Source: Lytechinus pictus (lineage: Eukaryota). Taken from it: 64,000 nucleotides of DNA. Location: the NCBI RefSeq assembly GCF_037042905.1, contig NC_087245.1, positions 10,852,001 to 10,916,000 on the forward strand, in the 5' to 3' direction. A program made the position numbers and the translations under genes. Shown piece by piece: positions 1 to 64,000 of this stretch (its first letter is position 1; every line of letters starts with the position of its first letter). The notes beneath the pieces were generated by a model. It worked only from the letters and a program-made list of their open reading frames with translations. It was not told where the DNA came from and searched no databases.

Positions 1-2159
1 TCAGTAGGCTCATCAAGGAAAATCCCATTGGAATTAAACTTCGATATCTAGACTAGAGTTTCGATTTTCAAGGAAAAACTGCTCGTATTTTCATGTAGTT
101 TACAGTGTCCGTCATTCCTCATACAGGCTTGTTCTTATGTTCATTTATGTACCAAATTAGGTTGATCAAAGACCGAAACATGATACCATGTTACATTAAA
201 TCTTCACAAGAATTAAGCGGACGGTCTCTTAATAGCTGTTGAGGAAAATAGGCTAGGAAGGAACCTGTCCCATATAACTGAAACAATCTGGCCTATCATG
301 TCTCTAGAATTCTTCTTTGGATTCTGGGACATATCAATACGGGGTATTTTGAAGAAAGAAAAATGTGAGCATTATGTATTCAGGCGGGCTTTATCTTGAA
401 ATTAGTCACCTCTCTTCTCGTGTGTGTCGCTGTGTGTGCACTCCTTTGTGTACGAAGTCAATGGGAGTGAGTGGAAAGAAGTCACCAGCGCTGATGAAAT
501 AAACGGCAGTGGATGGACTGGTGACTTAAACCAGGATAAAGCCTTTATGGCCAAAAAATTCCAGATCCATTTAATGATGTGACACCTTCTCACTAGCTTC
601 TTTCTTATGTTAATGACAAGGAATTAACTCCATGGTGTGTAGGTAGGCGCCTAATTCATGTGACTTTCATTCACGACTACATACAATTGTGTGTTTTTTC
701 CATTACGTAACGTTCACGTGTACACGTGCACAATCTTTCACGCGAACAAATTCATTCATATCATGACTTTGATTCATCATGTATGTTACTTAAACATCAT
801 ATTTATGATGACAATCGGCTTAAAAGACTTGTAAATAATTAAATTTAAGATAACAAAGCAATTTCACTCACCCCATTGGGCTTGAATCAAGAAATTAATC
901 GAAAATGAAAGACAACTCTGCGCAGCATTATCCAAGGGCAGTCGAGGAAAATAAGCGACACGCCACCAGCGGTCAAAATAAAACCTATTTCATCGCCGCT
1001 GGTGTTGCATTCAAATTCGTCTACATCTTCAAGTATCAAGATAAATTAGTACAACTGAATGGTTAATGTACATCGAAAAATTGGTGAATCGATAGTTTCA
1101 GAAATATTTGCCAACTTCACACCCCAAAGCTACTTTTAAAACTTCACTACATAAATCCAATTTAATACAATTTATCTGTCATTGCTTTTTGCTTATCGAT
1201 ATGCCATTTTGGGTGTTCGCTCTTGTGACTTCCCAGGTGCTCTCCCGACTTGAATATGAAAAGGGGAAAGAAATGCTAATTGTGGCTGGATATCAGAGCA
1301 ACTTGCAGCTTTATTTTCCCTTGAGATTAAATAGGATACAATTTCAGGCATGTGACTGGATTACGCATTGCGTATGCTGCATAGTATCACCAGATATAAT
1401 GTAGTTTTGCGTAGACACGCAAAATTTCCCGTAGACGATAATGTATACCAAGCCTTCGACGGTCTACTGTACGCAGATGGATGAGGAATTACTCTCTACG
1501 AAAAATAGGTTAAAAGGCTAAACTTTGCACCTTTGATATTAGTATTCTTATTACTCCGAAATATCGAATATGCACATCAAGGCTGGGGCACCTATAAAGG
1601 TAAAATTTCTTACCTACTTTGCAACTTTCAGAAAAGAGAACACATTGGAAGGCGAAACTTTGCACCTATTTGTTTTTACTGAAAGAAGCACAGTTATACC
1701 AATAAGAATGCGCTCTCCGTTTCACACTGATAAATGTGCAATGTTGAAGTTTTTCGTGTGTATGGGAAAGGAGTATCCGAAAAGAAGTTGATAAGTCTCT
1801 CGCGACCTTTATTTGATAAATTGGGATATATTTTCAGAACGTTTTGACTGGCGGAAGAATTTTTTATTGTTTTAGAGATGAACGAGATTTCCTCACGAGG
1901 GGGCACCGTTTCATTCTATCCCATATTGTTAAAGGTTAATACTGCTCTTTCAGGGCACCTTCTTTCAGATGTGAAAGCAAAAGAGAGAATGAATAAAAAT
2001 GCAAATTGCAGCTGAATACCATAGCGACACATTGTGCTTTATTCAGAGTGTGTAAATTAAAAATGAAATTCATGCATGTTCGTTCAACAATAAATTCGAT
2101 GATTAAATCATTTGAAAATATAACTCGTTTCCATTCCAAGACAGTTGAATTGTGGAACC

Positions 2160-2400
2160 ATTCATCACTGAACATCATTTATTATTACTATTATCATCAT
2201 TATCATCATCATCATCTTCATCATCATCATCATCATCATCATTATTTTTATAATCATTTTTATTATTATCATTATTATTATTGTTATTATTATATTGTCA
2301 TCATCATTATCACAATCATTATTACTATATATGAATTTATGATTAATGTCATTATTGATGCTTATTTCTATCATTAAAGTAGTCATTATTGCCACTATCG
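2160..2400. repeat. (CAT)n/(TAT)n trinucleotide microsatellite
   Basis: Seen directly; explains the poly-His/poly-Ile ORFs. Confidence 0.9.
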
Positions 2401-4094
2401 TTATACAGTAGTTGTATAAACCAAGAATTAATTTTTATTCAGGTCATAATGTATTGCTGATTTTATCAAATTTTGTTATAATACTGCCTGGATTGTTCAT
2501 CGTTTGCAGAGTATAGTGCAAAGAATTCAAATACTTATATTGAATTGCAATGACATTCATATTTTAGGGATTCTTCAAACGTTATTATTCTATTGTATTT
2601 CTGAGAAAAAAATTGTAATTCCCTTCCAAATTCTATTTTGATTGCTTCATATAACCATTACTAGCTGCTAGATACAAGTCAACTCCCCCCCCCCCCCTCT
2701 GTTTCAAAGAAATAATGAAGAAGTTATCTTCTTTGCAGGGAAAGCATACATTTTCAATTAAAATTTTATGCTATATCGAAAATTCAAATTCTTAAGACTC
2801 TTTCCACCGATAATTGGTTATATGATTATTCTTACCGTTTTAAAGGCTCAGTCATTCATCGGATTTATTCTAAATGAATATCGCTAATAATTTTACTGGC
2901 ACGAGTATGAATCTGGATATAAGTTCTTTGGGGAATAGATACCTAACACGTGGTCGATAAATGAGCTAGAAGATTTGCATACAGAAAACCCCTAGTGTGG
3001 TGGATTTATCATTCTAGTCTATTCTCCTCCGAATCTACATCATCCATATGTGATGTCTGGGGGAAGATGATATTGACTGCGTTTTGCAATCAAGGTAAAC
3101 AATGCGCCTGATACATAATTAAAAAAAGGTAGCAAGTTGTTTAAGCCCGTCACTCTACTAATAACAACATTTTAAAACTATTTAACAACTTGTTAAAAGC
3201 TTTAAAAGTTGTTAGAGTGATGGTACTTATATAACATTTTACAGTATAAACATACTTTTTAGTACTTTGAAAGAGGAGACTGTGGGGTGTTAATTTTTTG
3301 AAACTATATAAAATAGAAAACTAAGAGAAATGTATTTATTAAGAAATTGACGATAATCCATCAAAATATAAGAAAGCTATTTGACTATTAAGATCAGATT
3401 ATCATTTTCATGAGGTAATAAATTGCTGCTATCGTGTCGTAAAATAATATAATTCTGTGATGTGTTATTTTTTGTAAGAGACATAACATAAACCTATCAC
3501 AAATAATATATTACCCAAGTTTCTATGTAAGAAAAATCATCCACCATGATTCATAACTAATAGGAGTTTATTCAGTCTTAATATATGCGAGATGATCTTA
3601 AGATTATTGTTGGCATAATTTATAAACAAGCAATAAACTGAAAACTGTGTTATTCTTGCCAATGTTTTAGCAAAAGTTCAGTGATGTGTTCTATCATTTT
3701 CTTTCCGCCTCGATAAAATCAATTGAGCGACTTGGTTAATTGTCCTCTATTAAGAAAAAGAAACACCAAAGGCAAGGGAATCATCACAGCATTTCGAAGG
3801 GGAATACTTATCAGAGGTACATTTGCCGGGAAATAAGTTAATTAACATTCAAAGTCCAATCCGCCCGCCCTCTCTATTACTCAAACGCCCTTACACAAAC
3901 TCAAGTACAGTGTATAACATTATTTGCGCACACAAAACGTTATTTTACACGAAGACGCACCCACACACACGCCCAGCTTCCCTGTCCTTACATCACGACT
4001 TTGTATGAAAAACAACAGCATTTTCCTCCCCAGGATGATATTGTTGCGATAAATAGAAAAGAATGTGTCATGGAGGAAGGAGGCAAGTGAGGGT

Positions 4095-4170
4095 GAGTGT
4101 GTGTGTGTGTGATAGGGTATGGTGTGTGTGTGTGAGGGAGAGAGAGGGGAGGGGGAGTTGGGAGAGAGAA
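4095..4170. repeat. (TG)n/(GA)n microsatellite
   Basis: Seen directly. Confidence 0.8.
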
Positions 4171-4617
4171 AGGGATGAGGACAACATAGGTATACTATAT
4201 AGAAAGATGAGTGCATCCATTGGCCATTTCCATTCCATCCTTTAGTCACTAATAAAAGCACTGTCCTTTATAGTCTCTCAGATCTGGTCCTTACAAGATG
4301 TTTGTATCCTGACGAAATGTTTGAGGAAAAACTGTCAGCATCCAACAAGCCATTCAAATAAAATTAATTCTTACGATAATTATTTACGTTTAAATTCCAC
4401 TGGGAAAGTACGAATCGGAGAGTATGTATCTACTCCTTTACCATGTTTACCAAAGCCACTAAAAGTAACAATTGTTAATATCATTCGATTTTTTTTTCTA
4501 TTCGATGGGGCGGGGGCTGTTAGTGCTACCGAAGCATGCAAGAGAACACTAGAGCCGGAAAGCATCTGATAAGATAAGCCACGTGTAAAATTATACTTTA
4601 TAATATATCGGTTAAGG

Positions 4618-4960
4618 CACTAGCGTACCTACGGGGGGGTGGCGCAGAGGGGGCAGACTGCCCCCCTGACGAGTCACAACCAATGCAAGGGACATATCCC
4701 TGCCCCCCTGACGAGTCACAACTGACTCCCTGGCTCGCTCCTTTAAACTTGAAGACCTTTTTTTTTGCTTGTAAAATTTTTTTCTGGTACGAAATCCTTT
4801 ATTTGTGGTTGAAGACCCTTTTTTTTTTTTTTTGGTCAAATTTTTTTTCTGGTACGAAATCATTTATTGGTGGTTGAAGATCTTTTTTTTTTTTTTTTTT
4901 TTTTTTGGCGGACGAATTTGCCCCTCCCCCCCCCTGTAGAAAATCCTAAGTACGCCACTG
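4618..4960. mobile_element. hAT-like MITE, degenerate
   Basis: Ends CACTAGCGTACCTA...TAAGTACGCCACTG. Internal direct repeats CTGCCCCCCTGACGAGTCACAAC x2 and GAAGAYC(T)n x3. TSD only partly conserved. Confidence 0.6.
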
Positions 4961-6399
4961 GGTGAGAACAGCAATATTAGCATTTCAAGATGAGCTAAAT
5001 TGCAACGCGCAAAGGCGATAAGACAAGATTAGACATGTCAGATTAGGGATTTCTTCAAGCTACGAACGTGAATCCGCAGACGACGCAAAGATTTCAACTT
5101 CTTAACGACAGTCGTCATAACTCCTCATCAGTGTGATAGCTTAGGGAGACAATGACACCCTCGTCATGAACAATTTCATAATGATGGTTGGGAGATTCTC
5201 CTGCAAATCATTTTACTTAGCTATTCTTCAGAGTTTAGAATCCCAACCGGACGCTTCGTTTTACTTTGAGAGAAGATTCTCTCCAATCAGGTCGTGAGTA
5301 TCAAAAATACTGTAGGGCCCGGCCCGCAAGTAAAGAGTAATTGAATTTTGATACTCTTAAAAAGTTAATCTCTATCTGATAATTCTAGACTGTCAAGTAG
5401 GTTTATGTTTGTATTGTTGTCATTTCCAATCCCTTCTCTTTACCAGTGTTTTGAAGATATTTTTGTTTACAGTACAACGTGAAAAGCATCGGATTACATA
5501 AATATTTTTGATAATAATGAAATGAGAATCTTCTTCAACAGAAACCAATCGATTCGATTGATAACATTTATTCTTTTTTCAAAATTAAAAAAATCGCAAT
5601 GTAAGGCAAAAAAATATAATAAACAGAAATGAAAAAAATATATAATTCACATGCCAGCTCAACAGGGAACATTTTCCTTCTTAGATGTTAAAACGACAGC
5701 GGATTTCAGAAATAGACTGAAATAACACGAAAAAATCATGAGCAAAATCATAGCTGATATACTATCTCTCGAGTGAATAACAGGATATACTTATACGACT
5801 GAGGACTCTTTTTAATGCTCTTATTTTCTCTTTCTTTTCTGTTACCCCTATTTCCCTCAATCTTTCCCTTTATCACTACTTTAAAAAAATCAAACCCTGT
5901 CCATTCTTGTAGCACCACCAGTGTGCTCCTAGTTTTTAGCATTTCACAAATTTCTGGACTGCATAGAACATGTCGGGAGCTTACTATACATGTATACTTC
6001 TCGGGTTCGGCAAAAATTCAACACCAGTATTAGATGTAATGATCCCACGCCATTTCACCTGTTTTATAATGTGAACTCATAAGATATTTATGTTCTCATT
6101 AAATACGAATTAAGAACTTACACCCACAGTGTTGTATTTCTTCTGGACAGACAAGATTACACATTCTGATTTCCTTTTGAAAACATGACTGATGTTAATT
6201 ATAAAATGTTGTTGGATATCCCATATAGCAAACGTCTAATGAGTGTATTAAGATGCAGATGAATAACATAATAAAAAAATAATGTAAATAAGATTTATCT
6301 GCATGGTAATATCAAGTCAGTAAGAATAGTCTCTCGTGGCCAGTATGTGTTCCTTGAATCTGATATGAATTATAATGACAATCAGGTTATGAAACAAGG

Positions 6400-6750
6400 A
6401 TCTCAAATCTGAGAACATATTGGGGAAACTAGACAACATCAAGGAAATGGAAGAATTATGACACGATTTTGTTGATACTTACGACAAGAAGATACGGCTA
6501 GACATACAAAGATATACGATTCCCGGACTGATTGTAATCTGTAAATTAAATCCGAGTATACCACAAGGGAGATGACGGAAAAGAACCTCTGGCCATAGTG
6601 ATAAGAACAAGCTTTCTAATACATTATCGCTAATTAAGACATCAAGATGGAAGGAGTACGGACAAGCAAGGTTATAAACAACATCCCATAAAAAAGCTCT
6701 GAACTGGAAACGCAAGAGAAAGGTTTATTAACCACTGAACAAGAGAAATT
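6400..6750 (+). mobile_element. Possible highly decayed RTE-clade LINE 3' fragment
   Basis: Broken translation ..NLWP..IKTSRWKEYGQARL*..KKALNWKRKRK resembles the RTE ORF C-terminus (RRWRWIGH..ALxWxP.GKRKRGRP). Recognised by eye only. Confidence 0.25.
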
Positions 6751-7403
6751 CCTTATTCCTTTCTCCATTAATTCCCTCGATGCGGTCTTTGTGATCTGTT
6801 TGGTGCTAGATCATCAGCGTGATTGAAAGAGTTTCCCCCTTCCTAAAAAAAAGAACAAGATGTGTAAAAAGAATGTACTGGTAAGAATCGCTCGTTCATA
6901 AGGTCAAGGCTATACAATTAGTCATATTAAAAAACGAAAGTTGATTAGTAATTCACCTTTGAGGTATTCTAAGCGGGCTCTGATTAAGATTAAAATCTTC
7001 ATTCACAATTCATGTAAATCATTTTCATACAATATATCACTGTCTATTGTTTGCCTACATCGAAGGATGAGTTTACATTATAAATTCAATTCCAACGGAT
7101 ACTTTACACTTCCTGTTCCGTTACGCTAAGCGCCAACATTGGAGGTCCATGCTAAGAGCAAACTGCAAAAAGGTGATGGATTTGGACCTTATGATTTGAA
7201 AATGATAACTGAATGACCAAAACTAAATTTAGGGTTTCCAGTACTAATATTGTATAATCACTAATTTGTTTTATGTAGTATTTTCAGTACAATGATCTTA
7301 CATGATACTTATGTTGAATTAAATGTTTCGAATATCATCCAATCCAGGAGGTGGATGAAGCGGGAGAACCCCATTTTCCCAAACCATATAGGTTCACCCT
7401 ATT

Positions 7404-7568
7404 CCACACTCACATTTGCTCTACGGCGGCCGTACGGTGGGTCGAAAACAGCCATTTTATTCATTTTTATTCAAACCACCTATGTAGCTATTTAATACAA
7501 AAAATGTTAAACTGCCGTTTTCGACTCGACGCGCCGTACGGCCGCGGTAGATCAAAATGTGACCGAGG
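7404..7568. mobile_element. Small palindromic MITE
   Basis: TCACATTTGCTCTACGGCGGCCGTACGG..GTCGAAAACAGC mirrored by GCCGTTTTCGAC..CCGTACGGCCGCGGTAGATCAAAATGTGA. Confidence 0.7.
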
Positions 7569-10500
7569 ACTCGAGGTATTTTGGGAATGGAAAAACAATC
7601 TAGATCCGCCTGTACCTTAAAATATACCGTGTGTACTTGCGAGTCTTCGCAACATCCATGTCATTCCATGTCACCAATTTTCCATGTCTGTAAGCATGGT
7701 AATTTTACAGTTCCACCAGCGAATCTGACTACAGGCCAATCAAATATAGTTATTTCGAGTGGTTGGTGTTGGAGTTAGTTTCGTTGATGTAACTGGAGCA
7801 TTGAGGAAGCACTGACATTCATCCATGACCGAGAAAATACCATCATCAAGTATTTATCTTTTAGTCTTTCTATCTATTTGAGGTTGGTTGTATAAATGGG
7901 TGAAAAAATGACAACCTTGGGTTTTCTTCCTCTGAAATAAGCGATAACCCATTACAGTAAATATGGATAGGGTTTCGTTTTTATCAAATGCCCACATCAT
8001 TGCAGAGTATTCATTTCTACTTCCTCTATGATTGTAATCATATTTGATCCGCTAAAGAATATCTAAGTTTTGAGGACAAGTAATTGCAAATTCGAAATGC
8101 TGTATAGCGTTACTACCGACTCGTATTAAAGCCAATATGTGTGTTTTCGGAAGTGCTGTGATATATTTGCATACTTATTTTATTGCTCACGTAAAGACAG
8201 TGCTTGCTACATGTATATAATCTTGCTAATGACGATGTCAGAATATCCGATGTACGCAGGTTTAAATGTCGTCGATGATAGTGTCCCTGGTTTGATTTTT
8301 TTCAAAGAAAAATAAAAATCTACCGTATTCGTAATTATCGTTTTCTAGCTTTGACGGAAGATTGAATAAACTCAAATTTAGCAGAACGAAACTCCCATCA
8401 AAATGAGACAGCCTTTAAACAGTCTTCTATCATATCACGTCATTCTAGGCCATTTGCATGTTGGAGAGTGATTCCTCTTTGCTTCTTGAAAATAAAACAA
8501 TGATTGTATCTACCATAACAGACCGGTGACATTAGAAAAGATTTAGTCATCTAGTTATTGTAATACCTTTTAATCCCATGTGTTCTGGTTCATAAAGCTA
8601 TATTTGCATGTTACACAGGCTCAGAAAAACCACATGGCGAATGAGAGGCCGGAAGTCATTATCTTTTTAAATATTTTTTCATAATACATTTTTTACGGTG
8701 TGTACCAATCTATCATAATATCACCTCAAATAGGTTGTTGGAAGAGCATTTGTGTTTTAACAAATTGATAACAACAAGAATTTGAATCGAAAGAAATTAT
8801 ATCTAAACTTAAGCGATGTCAGCTAATGAAGGCATATAATTTGACACATTATTCATATCGCACTTGACTTGTCATTTCCACATGATTTGTGATTTGAGAT
8901 TTGCTTTCTCCTCTTGCTCCCAGATGAATATTAACATTATTCCTTTCACGATGAAGGCCATCAAACAATTCTATTGACTATTATCGGAGGCAATATAAAT
9001 TGCTTCAGATTGGATGTAAAAGTCGTTCTGTGAATAGGAAATATTAGAAGGCTCGATATAATACTGGTAATAACAATTTGGACTCATTCTTGGTATTGAG
9101 TTACCATGGTTACTTTAGGCAGAAAAAAATCAAAGGATATAATAGTAGCGATAGTACATCATAATAAGAAGTGTAATAGAAGTACACTGAAAAAAAGGGA
9201 AGAAAAAAAGCGGGTGCTTGGAGTATTACAAGTTTTGATTTGTCTTATTGTTTTTTCTGCATTTGTAACATTAGCATGCATTCTTAAAAATGTTAGGCAA
9301 CACTCTGTCCACACAACAATTGGTAAAAACTTTATCCAATTCTGGGTAGTTATAAACCAATGAAAACCGACAGGTGCTTTGGGTGAAAACTTTACAGTAT
9401 TAGTTGAAAACTACCCAGAGTTGGAAAAAAAATTCAATCAATTTTTGTGTGGACAGCATGATGTCCAACATTTTTCATTACAAAACAGACATAATTGGTT
9501 TCTGGATTGTGTTGACATGAATCATTGAGAAAAATAGGAAAGAGTTCGGAAGACTGGATATCAGAAGCACACCACAACCCTTAGGCATGCCTAATTTACA
9601 TTGCGGTTTATGGTCTTCCGAGTATTTTGATATAATTTTCTTCACACAATTGATTGAGTAGCGCATATTAAGAATAAGGTAAAAATTATTATTTAATTTC
9701 AGTCGTATAATTCTATGTAGGTCAGCTTCTATTGGCAGGTGTTTCAAACATGTGCGATCCATCAATGTTTCTAAAAAATGTGTATCTTACCGAAAAGGTA
9801 GCTATAATATCATGAGGCTTTGATGTAGATGCGGTGCAAATTGATTTGACGTACCTTTTCTATCTTAAGTGAAGTTTTGCTCATTTCCATATATTATATC
9901 AAATCGAATTGTACAATACAAATAGTTTGAAATTACGATGAAAGTAATGTGCCAATGGCATGAATGTGTGCTCTGTCATCGTGTTACCTTCCCTCCAAGA
10001 AACAGCGTACTTTCAAAGGTTCTTGTGTTAAGAACACCCTGGATGCACCCTTGACTGCTTGAGATGTGGAACTTTCAATCTTCAAGGCCAAAAGAAGGTA
10101 AAATTGCAAAATGTAAAAGATGCTCCAAAGAGGTAATGGTCGAACCTCATTTCTTAAAGGGTATACGTGCATTTTTCTTACTGTGACTGATGCAAAACTA
10201 ATATCAGCACCCTTTTTCATCCTTCTTGTATATTGTATTTTTTTAAGGTAAAATATTCTTGTACATGCATCTGATCTACTGAAATACTAATTAAAAAACA
10301 CAGTGCTCATCAAAACCTATCACAGTCATGACAGAGTTGAAAAGCAATAGGGATCTCGTATATTCTTAGATTATTCTTTAAAGAAACATTACTCCGACAC
10401 ACACAAACAAATCAGAATTTGATGACCAGAAATGAGAGATTTGAATAATTGATATTAATAATCCACAATTATATATAAAAAACATATCACATACGTGAGT

Positions 10501-11165
10501 ACCATACATGCTATTGAGCAATTATTTCATACAGTGTCATATTTCAAATCTATTGCCATCTCCATATTAATTGAGCAACGGTTGAGACAGGAAGTTGAAT
10601 ATTCAATATCAGGTAACAAACAGAAACTCGATCTTTACTTTGTACAAGTAATATTTTGCTAGAAGAAACATCTTAAATCATATTAAATTCAGTAATGATC
10701 GATGATGCATTTATTTTTTTATAAATATCACAAATCATGAAAAGTTGAAACTAATCGTTACAAGCCTGGGGTCTTTCATGATATAAACCATATATTAAAC
10801 TAATCGTACATAATAATAAGTACCAATTGAGACAGATACAATCATCGTAAAAGGCTATGCTTTTGTAAAGTACAAGGTCCTCTTAAAGTGAAAATGAAGG
10901 AAGTCAAACAATATTGTTTGCAAGACATCAATTTCCTTCGGAGATGAATAAGTAATATAAAAATAGCTTTCTCAATAGTGCCAAGTATCTAAAGACTCAG
11001 TATTTCTTTTACGCAAGTAATAGAAATTTGTTATGAGGAAAGTCTTTATATTTTTAAATAAGTTCAAAAGATTCCTGTTTCATTATTACGTTTATTTTCA
11101 ATTAAATACACAACCCAACGCAGCATCATAAGAAGGAAGAACCTTGATGATGTAAAACCAATCTG

Positions 11166-11293
11166 GGGCCCGTAACACAAAGCTTAGCAATGATCATAGA
11201 ATATTTTCTACGATTGATTGCATTGGGTACAATGTACAATCAATCGGGAAAATCAAGTGTAGGATTTATCAGTAATCTTTGTGTTACGGAGCC
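11166..11293. mobile_element. PIF/Harbinger-like MITE (128 bp)
   Basis: TIR GGGCCCGTAACACAAAG / CTTTGTGTTACGGAGCC, flanked by CTG on both sides (3-bp TSD). Confidence 0.75.
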
Positions 11294-12319
11294 CTGGACA
11301 TCATACTGTACAGCAGTACCAATTGACACAGTGAAAAACGATTATTTCATGAGGCTACAAAGTTTCTTTTCCAAAATATGAATGGAAAACAAATAAAATG
11401 TTGCCAATGCCTAACTTTCCATTTTCAGAAAGACACATTCCAGTTACGTGGGATGTTATTAAGTTTTTTTTATCCTACATCCAAATCAAGAGCATTTTCA
11501 TCATTTCAATTCATGAGTATGAATAAAGCTGTTGTTCATGTTTTATTGTTTTGAAACTTATGATAAACAAATACAATTCGTAATCTTGCCTTTAAATCTA
11601 ATTTTATACAATTTCGTGAGATATTACATCATTTTATCAACAAATATTTTGTTTATTTTAACGGACGAATAAAATATGTAAAATTTATTTGAAATGCGTT
11701 TCACATGGCGCATCACGTTGACTTTTTCCGAATTATTCTGGGAATTGCACGGGTAAGGAAATGGAAATAGAATGCTTGTAATAAATGAGTAAATAAGAAT
11801 ATAAATCACACGATATAAGGACCAACAATTACCACTAATATATGTTTTTAACAAACAATGATTTATAATAATTTTGTCATCTGAGACACGCGCACGTATA
11901 CTTCATCAGTATATGATTTGGCCTCGATAAAATATAAGTTTAAGAAATTCAGTTTATTCTCAGCTGATTATAATCAAACTTATTTATACCTTTATCCTCT
12001 CATCTCCCTCACACGCTCAAACAGCCAGCACACTCTCACACACGAACAAACACACGCTCACCCACACCATAATACATGCACTTACTCACGCGCGGATATA
12101 CACATCCTTATATTTGGACCTCGCGTATACATCCATCTCCCATCCAATTAGAAATGATTTTATCACCGAGCATTAGCATCTTTCATCTAATTACCTATGA
12201 TTTTTTTTTCAAATTTCAGTTGATGAATTTCAGTTATAGATTATGCAATTACACCATTCAATCACGGCCACTCCGAAACACATTCACCCACATCAATGTC
12301 CTTATCCAGGCAATTAATA

Positions 12320-12325
12320 TTTATT
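12320..12325 (-). promoter_or_regulatory. Candidate polyadenylation signal (AATAAA) of gene A
   Basis: tttatt on + strand ~78 nt past the stop codon. The AT-rich context makes a chance match possible. Confidence 0.4.
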
Positions 12326-12402
12326 AGGAAATGTTATGTTACGTACTTCGAAACAATTAACCAATAATTCAAAGAAATTATTTCATGTCAAGCGCAAACA
12401 TT

Positions 12403-12435
12403 TTAACTGTTCTTCTGCGGGATCTTCACAGTCAC
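12403..12435 (-). CDS. Gene A terminal coding exon 14 ([10 protein letters not shown])
   Basis: 33 nt, tag|GTG...AGT TAA. Confidence 0.93.
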   Translation of the reverse strand: MTVKIPQKNS

Positions 12436-15400
12436 CTAAAGAAAAGAGAGGAAACAAAACAGTAATGGTAATTAGATTACAATGGAAGACGATTCAGAGA
12501 ATAGGTGAACGTCATCAGTGTCTTTATACTGGTTGACGATGATGTTCATTTTTTTTTTCATCCGTGAAGGGGGGGGGGGGGGGTAATCATTAATTCACTT
12601 TAACATAAATTGCATTACATCCTATATTCTGATGATATGACAGGAATTACTACATCTCTCTGCGGGTGATGAAGATTTTTACTTCTTTTTTAATAAGGTT
12701 TGTATCGCGTCGTAGGTGCTTACATTCTGAAAAAAATACTTTACGTCGAATGGCAAACGGGAATAAGGACGAATTTTTAAACTGTAAACCTAAAAATTGA
12801 TGATCAACAATAAAATGATAATGGATCTCACTTACAGTTTTGACTTCCGTGTAGGCTTCCAGACCATACTCGCCTAGTTCTCGACCAGTACCAGACATCT
12901 TGTACCCTCCAAAGGGAGCCATAGTGCTTACTACGTTGTAGCAATTGATCCTTTTGAAAAATGAAAAAATAAAAATGAAATTTATCGGCAAATTTTACTT
13001 TGTACTTATATTATAGATTTTACATCCCTGGAAATGTAAAGAAATTACTTGGAATAAACACTTGCGTATAACAGATTCATCATAAAGATTATCTTCTTCA
13101 CAGAATTAATATTCGGCATTATCATCTCCAAACAACTAAACGAAAATTAACAAACGGCGGTAACAAAGTCATAGGAAGCAACAAAATATATATATCGGTA
13201 ACTTTTCACTTTCTTTCTATCTGTTCGCTTTTCATTTGTACCTTGTGTTATTTATTTGTTCATGTTGTTTTTCAGATCAAAAGCTCATCTAGGTTTTTGC
13301 CCTATCATGGTGTTACATGAATAAAACTAAACTGAAAAGCAAATTTCAAAGACTACATTTTGGACTATGTAATAAAATAAGATTACAAAACATTAATACA
13401 TTTGGTGAGCTTTTTGTTGAGTAATGTTCAAGTCATTATTTTTTGTGGCAATAGGTTTCTGCATGTGCAGCACCAATTTATTCATGTTATTGATAAGAAT
13501 TGTATAGCATCGAAACTCATTTACTTTGTCGGTGATTTAAACCGATTGGAAAAAAAAAACTCCTAGCCATTCTTGATTGATATGCAGTGCATGTTTATGA
13601 AAAATAATCAGAAATGTTTACTAGTCGAATACCAAAGTAGACATGCGTGGATCTCTCAAGAAAACAGAGATATCTTTAATTTCATTTCCAATTTATTAAG
13701 AGCTATGATAGATATTCAGATACATGTAATACCAATCTAATATTTCCAGGAAATGAGGATCTCAAAACGAGATAAAAATCAAAGTAAAGTCACTTTCCTG
13801 ATCCGATTTCAATAGTTTCACTTGTGCTAGTAAGTCTGAGGGCGTATATATTCTGTATACACATCGCCCCCTTATATATTTGTTGCACATTCAGTATAGT
13901 TCAATACAAATCATAATCATATCATAATGTTAGGATAAACTGGAAGCACTATCGTCATCAAAATGTCCTTAGTTTTCCTAGACGTTACAACCTGATACTG
14001 TAGGACCATATTGATATATGGAAGTCACGATCTTTAAGATCAAATTTAGTTTTCCAGGATAATTAACTGGAGGAGTGCATACATGAAAAGAAATTTATTT
14101 CTGATATCCGACTCTTTACGTCCTCAAGTATTATATGATATATCTGTTTTGGTAAGGTTCGTGAATGAAATAATAACTCGTGGATCAAATTTTATTTGTC
14201 TTGATATCAATTTTAAGTAGGTAAAAGATGAAGCACCAAGACTGGTTTACCCTATCAAAGCTGAAGGCTCTATCTCACAAAAGAGGATAAGCTGGATCAT
14301 ATTCCATGGGCACCTATGATCAATTTAAAATCTAGAGAGTGCGAGGATTAAACCCATCCCTAGAGTTTGAGTTTAGTTTGTAAACGTAAACTCAAGCAAA
14401 ACCTGCTATACGTTTGCGTCGTTCTATAACTTAAAAATGATTGAACTATCTGTTAGCAATCACGATGTTTGATCGAAAAACGTAATTTTATCACGATTTA
14501 ACTTAGTGGAGTTGGAAGATAAAATAAATGAAAGGAAAATTACTTGGTCTTCAGTTTAGCACTTAAATATACTAACAAACCTCTAAAACATTTTTTTTTA
14601 TTTTCACACAGCTAAATCAGTTTGGTTAACAATTAACATGTTATTTTGTATCAAATGTGATATAGATTTAAATGTAACTCATTTTTGTGTCTTAAAGATG
14701 GTATGATCATATCGAGTTAAATTATCCCATATCGTAATACCTACGAGAACTTAAACACATTCGAAAACGCCCTTTTTTAAATGATCAGTTTTGTCGACCG
14801 TTACAGTGTCCAGAGATTTTCAATTTTTTTATTGAGTTGTCAATGCTATTAAAATAATAACTGGAAATCAAACTAAAATGTCCCAAATAATAATCTAATG
14901 TAAGTATATGAAAATGATAGTCTTTGCCAGGTCTTAACGGTATCTTCTTGTAACGACTGATTCATTTAATTTCCCACTTGGTGAGAAAAGATATATATCG
15001 TATTTAAAACGCTTCATTACAATTATTGGCATCACTATAAAACAACTATGTGGTTCTAAAAAAAAAATCCCCAAATAATACTCTCCTAAGCTGGTATTGC
15101 CTTTCGCATAAGCAAAAATAACCCAGAAATCAATCATCATAATGCATGAACTTGAGCATAAACCTTATCTAGCTATTTTGCCTTAGGCCACCGGTATTTG
15201 TCGCGCATGGGTTGTTCATGAATGAGGTTTTATGACGAGATTTTGTTTCAGTATATGATGTCATCCTTTATTACATTCTTCCGGTTTAGGGAACATCCTC
15301 AATACAAAGATCTAAATCTGATTGGTTTGGATGAAAAATGAGATTGATATATTCCCAATTCCGCAAAATTCAAACATGGCTCCCATCTATCCCTTACGAT

Positions 15401-18400
15401 TACACGGACAATACCAACAATAAGAAAATACACAATTTCATTAACGGCATGATTGAGAAAGAATAAGATTACAGGCTCTTTATGAATTGTCAATGTTGCG
15501 GCGAGATTTCATTTCCTAAATTGAATGATCGTGGGAGGATCCCGCTTCGCATGTAAAAGACCAGTTGGAGCGAGTGATTTCAGACGTGAAAGAGATGTTC
15601 AGTGACTCGATTTCCTTCTTCATCAGTGTTCTATAAAAAATAAAACCTTGACTGGTCTTGAAATTGTTCAACGCCCCGCTCCCTGATATTTTAACCTTAC
15701 GATGGTTACATTAAATTAGATACTTGTTTTATCCGGGAAATATAAGAATATTACAAAATAGAGCCGGGCTGTAATTACTGTAATAGTTAAGGATCTCTCA
15801 TTGCATCAACAACCCATCTCCATTATGTTCATGGTTAAATTAATTGCCTGATCTCGCGAGTAATAATTGCGAGATATCTTTCATACACACAGAACCATCG
15901 AGAGTATTGGACGCTATTCGTGCATAACCTAATTTGTTTTTAGAATATCTCCATTCTTCTAAGATCGTGGATCCTGATAATAAGGGTGACAACAATAAAG
16001 ATGACATCTCCATTGAATCTTATCAAAATTTGCTATCTCGAGCGGATATGAAACGTTGCCGATACTAAGGTCGTAAATTATTTCTTTCCCGAATATTGAT
16101 CATATCTATTTTTTTTTCTTTTGTTTTGAAATGAGATTACGCTTTTTAAGGGGATGCTTGTTTAAAAATTCATAGACAGAAGTAATCAATGAGCCGTGCA
16201 CTACAGTACAAGAAATGGAAATCGTTCAGAATTTATCATCTTTATCACTATCATGATTATCATTAACCGTTCATGGTTATGACAACGGCGATTGAAAAAT
16301 ATGTAAGTGTAATACATGATTATACCACTGGGCTCAATATTTCCATTACCATCATTAGAATACAAAGACTGCAATTTGTAGGAATTACTCCTCGTAATTT
16401 GATCATAATTATATATGTGGGAGAAAATCCATTTTGACATCGTGTATAGGCTAAGTTGATACACAACCTTAAAAATAATACAGTACCACTTATGATGAGG
16501 AGATGGATATCATCTTCATTCGTTCTAAATGATATCTCGCATACTGCAATGAAATTATGAATGAGTAAAACACCCGCGTAGCTTTAAAATATTGGGGTTT
16601 GAAGGGGTGTGCCTGCGTCTGGCAGTATTTGAACGCGCGAAGCGCTCTCTAATGTAATAAAGGGAAACAGTGAAGCTAGAGAGAGGGTGTCCCCAATTCC
16701 TCACGAATCTCCATTGAATTTATTAAAAGATTTTTTAAAGACTGTAAGCTCGCTAAAATGGAGAGAAGATTGTGACTTGAAGGTCATAGTCTTTCTCATC
16801 CACAAAAGAAGCGCATGCAGAAGCTTTGGAGTTTATCAAGTTTACAGAGGAGGGAGAATGGACCATAGTATACAGTTCTGAGTTCTGGTTGATTCCGAAA
16901 CTTGACTGTGTTGCCATCGAGGCTCAAAAACGTGAAAGCCTTAATTTTAATCAGGAAAAGACTAACTGTCGTACTATCATTTCTAACCTTAATTTTGACA
17001 CATGATCTACGCCCACTTTGACTATCTCCCATTTAGCCTCACTCCATATGGTATAAATTCTAGTACGTCTACAACCAGTTCGTCTAAATGTCATTGTCAT
17101 AATAGTCCAGTTACCATCTTTTATAATTTCCAATTAGGCATACTCATTTCGTCAAATATCCCATGGTCTAATACCATGTGTAGTCCATTCGGCAAATTGC
17201 CATTACGTCCAATGCCATTTTCGTCCAATGACCATGTCGTCTAATCCCACTCGGGATTTGGTCCAATAGCAATTTATTGCATCATACAATATTAATTGCA
17301 CTCTTATGCACTGTGGCTGAGTGTTTGTTGTGTGCGTGCATGCGGGGGTGGGGGGGGGGGGGGGGCCACCGCCGACCAGGCAGGGAAACGAGAAAACATA
17401 AACTTAATGTATATTTGAAATCCCCAATGTTTTTTTTCAAAGCAATCCAGTAAAATGTAATCAGATATTGTAACTTTACTATTTGCTCTTTATCAATTAC
17501 TTTTCTTTCACTTTCGGAAAGGGGGAGTATTCGATGTTTTTTTTAAATTGAAATAAGAACTAGTCAAATTGGGCAAAGTAATTATCATTCAATACTTAAT
17601 ATTTCGGAGAGCTGCATTTTTTGGTTAAGGCACCGTTTCGCGCATGGAACCAGTCAAATATCTAATTCAAATGCAGATATTAGGAAAAGAATATATAAAT
17701 TAAAATCCATAACGCATCAAAAGATGTAGAGTATGTTTCGAAAGAATTTGCTTGCTGCTTATTACATCGGTTCTTCCCGAATGGTAATGTAGTAAATTGA
17801 TGCCGCCAAACCTATTGACTTGGTGGCTACCCACAAATTACGATTCAAGAATCGCATTTAGGAACTTTCCCCCGCTGCATTTATCCCCCTTAATCCTAAT
17901 ATGTAATTTAAGAAGCAGGCCCTTGTGATTTGACTGAAATTCAATGGTCTCTCATGATTATATTTTTTTGGTGGTTTTTCAGCTGGGATTGCGAGAGGAA
18001 GCTTTTCTATGAATGGATATCGACCTCCAAAGAAGGTTCTAGTAAACGCCACAAGAAATTAGGAAACTGAAAAGGGCGTTTTGCTATTTCCCCAGAATGT
18101 CACCAATTATTTTAGGGATCCCTTGAGATTTACAAGCTATGAAATAATCATCGAATAACCGACAATACCAACATGAAATTATGAATTAATAAGAATATAA
18201 GAAAGCGTGGGCTTTGTTAAAAGCGATATGATAAATATTGTTTATTTTTAACATTTGCTTTTATCATTATGTGATATTTTAGTAATTCAACTTGTCTTTT
18301 GCAGACCAGCTGAGCAAAATTCTTGATTAAAAATACTCTCAGGGAATTGATAGTGGGCTAGTGCAATAGTCTATTTTGTTTATTTATATCATTCTGGGAT

Positions 18401-21400
18401 ATAATAATGATATTAATAATACCAATATTAATTATAATAACAATAATAGTAATAATAATTATAATAATAATAATAGTAATAATAACAATAAAAATAATAA
18501 AAGTAATAATAACAATAATAATAATAATACATACATACATTCATAGGATTTATATAGCGTCTTTCCATTTTGATTTAATGCTCAAGGCTCTTAGAAAAGA
18601 GAGAAAAAAACCCTAAAACCTAAAACGATGGGCAATGCTTTGTAAAAGTTACATCAGTAAAATAGATTCAGATATCAATCGAAGTACACGTCAATTCGAA
18701 ATTTAATACATACCCCAAAATTCATCTGTTCAAAATTGCCTGAAGTGATTATGCATGTATGTTACCAATATCACATACTTATAGAACACTGTTAGTTAAT
18801 TAAAAGGCGAGTTCACCCTAACATCAAAATGATTGTAATAAAACCCAAAATTTTGTTTAAAATATAAGTAAATTATTGGCGAAAATGCATCAATGAATGA
18901 CTTGGTTATGGATCTCTATTTTGTTAATATTATGACGTCACATATTACCATCAGTACAAGCTCATTTATCGTATGCTATAAATTTTATTCATATGGACCT
19001 TGTAATAGGCCTACACGATATTTACAAATAGCCAGTGTCAGGAATCTTTTCCTTCACATTTTCCTTTAACAGTTAGATAACTTTGAAATAGATAATGCGT
19101 ATTGTTTTAATGACTGTAATCTTAAGATATCGAAAGCGATCGATAAAAGTCATTGACGTGACTCTCGAGAATTGCATCTATTACCAAAATATCACGATGG
19201 AACGAAATTGCCCTGAAAAGAACGAAATAATTCATAATCCGTTAAGAGAGAAATCCCCAATGTCTCATTAGATAGAGTTCCGGGTTTGATATCAAATTAT
19301 AAACAATCTAAAAATGCAAAGGAAAGAGTAAAACAATCAATCAAAAAGCAAAACAAAAATGAATAAAATCACCGCACCTGAATATGATAGGGAACAATAG
19401 GCATGTATTGGTACAATGGTACTCTCGGCAAACTTTCTATTAATTTGTTTTCCCAAAATAATTCAATTGAAAATGTATTTTTAAAAAAATACTACAATTG
19501 AATAAATTCATGAAGCAATATTGGCATAAAATGCTTAATTGCATGTTTTCATTGGATATTGACTTTCTACGAGGCTAAATTGACAGAGAGAGAGAGAGTT
19601 ACTAATCTATTGAAATTTTACTTTAAAAATGAAAGTATTATCAAGAAGACACGAGTATATTTACATACAAAACTAAAATGAAATCACTGGTGGCACACGA
19701 ATATCATGCGTAGAAAAATTGTCAATGGAGAGCTACTGCCCGGATCTATTTCATTCCCAATATAAGAAGAAAAGATGATATAATGACTGTCAAATCCTAA
19801 AAAATAGAACAAAAAGATTCAAATGAAAAGAAATCGGGTTAGACATGAAAGCGAGGGAAATGAATAGGATTATTTCAAGATGTAAAAAGGATTCTTTAGA
19901 ATGAGATCTTCCAGGAAACCTTTCTTATTTTAGCCGCTCCCTGATAGCCTCTAGATGATATTCATTGTTTCAAAGATTTTAAGCCAATTCTAAGAAGAAG
20001 ATTTAGATATCAGTCGCATCAACAATCCCGACAAAAGAACTCATCGAGGAAAACAATCTAATCATATCTGAATTGAAAGAAGACCCCGCCTGAGCCAGAT
20101 TTTTTTACAAGAATATAAGCGTTTATAAATATTTTAGTCCATTAGTGTATCATATCTATGGTCATTGACAACAAAATTCAGATTTTCTTTACTAAAAGAG
20201 GATTATGAACGAATGGATAATTGGGTCAAGATTAGTTTTAGAGAACCAAAGGACCAGGGCCCGTATTCCATAAACGAGATAAGCATGCTTAAGTCAAAAA
20301 TCTAAGCATTTTGTCTTATTTTCTGTCTAAGACAAAATTCTAAGCCAAAACGCATATTCCATAAAGAATTGGCTAAGAATTTTGTCTTAGAATTTGGCTA
20401 AGAGGTTTTGCGCGACTAAGACAGATATTGGATGAATGGCTAAGTAACTTTTCTTAAAACTGCAGAGTCTGTATTTCATAAATACAACATGGCTAAGAAT
20501 TTAGCCCTAACTTTAAGACAGTTGTGAGTTGTCTTAATTGTTTTAAGACAACATGGTTTAAATCCAACAAATCATGGCCAAATTTTTTTTTTAATTTATA
20601 CCTATATTGCATTTCGAGCTACTTCCTCAGTTTTTAACCGATTTTCATGAAATTTGGAACACACATTGGTCTTAAGGTAAGGAGGTGTAAGAATTTTTTT
20701 TTTGCTTTTTCAGAAATTGTGTTGCCATGGTAACAGTATATTATGGCCAAAATTTAAAATTTAAATTACTTCATCAGTTTTCTACCAATTCTCATGAAAG
20801 TTGGCTCACACATTGGATTTGAGGAAAAGATGTGCAAGACACAATTTTGCATGTGTCGGAAATTGTGTTGCCATGGTAACAGTATATTATGGCAAAAATT
20901 ATGTATAAATCTTGCTATTCCAACTACTTCCTCAGTTTTTAACCAATTCTCATGAAATGTGGCACAAACATTAGTCTTGATGTGAAGATGTGCAAAACAT
21001 ATTTTATGCCTATATAAAAAAATTGCGTTGCCATGGTAACAGCATATTAAATAACGAAAATTAGGTGAAAAATTTGTGGTTTTAACAAGTTCATAATATT
21101 TCAACCACTTCTCATGATGTTTGCCACAGACATAAGCATTGAGGTAAAGATGTGCAAGACACATTTTCGCATGTGTCGGAAATTGTGTTGCCATGGTAAC
21201 GGTATATTAGGGCAAAAATTATGTAAAAATCTTGCAGTTCCAACGACTTCTTCAGTTTTTAATCAATTCTCATGAAATGTGGCACAAACGTTAGTCTTGA
21301 TGTGAAGATGTGCAAAGTATATTTTATGCCTTTACAAAAAATTGCGTTGCCATGGCAACAAATAGAATAACAAAAACTAGATGAAAATCTTGTAATTTGA

Positions 21401-21925
21401 ATATTACTTTATCAGTTTTCAACTGGTCAATTCTCCTAAAATGTTGGCGCACACAATAGTCTTGAGTTGAAGATGTCTAAGATACTTTTGCCTGTATCAG
21501 AATTCGTGTTGCTATGGTAACAACATATTATATTTATAAAGAAATTAGGTGAAAATCTTGTGGTTTGAATCCCTTTATTAGTTTTACCAATTCTTATAAA
21601 AGTTGGCTCACACATTGATTTTGAGGTGTAGATCTGCAAGACATATTTTTGAAAATTTGTTGCCATGGTAACAGCATATCAGATCAATAAATGTGTAAAC
21701 AGCATGATGTGTATTGAACTACTTCTTCATTTTATGACATTGGCCTATATGTCCATGAAATGTAGGTTTTGAGCTAAAATAATCTGCAAGACACATTTTC
21801 TCATTCATCAAAATATGTGTTTGTATGATAACTACATGTATACGCCAAAAAAGATTAAGACAATGGTCAATGCTAACTTTTGTTTGGCTACATAGAGAAG
21901 TACATGTAGCTGAGGGCTTAGTTCT

Positions 21926-21960
<35 letters not shown>

Positions 21961-24900
21961 GGGGGGGGGGGCTAGACCTCAAGATTTAGAACTACAGCCC
22001 CTAGTTTAGATCTAAGCCTAGATCAAGATCCTTTAGTCCTAGAAATAATCCAATGCTAGATCCCTAGCCTACTTCCTTTCTCAGGCCTAACGTTAGATGA
22101 GTAAGAGTAGAACTAGACTAGATCTAGCCTACATTTACTATTTTTAGATCTAGAATCTACATTGAGATAGAGTCTACAAGTCTCTAGATCTAGACCTATA
22201 GTATTACTATGACCCTATGTACACCTAGATTGGTATAGTTCTACTTCTAGATCTAGATAGGGTCTAACTTTTAGTCTAAGTGAGTAAGTCATTTAGTCTA
22301 GATCTAGGCCTAGGTTAGAGATTTCTAGATCAAACAGTAGACTAGATCAGCCAGTCCTAACGTTAGGGCCAACGGATAGGCTAGAAATAGAATCTAGAAT
22401 GAATAGAAGAAAGCACAGGCTTGGCCGCCTAGGCCCTAGATCTAAATTCTTATATACATCTAGGCCCTAGTCTAGACTGAGCTGTTGCCAGTGTTGGTCT
22501 AGGTTTAGGCCTGTTTTCTAGTCCTGGAAACCAAGATCTAAACAAGTCCTCAAAATGTATAAAATAAAAACTCCAAACAGATGGACCTAAAGCAGGAGTA
22601 GATCTAGATAGATGTCTAGACTACTACTAGGACTAGATCTAACTTTAGTTTAGGCATAGTTGGCAAGCAATGCATAGCGATAGATCTAACGTTAGCACTG
22701 TTGACAGGAATAACCGTCGTTTCTGGGGATTTATTTAAAAGTTTCTGACATTTACTGTCATATCACATTGGTGAAACTATAGGCTAACGTAACGTTAGAC
22801 TGTTTAGTGTCGTACTCGTAATAGCGGAACAACCAAAATACAGTCGGAGACTGAAGCTTTTGGTCTAAGTCAGATCTATTCTAGACCTACATGTAGATCT
22901 AGATAGATCTATCCCTGTCTTAAGGCTAAGCCAGGCTAAGTCCTGCATGTTCTAGGCCTAGACCAATGCTAATATAGGCCTAGGTCTATCGTTAGATCTA
23001 GGCCTATGTAGCTTCAGTCTCAGTTGCTCCACTACGGCACTAGACTAACAAAGTTACGTTTTGCTTCAGCCTTCAGGAAAGTAAAAAGTAAAGACAATTA
23101 ATGTTCAATTCTCCTCCAAACAGACGGATATTAGTTGTAGATCTTGGGCCTAGGCTAGATCTAGGCCTAATGTTAGACCCAAGACTAGGCTCAAAAGTTA
23201 CAAATGTTTTCCCTTAGACCCTAGGTCTACTTCAACTGAAGTAGAATAAAGATGTCGAGAGGAATCTATTCCATTTAGATTTTGACAAACAATACATGAA
23301 AAGTAATGAATGGGACTGATACATAAAAAACTGTGCGAGTCACTCGGTTTGGGATTGAAATGTTTTGGTAATTAACAAAATATAGATAATCTGAATAAAA
23401 AATTCTTACCATATATGGGTGATGAATGCTCTTCTTTTACTACAATAGTTGTAATTAGTTTCAATAAAATCAAAATTGTTAAGAAAAAACAACTTCAATG
23501 ACATTTTTGCTATTTTGTTGCAGTCACCCCTGCAGCAGTTTAGAAGGTCATAGAATTTGACTTTGAGACTTTGGCTTAGCCATATCGTCTGACTTGAGAC
23601 AAATGTCTTAAAGTTTATAGAATATCGTTAGGGAAGATTTCTTAGACAAGCAAAATGCTAAGACAAATTGCTAAGACTTAAGCAAAAAGCTTATCTCGTT
23701 TATGGAATACGGGCCCAGGTTATCTGTCTATATATCATTTTCTGTGGCTAATTAAGAAAATATGTGGCAATATAAAAATCTTAAATGTATCCCTAATTGT
23801 AGTATCTCAGCTACGGTTTTATACTTGACAAATATAATCACAACTAGATTTTAATTCGTCATGTGGACGAATTAGGTGGTCTGTCCTTATTCTCGCCATC
23901 ATGATCACTATCACCATGTTCATGCAGATTAATATGATCATCATGATGACAACTGAATGTTCATTATGGATAAAATACTTGTGAAAGACGGGAGATGATA
24001 AAGCACTGTGAAAAAGGTCTCTTTTATACATTATATGACAATACATGTGATATGAAAAAAAGTAATTATAATCTGTTTTATTTTGCTAAATTTTAACTTT
24101 TATACCTTTTAATTGTCATAAAGGATCATGTACGAGGTGGTAAAAAGAAAAAAGAAAAAAAAATCATTTTGTTCACCCCAGGACTCGAACCTGGGACCCC
24201 AAGGACGCTAGTCAAGTGCGTTATCCATTCAGCCACGATATTCCCCATAGAGATTACACGTAAGCAAATTTGAGAATTACAAATCCAATTTTGCAAGCGA
24301 AAAACGGAGGAAACTATAACGAAAGCTTAGAATCTCAGCAACAACATACTAAAAGCTCAGAGATAACTGACGAGAAAAAATGGAGATATGGCTCACGAAG
24401 TAGAGGAATGTTGAATCTAGTTTTGAGAAAAAGTCATGTCCCATAGAGATTACACGCAAAATGAGTAAAAATGACATGCCTTTATTATTTGCAATTTTTT
24501 AGGATGATCCGTTCATTAAAATGAAAAATAAAGGAATGACTCAGAAAGAGTAAGACCTAAGCTACATCATATCCAACGTTGGGCGAGAATTAACCAATAT
24601 TCACGAAGTTAGAGCCACTAATTTACATAATTATTATGACGTCATAACACGCAAAATGGATATTTTGACTTCCGACGCCATTTTGATGACGTCATAATAT
24701 ACGTTGGGGTCCAATGAGACATGAAATCATTTGTATGATTCATACTCTATCGAAATATGAAAAGAAAATTGGGGGTCCCCGTTCGTTCTGAAGAGCTACA
24801 GTGAATTTTTAATCGGCATGTTTTTGCCCACATAGAGCGTATGGAAAGAGCTCGCGCGCACGCGTGCTGCAAACTTTAATGGGTGCTCATTCCCTCATTA

Positions 24901-27900
24901 ATGATCGTAGAGAGCTGATCGAGGTATCAATTTGATCAAAATTATATCAATAGTAGATACGCATAGAAAAAAAGAGCAAATTTATGCTGCGTAACGCCGT
25001 TACGCACGAAAACGCGCGCACATACTTGCGCGCGCGCAAAATGTTGAAATGCCTAAAATGACCTGAAACGTACCCAAAAAAATTTATAGGCCATTTTGAG
25101 AATTTTTTAGCTTTGACGCGGGCGTACGCGCGCGTCATGACCTTTGATGACATTGACAGACGACCTTTGACCTAAAGTTTATTTGATGTAAATATGATTG
25201 ATTATTGATGATCCGTTATGTTGATATGATCAAATCAAATATTCAGTACAAGCATTGCCTTCTGAGTATATTCTATTTCTCGCCACAGAAACGTTGTGTA
25301 ATATATTCCAGTAAGTTCATTTTAATATTCATAACTTTTCATCTGTTTATTCTCAATTACGTCAGTTTAGTAAAATAGGTAAGCAGTATCTCATTAAGTT
25401 TGCGTTAATATGTTTTAGATTCTCTTATGCAACCAATGCCTGATTTTTTTTTACATAAAAATTAATAAATCAAACATGTCAAAATAAATTCAAAAACTAC
25501 ATTTCACACTGAGACGTTAACCACCGCTGTCCCTGGCTAACTAAAGCCAGAGCAATGACACAGATCAAACTAAAGTCTATTAGATTTTTACCAGAGTTGC
25601 GAGGGTATTTAACTCTATGATTGTTACTTAAGTCCAATGTGTAACTCTTAATACAACTTTGACTTGATTTGCTACTGAGCAACATGTTTTTCAAAGTAGT
25701 TACTATTTGATGGTAAAATAGTAAATGAAATATTCCATTATGCTCAATGATCCAAGGAAATTCATTTCATGAATTTCTTTTGGTGCAGCCATACTTCAAG
25801 GCATAATGCTTATAATTTGAAATAATGTTCGTTGAATATGAATAATTACAGATTTACAGAATTGGATTGCTCCAGACCTGTACTGTCGAACTGTTCCAGT
25901 CACAATCAAATTGTAGCTGAGTCTTATCACATTCGCTTTATTTGTAAAAATCCTGTACATATTTACTTACAAATGCAGAAGAATATGATTTAAAACAAAT
26001 CAAACTTACCAGACGGTTCCCGCCCTGAGCGAATTAGAAACGTAGAGGGCCTTGTCAATATCTTTTGTGAAGACAGCTGCAGCAAGACCGTACTCTGTGT
26101 TGTTTGCCCTGTTGATCACTTCATTCATCTCACTGAACTTAAAGATGCTCTGCACTGGTCCAAAGATCTGAATGAAAGAGTCAACGAGAGACAAACTTAT
26201 AAGGAATTCTGAGTCATTGAAGGTGATATGATATTATATGCGTGGTAAAGGGATTCATTTACAAATTTTATTTGCTGTTTTAATGCAGGTAAAATAAGGA
26301 AGAGCCAACATTACAAAAAAGCAAATAAATACACGTAAACTATTATTTTGAATAAATATCAATGCGAAATTTGTTAATGTTCATGTAAAAGAAAATGTCA
26401 ATGTGGCAATCACTGTGGAATATGACCCGACGACGGCTATATCTGTCAAAATTTTTGATTTGGAAATCAAAATGGTTTAGATGTTGCTAGCAAGCGCAGG
26501 GAATAAGTATGACATAAGCATGATAATCCTACTAACATTTTCGAAGTCACTATTTCTTTTGAACATGACTTTGTTTTTGTCAAACCACTGAACTATTGTA
26601 ATATATATATGTCTATAAGAGCTATATACATGGCTGTCCAAAATTGGGGGGGGGGGAGGCAGAAACAGTTTGGTGAGAGATAGAGGGTAGAGGGCATCAG
26701 CCATCCAAAAATTAAATTAAATTAAATGAACATTGTGGTCATGTAGGTTTGAAATATTTTTATCATTAAGCATCCATTTACAAATAAGATCAGTATGAAT
26801 CTAACCCTAAAGGGAAATACGATACCTCTTCTTTAGCGATTCGCATGTTATCCTTTACGTCTGTAAACACTGTTGGTTCAATGTAGTAACCCCTTTCACC
26901 ATGCCGACTACCTCCTGTTGCTAATTTTGCTCCATCTGATTTCCCGCTTTCAATCAAACCCAAGATCTTCTTGAACTGCTCGTCATTGATCTGAAAAATA
27001 TAAAATATGTTTACAATCATTTTTTTGGGTGCTTTTTAAGCGAGTGATTTTGGCCATACTTAGCATAATTAATAAACAGAAAGCAAAGGGAAAAAAGCGT
27101 TGCAAAATGCACATCAACATTTTTTTGTGAAATTAATATGCTGCCAAGTATCGTCAACACCTGAACACTGTTTCTTAAAAGGAGGGTCATAGCTGAAAAG
27201 TTGCCATTCACCAACAATTCCAATGAATTTTTGTGGTTTATTTTGCTGTCAAATGCAGTGCAGTGTGCTTGTTGTGGAGGCGGTGCGTCCCCTCCCTACT
27301 TATATCGCATTTTGTAACATTTAAATTTTCGTTGAATTTCCTTTGATATCTTTAGGCGTTTAAAATTCTACAAACTTGTCAAAATTAGTGCACATTATCT
27401 GGAAATCAGTCATCTTAAAAATGTAATCCTTTCCTTTATTGCTATATATCAGTAATTTCACTTACACGTAATATAGGTCTTTACCTCGCAAGCGAATGAA
27501 ATTTATCTAATATGTTGAGATAGACGCGAATTCTTAATAAATCACTGACAAAATGCTTTTCTGGACAGTCTCCATGTAAGAAAAGAACAGAACCTAGAAT
27601 CATCTTATCCTAGTATTCATACCTGTGGTCCCTGGTTCTTGCTCATATCGAAAGGATCACCGACGGCTTTAGCCTTAGCACGTTCCACGCTGCGTTCTAC
27701 GAACTCATCATAGACCCGGTCCTCAACGAAGGTCCTAGATCCAGCACAGCAGGCCTGGCCCATGTTCCAGAAGATGGCTGAATGACTCTGCTCTACCGCG
27801 TGCTCAACTGGGTGATGGAATCAGGTATGACAAAATATATCGGCAATTGTATATTCACGATTCAACCAGATGATAAGGTGAGCTATCATCAACTTAAGAT

Positions 27901-30900
27901 GTAATCGAGAATAAAATGAGAGACATAGGGTGTAAGATCATTGAAATGCCTATTATTCAGAGTGAAAAATAATAGTATTACACTGGAAATAGAAAGTAAT
28001 GGCATCAACATCAAAAGAGATTTCCGAAAGATCTATAATGTCTCCATGCAGGTCTCTTCATTATTACAATGAGTTGATGCTTAGAAGCCTTGAACAAGTA
28101 AGATGATCAAAATAAGATCGAGGAATTGATATCACAAAAAATAATACAGAATAGGCCTATACATTCGATTGATGATTGATAGGTCTTAATGTGGAAAAGT
28201 ATAATCAGAGAGAGTAAAAGAGGAGTCAATCAATAGTTTAAAGAAACGGATTGCATAGTATTTTCTAAGGTAAGTAACGAGTAATAGTTTGTTTCATCAT
28301 CGACGACAAATAAAGTTTTTTTTTCTATTTTTACAACACCAGATCTCTCCGATCATTTCCCTATATTCTGTGTATGTAAAGATAGAGAAAATTTTGTCTT
28401 ACCGATTAATAATAAGAATCATAAAAATAGATTAGTAAATGACAGAGGAATAGCAATGTTTAAAGATAAACTTAGTACAGTTGATTGGCAGACAGTTTAT
28501 AGTAACGATGATGTGAATATATGTTATGACTTTTTTATTTCCAAATTTTGTATGTTATATGATGAATGTTTTCCTGTCTGTACTGCAAAACCACGCAGTA
28601 GTAAAACACATTTTAAGAAACCTGGGATTACAAATGGTATATTGAGGTCAAAGAAACATAAACAAAGAATGTATAAAGGTACGATGAATACATTGAATAC
28701 AAGGAAAAAAAGGAAATAATAAATCTCTTGTATCAGGAGTATTCCCCAAAAAACTTAAAATTGCCAAAGTTATTCCTTTATATAAGAAAGGTCCAGTTGA
28801 TTGTATAGAAAATTATAGGCCCATTGCACTTTTATCTACTTTTTCAAAATTACTCGAAAAAATTATGTATAAAAGAATTTATAAATTTTTATCAAAAAAT
28901 AATCTTCTAGTTTCAGAGCAATTTGGCTTCCGGAAAAAACATTCTACTTCTTTAAGCATATTAAATATTACAGATTATATATCACGTAAATTTGATGAAG
29001 GTAAATTTTGCTGTGGGGTTTTTATGGATCTTTCCAAAGCATTTGACACCATCGACCATCACATACTGCTTGAAAAATTGTATTATTATGGTATAAGAGG
29101 TGTATCTCTTGAATGGTTTAGTAGTTATTTATTTGAAAGGAAACAGTATGTGATGGTCGATGGTGTAGCATCCAATTTTTCATATATAAATACTGGTGTT
29201 CCACAAGGTTCTGTGCTTGGGCCACTGTTATTTTTGTTATATATAAATGACATTATACATACTTCAAATATTCTCAAATTTTCATTATTTGCTGATGATA
29301 CTGCTGTCATTTCATCTCACAAAGATATAAATATTCTGATTTGTAATATTAATGTTGAATTAGAGAAACTAAGTGAATGGTATATTTGTAACAAACTCTT
29401 TTTAAATGCTGATAAAACACATTACATAATATTTCATTCCAAACAGAAAAAATTTTCTTGTCAAGTTCCCCCTGTGTATATTAAAAATGATATTCTTAAG
29501 AAATCTGATATTGTGGAATTTTTAGGCATCAAACTTCATGAATCACTAAATTGGTCTCACCACATTTCTCATGTTTGTTCTAAAATCTCAAGGGGTGTTG
29601 GTATTATAACACACTTTAGAAACACACTGCCAAAACATACTTTATTAACTATTTACAACAGTATTATATTACCACATATCAACTATTGTAATATGATATG
29701 GGGCAACTCTTACAAGACATACCTTTACAAAATTCATATTCTTCAAAAACGTGCTGTCCGTATAATTACTCATTCTAACTACATGACACCAAGTACTCCT
29801 CTATTTTGTGACCTGAAATGTTTGCCAGTTTTTGATCTTGTTACAGTAACCAATTTAATATTTATGTTCAATTTTCAAAAAAAAGAGCTCCCATCAATAT
29901 TCAATGATATGTTTAAAACAAATTCCTTTTATCATTCTTATGAGACCAGAAACAAATCAAAATTTCTTATTCCTTTTGCACGTACCTCATTAAACCAACA
30001 TACAATACGATTTCAGGGTGTTCATGATTGGAATTTGTTACCTTATGTTGTGAAAAATTCTTCAACTTTAACGAGATTCAAATGTTTATGTAAACAATTT
30101 TTGTTTAAACGTTTGATGTGCACTGAGTAGAGGGCATTCTTTCTCCCTCTCGATCTCTATCTTCCCTCTTTCTTTCTTCCCTATATCTCCTTTACTTTTT
30201 CTCTCCCGCTATCGCTTCCTTTATTTCTTACTCTTTGACTTTGTTAACTTCTCAATGTTCTGCATATGGGTGTGTGTTGGTATGCTGGTGTGATTGTGTG
30301 TGTGTATGAGGCTTGTTTTCTTTTTATCTTTACACTTTAACAACGTGAGATCTGTTTTGTTTTGTAAATTATTGTACAGGGCCCCATCCTCGCAAGCTAT
30401 GCTTTTCTTGGGGTCCTTCCGATTTTTATTTATGAATTTTATATGTATTTATTTTGATTGAGTTTTTAATGGAAAATAAATGAATTGAATTGAATTGACC
30501 AGAAATACTAAAAAAATTTTCTCATAAAAAATATAGTCTTTCAACTTTACACTAACGTAAACTCAAAATCTAAATAGGTTAATTTTTTCAGACGAAAACA
30601 TTAAAATTAAAGAGGTAAAAGAACTATGCTCGTCTTACTTGATATGTTTAATATATGATTAATAAGTTGGAATAAAGTCAATTTACATATATTTTAGGAG
30701 ATGATGGAGTGGTAAGAAAAATAATATTTATCAAGTTTCATGAATGATTCAGTGGAGTAATGAGCAAAAAAAAAGAAAGCTGAATGAAAATCTAAGTTTG
30801 TGTTAGATTTTGACATAATATCAAAAAGAAAACCTTACCCCCTCTCCTATCCTTTCCTTTCCTTTTTTTCTTGGTCGTAGAACTGGGGGAAGCATAGCCC

Positions 30901-33900
30901 ACAAGCCCCCACCCTTCTGTACGATAATTTAATTAAAGAAAATTATTAAAGCTTACGATCCGCATCTGCAAGGATGATGTTAGGACTTTTTCCGCCAAGT
31001 TCAAGGGTGACCTTCTTAATATTTGATGCTCCTGCTGCTTGCTGAATGATTTTCCCGATCTACAAAACCAAAGAAAGAAAGGATTGTGGTAGAAAAAAAA
31101 TTCGTTTTTAAGAGAGTGAATCATTTATTAACACAAGACATCTCTAAACGCGAATGCAATATTATAGGCCTATCTTTCGGAATACATAATATCTGGCTGA
31201 ATTCATTTCATTGCTTACAGTGGCGGATCTACGCCCCCCCCCCCCCCTTGGGCTTCCAATTTAAAAAAGAGTAATGACCTACCAGCCCCAAATTGCCTTA
31301 ATTTTATAGTGACCCCACTTTTTTCCTGTAAAAAAAAATCCCCGGTACCAAAATGACATTCGTTTGGTAGTGGAGCAATTTTTTTTTTTTTTGGGGGGGG
31401 GGGGGTTTGTTTGGCTTGTCAATATTCTCGGTCAAACTCCCTCCTTGGAAAAAAGCTAGATCCAACCAGGGCTGATATTGTGGTTTAGGGTCTTAGGCCT
31501 ATTTGATGGTTATTAAACCTGTCTGCTAACTTTGAAAGAAAACGAGAAAGGGAAACAATCCTTAAAACAAAATTACGATCTACTAATGAAAGAATATTAT
31601 TGCTACATCCATCAGTGCACGTTGAATGAAAAAAAATCTGACTGGTCAATGAGATTTTGATTAGCATAAAATTCCACCCTCTCAGGTTATCAGTGCACGT
31701 TGTCGTCTTGAGGTCGGAAAGTGTCTCCCGTTATAAATGTTTATGAGTAACTACAAACAATAGTTGTTCATCCAACAGATAGTAAAGCTGACATGTTTAA
31801 TGGTTTTGTATTTCTTACCTCTGTAGATCCAGTAAACGCAACCTTGTCAATGCCTGGGTGACTGGCGATTGCTGCACCAGCAGTGGGGCCATATCCCGAC
31901 AGAACATTGATCACTCCCGGTGGAAATCCAGCCTGTAACATCAAATAACATCAAAAACCTTTCAGTTTATTTAAAAAGAAAGTTTGGTTTTAAAAAGAAA
32001 AGTCAATATGATGACCAATATACAACCAGTTCAGTTTGTTAGTTTATTGTCAATACATATACCCTATTCTGCAGACAGTTTTTAAAAATGTTTTTTCTAA
32101 CAGTATACGGTTTTAATATTCGTTGGAGGATATGGATCCTCAATTTCAGTCATTTTGTCCTTAATTCAAAAGATAATGGAGTCAATATGCAAACTAATTA
32201 TAGAGATAATAAGATAATAAATTACAAAAGATTTATATACCGGTATAGTAATTAAAAGAGGGAGTGAGAAAAATACAAGTTTAATTGAATTATTTATTCT
32301 AGTTTTCACTAATGTTACTCTTATCATTTTTTCCCCTTTTCATCACACCATCGATGGACTTAGGAATGGTAAAGATAAACAAAATAACTAAAGTAAACAG
32401 AAAACGTTATCAAAACCAAATCAGGTCGACAATATCTTTCCCTCTGAAAATCTGACGATAACCACAGCAACAATAACCCCGGTTTCCCGTTTGTAGGGCC
32501 ATGGGCCCCGTCTTACAGAAAGTTGCGATTGATCCAATTAATCGCAACTGTATGGCAATCCATCAATACCACAATTTCTTTCTACAGGAATCTCCTTAGT
32601 AAACAAATAAGATCTCGATGAATCTTCAAGAGAATGATGAATGTATGAATATACATCATATCTAGAAAATAATTTGAACAAACATGCATTTCAAATGTTG
32701 GCATTGGTGGCCGTCCATAGCTGTGATTGATCGGATCAATCGTAACTCTTTGTAAGATGGGGCTCTGATATCATTATTACCTCTTTGGCGAGTTCAGCCA
32801 TGTAAAGTGCAGTGAGAGGTGTCTGTTCTGCTGTTTTCATTACGATAGTGTTTCCACAGGCCAGAGCAGGAGCCCACTTCCAGGCCAGCATCAACAGCGG
32901 GAAATTCCACTTTAAAATATAGAATTAAAAAATATAACATTGTGTTCTCCGTGTACACAAACTCTCCAGAGTCAAAGGATCCAGGATTAAGCCACTCGGA
33001 AATGCAGAAACACACATTTCTACAATTATTATTTTTTTTTATCAAACCTTCAAACAAGACCAAGCCACTGAAAAGGTTGCCCTTAATAATTTGGGACGAC
33101 TGTCTTAGATTAAAAAGGGTATAATTTGAGGCCTATTGGAGCCATTGCTGGGATGAAAGGTGACGTTTGGGCACGGAACGGGAATCCTATCTCCCCCCCC
33201 CCCCCCCCATTTCAATCTCACTGGTTCTAATGGAAAATCACACAGCTGATTTAATTTGTCTCTAATGGAAAATCACACAGCTGATTTAAATTGTCTCTAG
33301 AAGATGATTCTGACATAAATTACTGTGCGCATACATGGGGGGGGGGGGGGGGGCAATGGCATGGTTGGCGTGGCATAATTCCGCATAATAATAGCTTCAT
33401 ATTTCAAGGATATTGAAAGTGGGTTGGTCAAAGGCGTGTCCGGTACGTCTTTATGGAATGGTTTCTGACAGCAGGGGCGGATCCAGGCTTTTCCAATGGG
33501 GGGGGGGCACATTTTTTCCGACGAAAATGTAACAAGCAAAAAGAAGTTCTCACTTTTAAAGGGGGGGGGGGGGGCACGGACCGGCTTTACCCCTGTTACA
33601 CCCACAAATGTAATAATCGCCCACAAATGTAATAACGCCCACAAATGTAATAACACTTTACCCACAAATGTAATAACGCCCACAAATGTAATAACACTTT
33701 ACCCACAAATGTAATAATTTCGCCCACAAATGTAATAATGCACTTTACCCACAAATGTAATAATTTTTGATCGCCCACAAATGTAATAATGACTTTACCC
33801 ACAAATGTAATAAATTTGAAGGGATTTTTGGCGAATCCGTTTTAAACTAAAATCCTGTAGTAATGCGTTCATATAGCGATTGACCTATTGCAATAGGACC

Positions 33901-36900
33901 ATGATATAGCACAAAAATGCAAAGTCTTTTTTCCAGACCCGGTTAATTAAGAACTTATAATGTAAGTCCAAAGTCTTTTTTCCAGACCCGGTTGTTTAAA
34001 AAATTATAATAAAAGTCCAAAGTCTTTTTTCCAGACCCGGTTGTTTCAAAAGTTATGATAAAAGTCCAAAGTCTTTTTTCCAGACCCGGTTGTTAAAAAA
34101 ATTATGATATAAGTCCAAAGTCTTTTTTCTAGACCCGGTTGTTTCAAAAATTATAATATAAGTCCAAAGTCTTTTTTCCAGACCCGGTTATTTCAAAAAT
34201 TTTAATATAGGTCCAAAGTCTTTTTTCCAGACCCGGTTATTTCAAAAATTATAAAATAAGTCCAAAGTCTTTTTTCCAGACCCGGTTGATTAAAAAATTA
34301 TAATATAAGTCCAAAGTCTTTTTTCTAGAACCGGTTGTTTCAAAAATTATAATATAAGTCCAAAGTCTTTTTTCCAGACCCGGTTGTTTCAAAAATTTTA
34401 ATGTAAGTCCAAAGTCTTTTTTCCAGACCCGGTTGTTTAAAAAAATATAATATAAGTCCAAAGTCTTTTTTCCAGACCCGGTTGTTTCAAAAATTAAAAT
34501 ATAAGTCCAAAGTCTTTTTTCCAGACCCAGTTGTTTCAAAAATTATAATATAAGTCCAAACTAAGATACGATAATGATATTCCAGTGGAATGGAAATGAG
34601 AATCGAGCTTAGTCTTTTCTCCAGACCCAGTTAATCAAGACTGGTGGAATTAATGTCTTTGTTGTTGTTTTAACTTATACGTCGCTTATTGTGAATATAT
34701 GCGCTAAGAGTAAATTGAGAATCAAGCGTAGTGTTTTCTCCAAACCCAGTTACTTAAAACTTAAAACTAAAACCCTTTACCCACAAATGTAATAATTTCA
34801 TCCCACAAATGTAATAATGCACTTTACCCACATATGTTACAAAATTTGAAGGGATTTTTGGCGAATCTGTTCTAAAATAAAACCCTATAGTAATGCGTTA
34901 ATATACTAGTAGTGCAAAGTCACAGTCTTTTTTCTCTAGACCCGGTTATATAAAACATTTAAACAATCTTCCAAATAAATTCGTCTTATTGTTGAATAAC
35001 ATAGAAGTTTAGCTTAGCCTTTGCTCCAGACCCAAATCTTTCAAATAGCAAATAATGAATAATAATATTAAAAAAAACAAAGACCCCACGATTTTATTAA
35101 TGTTGAACAAAATGTAAATATAGCATAGTCTTTCCTCCAGACCCAGTTATAAAAAAATCATTCAAAAACAAAAGAACAACAACAACAACCAAAAACAGAC
35201 CTCGCAATCTTTTCAACATTGAATAGCGTGTGTGTGTGTATTTGAGTTTTGTCAGACGTGTATCAATCAGATATGATTATTTACGTCTGGGACCGACCTT
35301 TAACGTCACCATCCGAAACACGTGACCAGGGCTCGAACCTCTGCATCAATTTGTAACTTCCCCACATAGCTTGGATTACAGGCACACGCCACAACGCCCA
35401 GTTAGTGTGTGTGTGTGTGTGTGTGTATTTGAGTTTTGTCAGACGTGTATCAATCAGATATGATTATTAGTATCGAAATATGGTGTAGTCTTTGTTCCAG
35501 CCCCGGTTATTTCACAATTGCATATCATAAAGAACACTATTAACAAAGACCCCACTATCTCATTGATGTTGAATAACTTGAAAAGATAACGTAGTCTATT
35601 TTCAAGACCCAGTTATTTTAAAATAAAAAATCATAGAAAAGATATATAATAATAATAAAACAAAGGCTCCACAGTCTTACTGATGTTGAATAACATGGAA
35701 ATATAGCGCAGTCTTTCCTCCAGACCCACTTATTTCAAAATTACAAATCATTTTTTAAAGAGTCAACAAGAAACAAAGACCCCCACTATCTTATTAATGT
35801 TAAATAACATGGGAATATAGCGTAGTCTTTCATATAGACCCAGATCTTTCAAATAACAAATGAAGAATAATAATAAAAAATTAATAATAATAATAAAAAA
35901 AACAACGACCCACGATCCTAGTCATGTTGAATAATATGGAAATATAGCGTGGACTTTTCTCAAGACCCAGTAATAAAAATAATTAAAAAACACAACAACA
36001 ACAACAAAAAAGACCCTGCAATCTTATCAACATTGGATAGCATGGAAATATGGTGTAGTCTTTGCTCCAGACCCAGTTATTTCAAAATAGGAAATTATAA
36101 GAAACAATAAAAACAAACAAACAGTATCAGTAAAGACCCCACAATATCATTGATGTAGAAAAACATTGTTGTTGTTATCTTGGATTTTAAGGCGCGTATC
36201 ATATGAATATTTACGCCTATGATTAATTTGTCGTCTATTACCGTGTTTACACTTAATCGGCAATTGGTTCTGAACCAAATGCCGATGCAGAATCGGCATT
36301 TAGATTGCGTTTACACGTTGTTACAGCTCGCGGTTCAGAACCGCGAGCCGATGCAAAAACCTGAAATGATACGCATACCTACAATATACGTCATAATAAA
36401 GACAACGCTGGATCAGTGCGCTTACAATTACGTCACAATGGTAAAGTAATTGAAATGCGCACAAATTGCCGGTGCAGAATCGGCTTTCTGTTTACACGTA
36501 GTAAAAAAGCCGATTCTGCATCGGCTCGCGGTTCAGAACCTACTACTTTGGTGGTGCAAATTGCCGGTTCTGAACCGCGAGCCGATTCAAGTTGCTCGCG
36601 TTTACACGCTATGAAAAAGCCGATGCTGAATCGGCTCGCGGTTCAGAACCGCAAGCCGATTCAAATGCCGATTAAGTGTAAACACGGTATTTGTGGTATG
36701 CGTTATCACATGATTTTTATAGTTTGGCTTAATTCGTATTTTTAAGAGAACTGGGTGTGGGGTAAAGACAACACTCTAAACCCAAGCATTTTAACTGGGT
36801 TTAATTTTGAAGATTGGTCTTAGCCTAGATTTTTTTTCAATGATTGTTTATCTTTTAAATAACCGGGTCTAGAAGAAAGACTAATCATAATACTCGGGTT

Positions 36901-39900
36901 ATTCCACAGGAATAAGAATATGACAAAGTTTTATGTTTTTAAGATTGTTTAAATCATTTTTTAAATGACTGGGTCAGGAATAAAGACAACGCTTTAAACA
37001 TGTGCTTTTTTACATGGTCTTAATTTGGAGGATTGATGGTTCTTAGATTCGTTGTTGGGGGTTGGGTTTTTTATTGCTTTTTTATTCTTGAAATAACTGT
37101 GTCTGGAGGAAATTCTACAATCGATCTTCATGTTATTCCACAGTAATTAGATGATTGGGTATTCGTTTAAGAATATTTGTAAAAACTATTTTATTTTTTC
37201 AAATAATAACCAAGTCTTGAGAAAAGATGATTGCTTTACCCATGCATTATTACAATGTTTTGTAGGGGTATTAGTATTATTTAAAAAAAAAAGATGGGTG
37301 TGGGGTAAAGACATTTTTTTCTGGGTGTAACTTTTGAAAATTGGTCTTAGATTTGAAGTATTTTTAAATTTCATTTTTTTTAAAACTGGGTCTGGAGGAA
37401 AGAGTACGTTTTGAATCTCGTCTTATTCCACAAGAATAAGAATATGATAGGGTCTTACGTTAGAAGATTTTTTTTGGGGTAATATTTTAAATGATTAGGT
37501 CTGGAATAAAGACAACGTTCTTAACCTCTTTTTAAAACAGGTTCTTAGGTTGAAGGATTGCTTGGTCTTAGATTTGTAGTTTTTTATTATTACTATTTGC
37601 GATATTTTGAAAAAAAATAACTGGGTCTGGCTGAAAGACTACTCTATATGTCCATGTCATCCATCATTAACAAGATTATGGAGTCTTTTTACTGTTTTTG
37701 TTGTTGTATTGTTATTTATAATTTTGGAATAACAGGGTTTAGAGAAAAGACTAAGCTCAATTTTCATTTTTATTCCACTGGAATATCATTATGGTATCTT
37801 AGTTTGGACTTATATTATGATTTTTTAAATAACCCGGTCTGGAAAAAAGACTTTGGACTTATAGTATGATTTTTTAAACAACCGGGTCTGGAAAAAAGGC
37901 TTTGGACTTATATTATATTTTTTTTACTCAAACAGGTCTGGAAAAAAGACTGACTTTTATTATAATTTTTTAATTAACCTGGTCTGGAAAAAAGACTTTG
38001 CACTTTTGTGCAATATGAACGCATTACTTTAGGGTTTTCGTTTTCAGTTTTAAGTAACCGGGTCTGGAGAAAAGACTACGCTTGGTTCTGAATGTACTCT
38101 TAGCGCATATATTCACAATACGCGCCGTATAATTTCAAAAAACAACAAAGACATTTATTCCATCAGCTTTAATTAACTGGGTCTGGAGAAAAGACTAAGC
38201 TCGATTCTCATTTCCATTCCACTGGAATATCATTATCGTATCTTAGTTTGGACTTATATTATAATTTTTGAAACAACTGGGTCTGGAAAAAAGACTTTGG
38301 ACTTATATTTTAATTTTTGAAACAACCGGGTCTGGAAAAAAGACTTTGGACTTATATTATATTTTTTTAAACAACCGGGTCTGGAAAAAAGACTTTGGAC
38401 TTACATTAAAATTTTTGAAACAACCGGGTCTGGAAAAAAGACTTTGGACTTATATTATAATTTTTGAAACAACCGGTTCTAGAAAAAAGACTTTGGACTT
38501 ATATTATAATTTTTTAATCAACCGGGTCTGGAAAAAAGACTTTGGACTTATTTTATAATTTTTGAAATAACCGTGTCTGGAAAAAGGACTGGACTTATAT
38601 CATAATTTTTGAAACAACCGGGTCTGGAAAAAAAGACTTTGGACTTGCATTATAATTTTTGATACAACCGGTCTGGAAAAAAGACTTTGGACTTATATCA
38701 TAATTTTTTAATCAACTGGGTCTGGAAAAAAGACTTTGGACTTATATTATAATTTTTGAAACAACCGGGTCTGGAAAAAAGACTTTAAACTTATATTATA
38801 ATATTTTTTAAACAACCGGGTCTGGAAAAAAGACTTTGGACTTATATTATAATTTTTGAAATAACCGGGTCTTGAAAAAAGACTTTGGACTTATATTATA
38901 ATTTTTGAAATAACCGTGTCTGGAAAAAGGACTGGACTTATATCATAATTTTTGAAACAACCGGGTCTGGAAAAAAAGACTTTGGACTTGCATTATAATT
39001 TTTGATACAACCGGTCTGGAAAAAAGACTTTGGACTTATATCATAATTTTTTAATCAACTGGGTCTGGAAAAAAGACTTTGGACTTATATTATAATTTTT
39101 GAAACAACCGGGTCTGGAAAAAAGACTTTAAACTTATATTATAATATTTTTTAAACAACCGGGTCTGGAAAAAAGACTTTGGACTTATATTATAATTTTT
39201 GAAATAACCGGGTCTTGAAAAAAGACTTTGGACTTATATTATAATTTTTTAAACAACCGGGTCTGGAAAAAAGGCTTTGGACTTATATTATATTTTTTTA
39301 ATTAACCGGGTCTGGAAAAAAGACTTTGCACTTTTGTGCTATATCATGGACCTATTGGTCCATCGCTATATGAACGCATTACTACAGGATTTCAGTTTAG
39401 AACGGATTCGCCAAAAATCCCTTCAAATTTATTACATTTGTGGGTAAAGTCATAATTACATTTGTGGGCGATCAAAAATTATTACATTTGTGGGTAAAGT
39501 GCATTATTACATTTGTGGGTGAAATTATTACATTTGTGGGTAAAGTGTTATTACATTTGTGGGCGTTATTACATTTGTGGGTAAAGTGTTATTACATTTG
39601 TGGGCGTTATTACATTTGTGGGCGTTATTACATTTGTGGGTGTAACAACCCCCCCCCCTTTGAATTCGCCACTGTCTGACAGAGTAATTGATTTGAGTAA
39701 ATATTTACAGTTCAGTGGACTAATACCCGTTATCCCGTGTCATCATTAAAATTTGTGAGAAAAAGCCTTACGACTTAAATAACTTTATAAGCACTGCATT
39801 GAAAATTATTTAAACATTCAATAACACTTTATCATGTTTAATGACTTATTCAGAAGAATGATCGAAACAGGTATACATATTCTTATAAAGATTTCAAATA

Positions 39901-42900
39901 TCTCACTTAGGATTCTTTTTTTTTACTTTTTAGCCCTATTTTCTTTGTTATATTTTTCCGATTCTATTTGTGAACTTCTTGCATTCTCCAGAGTGAAACT
40001 ATTACCATGGAGACATTTTCGGATAAATTGTCAGTGGTCATAGAATCAATGCCAGCTCAAGATAATAACACTTTTTTTTAATGAGGTCCAGGATGTCGGT
40101 AATTTCCGTAATGCTGCCAAAAACATGTTCTTCTGGTAATATGGTATTCATGTCATAACTTCCCTATAGAAGAGAACGTATTTCCTCTGGGAATATGACC
40201 TACATTATTGTCCTCTCCACCCATATGTACATACGATTACAGAAGACTTCAATGTGTTTAAAGGAGAGACAAACCCTTACCGGAATGATCTGCCCGCAGA
40301 CGCCTACTGGTTCATGCCTCGTATATGTCATGAAATCTCCATCTAAATATATGTAGAAATGATAAATGAAAAAAATTATTATCACAATGAGCGACAAATA
40401 AAAGGAAGTGACTCTGATAAACCCCACATTGTCTCCCTTTGAAGAGATGGTATCTGATAACTTTAAATCATGATTTTTTTTATCAATATAATATATAAAT
40501 ATAAATCGGTGCACAAAAGGGCGGAAATCTGTCTCCAAAGGTAGGGGGGACCAGGGGCTGGAAAATTTGACAAGCAAATTAAAAAAAGGCTATCACCCCA
40601 AATGTAAGGTCATTTCGACCAAAATAAATTTGACAAGCAAAAAAAAAAAGTTTTCACCCAATAAGTAAGGTCATCTCGTCCAAAAATACATGTTTTATTT
40701 CAATTTCATAAAAGACCGAAAATAGTAGGGGACATGTGATATTGTGTCCCCCTACTTTTTTGGGTAGGGGGGACACTTCCCCCCTAGGATTTCCGCCCAT
40801 GGGTGCACATTAACCATGTTCATTACCGATACGCCAATACCACATGCAGGGGTAAGGTTTATTATCATGATTATGATCGTGGCATATATTCACAAAAGAC
40901 CCACGCATGAAAAAAAGGGGGGCATGCATATATCACATGCACCATTGTTACTTTATTTGAAATTTGGACTCTCAGAGTGGGTTGTAAGCATACATCGGGA
41001 AGTTGATGTCAATAGTGTTTTTGTGATTTCCGTATACAGTAGCGGATCGATCCCCCTTGTGCTCCCTGCAGACAGAGTCACGCAAGCAGTGCATTGATCT
41101 GCAGGAGGGTGGGGGGGGGGGTTAAGAGGCAGGATGTTGCCTTTCATCGCCATTGGGTCAAACCAACTGGCCAAACCCAAATCTTAGCTATATAAAAGTT
41201 AGATCCGCCACTGGTGTAGAATTATTGGACCCTGGTAATATCATTGGAAACTTACCAACAGGAATTGTTTTTCCTTCTATTTTGTCAGCCCATCCAGCAT
41301 AATATCTGGTGTGAGGAAGTAAGAATATAAATCATCATCAACAACAAAAAAATGAAACACAAGAACACTCTTCAAAATGCTCTTTTCGAAGTGGAAATGA
41401 GGTAAGGAAAAGAAGGAACACATTACCCACACCAAAGATTTGGGTCAAACTTCATACTTTCCTGAAAAAAAATGTGTTGCAGAATCTTATATCCACGGTG
41501 GGGCGTGTCATCTCCTCAATCATCAATTATCAGTTTCGTGTTTATAACATTTAAAGGTTTGAGGGAAACTTCGGAAGTAACTTTAGAGTATATTGCATTA
41601 TCAAAATTTTACACGGCAATTAAACCTTCAACTCTTCTTTTACTCCAATCTATTCATTTTGAGTCCCCAATACCAATGTCAATTTGACAATTTGCCATGC
41701 TTACACAGAAGATATGAAGAATGATGTGTTTAAAAGCTTCGTAAATTAATTGCCATTTATCATGTCCCTGGATTACCCTTGAGTTACTTTCGATGCATTT
41801 ATCATCCAAAGTGATTCGAACACTGAATGTAGTTCATGATCAACATGATTAGCATCTGGAAGTTTCCTTTTTACAATGGAAGAGAAATATACAACCTGGT
41901 ATAATTTGGCAATGAAATTTGTTGTGCAAAGTAGGAAGTTGATTTTTTTCCCACATCCAGCTATTAAAAATATCCAATAGTGGTTGCACATGTATAACAT
42001 AAAGCTATATTCAGTGGCGTACCATGGGTCACGGCATTGGGGGGGGGGGGGGCACCAGCAAAAATGTTGAGTTACTTAGTGAGCGCGCGAAGCGCGCTGT
42101 TGCCAGTTATACTGACCTAATACAAACATTTAAAGGACAGTGCCGTTAAACAAATATGTATCTCACTGACCAAATAATGCGAGCGCGAAGCGCGAGCTGA
42201 ACATTTTTGATATCCAGACCTAAAAAGAGACATAATAGGCAAATTTTTGAAATCATGATACGTACCTGTCTCGCTAAACAAACAATGCGAGCGCGAAGCG
42301 CGAGCTGAAATTTTTGTATATATTGACCCCAAACAATGACATTTTTAAGGACTATTTTTTAGGAATCCATTAAGAGTATACATATATCACCATAGTCATC
42401 TAATGCGAGTGCCAAGTGCTTGCTGATTTTGTTAGAATTACATCTAAACACATTAAGAAATTGTAATCATGATTATCATACGCATCTCACTAATCAAATA
42501 TTGCGAGCGCAAAGCGCGAGCTAAAAATTCAGGAAATTCAGACGTGAAGAGGGCATTCTAAGGCTTGTTTAGAGGAATTCACTAAGACATTACGTATTTC
42601 ACTAACCAAACGATACATGCGAGCGCGAAGCGGGAGCTGAATTTCTTATATTCAGATCAGAAAAAGGGACATTTTAAGGACTGATTTTAGGAATTCATGA
42701 AGAGCAGACATATCTCCCCAATCCACTAATGCAAACGTAAGCACGGACAGGAAATGTTTTATATTAAGACATTCTGAGCGAATTATGTTTCATAAGGTTA
42801 TGAAAAAAAATTTATTATGTAATATAACATAATTATAATATAATATAGCATTATAATGAACAATAATTTCTTCTTTCCCCCTACGTTTCTCTTCCTTTCT

Positions 42901-43057
42901 CCTTTCCTCCGTTTTTTTTTGCCAGCCGATGGGGGGAGGGGACACGTGCCCCCCATGTCCCCCGTAGTTACGCCACTGGCTCTATTCATCTAGAATATCA
43001 AGTTAAAGCTATCGGTGGTCGGAAAGAAAGAATAAAAAAGAGCCAACTGTTTATTTG

Positions 43058-43089
<32 letters not shown>

Positions 43090-45094
43090 TTGGGGGGGGG
43101 GGGGGGCAATGCTTGTGTGAGAGAACAGTTAAGGTGACACAAACCTGAGTGTTGCTACAGACCCTGGGACATCAATGGTGAAGGAATCTTGGTATGGTTT
43201 ACCGTTATCCAGAGTCTCTAGGCTCTAACCAAATAAAGTACAAAAAAAAATGAAAACCCGCTATCATGGTAATATAGTTACAGAAAATCATTTCAATTCA
43301 GAATCAATACTTGCAGATCTGCATTCACAATAAAATGGGTTTTAACCCTAAATAAACTGGGCTATTTCGATGCCTAAAAAGACGGAGGGGGACTGATTCA
43401 GCCCCCCCCCCCTTATGATCTCGGCCGTCGATCGCGCGATCGCGCCGAAAATTGGCACACGCGTTACCCATGGCATAATTTACAAAACTACAAGATCAAA
43501 TTCTGCGAAAAATCTCATTGCTAATCAATGATGTTAATTTATGCGTAAAATCAAAAGTTTGCTCTACTCAACTAAATAATGCCCCTGAAATTTTAATCTA
43601 TGGTACACAGACACTTTATATGAATCTGATCAAATCTACTTTAAAAAAATTTGAAAATCACATTTTTTTTCTTGTGTATTTTATTGTATTTTAAATTTCT
43701 TATGTATTTCTCTGTTTTTCGACTTTCTTTTTTTCATTGTTTTTTCAATGGAAATTGTCGGGGACTTTATTTTGACCATATATAAGATGGAATTAATTGA
43801 TTTTAATCAGTAAAAGGAAAAATAATGATACATTTATGAATTTTGGCTAAAAACACCATTTGCATTGGATTTGTACACAAATTCACACTTTTTGGCAATT
43901 TTGGGACTGCATTCACTTACGAAATGTTGCGTAATTTCAAAATCGCGTACCCGGGGTCAAAAGTTGCGCGAGACTTGAATGTAAAAAGTCAGTGAGCGAC
44001 GCGGTCAAAAAATTTCGCGCAGAGGATTTATCACGAAAAATGTCGAGGGGGGGGGGGGCTAAATCAGCCCCCCAGTCTTCTTGGGGTTAAGAAATAAATG
44101 CTTTTATTTCGATTTATGCTTTCGGCTCCTCTGAACTTTTTGCATTCGACATTATCCCTGTTTGACTATCCCCTTTCCCCGTACCCCGCCACCATTGCCT
44201 CCGCGGTACACAAATATAATGTCTTCAGTTCTGTGCTTGAATAGGCCTATTTCTTGGTTGTTTGATTGTTACATAATAAATCAAGATAATGCACAAATTA
44301 TGCAAAATTAAAATGGAAATAATAACTTAGTATGAAGTACTTTTAAAAGATAAAGACTGGACACTTTTCAGAGCCATTGATACAAAGGCTTTATTCTTCT
44401 TTAATGCTTTGAGTAATCTGTTAGAGTCGGGGTTTGAATTTACTCACGGCTAGATATGCTGCGTCCCTCTCCATTAAATCAGCCAATCTGTTGAGGAGTT
44501 TACCCCTATGGGATGCATTGGCTGTACGCCATGGGGATCCAAGCCGGAAAGCTTCATTGGCTGCAGCATAGGCAATATCTACATCAGCCTGAGGAAAAAG
44601 AAAGAAAGAAAAACAGAAATCAGGGCACGTTTCATAAAACTTGTAAAAAATTGCAATAACAGTTAAAAACAAATGAAATCATTCAATATGATTTGCTGAT
44701 AGTAAACTTGTTATGGAAATTGTGTATTTTGTTCTTATTATTGTGGGGGGGGGGAGTAGTACGGTAAAGTAGTATAAAGAGCAGCACTACTACTACTACT
44801 ACTAATACTACTACCAAAACAAATGAAATCATTCAATATGATTTGCTGATAGTAAACTTGTTATGGAAATTGTGCATTTTGTTCTTATTATTGTGGGGGG
44901 GGGAGTAGTACCGTAAAGTAGTATAAAGAGCAGCATTACTTCTACTACTACTAATACTACTACCACTACTACTACTACTAGAAGTAGTAGAAGTAGTAGT
45001 AGTAGTAGTAGTGGTAGTAGTAGTAGCAGCAGCAGCAGCAAAAGTAGTATGGATGAATGATATTAATAAGATGAATTAGTAGAAGAAGAAGGAG

Positions 45095-45157
<63 letters not shown>

Positions 45158-48100
45158 CTGTTAGGGTAGAAGAATCTAAATAAATATACCTTGTCAGCCT
45201 CGGATACCTCGGCAATCACTTCCTCTGTGGCGGGGTTAATGGTAGGGAATGTTTTACCACTGACCGAGTTCACCCATTCATTGTTGATAAAGAGCTATAT
45301 AGAAAGAAACAAATGATTAGAGCATAAAAACCTTAAAAACATAAAATTAACAATAACCACTTTCCTTTGGTGCAAATATATTGATCATATAGGTCAATTC
45401 ACGTGTGATGCTATGACAAACCAGAACTGAATAAAGAATAGATACTTCATAACTCGATAATGCTGTAGTGTGGTTGTGGTAGTATAGTGGTGGATGCTTG
45501 ATCTTATAACATTTATGTGACATGGATCTTATATAGGCCCTATTATTATGATTAATACCATCATAATTTCATTATCATTATTATTTCCGTCGTTACTTTG
45601 ATTGACATGATAATCATCTACATCATGAGCATCGTCATCATCGTCGTCGTCGCCGCCGTCAACAGCCACGACAAAAAGGCTATATAGGTTGACAGAATAA
45701 ACGAGATCATGGCTATATAGAGATGTATTTCGTGAGGAAGGTTGAGCTCTAATCTAACGAAAAAAGTGTTTTATTAATAAATGATTAAAAAAACCTAGAA
45801 TAATCCACTTCCATTATTTGAGCAGATTGATAGTTATCTTTTAGAAATATATGCTGGTGTATGTGGTTTCGACGATAATTCATTGTACCATTCTTCACTG
45901 TCAATCTCAGTGATAAGGAGAAGCAAGGTATTATGGTAATTCAAACAAATAGCAAGGAAGTGGCAGGAAAGGTATCATTAAATAATATTGTCTTTAAAAA
46001 TCATCAATCCATCCGGATGATATAAAATAGTATACACAACTAGGAAAGTCTGATTACATTAACACTAGGTTAAAGGATCAAGGAGCACAAATCCTGTGCT
46101 AAGCGCATAGTTATACTGACTGCTATTTCAGTTAAAAACAAAAACAAAGAACGATCCTCTATAAAAGTAAATATAAACCCAATTTCTATCAATAAAACCA
46201 AATTGACATGACAACTTTATCCATCAGTCAAATTTTGAGATTTTTAGTAAAACTGCAAATGTGTTCCGCTTCCAGTTTCAATACTGGATTCAGAATACCA
46301 GTAAAATTATCTTTGGTCGGACCTCAGGCTTAGGGGACCAAACAATAATAGATAAGACCTGATTTATGTCGAATGATAAAATATGCACCATGCAGCTCCA
46401 TTCTCCTGACTTGATCCTCGTGCTGACTGACACCAATCTAAATTTAGTTCAAATAATTACAATGACGACTGTCTATACATGTCTAGTAGAATTTGTATGA
46501 TTATTCCATATTCAGATTCGGGTGCTGGCATGATCCGCTGATGAGGTGTAATACTCAAATATGGTTGTTATTGTTGTAAACATTTTAACTTTGTTTTATC
46601 TAAACTGATGAATAACTTGTTATTCTGAAAAGATTTATTCTGGACCCTGTTAGACTACGAGTAAATTTGGGAAATATTCAAATTCCTGTATAATGTTGAA
46701 AACCTCGACTAGGAACATGGTAAGGCAGAAACAGATTCTAAAGCAGATTCTGTCAAGTTCGGGTATAAAATATGACCATCAAAATATAACCCCGTGACCT
46801 TGGTTCCAGCGTCGTCATGCTTTTACTACTAAATTTAGAACATTATCTTGAATCATGTCACAGAATCATGATCAAGAGCGCGGTTGTACATGTTTTGCTA
46901 CGGAAACGTCGTTTGAACATACTGAAGGTGCTTATGATAAACTTATCTTATTTTTTTCTTGTTTCAATTGAGTTTCCAAGTTGGTACAATGTCAACAAAA
47001 ATTGTCAAAATAGTCAATGTGTCTGTGAATATGTGTCTAACCTAAAAAGGAGGACAAGATTAAACAAATCATTAATTAGAAACTACGACTTTTTGTTAGG
47101 CCAACCATTATTTTAATCGGATACCAGACATAATATATTCACCATCAGATTGGTTATTTTGACCAATACTTCTTTAACCCATATAAGATAAATTGAAGAT
47201 ACCAGTCTTGAATTGATATCTCGAGGAAAGTTAATGTAAAGGCAAAAACTAGATTTAAAAAGGAAATGACAGTAACTGAAGTGATAAGCAGAAAGGGACA
47301 TAAAAATATACATGCCCGTTTGATTCTCAGTCCAAAAATGGAGTACTATATTTTAACATTACAGGTCAAACTTGGAACTGCAGGCAAGCAGTAAGGATTT
47401 TATTTCGTTACTCTCACGAAATTCCTTTTTTTAATGAAACATTTTTTTTACATACATGTGAGCTACTTTTATCAGTGTAAATTTTGATTTTTACTTCACA
47501 AACTTTCTAAAATTTTTGACCTGTTCAAGTTATCAAAATTCATGGACGGGATATGAATTTCTTTCCCCTTTGGGTCTAGTGGAATAAGTCTATAATAAAT
47601 TGGCGGATTAATCTATGTCACATTGGTGGATACTTGGTAAAAACGTCTAAAATATCGTCAAACAAGGCTTTACTCTTTTTATTCATTTTATACGACTCGT
47701 CAGCATATATTGGTCAATCAAAATTTAGGACATCTTTTGAAGACAGTACGGTCATTAATGACATGATTGACACCGCCTTCTTGAAAGACGATATTTTTTT
47801 CATAAAACACTATAAGGACTGCTATGTAATATTTACACAAGTGAAACGCGTTTTTTTTTTTCAAATTGGACAGTACTAACCTTTGAGAGTTCTTGATTAC
47901 TTAGCTATATTGATAAGCCATTCTTCATCAAACAGGCACTTTGGACTTGTTATTCACAATAAAGAATATTATGCTTAGCAAGCATGATTTACACGTTCGA
48001 GGTCAGTTCATTTTTTTCTTATAAGATTATGGGGTGTTTTTTTATGTTGGCATATATTGAGTTTGAGGTCCGCCTTAAATTTGGGAATGGGCAGATGAAA

Positions 48101-51100
48101 GATCAATTTTGCAATAATTTATCGACACTGACACTAAAATTGCCCTCATGAAAGTCTTTACTATCGTTATTTTTCAATGTATATTTAAGTTCCTAATAAT
48201 GACATGATTAAAAAACATAAGGACAGGATTACGCGACCCCCGTATGAAAGCTAGATCGAGCAGTGCAAACAGTGAGATATTTTTATGCCATTTCGGGTCA
48301 TACGATCCAGGGAATTACATTGCCCTGTAAAAACCAAAATGAACAATTATTTGGAAGATATCAATTAGAGATGCTCGTTTCTCTTTAAATCGAATAATGC
48401 AATCGGATTATCTGTTGAATAGTTTTATTCATATTTCAAAATTCAGATCAATTTACATACATTGGATGAATCGTATATTCAAATCTCGTTCATTCCGTTA
48501 TACCCCGTCACACTTATTCGGAATCAGCAGGAATCGAGCAGAACCAGCCGGAATGAAGAATTTTCAAAATTCGTGCCACATTCGGGAGGGAATTTGAAAT
48601 TTTCACTACTTTTACAAAAATGTCGTTCGAATATTTATACCCCCGTCACACTTATTCGGAATCAGCAGGAATCGAGCAGAACCAGCCGGAATGAAGAACT
48701 TTCAAAATTCGTGCCACATTCGGGAGGGAATTTGAAATTTTCACTACTTTTGCAAAAATGTCGTTCGAATATTTAGAACGTCCTTTGATCCCGCCTCGAA
48801 TGATTCTTGCACATTCCGGGTGTATTGACTGTCGAATACAGTCGGAACACAGGAAGAATATTAAGAATGCTGTTAGAATGCAGCAAGAATATTTAGAATG
48901 CAGTCAGAGAGCAGTCAGAATGCACTTCGAATGTCGTTCGATATTTCTCCACTTCGAATGCACTTCGAAAGTTTTGAACATGAGCAAAGCATTCGGGCCG
49001 ATCACAAGAATGGACCCGAATGTCTGGAATGCAGTCAGAATTTTTAGAATGCGCTTCGAATATCCAAGAATGTACCAAGAATTTTCATTCCGACGGCATT
49101 TCGCCTCTAGTGTGACGGGGTTTAAATTGCATGCCTTCACCAACCTCGGCTAGCTATTCAAAATAAGCATGTTCATCATGATGGAAATAATTTCCAGGAA
49201 AAAAATGAAATGAATTCGTTACATACAGTGGCGTACCGTGGGTCACAGCATTGGGGGGGCACCAGCAAAAAAATTGAGTCACCTAGTGAGCGCGCTTCGC
49301 GCGCTCAGTTGCTAGGTATGCTGACCTAATAGAGATATTTTAAGGACAGTGTCATTAAACGGATATGTATGTCACTGATCACATAATGCGAGCGCGAAGC
49401 GCGAGCTTAAAATTTTTGATATTCAGACCTAAAAAGGGACATTATAAGCAAATTTTTGTAATCATGATGTGTACCTGTCTCGCTAAACAAACAATGCGAG
49501 CGCGAAGCGCGAGCTGAAATTTTTGTATATATTGACCCCAAACGGACATTTTAAGGACTATATTTTATGAATCTATTAAGAGTATACATATCTCACCATA
49601 GTAATCTAATGCGAGTGCCAAGCGCTTGCTGATTTTGTTAGAATTATATGCATCCAAACACATAAAGCACGTGTAGTCATTGTAATCATGATTAACATGC
49701 GCATCTCACTAATCAAATATTGCGAGCGTGAAGCGCGAGCTGAAAATGTAGGAAATTCAGACCTGAATACATGGAATAGGGACATTTTAAGGCTTGTTTG
49801 TAGGAATTCACGAAGACCATACGAATTTTCATTAACCAAATGAAGCGAGCGCGAAGCGCGAGCTAAAATTTTTGTATACATTGACCCCAAACATTGATAT
49901 TTTAATGACTATTTTTTAAAAGAATCCATTAAGAGTACACATATCTCACCATAGTCATCTAATGCGAGTGCCAAGCGCATGCTGATTTTGTTAGAATTAC
50001 ACCTAAAGACATACTTTTTGTAGTCATTGTAGTCATGATTATCATACGCATCTCAATAGTCAAATATTGCGAGCGCGAAGCGCGAGGAGAAAAATTTGGA
50101 AATTCACACCTGAAGAGGGGCATTCTAAGGCTTGTTTGTAGGAATTCAAGTAGACCATGCGTATTTCCCTAACCAAATGATGCGAGCGCACGCTGTAATT
50201 TTTGATATGCAGATCAGAAAAAGGGACATTTTAAGGACTGATTTTAGGAATTCATGAAAAGCAGACATATTTCACTAATCCACTAATGCGAACGTAAGCA
50301 CGGACGGAAATGTTTTATATTAAGACCTTAAAATGATATTTTACTACATAAAACAATAATAATTCGAAGTGCGAGGAAATATATTTGGTGTATATTGACT
50401 TGAAAACGGGAGGTTTGAGTACAACAGGATTATATATCTCGTTAAACAGACAATGCGAGCATCAGGAACAATGAAGACATAGGCCCTGAGCAAATTATGT
50501 TTCATAAAGTTATGATTTTTTTTATTTTAATGTAATATAACATAACATAATTATAATATAATATAACATAATTAACAATAAGTTCTTCCTTCCCACTACG
50601 TTTCTCTCACTTTCTCCCTCTTTTTCTCTTTCTCCCCGTTTTTTTTTTTTTTTTTTTTTTTTTTTGCCAGCCGATTGGGGGGGCACGTGCCCCCCCCCCA
50701 TGCCCCCCCCGTAGTTACGCCACTGGTTACATACCAGTGCGGGAAGACAAATGATAAAATGACGGCACGACGAAATAGTAAAACTGAGGTGACACGAAAT
50801 TATGAAATGAGAGTATGAAGAAACGGGGATTTTTCAATATTACGGGGTTGTGGAAAATAATGGGATTGCGCTAGGGTCTATTTTTATGACCTGTGTATGG
50901 GGGGGGGGGGGAGACGACCTTATATTTCTCAATCAAATTACAGGGGTGTTATATAGAGTTTATTATGACCGATAGCTCTCTTCCATTTTCTCCCCCTTTT
51001 TAACCACTCGAAAATTCACAGGCGCGGGCGAGCAAAATATTATTTGATGTTTTTATTCAAAAATCCTATTTTGTGATAGATTTCGACATAATATTTAGAA

Positions 51101-51818
51101 AATGATATCGCATTTACCCATTTCCCTTCTTTTCCTCCTTTTTTTGGAGGCCATCGCCCCCATCGCCCCCACCGGAACGACAGTGCCCCTGGGTGCCTTT
51201 TCAACATTCATTGTGATTATGCATTCAAAACGAATAAACCTTACAAAATATATTTCCTACCTTGACATCTGTAAAATCATTCCATATTAGGCCTATATCT
51301 ATCTATTTTCTAAATATGAGTTGATATTCTTTTTTTTTTCTTTTCTTTTTTGGCCCTCGAACCTCAAACCGCAATTACATAAAAAAGCTGGAAAAATACT
51401 TCCTGAACTGCTAGTTTATCATGGTAAATGAAATTGTTCCGTGAATGGATATGAAGGAAATACGAATAATAATCAATTAGGTCAAACGAAGATTTCACTT
51501 AATCTATAATTATGACACTTTCATATTCATCACAATATTCTTCCCAAAAAAATGGCAGAGCAAAAACAAACGAGAAATGTTTTACTCAACACCCATCCTC
51601 ACAAGTCTATGTAGCCGTAGGCTTTCACTTTTTTCCTACAGAACTGTCATGATTTATTGTTTAGTATATATTACACATACCTTATTGTATATAATGTCTG
51701 GATTCTTCTGTGGCGCTGGAATAGCAGCCACTGAATACCAAGCCGTCCTCATCAACGTCTTACTCGCATTGTAACGGGCGGATGCCGTCGCTGAGATCAC
51801 TTTCCCAACAGAAAACAT
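12403..51818 (-). CDS. ALDH2: Gene A: complete 14-exon ALDH1/ALDH2-family aldehyde dehydrogenase (mitochondrial ALDH2-like, 525 aa; ALDH2 vs ALDH1A orthology not settled)
   Basis: Hand-spliced exons 51818-51681, 45294-45190, 44588-44448, 43224-43145, 41305-41256, 40342-40281, 32909-32781, 31932-31819, 31059-30957, 27807-27623, 26990-26826, 26167-26010, 12950-12836, 12435-12403. All introns GT-AG, phases consistent, sum 1578 nt. Motifs present: [19 protein letters not shown] (Glu268), [10 protein letters not shown] (catalytic Cys302), [16 protein letters not shown]-terminal PQKNS*. Confidence 0.95.
12836..12950 (-). CDS. Gene A exon 13 ([38 protein letters not shown])
   Basis: 115 nt, aag|G ATC...ACT|gtaagt; completes the TG|G Trp codon across a 13,059-nt intron. 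Confidence 0.95.
18400..18540. repeat. (AAT)n microsatellite
   Basis: Seen directly. Confidence 0.9.
20258..23715. mobile_element. 3.46-kb non-autonomous PIF/Harbinger-like DNA element in gene A intron 12
   Basis: Perfect 27-bp TIR GGCCCGTATTCCATAAACGAGATAAGC; CAG TSD at 20255-20257 and 23716-23718; CTAAG/CTTAG-rich subterminal regions; no transposase ORF. Confidence 0.85.
20570..21800. repeat. ~160-bp tandem repeat array (about 7 units), each with a GTTGCCATGGYAAC-type palindrome
   Basis: Motif starts at 20721, 20867, 21027, 21187, 21346, 21508, 21659. Alternate units are more similar to each other (320-bp higher-order period). Confidence 0.9.
24170..24240 (-). pseudogene. tRNA-like sequence (tRNA pseudogene or SINE head)
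   Basis: A box TGGCTGAATGG; perfect T-arm CCAGG-TTCGAGT-CCTGG; acceptor and anticodon stems do not pair. Confidence 0.6.
26010..26167 (-). CDS. Gene A exon 12 ([53 protein letters not shown])
   Basis: 158 nt, cag|ATC...TG|gtaagt. Confidence 0.95.
26826..26990 (-). CDS. Gene A exon 11 ([55 protein letters not shown])
   Basis: 165 nt, cag|ATC...GAG|gtatcg. Confidence 0.95.
27623..27807 (-). CDS. Gene A exon 10 ([61 protein letters not shown])
   Basis: 185 nt, cag|TT...CAG|gtatga; catalytic Cys exon. Confidence 0.95.
28340..30498 (+). mobile_element. 5'-truncated, internally deleted CR1/L2-group LINE, antisense within gene A intron 9
   Basis: Begins with the APE endonuclease tail (DLSDHFPIF at 28342), then jumps at ~28718 into an open RT frame. 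The 3' UTR has a CT-rich tract and a stem-loop (~30380-30416) and ends AATAAA(TGAAT)n at 30475-30498. Confidence 0.9.
28865..30130 (+). CDS. Reverse transcriptase (ORF2 C-terminal part) of the LINE; frame is open from ~28718
   Basis: [59 protein letters not shown] motifs. Confidence 0.9.
   Translation: MYKRIYKFLSKNNLLVSEQFGFRKKHSTSLSILNITDYISRKFDEGKFCCGVFMDLSKAFDTIDHHILLEKLYYYGIRGVSLEWFSSYLFERKQYVMVDGVASNFSYINTGVPQGSVLGPLLFLLYINDIIHTSNILKFSLFADDTAVISSHKDINILICNINVELEKLSEWYICNKLFLNADKTHYIIFHSKQKKFSCQVPPVYIKNDILKKSDIVEFLGIKLHESLNWSHHISHVCSKISRGVGIITHFRNTLPKHTLLTIYNSIILPHINYCNMIWGNSYKTYLYKIHILQKRAVRIITHSNYMTPSTPLFCDLKCLPVFDLVTVTNLIFMFNFQKKELPSIFNDMFKTNSFYHSYETRNKSKFLIPFARTSLNQHTIRFQGVHDWNLLPYVVKNSSTLTRFKCLCKQFLFKRLMCTE
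30957..31059 (-). CDS. Gene A exon 9 ([34 protein letters not shown])
   Basis: 103 nt, tag|ATC...C|gtaagc; LELGGKSP general-base motif. Confidence 0.95.
31218..31470. mobile_element. Degenerate hAT-like MITE
   Basis: CAGTGGCGGATCTA...TAGATCCAACCAGG ends; poly-C/poly-G interior; no clear TSD. Confidence 0.45.
31819..31932 (-). CDS. Gene A exon 8 ([38 protein letters not shown])
   Basis: 114 nt, cag|GCT...GAG|gtaaga; NAD-binding FTGSTE. Confidence 0.95.
32503..32765. mobile_element. Harbinger-like MITE ending ~15 nt from the exon 7 donor
   Basis: ~33-bp imperfect TIR GGGCCCCGTCTTACAGAAAGTTGCGATTGATCC / GGATCAATCGTAACTCTTTGTAAGATGGGGCTC. Confidence 0.7.
32781..32909 (-). CDS. Gene A exon 7 ([43 protein letters not shown])
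   Basis: 129 nt, aag|TGG...GAG|gtaata. Confidence 0.95.
33226..33296. repeat. 35-bp tandem duplication
   Basis: TCTAATGGAAAATCACACAGCTGATTTAAWTTGTC x2. Confidence 0.85.
35228..35468 (-). mobile_element. SINE-like insertion with 7SL/Alu-domain-like head, B box and (CA)n tail, plus a duplicated 3' end
   Basis: Minus strand from 35402: ACTGGGCGTTGTGGCGTGTGCCTGTAATCCAAGCTATGTGGGGAAG..GAGGTTCGAGCCC..TTTCGGATGGTGACGTTAAAGGTCGGTCCC..AAACTCAAATA(CA)n. 35405-35468 repeats the last ~55 nt. Confidence 0.75.
36241..36687. mobile_element. MITE at the centre of the foldback element
   Basis: 22-bp perfect TIR CCGTGTTTACACTTAATCGGCA; TA on both flanks (alternatively a 3-bp ATT TSD); internal GCTCGCGGTTCAGAACC repeats in both orientations. 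Confidence 0.85.
40281..40342 (-). CDS. Gene A exon 6 ([21 protein letters not shown])
   Basis: 62 nt, tag|AT...CCG|gtaagg. Confidence 0.95.
40516..40801. mobile_element. hAT-type MITE
   Basis: GGGCGGAAATC / GATTTCCGCCCATG ends; 8-bp TSD GGTGCACA on both sides. Confidence 0.75.
41037..41213. mobile_element. Degenerate hAT-like MITE
   Basis: CAGTAGCGGATC...GATCCGCCACTG ends; TSD not conserved. Confidence 0.5.
41256..41305 (-). CDS. Gene A exon 5 ([16 protein letters not shown])
   Basis: 50 nt, cag|A...G|gtaagt; YYAGWADK motif. Confidence 0.93.
42012..42978. mobile_element. hAT-type non-autonomous element with GCGAGCGCGAAGCGCGAGC repeats (copy 1)
   Basis: CAGTGGCGTA...TACGCCACTG ends; TSD GCTATATT/GCTCTATT (7/8). 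Confidence 0.85.
43145..43224 (-). CDS. Gene A exon 4 ([27 protein letters not shown])
   Basis: 80 nt, tag|AGC...AG|gtttgt; LETLDNGKP motif. Confidence 0.93.
43346..44086. mobile_element. TTAA-flanked (piggyBac-like) non-autonomous element
   Basis: TTAA|CCC...GGG|TTAA; subterminal inverted GGGGACTGATTCAGCCCC / GGGGCTAAATCAGCCCC. Confidence 0.65.
44448..44588 (-). CDS. Gene A exon 3 ([47 protein letters not shown])
   Basis: 141 nt, cag|GCT...GCC|gtgagt. Confidence 0.95.
44666..44965. repeat. 150-bp direct tandem duplication abutting (CTA)n/(TAG)n microsatellites
   Basis: AAATGAAATCATTCAATATG... at 44671 and 44821; (TAG)n continues to ~45157. Confidence 0.85.
45190..45294 (-). CDS. Gene A exon 2 ([35 protein letters not shown])
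   Basis: 105 nt, tag|CTC...AAG|gtatat; ALDH FINNEW motif. Confidence 0.95.
48502..49121. mobile_element. MITE with a duplicated left end (137-bp period)
   Basis: TIR ACCCCGTCACACT / AGTGTGACGGGGT; left end repeated at 48498 and 48635; GAAT/ATTC/TTCGAA-rich interior. Confidence 0.8.
49226..50725. mobile_element. hAT-type non-autonomous element, same family as 42012-42978 (copy 2, longer)
   Basis: CAGTGGCGTA...TACGCCACTG; perfect 8-bp TSD GTTACATA; collinear with copy 1 plus an internal duplication. Confidence 0.9.
51681..51818 (-). CDS. Gene A coding exon 1 ([46 protein letters not shown]), with putative mitochondrial presequence
   Basis: ATG at 51818, 138 nt, donor AAG|gtatgt. The first ~30 aa are Ser/Thr/Ala/Arg/Lys-rich with no acidic residues. 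AIPAP..NPDI aligns with ALDH2 AVPAP..QPEV. Confidence 0.88.
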
Positions 51819-52421
51819 GATGGGCAATGATGTCGACGTTGATTTTCCACAGGATGAAGGAAGAAAAGAATGGCGACGACTGACGAACTGCTTGCAGTAG
51901 CGACCTCCGGGCAGAGTGCCAGCCTTGTCTTTATCTTGTATACTATAGGCCTATCATCGCCAGTCGGGTAAATTACTACATGACCCTATAAGGGGTCATA
52001 TGGCGGGTTGTATGTTGAGTTAGGGAGTCTGAGGGAGAAAACGCCCTCGATTTTATTGCCCCTGCCTGAATATAAAGAAAAAGGTTAAACAATGATCACA
52101 ATAGGAGCATCACTTATACTTTTCATATTTTTTCAACATAGTAAGGAATGGTATGATAACGTAATTTATTTTGAATATAAACAATAATACAAATAATCCA
52201 ACTTCAAACGACCCATGGGAAAGGAGAGGGCATGATGTCACCCCTCTCGATGCAGAGTACCTTAGTGGCTGCGTCTAGTCAAAGTTCAAGTTTATGTTTA
52301 CATTTTCTTTCACGTCGACGCTATATTCTGGATAAGAGAGTATGACTGGGAATCAAATCAGCATAGGCCCTAAATCATGTTATTCCAGTGCAAAGTTCTA
52401 ATTGAAAAATGTAGGCCGAGA

Positions 52422-55185
52422 CAGGGACCTGGGAACGATTTTGTCAGTGGGGGTGCTGAAATCTCTCCTCAGAGGTGGGGGTGGGGGGGGGACAGACACA
52501 ATTGAGTTTTCCATAATTACTCACACACATACCACACACACACCCTTACACACACACCCTCACACACACACACATATATATATATATATACATATATACA
52601 TATACATATAGTGTGATGATAAGTTTACTTCTACCAATCGCTGTTGAGTTGTGAATATTAAACATATATATACATATATATATTATGACAGTCACTTCTT
52701 AGCTTTCTTCTTATAAAAGAACATAAATATCTAATTAGATAATTCGAGTGCGAAGCGCAAGCTATTTTTTTGTAGAAATTTCATGTATTTTGTCCTGAAA
52801 ATTGAACATTTTGAGCAATGTTTGTGGTCCAAGATGCGTTTGTAACAAATAATAATTGTAAGCGCGATCAGCGATACATAAAAATTTGACATTCCGATCT
52901 AAATACTGGACATTCTAAGCACGTTTTTTAATTATGAACAGGAAAGGTATATATACAGTTGATGCGAGCGCGAAGCGCGAGCGGAAATAAAATTGAGATT
53001 TCAGACCAAAAAACGAGAGATTCTAAGTACTTTTTTAATCATGATGAGGATAGGTATAAAACTATACAATTGATGCGAGCGCGAAGCGCGAGCGGAAATA
53101 AAAATGAGATTTCAAACCTAAAAACGAGACATCTTATGCACTTTTCTAATCATGAACAGGATAGATATATAACTATACAATTGATGCGAGCGGAAACAAA
53201 ATTGAGATTTCAGACCTGAAAACGGACATTCTATTCATGTTTTGTAAATCAAGAAAATGATGGGTAATTGGATATATTCTTAAAATAATAATGTAAGCGC
53301 GAAGCGCGAGCAGAAATTTTTTGATATTCTGATCTGAAACTCTACACTGAATGTAAAATGGTTTGAACAGATAAAGAAAACTCAGACGAACATAAGAATA
53401 AAGATTTTATCAAAATCAGACAAGGAATATCACAGTTATTGCATTTTAAAGATTAGCATTATTCCCCACTTGTTCTTTTGTATTTTATTATATAAAATTA
53501 GGTTTATTCAATACTTTCCTTTCAAGAACCAAAACAGTTGAATTGACAACTGATTTAGTGCATTAGATATTCTTTGCTGCAACTTATTTCATTATAAGGA
53601 AGACATGTCATTCATTCTGGTATGAAAAGAATGAAACAATTTTGATTCCACAAGGAACGGCTAGGATAGTGGGGATGTAACAGCATCATTCCACCTATTA
53701 AATAGTCATGACGACATGCATATCACCATTAGAATTAAATAACTTAACTAATCGTTATCAGATTTTGATAAAATTTATTTATTTTGATAAAATGTATTTG
53801 ATATAAATACAGCCCAGAGTACCCCCCCCCCTCCAAATCAAGCTGCGTATCTGAATAAACATGCGTGCACGTGTTTAGAGTTAGACCTAGTATCTGGGCA
53901 TTAGTACAATTTTTTTATAAAAATCAATAATGCGAGCGCGAAGCGCGAGCAGAAAATATTTGATATTCCGATCTGAAAGAGGGTGAATTTTAACACTATT
54001 TCAAGTAATGTGTCGGAAAATTCTGAAGTGGGGGGGGGGGGGGTCTACAAAACGTCGTTCATTTTCATTATATTTCGGTCATTTATCATACCTACCACTA
54101 GATTTCCAGGAGGTGCGCTGCCTATGAAAATAACACACGCAGCACCCCCAATTTTGGGGGTGCTTCACCCCCAGCACCCCCGCTTCCCAGCCCGTAGGGC
54201 CATGGGGCAGGGCGAAAAAGACTGTGACATTTGATTTCTATTGTCTGACTTGTAATTTTTGTATACAATACACGGGCGGTCGGGCGCGCGCTCACTTGAT
54301 TCGACATAAAACCTGGAAGTTTCAAGTCCAAACCACCCCATGTCCATCCCTGCTATCGAAGAGTGTGTATGGTTATCACGTATGCTGCCCCCGGGGGGGC
54401 CACTTACATTGACGAGTGGATACCATGCGCGACCCAAAAAACACGTAAAAAGGATGTCTTTTTCACGATAGGGCACGTTACGTACGTAACGTGATAAGGG
54501 TGTCAAAAACACAAAAATAATGAAAAAAGGGTATCTATTTCGCTAGGAAAATTACGTGTTTAGGGTCGAATTCGCGGGGATGATAAAACAAAATTAAAAT
54601 GTTTTATAAAGGATGTCCTTTTTGCCCCAACACTTCGTCTTTAGAGTCCAATTTGCGCGAGGTGTAGAAGGTGGGGTCGTACTAAACCAAATAAGGTAAA
54701 GCCGACGACCGAAGGACCCGTAACAATAAAACATTCCTGTACTTGTTTAGGGGTTCATTTCAGGGAACATTTGCCAAGAGTATCGTTTTGTTACCAATAC
54801 TTGTTAAGGGTAGGGTTTCACACGCCAATACTTGTTAAGGGGCGCATTTTCAGAATATGGGAATTACGTGTTTAGGGTGCTTTTCGAGACCCCATGGTCG
54901 CGCATGGTATCCACTCGTGAATGGAAGTGGCCCCCCGGGATGCTGCCCCGCTAGAGCTTGATTGAGTCGCGTTATAGGAGGGATGTTATTGGAATATGTG
55001 AAAGACTATGTAAATGATTTGCGATTGTCGGATGTGATAATTTTGTACATTATAACATATTTAAAAAAATTCAGGGGGAACCTGATTTCGTGGGGGTGCT
55101 GTCTATGGAAAATAATACACGCAGCACCCCCAGGATAATTTCTGGGGGTGCTTCGGGTCCCCCAGCACCCCCGTTTCCCAGGTCC
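52422..55185. mobile_element. Composite hAT-like element upstream of gene A, with GCGAGCGCGAAGCGCGAGC repeats
   Basis: Left end CAGGGACCTGGGAA, right end TTCCCAGGTCC running into GAGA (left flank GGCCGAGA). The right-end block CAGCACCCCC..GGGGGTGCT occurs twice (~54140, ~55122). Boundaries approximate. Confidence 0.5.
54390..54939. mobile_element. 550-bp MITE with CCCGGGGG termini, superfamily unassigned
   Basis: ~45-bp [48 protein letters not shown] and its near-exact mirror; perfect 8-bp TSD ATGCTGCC. Confidence 0.85.
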
Positions 55186-56611
55186 GAGAAAATAAGCGAA
55201 AACTTTGGATGAATCCAAATGTATCAAACTAAAGGAAGAAACTGTTTACCGAGTCCCAAGATTGTATGTCTCTCTCACTCTCTCTTCCATCTTCCTCTAT
55301 CTCTTCTCTCCCACTTATCGATCTCGATCGCTCCCACTCATGACAGCTGAGCGTTCCCAGTGGCGTCATCGTTTTGTTCCCAACACTGCGCGCCATTTTG
55401 GAAGGTACAGTATGTTGCGTATCCTCGAACTCCGCACAACTTTATCAAATCGAGGTGATCAACATGCACTTCGAATGGATTCCATCTAATGTTGGGATTG
55501 GTGGCAAGAAGGAAAAGGCGGCCTCCTTGGGCGAAAAAGGCGTATGCCTATCAAAATGATTAACTTGTCGAAAAATTAAGCAGTAGTAAAACGTGAAAGC
55601 TACCAGCGCCAGCTATCGGCATGGTAAGAGCCTGGTCTAATTCGCCAAGAACGGCGAGTGGGTGTCATCATTGGTCATTTATTTGCATCCTGACCATGAT
55701 GTGCATTTAACTGTTAAGTGAATTTAAGTGAAACTTTCCAATTTCATTACTAATTTGATAAACTTATTGGCACATAACGCTTGTTTAATTTCTTCTTTTC
55801 ATTCCTTGCAAATCAATCGGTAAAAACAATTTCCAGGCCTTACCATTTCTTTAAAATGTAATGTCATCTTTCTTAAATTGATTATTTTTTATAATTTTTT
55901 CATTTCTCTTTCTCTCAGCAATCGCCACTTAGAATATGCCAGTTTTGAAAAAATGATCCAGAATGAGTCTTTTTTGTACAAAAGATATTCCTATAAACTT
56001 GACATACATGTATGATTCAAATGTAGGATTTTTTTCTTTTCTATGTAAAAAAAAAAAAAAAAATCATGTTCTCTCTCATTCCAATATTTTTAACTCTCGC
56101 ATAATACTAAAAACACAAGTGACATCAGAAAAATATAGCCATATTTACTTAAAATCCTGCAAGACAATACGCATTCATGATGCCTTTTTTAATACCATGT
56201 AGGTAATCAATATTCATATAGAGCTTTAGCCTATTAATAGATATATAAGTTTTCAGTACTTTTCTTTATTTCATTTTTAGTGTGCAGCAAAATTCATATA
56301 GTTATAATTTAAAAGTCATGATTACAGATTTATAGCATTCTCTGTACCTCTTTTTAAAATACTCTTCTTAAAACAAAAATGTGAAAAATCATGTGGGGAG
56401 CACATAAAAATATATACAGAAATACACTCTAATTGGTCACAGTAGTTGAATTTCATCTAAATTATAATTAAAAAAAAAAGAGATGCAAAAGGCATGCCAT
56501 GGCTGTTTTTAAAAATCACATAGATACATAATAATATAAAAACATTGACACACACGGACCATGATTATTCTCTCCAGTTTTTTGAGAATTACTTCATTTT
56601 GTTTGCCTTAA

Positions 56612-56962
56612 CCCTAATTTAACTGACAGATTTCACGACAACACCACAAAATTTTTTAATTTTACCACGCCACTTGCTGACTTTTTACTTTCAAGTCTTG
56701 CTTATCTCTTGAGACAAAATTTGCGACACCTGGGCATGCGGTTCCAGAATTATGTTACATGTTGTAAGTGCACGTCAGACTCAAAATTGCTTTAAAAAAA
56801 AACATGATTTGGTGTACAAAGTTAATGCAAATTGTGTTTTCAACGATAAAAAAACCAAAGAAAAACATATGAAATTCACAGCGGCAAAAATATGAATGGA
56901 AGGAGTCACCCCCCCCCCCTCCCCTAAATATCCTGGTCTGAAATAGCCAAGTTAAATTAGGG
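56612..56962. mobile_element. piggyBac-like MITE
   Basis: TTAA|CCCTAATTTAACT...AGTTAAATTAGGG|TTAA. Confidence 0.75.
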
Positions 56963-58069
56963 TTAAGGATACTAAAATGTAAAACCTGAACATATAATGT
57001 GCAGCAAATCTTGAATAAACATTAAAGAAATTCTTCTTTCAGATTGATGTTTGCTCCATACGGTAAGAAATGGAAATATAAATCATTATTTCAGGATGAC
57101 AATATGATAAATGTGTTAAATAATCAAAGGAATATATTTATAGAGCAAAGGTAACAAGACTGCTACTAAAACATGTTATCAATTAATTTCAGCAGAAAAG
57201 AAGATGACTATCTTCAAATTGAAAACCTATAATTTTTGGTGAAAATGAATAGGGCTGTAAATTTGTTTTCTTTGATCCTTTTCTACATATGTAGAAAGAA
57301 ATGTTTATCAACTCTAAAAATCCCATATATTATACAATATTGCATAACTTGAAATATCAAAAGTATAGATTATTAAAAAGATAGTTTAGCAGCAAAGCAA
57401 GTGATTCTACTGAATTCTACAAATATCTTTCAATAACTTCTTTGTAAATATCTGCGTATGTCCTCAAAGTATATCTTATCATCTCTGAGTATGAAAGAAG
57501 AGATATCCATATAAAAATAGAGTGCTATTATGGCAATATTGTTACAATGACATTAAGACTGGAAAATGAAAAATTAATAAATTTCAATTAGAATTAGAAG
57601 CAGGAAAAAAAATTAAGTGTTAACACAAGATTTTCACTGCCTTGATTGCAAGACAGAGCTAAAAAATGAAATTATAACAGTTCACTTCTTTGGACAAAGA
57701 ATCATTTCTACAACTGATGAGTCACTAGGGAGCCACGAAGTTGGATATGGAAATACATGAAGATACATAATTTGAAAAGGCATATAGTCTAATCTTACTA
57801 AAAATACAGACCTCAAAATCCCTGAGTAAACATGCACAAAAATACATCTACAAAACAAATAAACAAGAAAATAAAATACAAACTGAGCTTTACATAAAGT
57901 CCCACCAGCCAACAAAAAATATAAAGAAAAAAAACACACCCAAAAGAACCCTTAAAATAGTGCTCAATACCCTGTATTTGGCATACATTTAATCCTCAGT
58001 TGAAATTGTTTTTTTTTTAAACAAGCATGGAGTAAATGGCGCAAAGAAGATGAATGTGGGTTGGATAGC

Positions 58070-58102
58070 CTATGTATTCTTCTGCGGGATCTTGATTATT
58101 AC
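58070..58102 (-). CDS. Gene B terminal coding exon ([10 protein letters not shown])
   Basis: 33 nt, cag|GTA...ACA TAG. Confidence 0.92.
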   Translation of the reverse strand, partial: VIIKIPQKNT

Positions 58103-61100
58103 CTGCAGATTAAGATACGAGAAATACAAAATGAATCATTAACCAACAGAACTGTTCAGAAAATAGAGTTTAAAAACAAATACTCCACTATACTATCCTA
58201 TCAACCAAAGTCCAGCAAATCACTCAGCTGAGGCAAGAGTAAATGTGTCATTTTACCCTTACTTGCCAAAACTTGGAAAATTGTATTTGTATTGTTGTCC
58301 CCGTCAAATAGTTGAGTTATGCATGGTGTATCAGGTACAAGGTATCAACAGAAAGCTCAGGGGTTGCTCTTTCATATTGTGGTAAAATCAAATAAAAATA
58401 TTCAATAATCTCTGAAAATTGAGGCATCTAAAGTTGTCTTGGTTCTGTATCTTGGAGATAATAAAGGACAACTTTTTTCATTTTAAAAGATCATAATAGC
58501 AGAAAGACTTGCACCTAAAGTTAGAAAGCACTTGTGTTGACAATAAATAACCCCCATATGCTAAGATTTCAATCTATTTTAAGGGCATCTTTGTAGTGTC
58601 ACAAGTAAGCCTGAGTCATATCGATTATTTTGAAAACCGGTGTTCGACAGCTTTAATTCGATCGAACATTGATGCATCGAATTTTGAAGGCGGGGAAATC
58701 GAGTCATTTTTTGCTCCGGTCGCGTCGATGCGCTATGCACGCACTGACGGTATGCGCTGGCCGGGTGAGCGTTGCACAAGCAGATGACGGAGCAAATTTC
58801 GTTTGTATTTTTCCATCATCACAAAACACAAAAAAGGCCGGGGACCAATGCAGAATTCTTCCCAAAATATCTCCAACAATGATATTTGCAGATGACAACA
58901 TATAAGTTTAAAATGAAACAATATTAAAGACATGAATCACGCAGAGTCGATCCAAATGATTTTCGGTCAACTAGCACTCGCAGTCCAGACTCGCACACAC
59001 CAGCCCCGAAACGACAGGCGTGCTTGCCAGCGCCAGCAAACAAGTGCGACCAGCGGAGAGCGCTGTAACTTGCCTGAGATTGTGTAGTTGGCGGGGTAGT
59101 TGGATCCAAAATGAGCTCCAAATAAATTGATGGGAATAAACACGTAATTTTCTCTGGATGGTCGTTTGAATTGGTATTCAATGCTGATATAACGATTGTG
59201 AGGAAATATTGTAGAATATGAGTTATGACGATGTTCGAGAATTAATCCTGATACTGGTAATCCATTCTTTATTTTAGAGTCTGACACAAGAGCATGCGAT
59301 CGAAATAAATACGAATGTCTCGGATTGAGCTCTAAATTGAATTCATATAAATTATTATTGGATATTAAATAATTACGATTTAATAAGATTTTATGGCCTT
59401 AGTAAAAATAATGACGATGTCAGCAAAGTATGTTATGTTCATATGGAAGAATTAATAGTATTATACTGGCATTATCTTTATTTTTATTTCATCTCTGGAC
59501 GACGTCTCCGAGCTCTGAGAAAAGAAGCACAATGCGCATGCGCGTTCGATGATGTATGACATATTTTCCATTCATGAAATCAGAGCCCAAAGTTGGGCAC
59601 AAACTAGCTTCAAATTGATGGGGAAAAATATCAAACGCAATTTTCTCTGTTTTGTCATGTAAAATGTTATTATATGGTGATATTACGATCTTCAAAAGAG
59701 TTTCTGCATGTTGACAATGTTCAAGAATCAATCCTGACGTGATAATTATTTTTTTAGACAAGTGCACTCAAGTCGATCGTCATGTGATGTCCGTCATTGA
59801 AAATTTATACGAAATACAAACGTTTCACATCAAGCTCTAAATTCATATTAAAGATTATCATATGCAAATTATTGTTAATTATTACGATTAAATTGTGTTC
59901 TATGGTCATGATATTAATATTGCTTATGAAAGCAAGATTTATTTTACGTTGATCGCGCCAATTTTCCGGCCATTTTATGGGTTGATTAAAGCACAGTACT
60001 TCGCATGCACTATCGATGGCGACTTCCTTTCATGAATTCATCGTGCATAAATTATCTCGGCACGAGCAGACGAACAAGACTCGAACTATGATCGAAATAA
60101 ACTTCAAATTAATGGTGAAAAGGCATCATAATTACACAATCGGTTTCATTTGGGGGGCAATATACATGTAAATCAAGTAAGTTTGATTTTTGATGATTGA
60201 TTGTGTGAACCAAACGAATCGGCCGGCCGAGGTATTTTTTATTTTTTATTTTTTTTGATGCACCAATTTTGCAAAATCTGCACCGGCGCTCGATGACATC
60301 GATCGAACACCGATTTTAAAATCGATTCGACTCAGGCTTAGTCACAAGTATCAAATGTTGTTGACATTGCCATGTTATTTCATCTTGTGAAATTTTTTTA
60401 TGAAAATGCATGAAAGTATAAGTGATTTTGTACATTCATAAACATACATCAATGGCAATGCGCATAGGAACCATATTTTATGTCATTTTGACTTGACCTC
60501 ACACTCAAACTTCTAGTCAAACTACATATAATTTAGCAGAAATGCATTAATTTTGCTAAATAGTCACCATACTTTGTACTGTTTATCCCTTACACATTGT
60601 ATTCCTAATCATATATCAAAACTATATGTCCCCTTTACTTTGTATTTTTTTAAAACTATTTATAACTCACTTTTACCTGAAGTCTCTATATATTTCCTAG
60701 GATAAGTTCCTCTGGCAGAATCATCTTGTAATTTTCAAACTTCCTATCTATATCAACAAACAGATAGAAAGTAAAAAGTAACCGTGACTTACCGACTTGA
60801 CCTCTGTGTAGTTGTCTATCGCATATTCTCCTAGCTCCCTACCACTGCCAGATGCTTTGTAGCCACCAAATGGAGCCTGGGCGGCGAAGATGTCATAGCA
60901 GTTGACACTGTATGGAGAAAGTCACGAAATGGTTAAAAGACAGCCCTCATAGGATTCTTCACATGGCAAAGTCACCACCTGGCACTAAACAATAAATCCA
61001 AAAGAACTTTGACACGTAAGTATTAAACCTATTGGCTAATTACAGTACAAATAACAAAGACATTCAATTCTTAAATTAATCTTACTCTACAACTATGAAA

Positions 61101-63281
61101 TAAAGCAGGAAACATGATCTACATCCCTTGAGAAAATAGAGATGACAGCAACCATGAGTGGTGAATATGAACCTGTAACAGTTCATTCAAACTTGAGCAA
61201 TCATTGCTCGCCCCTCCCTCCAATGCATATGAAACTCCAAGGGGGGGTGCTGTCAAAAAGCAATTTGTAAAGTACAACAATGTAACAAATTACTGAAGAA
61301 TGGCAAACCAAATAGGTTTGGTCAATATATTTCTTTTTTATACCATTCAAAATTTGTGTACCAATCAAAAAAGAAGAAGAGTACACGGATAGAAAAATGC
61401 CTGGCTCACATTTTGACACTTCATATTACAATGTCGAGAGTAACTCTTCAAGAGAGCTTTATGAAACATCCCTTGGGATCTACTTACTACACAGTTCCAG
61501 CTCTCATGCTGTTGGAGATGTAAAGAGCCTTGTCAATGTCCTTGGTAAAGACTGAAGCTGCAAGACCATACATGTTGTTATTGGCTCTCTCAATCACTTC
61601 ATCAATCTGACTGAACCTCATGATCTGCTGAACAGGTCCGAAGATCTACCATGAAAAAGTATTATTGAATTCAGCTCAGATATATCGAGGACAAGACCAA
61701 CTTGTTTCACTAATCATATACCCACATTTTCATCTTTCCCTTGCATGAAATCTATCACTGGCAAACATGTTTGGAATTTACTAAAATCACATAGCACAAC
61801 AATTCAATTATACATACAAACATTTATATGCTAATTTGTTTAGAAACTGTTACGATCAATTTTCACTCATTGTCAATTAGCAATTTTGTGCAAACGTGCA
61901 AGCAAATTGGCCTTGAGATTGGTGACAAGCACTGCAATTATCAGGAAAGATAGAACAATGTTTCCCATTTCTTACCTCTTCCTTCGCAATCTTCATGTTA
62001 TCAGTGACATCTCCAAAGACAGTAGGTTCAACATAGAATCCCTTGTCTCCCATTCTTGCACCACCAGATACAAGCTTGGCTCCTTCAGATTTCCCACTAT
62101 CAATGTAGCCAAGGATCTTATCCATCTGCTCTTTGTCAACCTAATTGTATCAAAATGAAGCAATGACATACCACTATAAACACATCAGGACTCATTTTTT
62201 ATTTTTATAGGAGTGGGTGTGTAATTGTAAGTATATAAATTGAATGCAAAGGTAAAGCCATCTACAATTTTGTGAGAAAATTTCATTTTGTGGAATTTAT
62301 ATCCCATGACATATAGGGAAGCAGCTCGCCTGTGACATCACAAAAAAGCAATAAACAAACTTTAATAGATCACAACTGTTAAACTTCTTTAGCTTTTCAG
62401 CAAATCTTGACCAATCTTTCTTCTGTTTTGGTTTCTGCTTTTACAATGTTGGATCAGGGTAAATTTCCACTTACACTAGATGGAGGTTATACCACTTTCA
62501 AGATTTGTGGATGCAGATCGAAATGAATACAGCTTATTTCTATTCATGAAAAGTCAAGGACAAAAATAATCTGAATAAGTCAATCCGCAATCCATCTGCA
62601 CTCAATCTCATTTTTAATTCATAAACAGGACTTTCAAATAGTGCAGCTAGTTCTGAGGTAAAAGGTTTTGTTTCCCACGCCAAGCTCTGCCCCAACTTTA
62701 CTATGATGATAATCCACAGTATTTCCTAGCTGCACTTGTACTTGAAAAAAAATAATACGGACCATAAATAAAGATGCTTTAATAGGAGGAAATTATAATT
62801 TGTTAACAAATTTTCAGCATTACTCCTATGTGTTTAAGATCGCATGCTCGATCTGTAATGAAAATCATAAGTCAGAAAAAATTGGAACCAGTGGGATTCG
62901 AACCTGCCATCTACTGCTTTCCAGGCAGCAACTTAACCACCAGGCTATTCTGGTTCATGGCTAAATCACGGTGAACTGGAATTCAAATACTCTGAATTCA
63001 AAAATGCAATTTTAATGCTGAATCTGCATTATTCTGATCTGTATTCAATCCCAACTTTTTAAGGGTGAAATGTGTATTAGATGATAGAAGGCATACCTGT
63101 GGACCTTGCTCATTTGAAGCATCAAATGGACTCCCAACGGTGCGTGCTTTAGCACGAGCTGCTGCTTTCTCTAAAAAGTCATCATAGATACTGTCTTCAA
63201 CAAAGGTCCTTGATCCAGCACAGCAGCACTGTCCCATGTTGAAGAAAAGAGCAAAGTGACTCTGCTCAACAGCATAATCAA
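58070..63281 (-). CDS. ALDH2: Gene B: 3' part (last five exons) of a second, canonical ALDH2-like paralog; 5' exons lie beyond the window end
   Basis: Exons 63281-63097, 62140-61976, 61645-61488, 60907-60793, 58102-58070 (185/165/158/115/33 nt, same sizes as gene A). [17 protein letters not shown] and [16 protein letters not shown] closely match ALDH2. Confidence 0.93.
58606..60340. mobile_element. 1.74-kb non-autonomous hAT-like element in the last intron of gene B
   Basis: TIR TAAGCCTGAGTC..ATCGATT / AATCGAT..GACTCAGGCTTA; perfect 8-bp TSD GTCACAAG; TCGA-rich subterminal regions. Confidence 0.85.
60793..60907 (-). CDS. Gene B exon ([38 protein letters not shown])
   Basis: 115 nt, cag|T GTC...TCG|gtaagt. 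Confidence 0.95.
61488..61645 (-). CDS. Gene B exon ([53 protein letters not shown])
   Basis: 158 nt, tag|ATC...TA|gtaagt. Confidence 0.95.
61976..62140 (-). CDS. Gene B exon ([55 protein letters not shown])
   Basis: 165 nt, tag|GTT...GAG|gtaaga. Confidence 0.95.
62885..62956 (-). pseudogene. tRNA-like sequence (GGA anticodon loop; probable pseudogene or SINE head)
   Basis: Acceptor GAACCAG/CTGGTTC pairs; A box TAGCCTGGTGG; anticodon arm CTGC-CTGGAAA-GCAG; B box GGTTCGAATCC; T- and D-stems mismatched. Confidence 0.55.
63097..63281 (-). CDS. Gene B exon ([61 protein letters not shown])
   Basis: 185 nt, cag|TT...CAG|gtatgc. Confidence 0.95.
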
Positions 63282-64000
63282 CTGAAAATAAAACGTGTAT
63301 TATCTTAATAATACCCTATATATGAATTTGAATTAAGAGAAGTGCAACTGATTATGGCCTTAAAAGAACAAAAGCCCTTTTGAAGGATAATGCAATGTGC
63401 CAGGTATGTTCCTACATGTACATTAGCACATAAATGTAATCTACTGGTAGGATGTCTCAACTTGAAGCCCATACCCCCCCTGTCGTTATTATTGGTTGAT
63501 GAAAGGAATTCCAAACCTTAAAGAAATATCAGACATAATCCTTTAATAACAAATAGATTCAGAGTTGAATAAGTATTTATCAAACATTACAGGTCCCAAA
63601 AATGAACATACACTTTTGATGAAAGGAGCGTAATTTATGCTATCAAAATATAGCCTAGAATATATTGCCTTGACAGGAAAAGTGGAGAGACGGTGTAGTC
63701 ATGGAGGAATACTTTGGATGAACAGTCTTCAGATACTAGAAGAAAGACAAAGATAAAATTGGAGGTGGTGCTCAAAGAGAGTGCTATGAGCGGTTAAGTA
63801 TAAAAACACCTAGAGAAAATAGCCCAAAGTTCATTTACATCAAACTTAGTCTATTTTTGCCACTAGGTTTGAACCCATTGAAATCACAGGGATAAAAGAC
63901 TAGGACCCCGTTCTCATTACCGTCCTAAAACTGGTTTACTAGAAACTATTTTAGTGGAAACTAGTTTAACGTGTAATGAGAACGGTTGAAGCAGTCTTGG

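Follow-up and report, generated by a model that had tools for sequence, protein, structure and literature searches.

A tandem ALDH2 duplicate of sea urchins with altered substrate-channel residues

Two aldehyde dehydrogenase genes at one locus

The window analyzed here, 64,000 nucleotides of Lytechinus pictus (contig NC_087245.1, positions 10,852,001 to 10,916,000), holds all of gene A (51818-12403) and, also on the minus strand, the last five exons of gene B, a canonical ALDH2 paralog (58070..63281). Gene A comprises 14 coding exons with AG/GT ends, so that the exon numbers used in an earlier sequence-only reading of this DNA were right, and these exons join into one stop-free frame of 525 amino acids, identical to P0001 (L. 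pictus XP_054751537.1). The ALDH superfamily domain PF00171 (Aldedh) covers residues 53-516 (Pfam, 3e-185). Because the phmmer alignment of gene A with human ALDH2 runs without gaps at an offset of 25, the human residue numbering (G124, S292, W296, A301, C302, C303, V459) can be applied throughout.

Exon 1 (51681..51818) carries the ATG and a putative mitochondrial-type presequence and is followed by exons 2 (45190..45294), 3 (44448..44588), and 4 (43145..43224), the last with the motif TIDVPGS (43179-43159) and the codon for Gly124 at the channel mouth (43164-43162). Past the short exons 5 (41256..41305, 50 nt) and 6 (40281..40342, 62 nt), exon 7 (32781..32909) encodes Asn169, Phe170, and Trp177; exon 8 (31819..31932), the NAD-binding FTGSTE; and exon 9 (30957..31059), the general base Glu268. 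The active site lies in exon 10 (27623..27807), where FWNMGQ (27772-27755) runs on into GQACC, with codons for Ser292 (27781-27779), Trp296 (27769-27767), Ala301 (27754-27752), the catalytic Cys302 (27751-27749), and Cys303 (27748-27746). Exon 11 (26826..26990) contributes Glu399; exon 12 (26010..26167) is separated by a 13,059-nt intron (12951..26009) from exon 13 (12836..12950), which holds NCYNVV (12946-12929), Asn457, and the codon for the neck residue Val459 (12931-12929); and exon 14 (12403..12435) adds 33 nt including the stop. The catalytic set is thus complete (Cys302, Glu268, Asn169, and the NAD-binding Glu399), and the motifs and residues that the sequence-only reading had assigned to exons 4, 10, and 13 (Gly124, the active site, Cys303, and Val459) all stand on the minus strand where it had put them.

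The five gene B exons (63281-63097, 62140-61976, 61645-61488, 60907-60793, and 58102-58070) match the C-terminal part of XP_063951983.1 with 0 mismatches, and the gene B stop lies 6251 nt upstream of the gene A ATG. They read NCYDIFA, i.e., the neighbor does keep Phe459, as had been claimed. The final two exons measure 115 and 33 nt in both genes, a last-intron position that is presumably ALDH2-type; a literature search did not turn up the vertebrate reference positions.

Splicing was checked in four public runs aligned to 12300-32100, that is, across the joints between exons 8 and 14. Contigs of run X1, whose library type is not on record, cover all six joints, including removal of the 13,059-nt intron 12, and this spliced contig rules out that intron as an assembly artefact. 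The RNA run X21 adds 2 reads at each of two gene A joints in the same region; runs X3 and X22 gave no exon 8-14 joints of gene A among the joints listed. Two transcript-sized Logan proteins, P0067 and P0068, carry the exon 4, exon 10, and exon 13 motifs together in one frame. A search for runs containing gene A yielded none recorded as RNA among the runs listed, which has no bearing on expression. The newer RefSeq model, XP_054751537.2, ends after exon 12.

By the composition of its presequence, the gene A protein looks mitochondrial: residues 1-30 contain 4 K/R and 0 D/E, with a hydrophobic moment of 0.57, compared to 0.68-0.82 at the N termini of four ALDH2/ALDH1B1 rows and 0.19-0.39, with 3 D/E, in four ALDH1A rows. 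The presequence is mostly or wholly absent from two Diadema models (481 aa) and from P0068; together with an in-frame Met23, this would allow a cytosolic form as well. At position -3, a purine precedes the first ATG and not Met23.

Phylogenetic position of gene A

The sequence-only reading had offered two origins for gene A, namely, an ALDH2 duplicate with an altered channel or a true ALDH1A ortholog still linked to ALDH2. Two trees, of 56 and 33 rows picked from 282 proteins for taxon spread, bear on this choice; 16 channel-region columns were taken out of the larger one, and P0253, which groups with ALDH1B1 despite its source name 'ALDH1A1', was excluded from later trees. In these trees, gene A nests in ALDH2 as sister to gene B, with supports in the 56-row tree of 100/99 for the A clade, 98/93 for A+B, 96/95 when starfish ALDH2 is added, and 99/94 for the ALDH2 clade, and of 97/99 for A+B in the 33-row LG+G4 tree. 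The states of 15 columns diagnostic for ALDH2 versus ALDH1A likewise uphold the first option, as gene A shows the ALDH2 state in 9, the ALDH1A state in 3, and neither in 3. An AU test rejects grouping A with ALDH1A (deltaL 62, p=0.004, with rows free of any echinoderm ALDH1A) and also with ALDH1B1 (p=0.003). On these trees, gene A is a tandem ALDH2 duplicate, sister to gene B inside the ALDH2 clade, and the duplication falls between the split from starfish and that of Diadema from camarodonts. None of the sequence searches returned an entry named as sea cucumber or cidaroid.

Several features nevertheless recall ALDH1A and could be read as marks of the missing echinoid ortholog, linked to ALDH2, or of a mosaic converted from it. 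Gene A resembles ALDH1A in G124, N457, and V459; its exon 4 is roughly as far from gene B (49%) as from ALDH1A (48%); and the intron that splits the 50- and 62-nt exons presumably occupies the vertebrate ALDH1A intron-4 position. Against this origin stand, besides the AU test, the per-exon averages, by which no gene A exon is nearer to ALDH1A than to the other ALDH2 rows, and the mouth helix, which is one residue shorter (17 versus 18) in four hemichordate ALDH1A rows and, by eye, in three starfish RALDHs and is not shortened in gene A. Moreover, the Strongylocentrotus purpuratus ortholog of gene A is an ALDH2 row, ALDH2_1, in the supplementary tree of PMC5910596. We therefore consider an ALDH1A origin highly improbable.

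Conservation and clustering of the channel changes

All A-type proteins that cover these sites (from L. pictus, L. variegatus, S. purpuratus, and two Diadema species, plus two Logan proteins) share G124, S292, W296, A301, C303, N457, and V459, whereas 7/7 B-type proteins have L124, F292, F296, C301, D457, and F459. Gene A is as conserved as gene B: identity between L. pictus and S. purpuratus is 92% for A versus 90% for B, and identity to Diadema is 83% versus 85%. We compared 316 alignment columns that are conserved across 21 ALDH2 rows: in 13 of them all four A rows tested differ, and 6 of the 13 coincide with a set of 15 channel positions (Fisher p=5e-6, for a presumed position list that is partly post hoc). 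With a stricter list, 2/6 channel columns compared to 11/310 others are changed (p=0.02, from manually entered counts). In the B clade, 10 changes are fixed, and none of them falls within the 15 positions.

These counts bear on the alternative that gene A is a redundant duplicate in which drift has been tolerated, with both genes serving one function, each in its own tissues. The similar stems of clades A and B in the 56-row tree (0.15 and 0.16) would fit drift, as would position 124, which drifts freely within ALDH2 (L, M, N, T, A, or G among 247 other proteins), so that G124 by itself is weak evidence. Drift does not sit well with changes that cluster in the channel and are fixed in all A orthologs, with none there in B, and we regard it as improbable. 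Since the channel-clustered changes are kept across the sampled euechinoids, from Diadema to Lytechinus, neofunctionalization of gene A is likely.

The new residue W296 is present in 11/11 A-type sequences and in only 2/420 other parsed proteins; the pair G124+V459 is uncommon (4/247 other proteins, three of them ALDH1A-type). A search with exon 10 among 50% cluster representatives returned one close relative, a 93% fragment, and a degenerate active-site pattern had 0 matches in metagenome contigs. As a crude proxy for channel width, side-chain volumes summed over 13 presumed channel positions give 1932 cubic angstroms for gene A, 2062 for S. purpuratus B, 2138 for macaque ALDH2, and 1933-1998 for four vertebrate ALDH1A rows; two ALDH1B1 rows also score open (1866 and 2015), and the proxy is therefore no predictor of retinal activity. 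The AlphaFold model of gene A has a pLDDT of 85 overall and is weak in the neck loop (65 and 47 for residues 481-500). A Foldseek search with it is not discriminating, because ALDH1A2, ALDH2, and ALDH1B1 come out level at TM 0.91-0.92.

Our preferred reading, to which we give about an even chance, is that gene A encodes a predicted mitochondrial enzyme that arose as an ALDH2 tandem duplicate, has a rebuilt channel, likely handles bulkier aldehydes, and acts as a detoxifying partner of gene B. Such a protein, which retains the intact NAD+-dependent catalytic set (N169, E268, C302, and E399), would be imported into mitochondria, with mouth and neck probably widened by G124, A/S127, S292, A301, and V459 and with W296 forming a new channel wall. 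Because the channel is rebuilt, gene A would likely oxidize bulkier aldehydes, putatively medium- or long-chain lipid-derived or aromatic ones, with retinal at most one possibility.

W296 could also speak against this, by narrowing the inner pocket and favoring a specific rather than a broad substrate. Taken further, gene A may have narrowed to a mitochondrial aromatic biogenic aldehyde or amino-aldehyde, with W296 acting alongside F170 and W177, in parallel to ALDH1B1. Position 296 is, we assume, that of the pocket tryptophan of plant aminoaldehyde dehydrogenases; a literature search gave no confirmation. The fixation of W296 fits such a role, as does the precedent of ALDH1B1 itself, an ALDH2-derived mitochondrial enzyme with N457/V459 that, according to PMC13622191, favors amino-aldehydes. 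However, of the acidic cluster credited there for that activity (E116/D121/D123/E124), gene A has D121 alone, and we consider this narrower role unlikely.

The retinoic acid question

The reported absence of aldh1a from sea urchins, on which the sequence-only reading was silent, raises the interest of gene A. A 2026 review (PMC13666137) treats the substitute enzyme as an open question whose answer would settle whether these animals use retinoic acid as an endogenous signal. Gene A might be that physiological retinal dehydrogenase, having arisen as an ALDH2 duplicate and taken on, by convergence, the role of the lost aldh1a; we give this a low probability, as we do the wider proposition that a lost retinoic acid synthase was replaced by a convergently retooled ALDH2 duplicate (Gly124, Ser292, Trp296, Val459, Cys303). 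It would fit with the reports that S. purpuratus and Apostichopus have no aldh1a yet keep rar, rxr, and cyp26 and that ALDH8A1 is doubted as a stand-in (PMC8834484; PMC13666137), with retinoic acid in an urchin gonad by untargeted metabolomics, as the review reports (PMC13666137), and with the scarcity of G124+V459 described above. Starfish RALDHA also has Gly124 (by eye, supplement), and Met23 and the presequence-less Diadema models would allow a cytosolic form.

The channel itself gives a divided answer, and the label 'ALDH1A (retinaldehyde-type)' used in the sequence-only reading is only partly supported by the residues. Of the three signature positions, 124 and 459 carry ALDH1-like residues (Gly and Val), but Cys303 is ALDH2-like, the vertebrate ALDH1A rows showing T, I, or V there. 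W296 is absent from those vertebrate rows, and G124+V459 is also found in a frog ALDH1B1. Human ALDH1B1 (V459, C303, E124) is a very poor oxidizer of all-trans retinal in one preprint; a review names retinal among ALDH1B1 substrates. The sequence-only reading had mentioned neither the bulk of W296, where F or Y is usual, nor that ALDH1B1 shares V459 and C303. A retinal role is further disfavored by the mitochondrial-looking presequence, by the purine at -3 of the first ATG and not of Met23, by the lack of any reported role for retinoic acid in urchin metamorphosis, and by timing, as aldh1a loss is placed in the ancestor of urchins and sea cucumbers and the duplicate is known here from urchins alone. 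Among the papers that our literature searches returned, none proposed the gene A paralog as a retinal dehydrogenase.

Gene A is a directly assayable candidate for sea urchin retinoic acid synthesis. If retinal is not a substrate, it would still offer a clean, conserved case of ALDH2 neofunctionalization, with gene B next door as a built-in control. This neofunctionalization may be connected with feeding on algae; in a different marine animal, Aldh2 is induced by aldehydes from diatoms.

Comparison with known aldehyde dehydrogenases

The closest known protein is S. purpuratus ALDH2_1 (SPU_007284; XP_786787.2), a direct ortholog with 92% core identity and the channel residues of gene A, from which we find no material difference; the literature examined yielded no comment on its channel. 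Among solved structures, gene A scores best with ALDH2 (817 bits), ahead of ALDH1A2 (783) and ALDH1A1 (756). It resembles human ALDH2 (PDB 5l13, 1nzx) in clade, putative presequence, C303, and catalytic residues and differs in having G124, A127, S292, W296, A301, N457, and V459 where ALDH2 has M/L, K, F, F, C, D, and F. Of the ALDH2 narrow-channel signature (bulky 124, Phe459, and Cys303), Cys303 is all that gene A keeps; its orthology rests on the tree, and the missing signature is the finding itself.

Vertebrate ALDH1B1 is similar in lying within the ALDH2 clade, in its mitochondrial location, which is predicted for gene A, and in N457/V459 and C303, and frog ALDH1B1 (P0052) shares even G124+V459, but ALDH1B1 has a separate origin, E292 and F296, and E124 in mammals. 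With ALDH1A1, ALDH1A2, ALDH1A3, and invertebrate ALDH1A, gene A shares a small mouth (G124) and a small neck (V/L459). These enzymes belong to another clade, are cytosolic, and lack a mitochondrial-type presequence, and vertebrate ALDH1A rows have T/I/V303 and F/Y296 in contrast to C303 and W296 in gene A; many invertebrate ALDH1A rows also carry Cys303.

That gene A is catalogued and that channels switch after ALDH1/2 duplication were both already known. PMC8160307 describes the channel roles of residues 124, 459, and 303, their switching after duplication, and a channel volume of about 590 cubic angstroms for the ALDH1A type versus 400, and it credits Sobreira et al. 2011 with a narrow-to-wide switch in one ALDH1/2 duplicate, with small residues at 124. 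Sea urchins go without mention in that summary, although the 2011 study itself may already describe this gene, and gene A would be a sea urchin case of such a switch.

Gene A model, transcripts, and localization

Gene A holds up as a real, spliced paralog of ALDH2 that is conserved in echinoids and whose channel has been remodelled. Its 14 coding exons run from 51818 to 12403 on the minus strand with AG/GT ends throughout and encode a stop-free product of 525 residues, identical to XP_054751537.1 from Lytechinus pictus; every motif quoted in the sequence-only reading is present on this strand. The gap-free alignment to human ALDH2 (offset 25) fixes the residue numbering, giving G124, A127, S292, W296, A301, catalytic C302, C303 (retained, as that reading had it), N457, and V459, with N169, E268, and E399 intact. 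Because a newer RefSeq model ends after exon 12, we checked the following 13-kb intron by aligning four sequencing runs to 12300-32100, covering exons 8 to 14. Contigs of X1 (library type not on record) carry all six joints with intron-type ends, including a 13,059-nt skip, and the RNA run X21 has two reads per joint at two joints; X3 and X22 gave no exon 8-14 joint among the joints listed for this interval. Two transcript-sized Logan proteins hold all three signature motifs in a single frame. Intron 12 also contains high-copy repeats (20200-25500), among them a 158-bp tandem array (20768-21649), with very high depth in the aligned runs; this stretch may be why the newer model was cut.

Intron 6 holds long inverted repeats of 23-bp and 49-bp tandem units (33600-39640; arms ≤560 nt at 96%, spacing 3-5.5 kb) resembling a foldback-type transposon, and intron 9 a LINE-type insertion antisense to gene A, with a 477-aa open frame (28697-30130, plus strand) bearing a reverse transcriptase domain (RVT_1, 4e-36). 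Around exons 5 and 6 (41305-40281), the coding sequence of gene A is divided into exons of 80, 50, and 62 nt. The division is 80+112 in human ALDH2 and 130+62 in ALDH1A1, so that the urchin gene would retain both intron positions; the gene B counterpart of exons 5 and 6 falls outside the window.

Residues 1-30 are presequence-like (4 K/R, no D/E, moment 0.57), as is the N terminus of the full Diadema antillarum model. The presequence is wholly or largely missing from two Diadema models and one Logan protein, and an in-frame Met23 (51752-51750, exon 1) of weaker start context lies near its end in Lytechinus and Strongylocentrotus gene A (gene B lacks it). A cytosolic form is therefore possible, and Met23 may be its start.

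Origin within ALDH2 and the tandem pair

Gene A had been read as either an ALDH2 duplicate or a true ALDH1A ortholog, and the trees favor the former. Relatives were collected by protein searches, and 16 channel-region columns were removed before tree building. In a 56-row mixture-model tree, the A-type clade (100/99) is sister to B-type (98/93), then to starfish ALDH2 (96/95), within ALDH2 (99/94); a 33-row tree recovers the same grouping (97/99). With rows that include no echinoderm ALDH1A, the AU test rejects forcing A with ALDH1A (p=0.004) or ALDH1B1 (p=0.003). Gene A also lacks the one-residue mouth-helix deletion of four hemichordate ALDH1As and three starfish RALDHs (the latter by eye), and ALDH1A orthology is very improbable indeed. 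The S. purpuratus ortholog is already filed as ALDH2_1, SPU_007284 (PMC5910596 supplement); the gene is catalogued and the type of switch is known, and Sobreira 2011 or its supplement may already cover this channel. Among the collected proteins, P0253, named "Aldehyde dehydrogenase 1A1" (pig) at source, clusters with ALDH1B1, and hemichordate ALDH2-clade proteins occur in 519-520-aa and 495-aa forms (P0201, P0208 versus P0234, P0036), the shorter of which may lack a presequence.

Gene B shares the strand of gene A and ends 6251 nt upstream of it. The five final exons of gene B encode exactly the C terminus of XP_063951983.1, with F292, F296, CCC, D457, and F459, bearing out the Phe459 and CCC noted earlier. 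Record metadata, rather than DNA, suggest that the tandem pair is old: in both Diadema species, L. variegatus, and S. purpuratus, the contigs carrying the A and B records have the same length, and in D. antillarum the two accessions are also consecutive.

A rebuilt substrate channel

All A orthologs covering the sites share G124, S292, W296, A301, C303, N457, and V459, whereas all seven B proteins have L124, F292, F296, C301, C303, D457, and F459. Conservation is on a par in the two: identity to S. purpuratus is 92% for A versus 90% for B, and to Diadema 83% versus 85%. Across 316 ALDH2-conserved columns A shows 13 fixed departures, and six of these fall within a set of 15 channel positions (p=5e-6 for this partly post hoc list; p=0.02 for a stricter one), whereas none of the 10 fixed changes of B falls at a listed channel position. 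Together, the shared residues, the conservation, and this clustering argue that the channel was rebuilt and then kept; drift is an improbable account of the changes. Crude side-chain volume sums place A (1932) alongside vertebrate ALDH1A (1933-1998) and under ALDH2 (2062-2138), but ALDH1B1 also scores as open. Of the 431 proteins parsed, 13 have W296 (11 are A-type); G124 with V459 occurs in four of 247 other proteins, including one frog ALDH1B1. The AlphaFold prediction cannot be relied on at the neck (459) loop, and a fold search does not separate ALDH subfamilies.

Candidate substrates

The likeliest reading, to which we give even chances, is that gene A would be a mitochondrial dehydrogenase acting on bulkier aldehydes; a narrow specialist for an aromatic or amino-aldehyde is a less probable alternative. 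In Oikopleura, Aldh2 is reported to be induced by decadienal (PMC6123688); the passages considered from PMC6995554, PMC6487263, PMC5737492, PMC2682703, PMC3184775, and bioRxiv 2022.07.07.499183 have no direct bearing.

A role as physiological retinal dehydrogenase is unlikely, on a par with the narrow specialist. PMC8834484 reports aldh1a absent from S. purpuratus and Apostichopus, doubts ALDH8A1 as its substitute, and leaves aldh2 unmentioned in its main text; PMC13666137 calls the substitute enzyme unidentified. Gene A is a testable candidate for this question, which is stated as open. The searches yielded no sea cucumber sequence, so the duplication cannot be tied to aldh1a loss.

The channel is described as shaped by residues 124, 459, and 303 (PMC8160307), and gene A is ALDH1-like at two of the three. 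The remodelling stands, but its reading as an ALDH1A (retinaldehyde-type) channel has partial support: a fit to retinal is less clear than the rebuilding itself, given W296 and the poor retinal activity reported for human ALDH1B1. Vertebrate retinal dehydrogenases have F or Y at 296, where the tryptophan of gene A is larger. Retinal is listed among ALDH1B1 substrates in a review (PMC12630483), whereas human ALDH1B1 is a very poor retinal oxidizer according to PMC13622191; it shares V459 and C303 with gene A but has E124 at the mouth, where gene A has G124.

Follow-up and report, generated by a model that had tools for sequence, protein, structure and literature searches.

The window analyzed here is a stretch of 64,000 nucleotides from the sea urchin Lytechinus pictus (contig NC_087245.1, positions 10,852,001 to 10,916,000). 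It carries an ALDH exon, which is 100% identical to a Lytechinus pictus protein and 84% identical to a Strongylocentrotus purpuratus protein, as well as a LINE with a reverse-transcriptase frame (28697-30130) and a foldback-type element of ~6.07 kb (33590..39655) with the inverted repeats I1-I12. Within the latter lies, on the minus strand, a full-length SINE of 176 nt, which runs from AACTGGG... to (CA)6 (35228..35403) and is the subject of this analysis.

The SINE is composed of several parts, all read on the minus strand. Its head of 47 nt (35356..35402) is derived from 7SL RNA. It corresponds to one of the 7SL gene variants in the L. pictus genome (nt 1-46 there), and within the 5' Alu domain it spans helices 2, 3 and 4 and contains the stretch CCTGTAATCC. 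Downstream follow the B-box-like motif GGTTCGAGCCC (35329..35339), presumably of tRNA origin, and a Deu/Nin-like SINE core, GGTCACGT.TTTCGGATGGTGACGTTAAAGGTCGGTCCC (35289..35327, aligned by eye to published rows). For the 3' tail (35240..35288), the minimum-free-energy fold of the consensus predicts a hairpin in which CAGACGT (35289-35283) pairs with ACGTCTG (35259-35253) and an inner 6-bp stem lies between them; this hairpin is the presumed recognition site for a partner LINE. The element closes with the microsatellite (CA)6 (35228..35239), and the length of (CA)n differs among SINE copies. All parts listed in the original prediction, namely ACTGGGCGTTGTGGCGTGTGCCTGTAATCCAAGCTATGTGGGGAAG starting at 35402, the B box, the body TTTCGGATGGTGACGTTAAAGGTCGGTCCCAGACGTAAA and the (CA)6 ending at 35228, were found in place. 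Its range of 35228..35468, however, had to be divided, as only 35228-35403 forms the full-length unit and 35404-35468 is a separate, second copy of the tail (repeat family D20). This extra piece lies 5' of the SINE and consists of 54 nt with 100% identity to the SINE's own 3' tail (35415-35468), followed by (CA)5 + T (35404-35414). It is 5'-truncated and present in three foldback copies only, namely the one in the window, one on contig 6 and one on contig 10. Compared with the consensus of 26 copies, the SINE in the window shows two substitutions, at 35384 (C>T in a CpG) and at 35319 (C>G).

The surrounding host element combines the features of the foldback type, i.e. long inverted terminal repeats of tandem subrepeats, variable length and many dispersed copies. 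Its terminal, inverted arms comprise subrepeats of 22 nt, 49 nt and ~110 nt and are ~90% complementary. Its two ends in the window align to one and the same segment, each in the orientation opposite to the other, and homology with two other copies stops at 33590-33594 and 39653-39656. Copies of 6.07, 4.77 and 4.48 kb have their ends in common, and at least 46 dispersed copies were counted. One repeat unit of this host (families D13 and D9) is interrupted by the SINE: 35192-35230 resembles 36006-36044 (85%) and 35468-35547 resembles 36038-36117 (81%), and these two flanking pieces, contiguous in the intact unit at ~36 kb, stand 237 nt apart around the SINE. The flanks are common to the window and two further loci (L002 and L003), the SINE occupies the same junctions in 14/14 other foldback copies retrieved, and a 32-mer across the foldback-SINE junction gave 43 matches (control: 0). 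The SINE in the window is a passenger, and no retrotransposition into the window locus took place. The "real insertion" into the foldback unit that had been claimed is genuine as an interruption, but the event took place once, in an ancestor of the foldback element, and did not happen at this locus. The foldback element multiplied after this single insertion; in a sublineage of three foldback copies, the 5'-truncated tail fragment was later added at the 5' edge of the SINE.

Throughout the genome, a 30-mer from the body gave 1,644 matches and one across the head junction 819, each with up to 3 mismatches allowed and with 0 matches for the controls, which shows the element to be multicopy rather than single. 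We sampled 30 loci, namely the first ones on contig 1 with an exact match to the body; they comprised 26 copies with the 7SL head, four 5'-truncated copies and none with another head. The tail is conserved in all 30, including the four truncated copies, whose truncation points differ. Most SINE copies have their 5' end at the same nucleotide, the copy in the window begins at 7SL nt 1, and the units measure 174-185 nt. The consensus is free of a TTTT run. The family is young, with a median divergence from the consensus of 1.5% in a sample that is biased to young copies. The target-site duplications are either short or not clear-cut: 5/26 copies showed a repeat of at least 5 nt, compared to 37/650 mismatched flank pairs, and 1/26 reached a score of at least 7, compared to 0/78, amounting to a weak enrichment overall in the automated search. 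Measured against the formal SINE definition of SINEBase (as given in the part of PMC3531059 available to us), the element is short (<1 kb), interspersed and non-tandem, with some copies in tandem or carried as passengers. The definition also asks for at least 60% identity over at least 60 nt to tRNA, 5S rRNA or 7SL RNA, and here the head falls short on length alone (47 nt).

A part of the copies was amplified at the DNA level. Besides ~46 foldback passengers, we identified ten tandem SINE dimers with an identical junction inside another repeat, an old SINE insertion carried in a third repeat of at least 40 copies, and a tandem array with 12 SINE copies. All ten dimers share the same flanks and are cargo of their host repeat, which ruled out a dimeric SINE family. 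These cases raise the question of whether the element is (or still is) a retroposon in its own right, or whether it owes most of its copies to amplification as DNA, in arrays and as cargo of other elements. The fixed site in the foldback element, occupied in the window copy and at least 45 others, the identical flanks of the dimers, the multiplied old insertion and the 12-unit array would all fit such a scenario, as would the weak target-site duplications and the lack of a partner LINE in the tail searches described below. Nevertheless, we consider it improbable. In the sample of 30 loci, just a single pair has both flanks in common; 4/30 copies are 5'-truncated at differing points with intact tails; (CA)n lengths vary and the majority of 5' ends fall on one nucleotide. 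Furthermore, the identified passengers account for ~110 of the 1,644 matches. With at least ~110 of these matches being DNA-level passengers, retrotransposition events are fewer than the raw counts would suggest.

The original prediction had suggested comparing the 3' end of the SINE with LINE 3' ends to name its partner. Four tail-anchored patterns that excluded the SINE core gave 47, 40, 16 and 156 matches and revealed no partner LINE; nearly all matches could be assigned to passengers, to 5'-truncated copies or to SINE copies bearing small indels. Only three upstream sequences recurred, and all were discarded: a 1.7-kb tandem array, a pair of loci that share CGCCACTG with no reverse-transcriptase frame upstream, and a repeat with at least 40 copies in which one old SINE is embedded. 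The LINE in the window was likewise rejected, as it ends in a GAATT-type repeat and has nothing in common with the tail of the SINE.

We further analyzed the origin of the head. The Rfam model of the metazoan SRP RNA (RF00017) recognized the SINE of the window with 29.2 bits and E = 7.8e-6 (501-nt stretch against 4,227 families). A consensus-like copy reached 29.6 bits along positions 1-44 of the model, and helices 2, 3 and 4 were each paired. For comparison, the 5' 50 nt of L. pictus 7SL alone score 43.8 bits and contain one non-standard pair, the same one as in the SINE head. The genome harbors seven full 7SL genes scoring 272-283 bits. Aligned to these, the head consensus of the 26 full-length copies reached a local score of 60-63, a value attained by 0/300 shuffles (maximum 27). 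It is identical to the variant L037 in 42/49 columns, with nt 1-30 identical throughout, and to the commoner type L031 in 40/48 columns. The SINE and L037 have the paired change U3/A45 in helix 2 in common, and the SINE also shares the letters GCGTTGTGGCGTG with L. pictus 7SL, where the metazoan consensus differs. The likeness of the head to 7SL is far beyond chance. It ends with the head: when the entire consensus is aligned locally to 7SL, the top alignment takes in nothing outside the head. SINE nt 48-161, which include the B box GGTTCGAGCCC, are no more similar to 7SL than shuffled sequences are (the score was reached in 189 and 197 of 300 shuffles). The 29/36 matches to human 7SL counted originally have a counterpart in the RF00017 metazoan consensus, where 29 of the first 36 model positions agree.

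An ordinary tRNA-derived head, whose likeness to 7SL would come merely from an A-box-like 5' end, was also considered, given that a mollusc tRNA-derived head (row Lsa_3) starts with GACGGGCGCTGTGGCG, close to GGGCGTTGTGGCG of the SINE, and that the SINE contains a tRNA-type B-box motif. This explanation is very improbable and contradicted by the identity to 7SL, which continues across GTGCGCCTGTAATCC and further, as well as by the shuffling result. In addition, neither ARAGORN nor Rfam at E<=10 reported a tRNA in the SINE, and Rfam returned the SRP match instead; the head does not align better to a tRNA than to 7SL. The closely Alu-like head could also raise the suspicion of human Alu contamination or an assembly artefact, but this can hardly be credited. 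The substitutions in the head are specific to the 7SL of L. pictus itself, the body matches are spread over many contigs, and SINE copies are nested inside host-specific repeats. The body and tail are not Alu-like either, in agreement with the argument drawn earlier from the non-Alu body and the missing poly-A.

The resemblance of the body to the Deu/Nin SINE core, likewise proposed from the sequence, appears to be borne out by published alignment rows. Compared with the rows BivaMD-SINE1_AsNo, BivaMD-SINE1_TeGr, Pan_1 and Tgr_1, the core shows ~31 identities in ~45-48 columns, a count made by eye rather than a statistical measure. According to the available parts of several papers including PMC4824008, the sea urchin SINE2-3_SP contains the Nin domain, which in turn forms a portion of the Deu domain. 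The Deu/Nin-like part of our element covers ~40 nt, compared to 70-330 nt for the published domain, and its head is 7SL-derived, unlike the tRNA or 5S + tRNA heads that define the DeuSINE and Nin-DC superfamily.

A head swap onto a tRNA/Deu-type SINE, as envisaged in the original prediction, may explain the element, but no tRNA-headed sibling sharing the B box or core was found: 44 matches belonged nearly all to the same SINE family, a second search gave 3 matches compared to 2 in the control, and 0/11 retrieved candidates contained a tRNA according to ARAGORN. These patterns were stringent, with at most 1-2 mismatches, and a diverged parent could escape them. With no such sibling at hand, template switching is argued by analogy only. 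Composite heads of 5S rRNA and partial tRNA in SINE3 and AmnSINE1 were explained in this way (PMC4824008, available part).

Altogether, we consider it highly likely that the element is a composite SINE in which the 5' 46-47 nt of 7SL are followed by a linker with the B-box-like motif, a partial Deu/Nin-type core, a hairpin tail and, at the 3' end, (CA)n, with the copy in the window carried as a foldback passenger. Regarding its life cycle, RNA polymerase III would start at nt 1, directed by the downstream B box and by an A-box region that lies within the 7SL piece; the beginning of the copy at 7SL nt 1, its B-box motif and a consensus free of TTTT are indirect signs of such transcription. A sequence-specific ("stringent") LINE reverse transcriptase may then recognize the tail hairpin and (CA)n and copy the RNA to new sites, and frequent early stops of reverse transcription would leave 5'-truncated copies. 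As for its origin, the enzyme that reverse-transcribed an older Deu-type SINE may have switched its template to a 7SL RNA. By parallel with human Alu, the 7SL piece may recruit SRP9/14 and thereby bring the RNA to ribosomes. The 46-nt 5' domain of human Alu, with which the retained sea urchin piece coincides, binds SRP9/14 and promotes retrotransposition, for which it is needed in HeLa-cell assays (PMC12199147, in the part available). Whether the SINE head binds SRP9/14 is uncertain, because its helix 4 keeps 3 of the 5 pairs possible in L. pictus 7SL (counted by eye) and has a longer loop.

In the available parts of their papers, the curators of Repbase (PMC7245038, 2020) and SINEBase (PMC13023118, 2026) describe 7SL-derived SINEs only from certain mammals and hagfish. 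Independent lineages are called "extremely rare" and comprise supraprimates, hagfish and, since 2026, the shrew mole (PMC13023118). We found no report of a 7SL-headed SINE of the present type in papers up to 2026. The family might already be catalogued, e.g. as a SINE2-type entry near SINE2-3_SP labelled tRNA-derived, which would leave only the 7SL reading as new. The Repbase SINEs of S. purpuratus indeed include SINE2-3_SP, which is Deu-type and listed with a tRNA head and the CR1-type partner CR1Y_SP (PMC3747384 and PMC4824008, in part). In view of the taxonomic range given by both groups of curators, we regard a previous entry as rather unlikely. A 7SL-headed SINE of a sea urchin would be the first outside vertebrates, and also the first to retain no more of 7SL than its 5' 46-47 nt. 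Tentatively, we suggest that an echinoderm independently captured the minimal 5' Alu domain of 46-47 nt, without helix 5 or 3' 7SL, on a Deu-type body moved by a sequence-specific non-L1 LINE. If true, 7SL-headed SINEs would represent a recurrent solution across deuterostomes and no peculiarity of vertebrates. Should the head bind SRP9/14, it would repeat in nature the deletion experiment of 2025 that defined the minimal Alu domain, and would show that ribosome docking helps SINEs to parasitise stringent LINEs. The family would thus offer a tractable non-mammalian system to study whether SRP9/14 ribosome docking helps SINEs in general, including those that use tail-specific LINEs.

The element was compared with the closest known systems, as far as these are described in the available parts of the cited papers. 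Of the SINE1 class features, it possesses the 5' 7SL region and lacks both the 3' 7SL region (helix 5) and a 7SL-derived B box. The SINEs of supraprimates, hagfish and shrew mole, on the other hand, keep both 7SL ends. SINE1-1_EBu (Ebu1-1) of the hagfish Eptatretus burgeri is similarly a young chimera with the 5' end of 7SL on older SINE/LINE modules, and is mobilised by a non-L1 LINE, with a microsatellite-type tail and copies in the low thousands (PMC7245038; 2,363 according to PMC13023118). It differs in its RTE-derived bipartite body and target-site duplications of ~17 bp (PMC7245038), whereas the sea urchin SINE has a putative Deu/Nin core and short or unclear duplications, retains 7SL nt 1-46 only and has a B box from another source than 7SL. 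In Euarchontoglires, Alu, FLAM and B1 also have a 5' end copied from 7SL nt 1, as does Urop of the shrew mole (PMC13023118). However, they carry a central 7SL deletion of ~183 nt with the 3' end kept, depend on L1 and poly(A) and are often dimers, in contrast to the (CA)n and LINE-type hairpin tail and the missing 3' 7SL of the sea urchin element. With the Deu-type SINE3 and AmnSINE1 it would share a Deu/Nin-type core and the partial replacement of an older tRNA-type head by a polymerase III RNA, which is 7SL here and 5S rRNA there (PMC4824008). SINE2-3_SP, also from a sea urchin, belongs to the same Deu-type group. Finally, types II and III of the tree shrew Tu elements, compared by description only, likewise mix 7SL and tRNA origin in their leftmost unit, but are mammalian, L1-dependent and multimeric (PMC13023118, PMC7245038).

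The full SINE unit in the window lies on the minus strand and runs from 35403 to 35228. It starts with AACTGGGCGTTGTGGCGTGTGCCTGTAATCCAAGCTATGTGGGGAAGT, continues after the head with a linker reading TACAAATTGATGCAGA, then GGTTCGAGCCC, then TGGTCACGTGTTTCGGATGGTGACGTTAAAGGTCGGTCCCAGACGT, and ends in the tail AAATAATCATATCTGATTGATACACGTCTGACAAAACTCAAATA followed by (CA)6. Directly 5' of this unit (35468 to 35415, minus strand) we found an exact duplicate of the element's last 54 nt (repeat family D20, 100%), after which come (CA)5 and a T. The range 35228..35468 of the original prediction thus comprises two pieces, the full unit and a tail fragment truncated at its 5' side.

An Rfam scan of the window at the gathering threshold gave no match. 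Scanning 35100–35600 by E-value placed a Metazoa_SRP match at 35316–35402 (minus strand, 29.2 bits, E = 7.8e-6) and no tRNA match in the same segment, and ARAGORN reported no tRNA at the SINE. For comparison, a genuine 7SL gene cut to its first 50 nt reaches 43.8 bits, and a consensus-like SINE copy reaches 29.6 bits over model positions 1–44. The genome (811.7 Mb, 368 contigs) contains seven full-length 7SL genes (272–283 bits). Nucleotides 1–47 of the SINE consensus, built as the majority of 26 full-length copies, agree with the 7SL gene variant L037 in 42 of 49 columns, with nt 1–30 all identical, and with the commoner 7SL type (L031) in 40/48. The local alignment scores of head and 7SL were 60–63, compared with a maximum of 27 among 300 shuffles. 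Altogether, these comparisons with the genome's own 7SL, together with an SRP match where no tRNA match was obtained, bear out the 7SL-derived head that had been proposed. The likely source is a 7SL gene of the L037 type, because U3 and its pairing partner A are common to the SINE and L037, the other six genes having C and G.

In the Rfam model, helices 2, 3 and 4 of the SINE head are all drawn paired; the single non-standard pair in helix 3 is the same as in the real gene, and helix 4 is left with three pairs and a longer loop. In older copies (74–89% identical to the head-region query) the loop region is nearer to 7SL (e.g. ...CCAGCTACGTGGGG and ...GCTACATTGAGGAAGT), which supports descent from 7SL through approximately nt 46. 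No 7SL likeness was detected past nt 47: the score of nt 48–122 was equalled by 171–174 of 300 shuffles and that of nt 48–161 by 189–197 of 300. Three 7SL genes that form a tandem cluster on contig 10 each have an older SINE copy, 79–87% identical over its length, ending roughly 35 bp before the gene and just ahead of the genes' common upstream motif (loci L031, 1289–1464; L035, 1293–1467; L036, 1314–1467). This arrangement, with the SINE upstream of 7SL, is the reverse of what a read-through origin of the chimera would require.

The element belongs to a multi-copy family, as had been anticipated. A 30-mer from the core has 1,644 matches genome-wide (up to three mismatches) and a 30-mer over the 7SL/linker junction has 819, with none for the controls (for the core, the reversed 30-mer). 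Our sample was the first 30 loci on contig 1 with an exact match to the core, a set that is biased to young copies, includes the window copy and contains two overlapping loci. The 7SL head was present in 26/30, while 4/30 were 5'-truncated at differing points with intact tails and none carried another head; both flanks were common to only one pair. Divergence from the consensus in this young-biased sample had a median of 1.5% (range 0–12.3%). Target-site duplications were short or unclear, with a direct repeat of at least 5 nt in 5/26 copies compared with 37/650 mismatched flank pairs, and a score of at least 7 in 1/26 compared with 0/78.

Downstream of the head, GGTCACGTCTTTCGGATGGTGACGTTAAAGGTCGGTCCCAGACGT agrees with the published core rows of BivaMD-SINE1, Tgr_1 and Pan_1 in about 31 of 45–48 columns, in an alignment made by eye and without a statistic. 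In the supplement rows available for this core (BivaMD-SINE1 of three bivalves, Tgr_1, Pan_1), the sequence reads, for example, GTCACGGGTCTTTCGGATGAG-ACCTTAAA-AACCGAGGTCCCGCGTCA. According to the literature (PMC4824008 among the sources), the corresponding part of BivaMD-SINE1 is a Deu domain, and Nin is that portion of the Deu domain which is widely conserved. The Deu/Nin-like body originally proposed is therefore a reasonable description of the likeness, and the family is a candidate member of this group. PMC4824008 and PMC3747384 describe SINE2-3_SP of the sea urchin S. purpuratus, a Deu/Nin SINE that is listed as tRNA-headed, with a partner of CR1 type.

Just ahead of (CA)n, the minimum-free-energy fold of the consensus predicts a hairpin in which CAGACGT pairs with ACGTCTG round an inner 6-bp stem. 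A hairpin of this kind is characteristic of SINEs whose 3' end is borrowed from a LINE. Four genome searches for parts of the tail, with the core excluded, returned no partner LINE; the hits were SINE variants, truncated copies or passengers. At two unrelated loci (L071 and L072), and nowhere else in the genome, CGCCACTG precedes the final 22 nt of the SINE tail, after which comes a (CA)n-like run; no reverse-transcriptase frame lies within 5 kb upstream of either locus. The window also contains a LINE on the plus strand (28288–30130, extending a few hundred bases further downstream), whose reverse-transcriptase frame encodes 477 aa (Pfam RVT_1, E = 4e-36). This LINE was rejected as the partner, its end being a short GAATT-type repeat.

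The window copy is a passenger of a foldback-type element. This host element spans approximately 33590–39655 (about 6.07 kb), with terminal inverted arms of 22-nt, 49-nt and roughly 110-nt subrepeats and a partly palindromic centre (36260–36665); its two ends align, in opposite orientations, with a single segment of other copies, and two further copies measure 4.77 and 4.48 kb. The 241-nt block has common flanks on either side in the window and on contigs 6 and 10, and a 901-nt query scored in at least 40 places. The SINE lies between ...CACCATATTTCGATACT and GCTATTCAATGTTG... in 14/14 host copies fetched, a 32-mer over the 5' junction is matched 43 times compared with 0 for the control, and at least 46 foldback copies bear the same insertion. 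Two substitutions common among the passengers distinguish them from the family consensus: 35319 is G in 12/15 aligned rows and 35384 is T in 8/15, the latter a CpG change in the window copy from the C of the consensus and of 7SL. The SINE does interrupt a foldback unit, as the intact paralogous subrepeat at 36006–36117 demonstrates, but the supposed insertion at this locus does not stand, the SINE having been carried with the foldback element. Read directly against that subrepeat, the duplication at the insertion is at most 3 nt, (A/G)CT on the SINE strand. Three host copies, those in the window and on contigs 6 and 10, are alone in having the additional 54-nt tail with (CA)n; it has ACT at each side and is probably either a second insertion, made later at this position and truncated 5', or a local duplication.

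Two length forms of the family are distinguished by an 8-nt duplication of GGTTCGAG in the B-box region, which one form has and the other lacks. Both forms are found among passenger copies descended from one insertion (L073–L086); the duplication is therefore repeatedly gained or lost by slippage, and this "subfamily" marker recurs. Other copies have also spread as cargo. Ten tandem SINE dimers with an identical junction (L006–L013, L015, L018) lie inside another repeat, because all have common flanks; one old copy sits within a repeat that is present 40 or more times, its copies being 98–99% identical (L100–L104); and a 1.7-kb tandem array on contig 18 (around 3150284–3170649) contains 12 truncated tails. 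Counting the passengers as well, about 110 or more of the 1,644 core matches are therefore secondary.

According to Kojima 2020 (PMC7245038) and Kosushkin et al. 2026 (PMC13023118), SINEs derived from 7SL are confined, as far as known, to supraprimates, hagfish and a shrew mole, and every one of them retains both ends of 7SL, 5' and 3', with a central deletion. In contrast to SINE1, the sea urchin family has only the 5' 46–47 nt of 7SL and a B box of other origin, so that two defining features of SINE1, the 3' 7SL part and a 7SL-derived B box, are absent; its head also falls short of the 60-nt overlap in the SINEBase definition (PMC3531059). Closest in design are the tree shrew Tu elements with dual 7SL/tRNA heads and the vertebrate Deu SINEs with 5S-plus-partial-tRNA heads, the latter explained by template switching (PMC4824008). 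The 46-nt 5' Alu domain, which according to PMC12199147 binds SRP9/14 and is required for Alu retrotransposition, is the same part of 7SL as the piece retained here. Our search of the published literature up to 2026 found no 7SL-headed SINE in any invertebrate; the family may already be catalogued in a repeat database (Repbase, Dfam or SINEBase) under a tRNA label.

The surrounding region contains aldehyde dehydrogenase exons on the minus strand at 63001–63315, 44424–44678 and 12653–12994 (Pfam positions 249–312, 28–72 and 422–461, respectively), the first being 100% identical to a Lytechinus pictus protein (84% for Strongylocentrotus purpuratus, 79% for Diadema antillarum), which identifies the genome as that of a sea urchin. 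The order of these exons suggests two genes in tandem. On this arrangement, the SINE and its foldback host would be intronic to the downstream gene and co-oriented with it. A putative tRNA-Ser (GGA) called by ARAGORN, either a gene or a tRNA-derived repeat, adjoins the first exon at 62883–62957 (minus strand).
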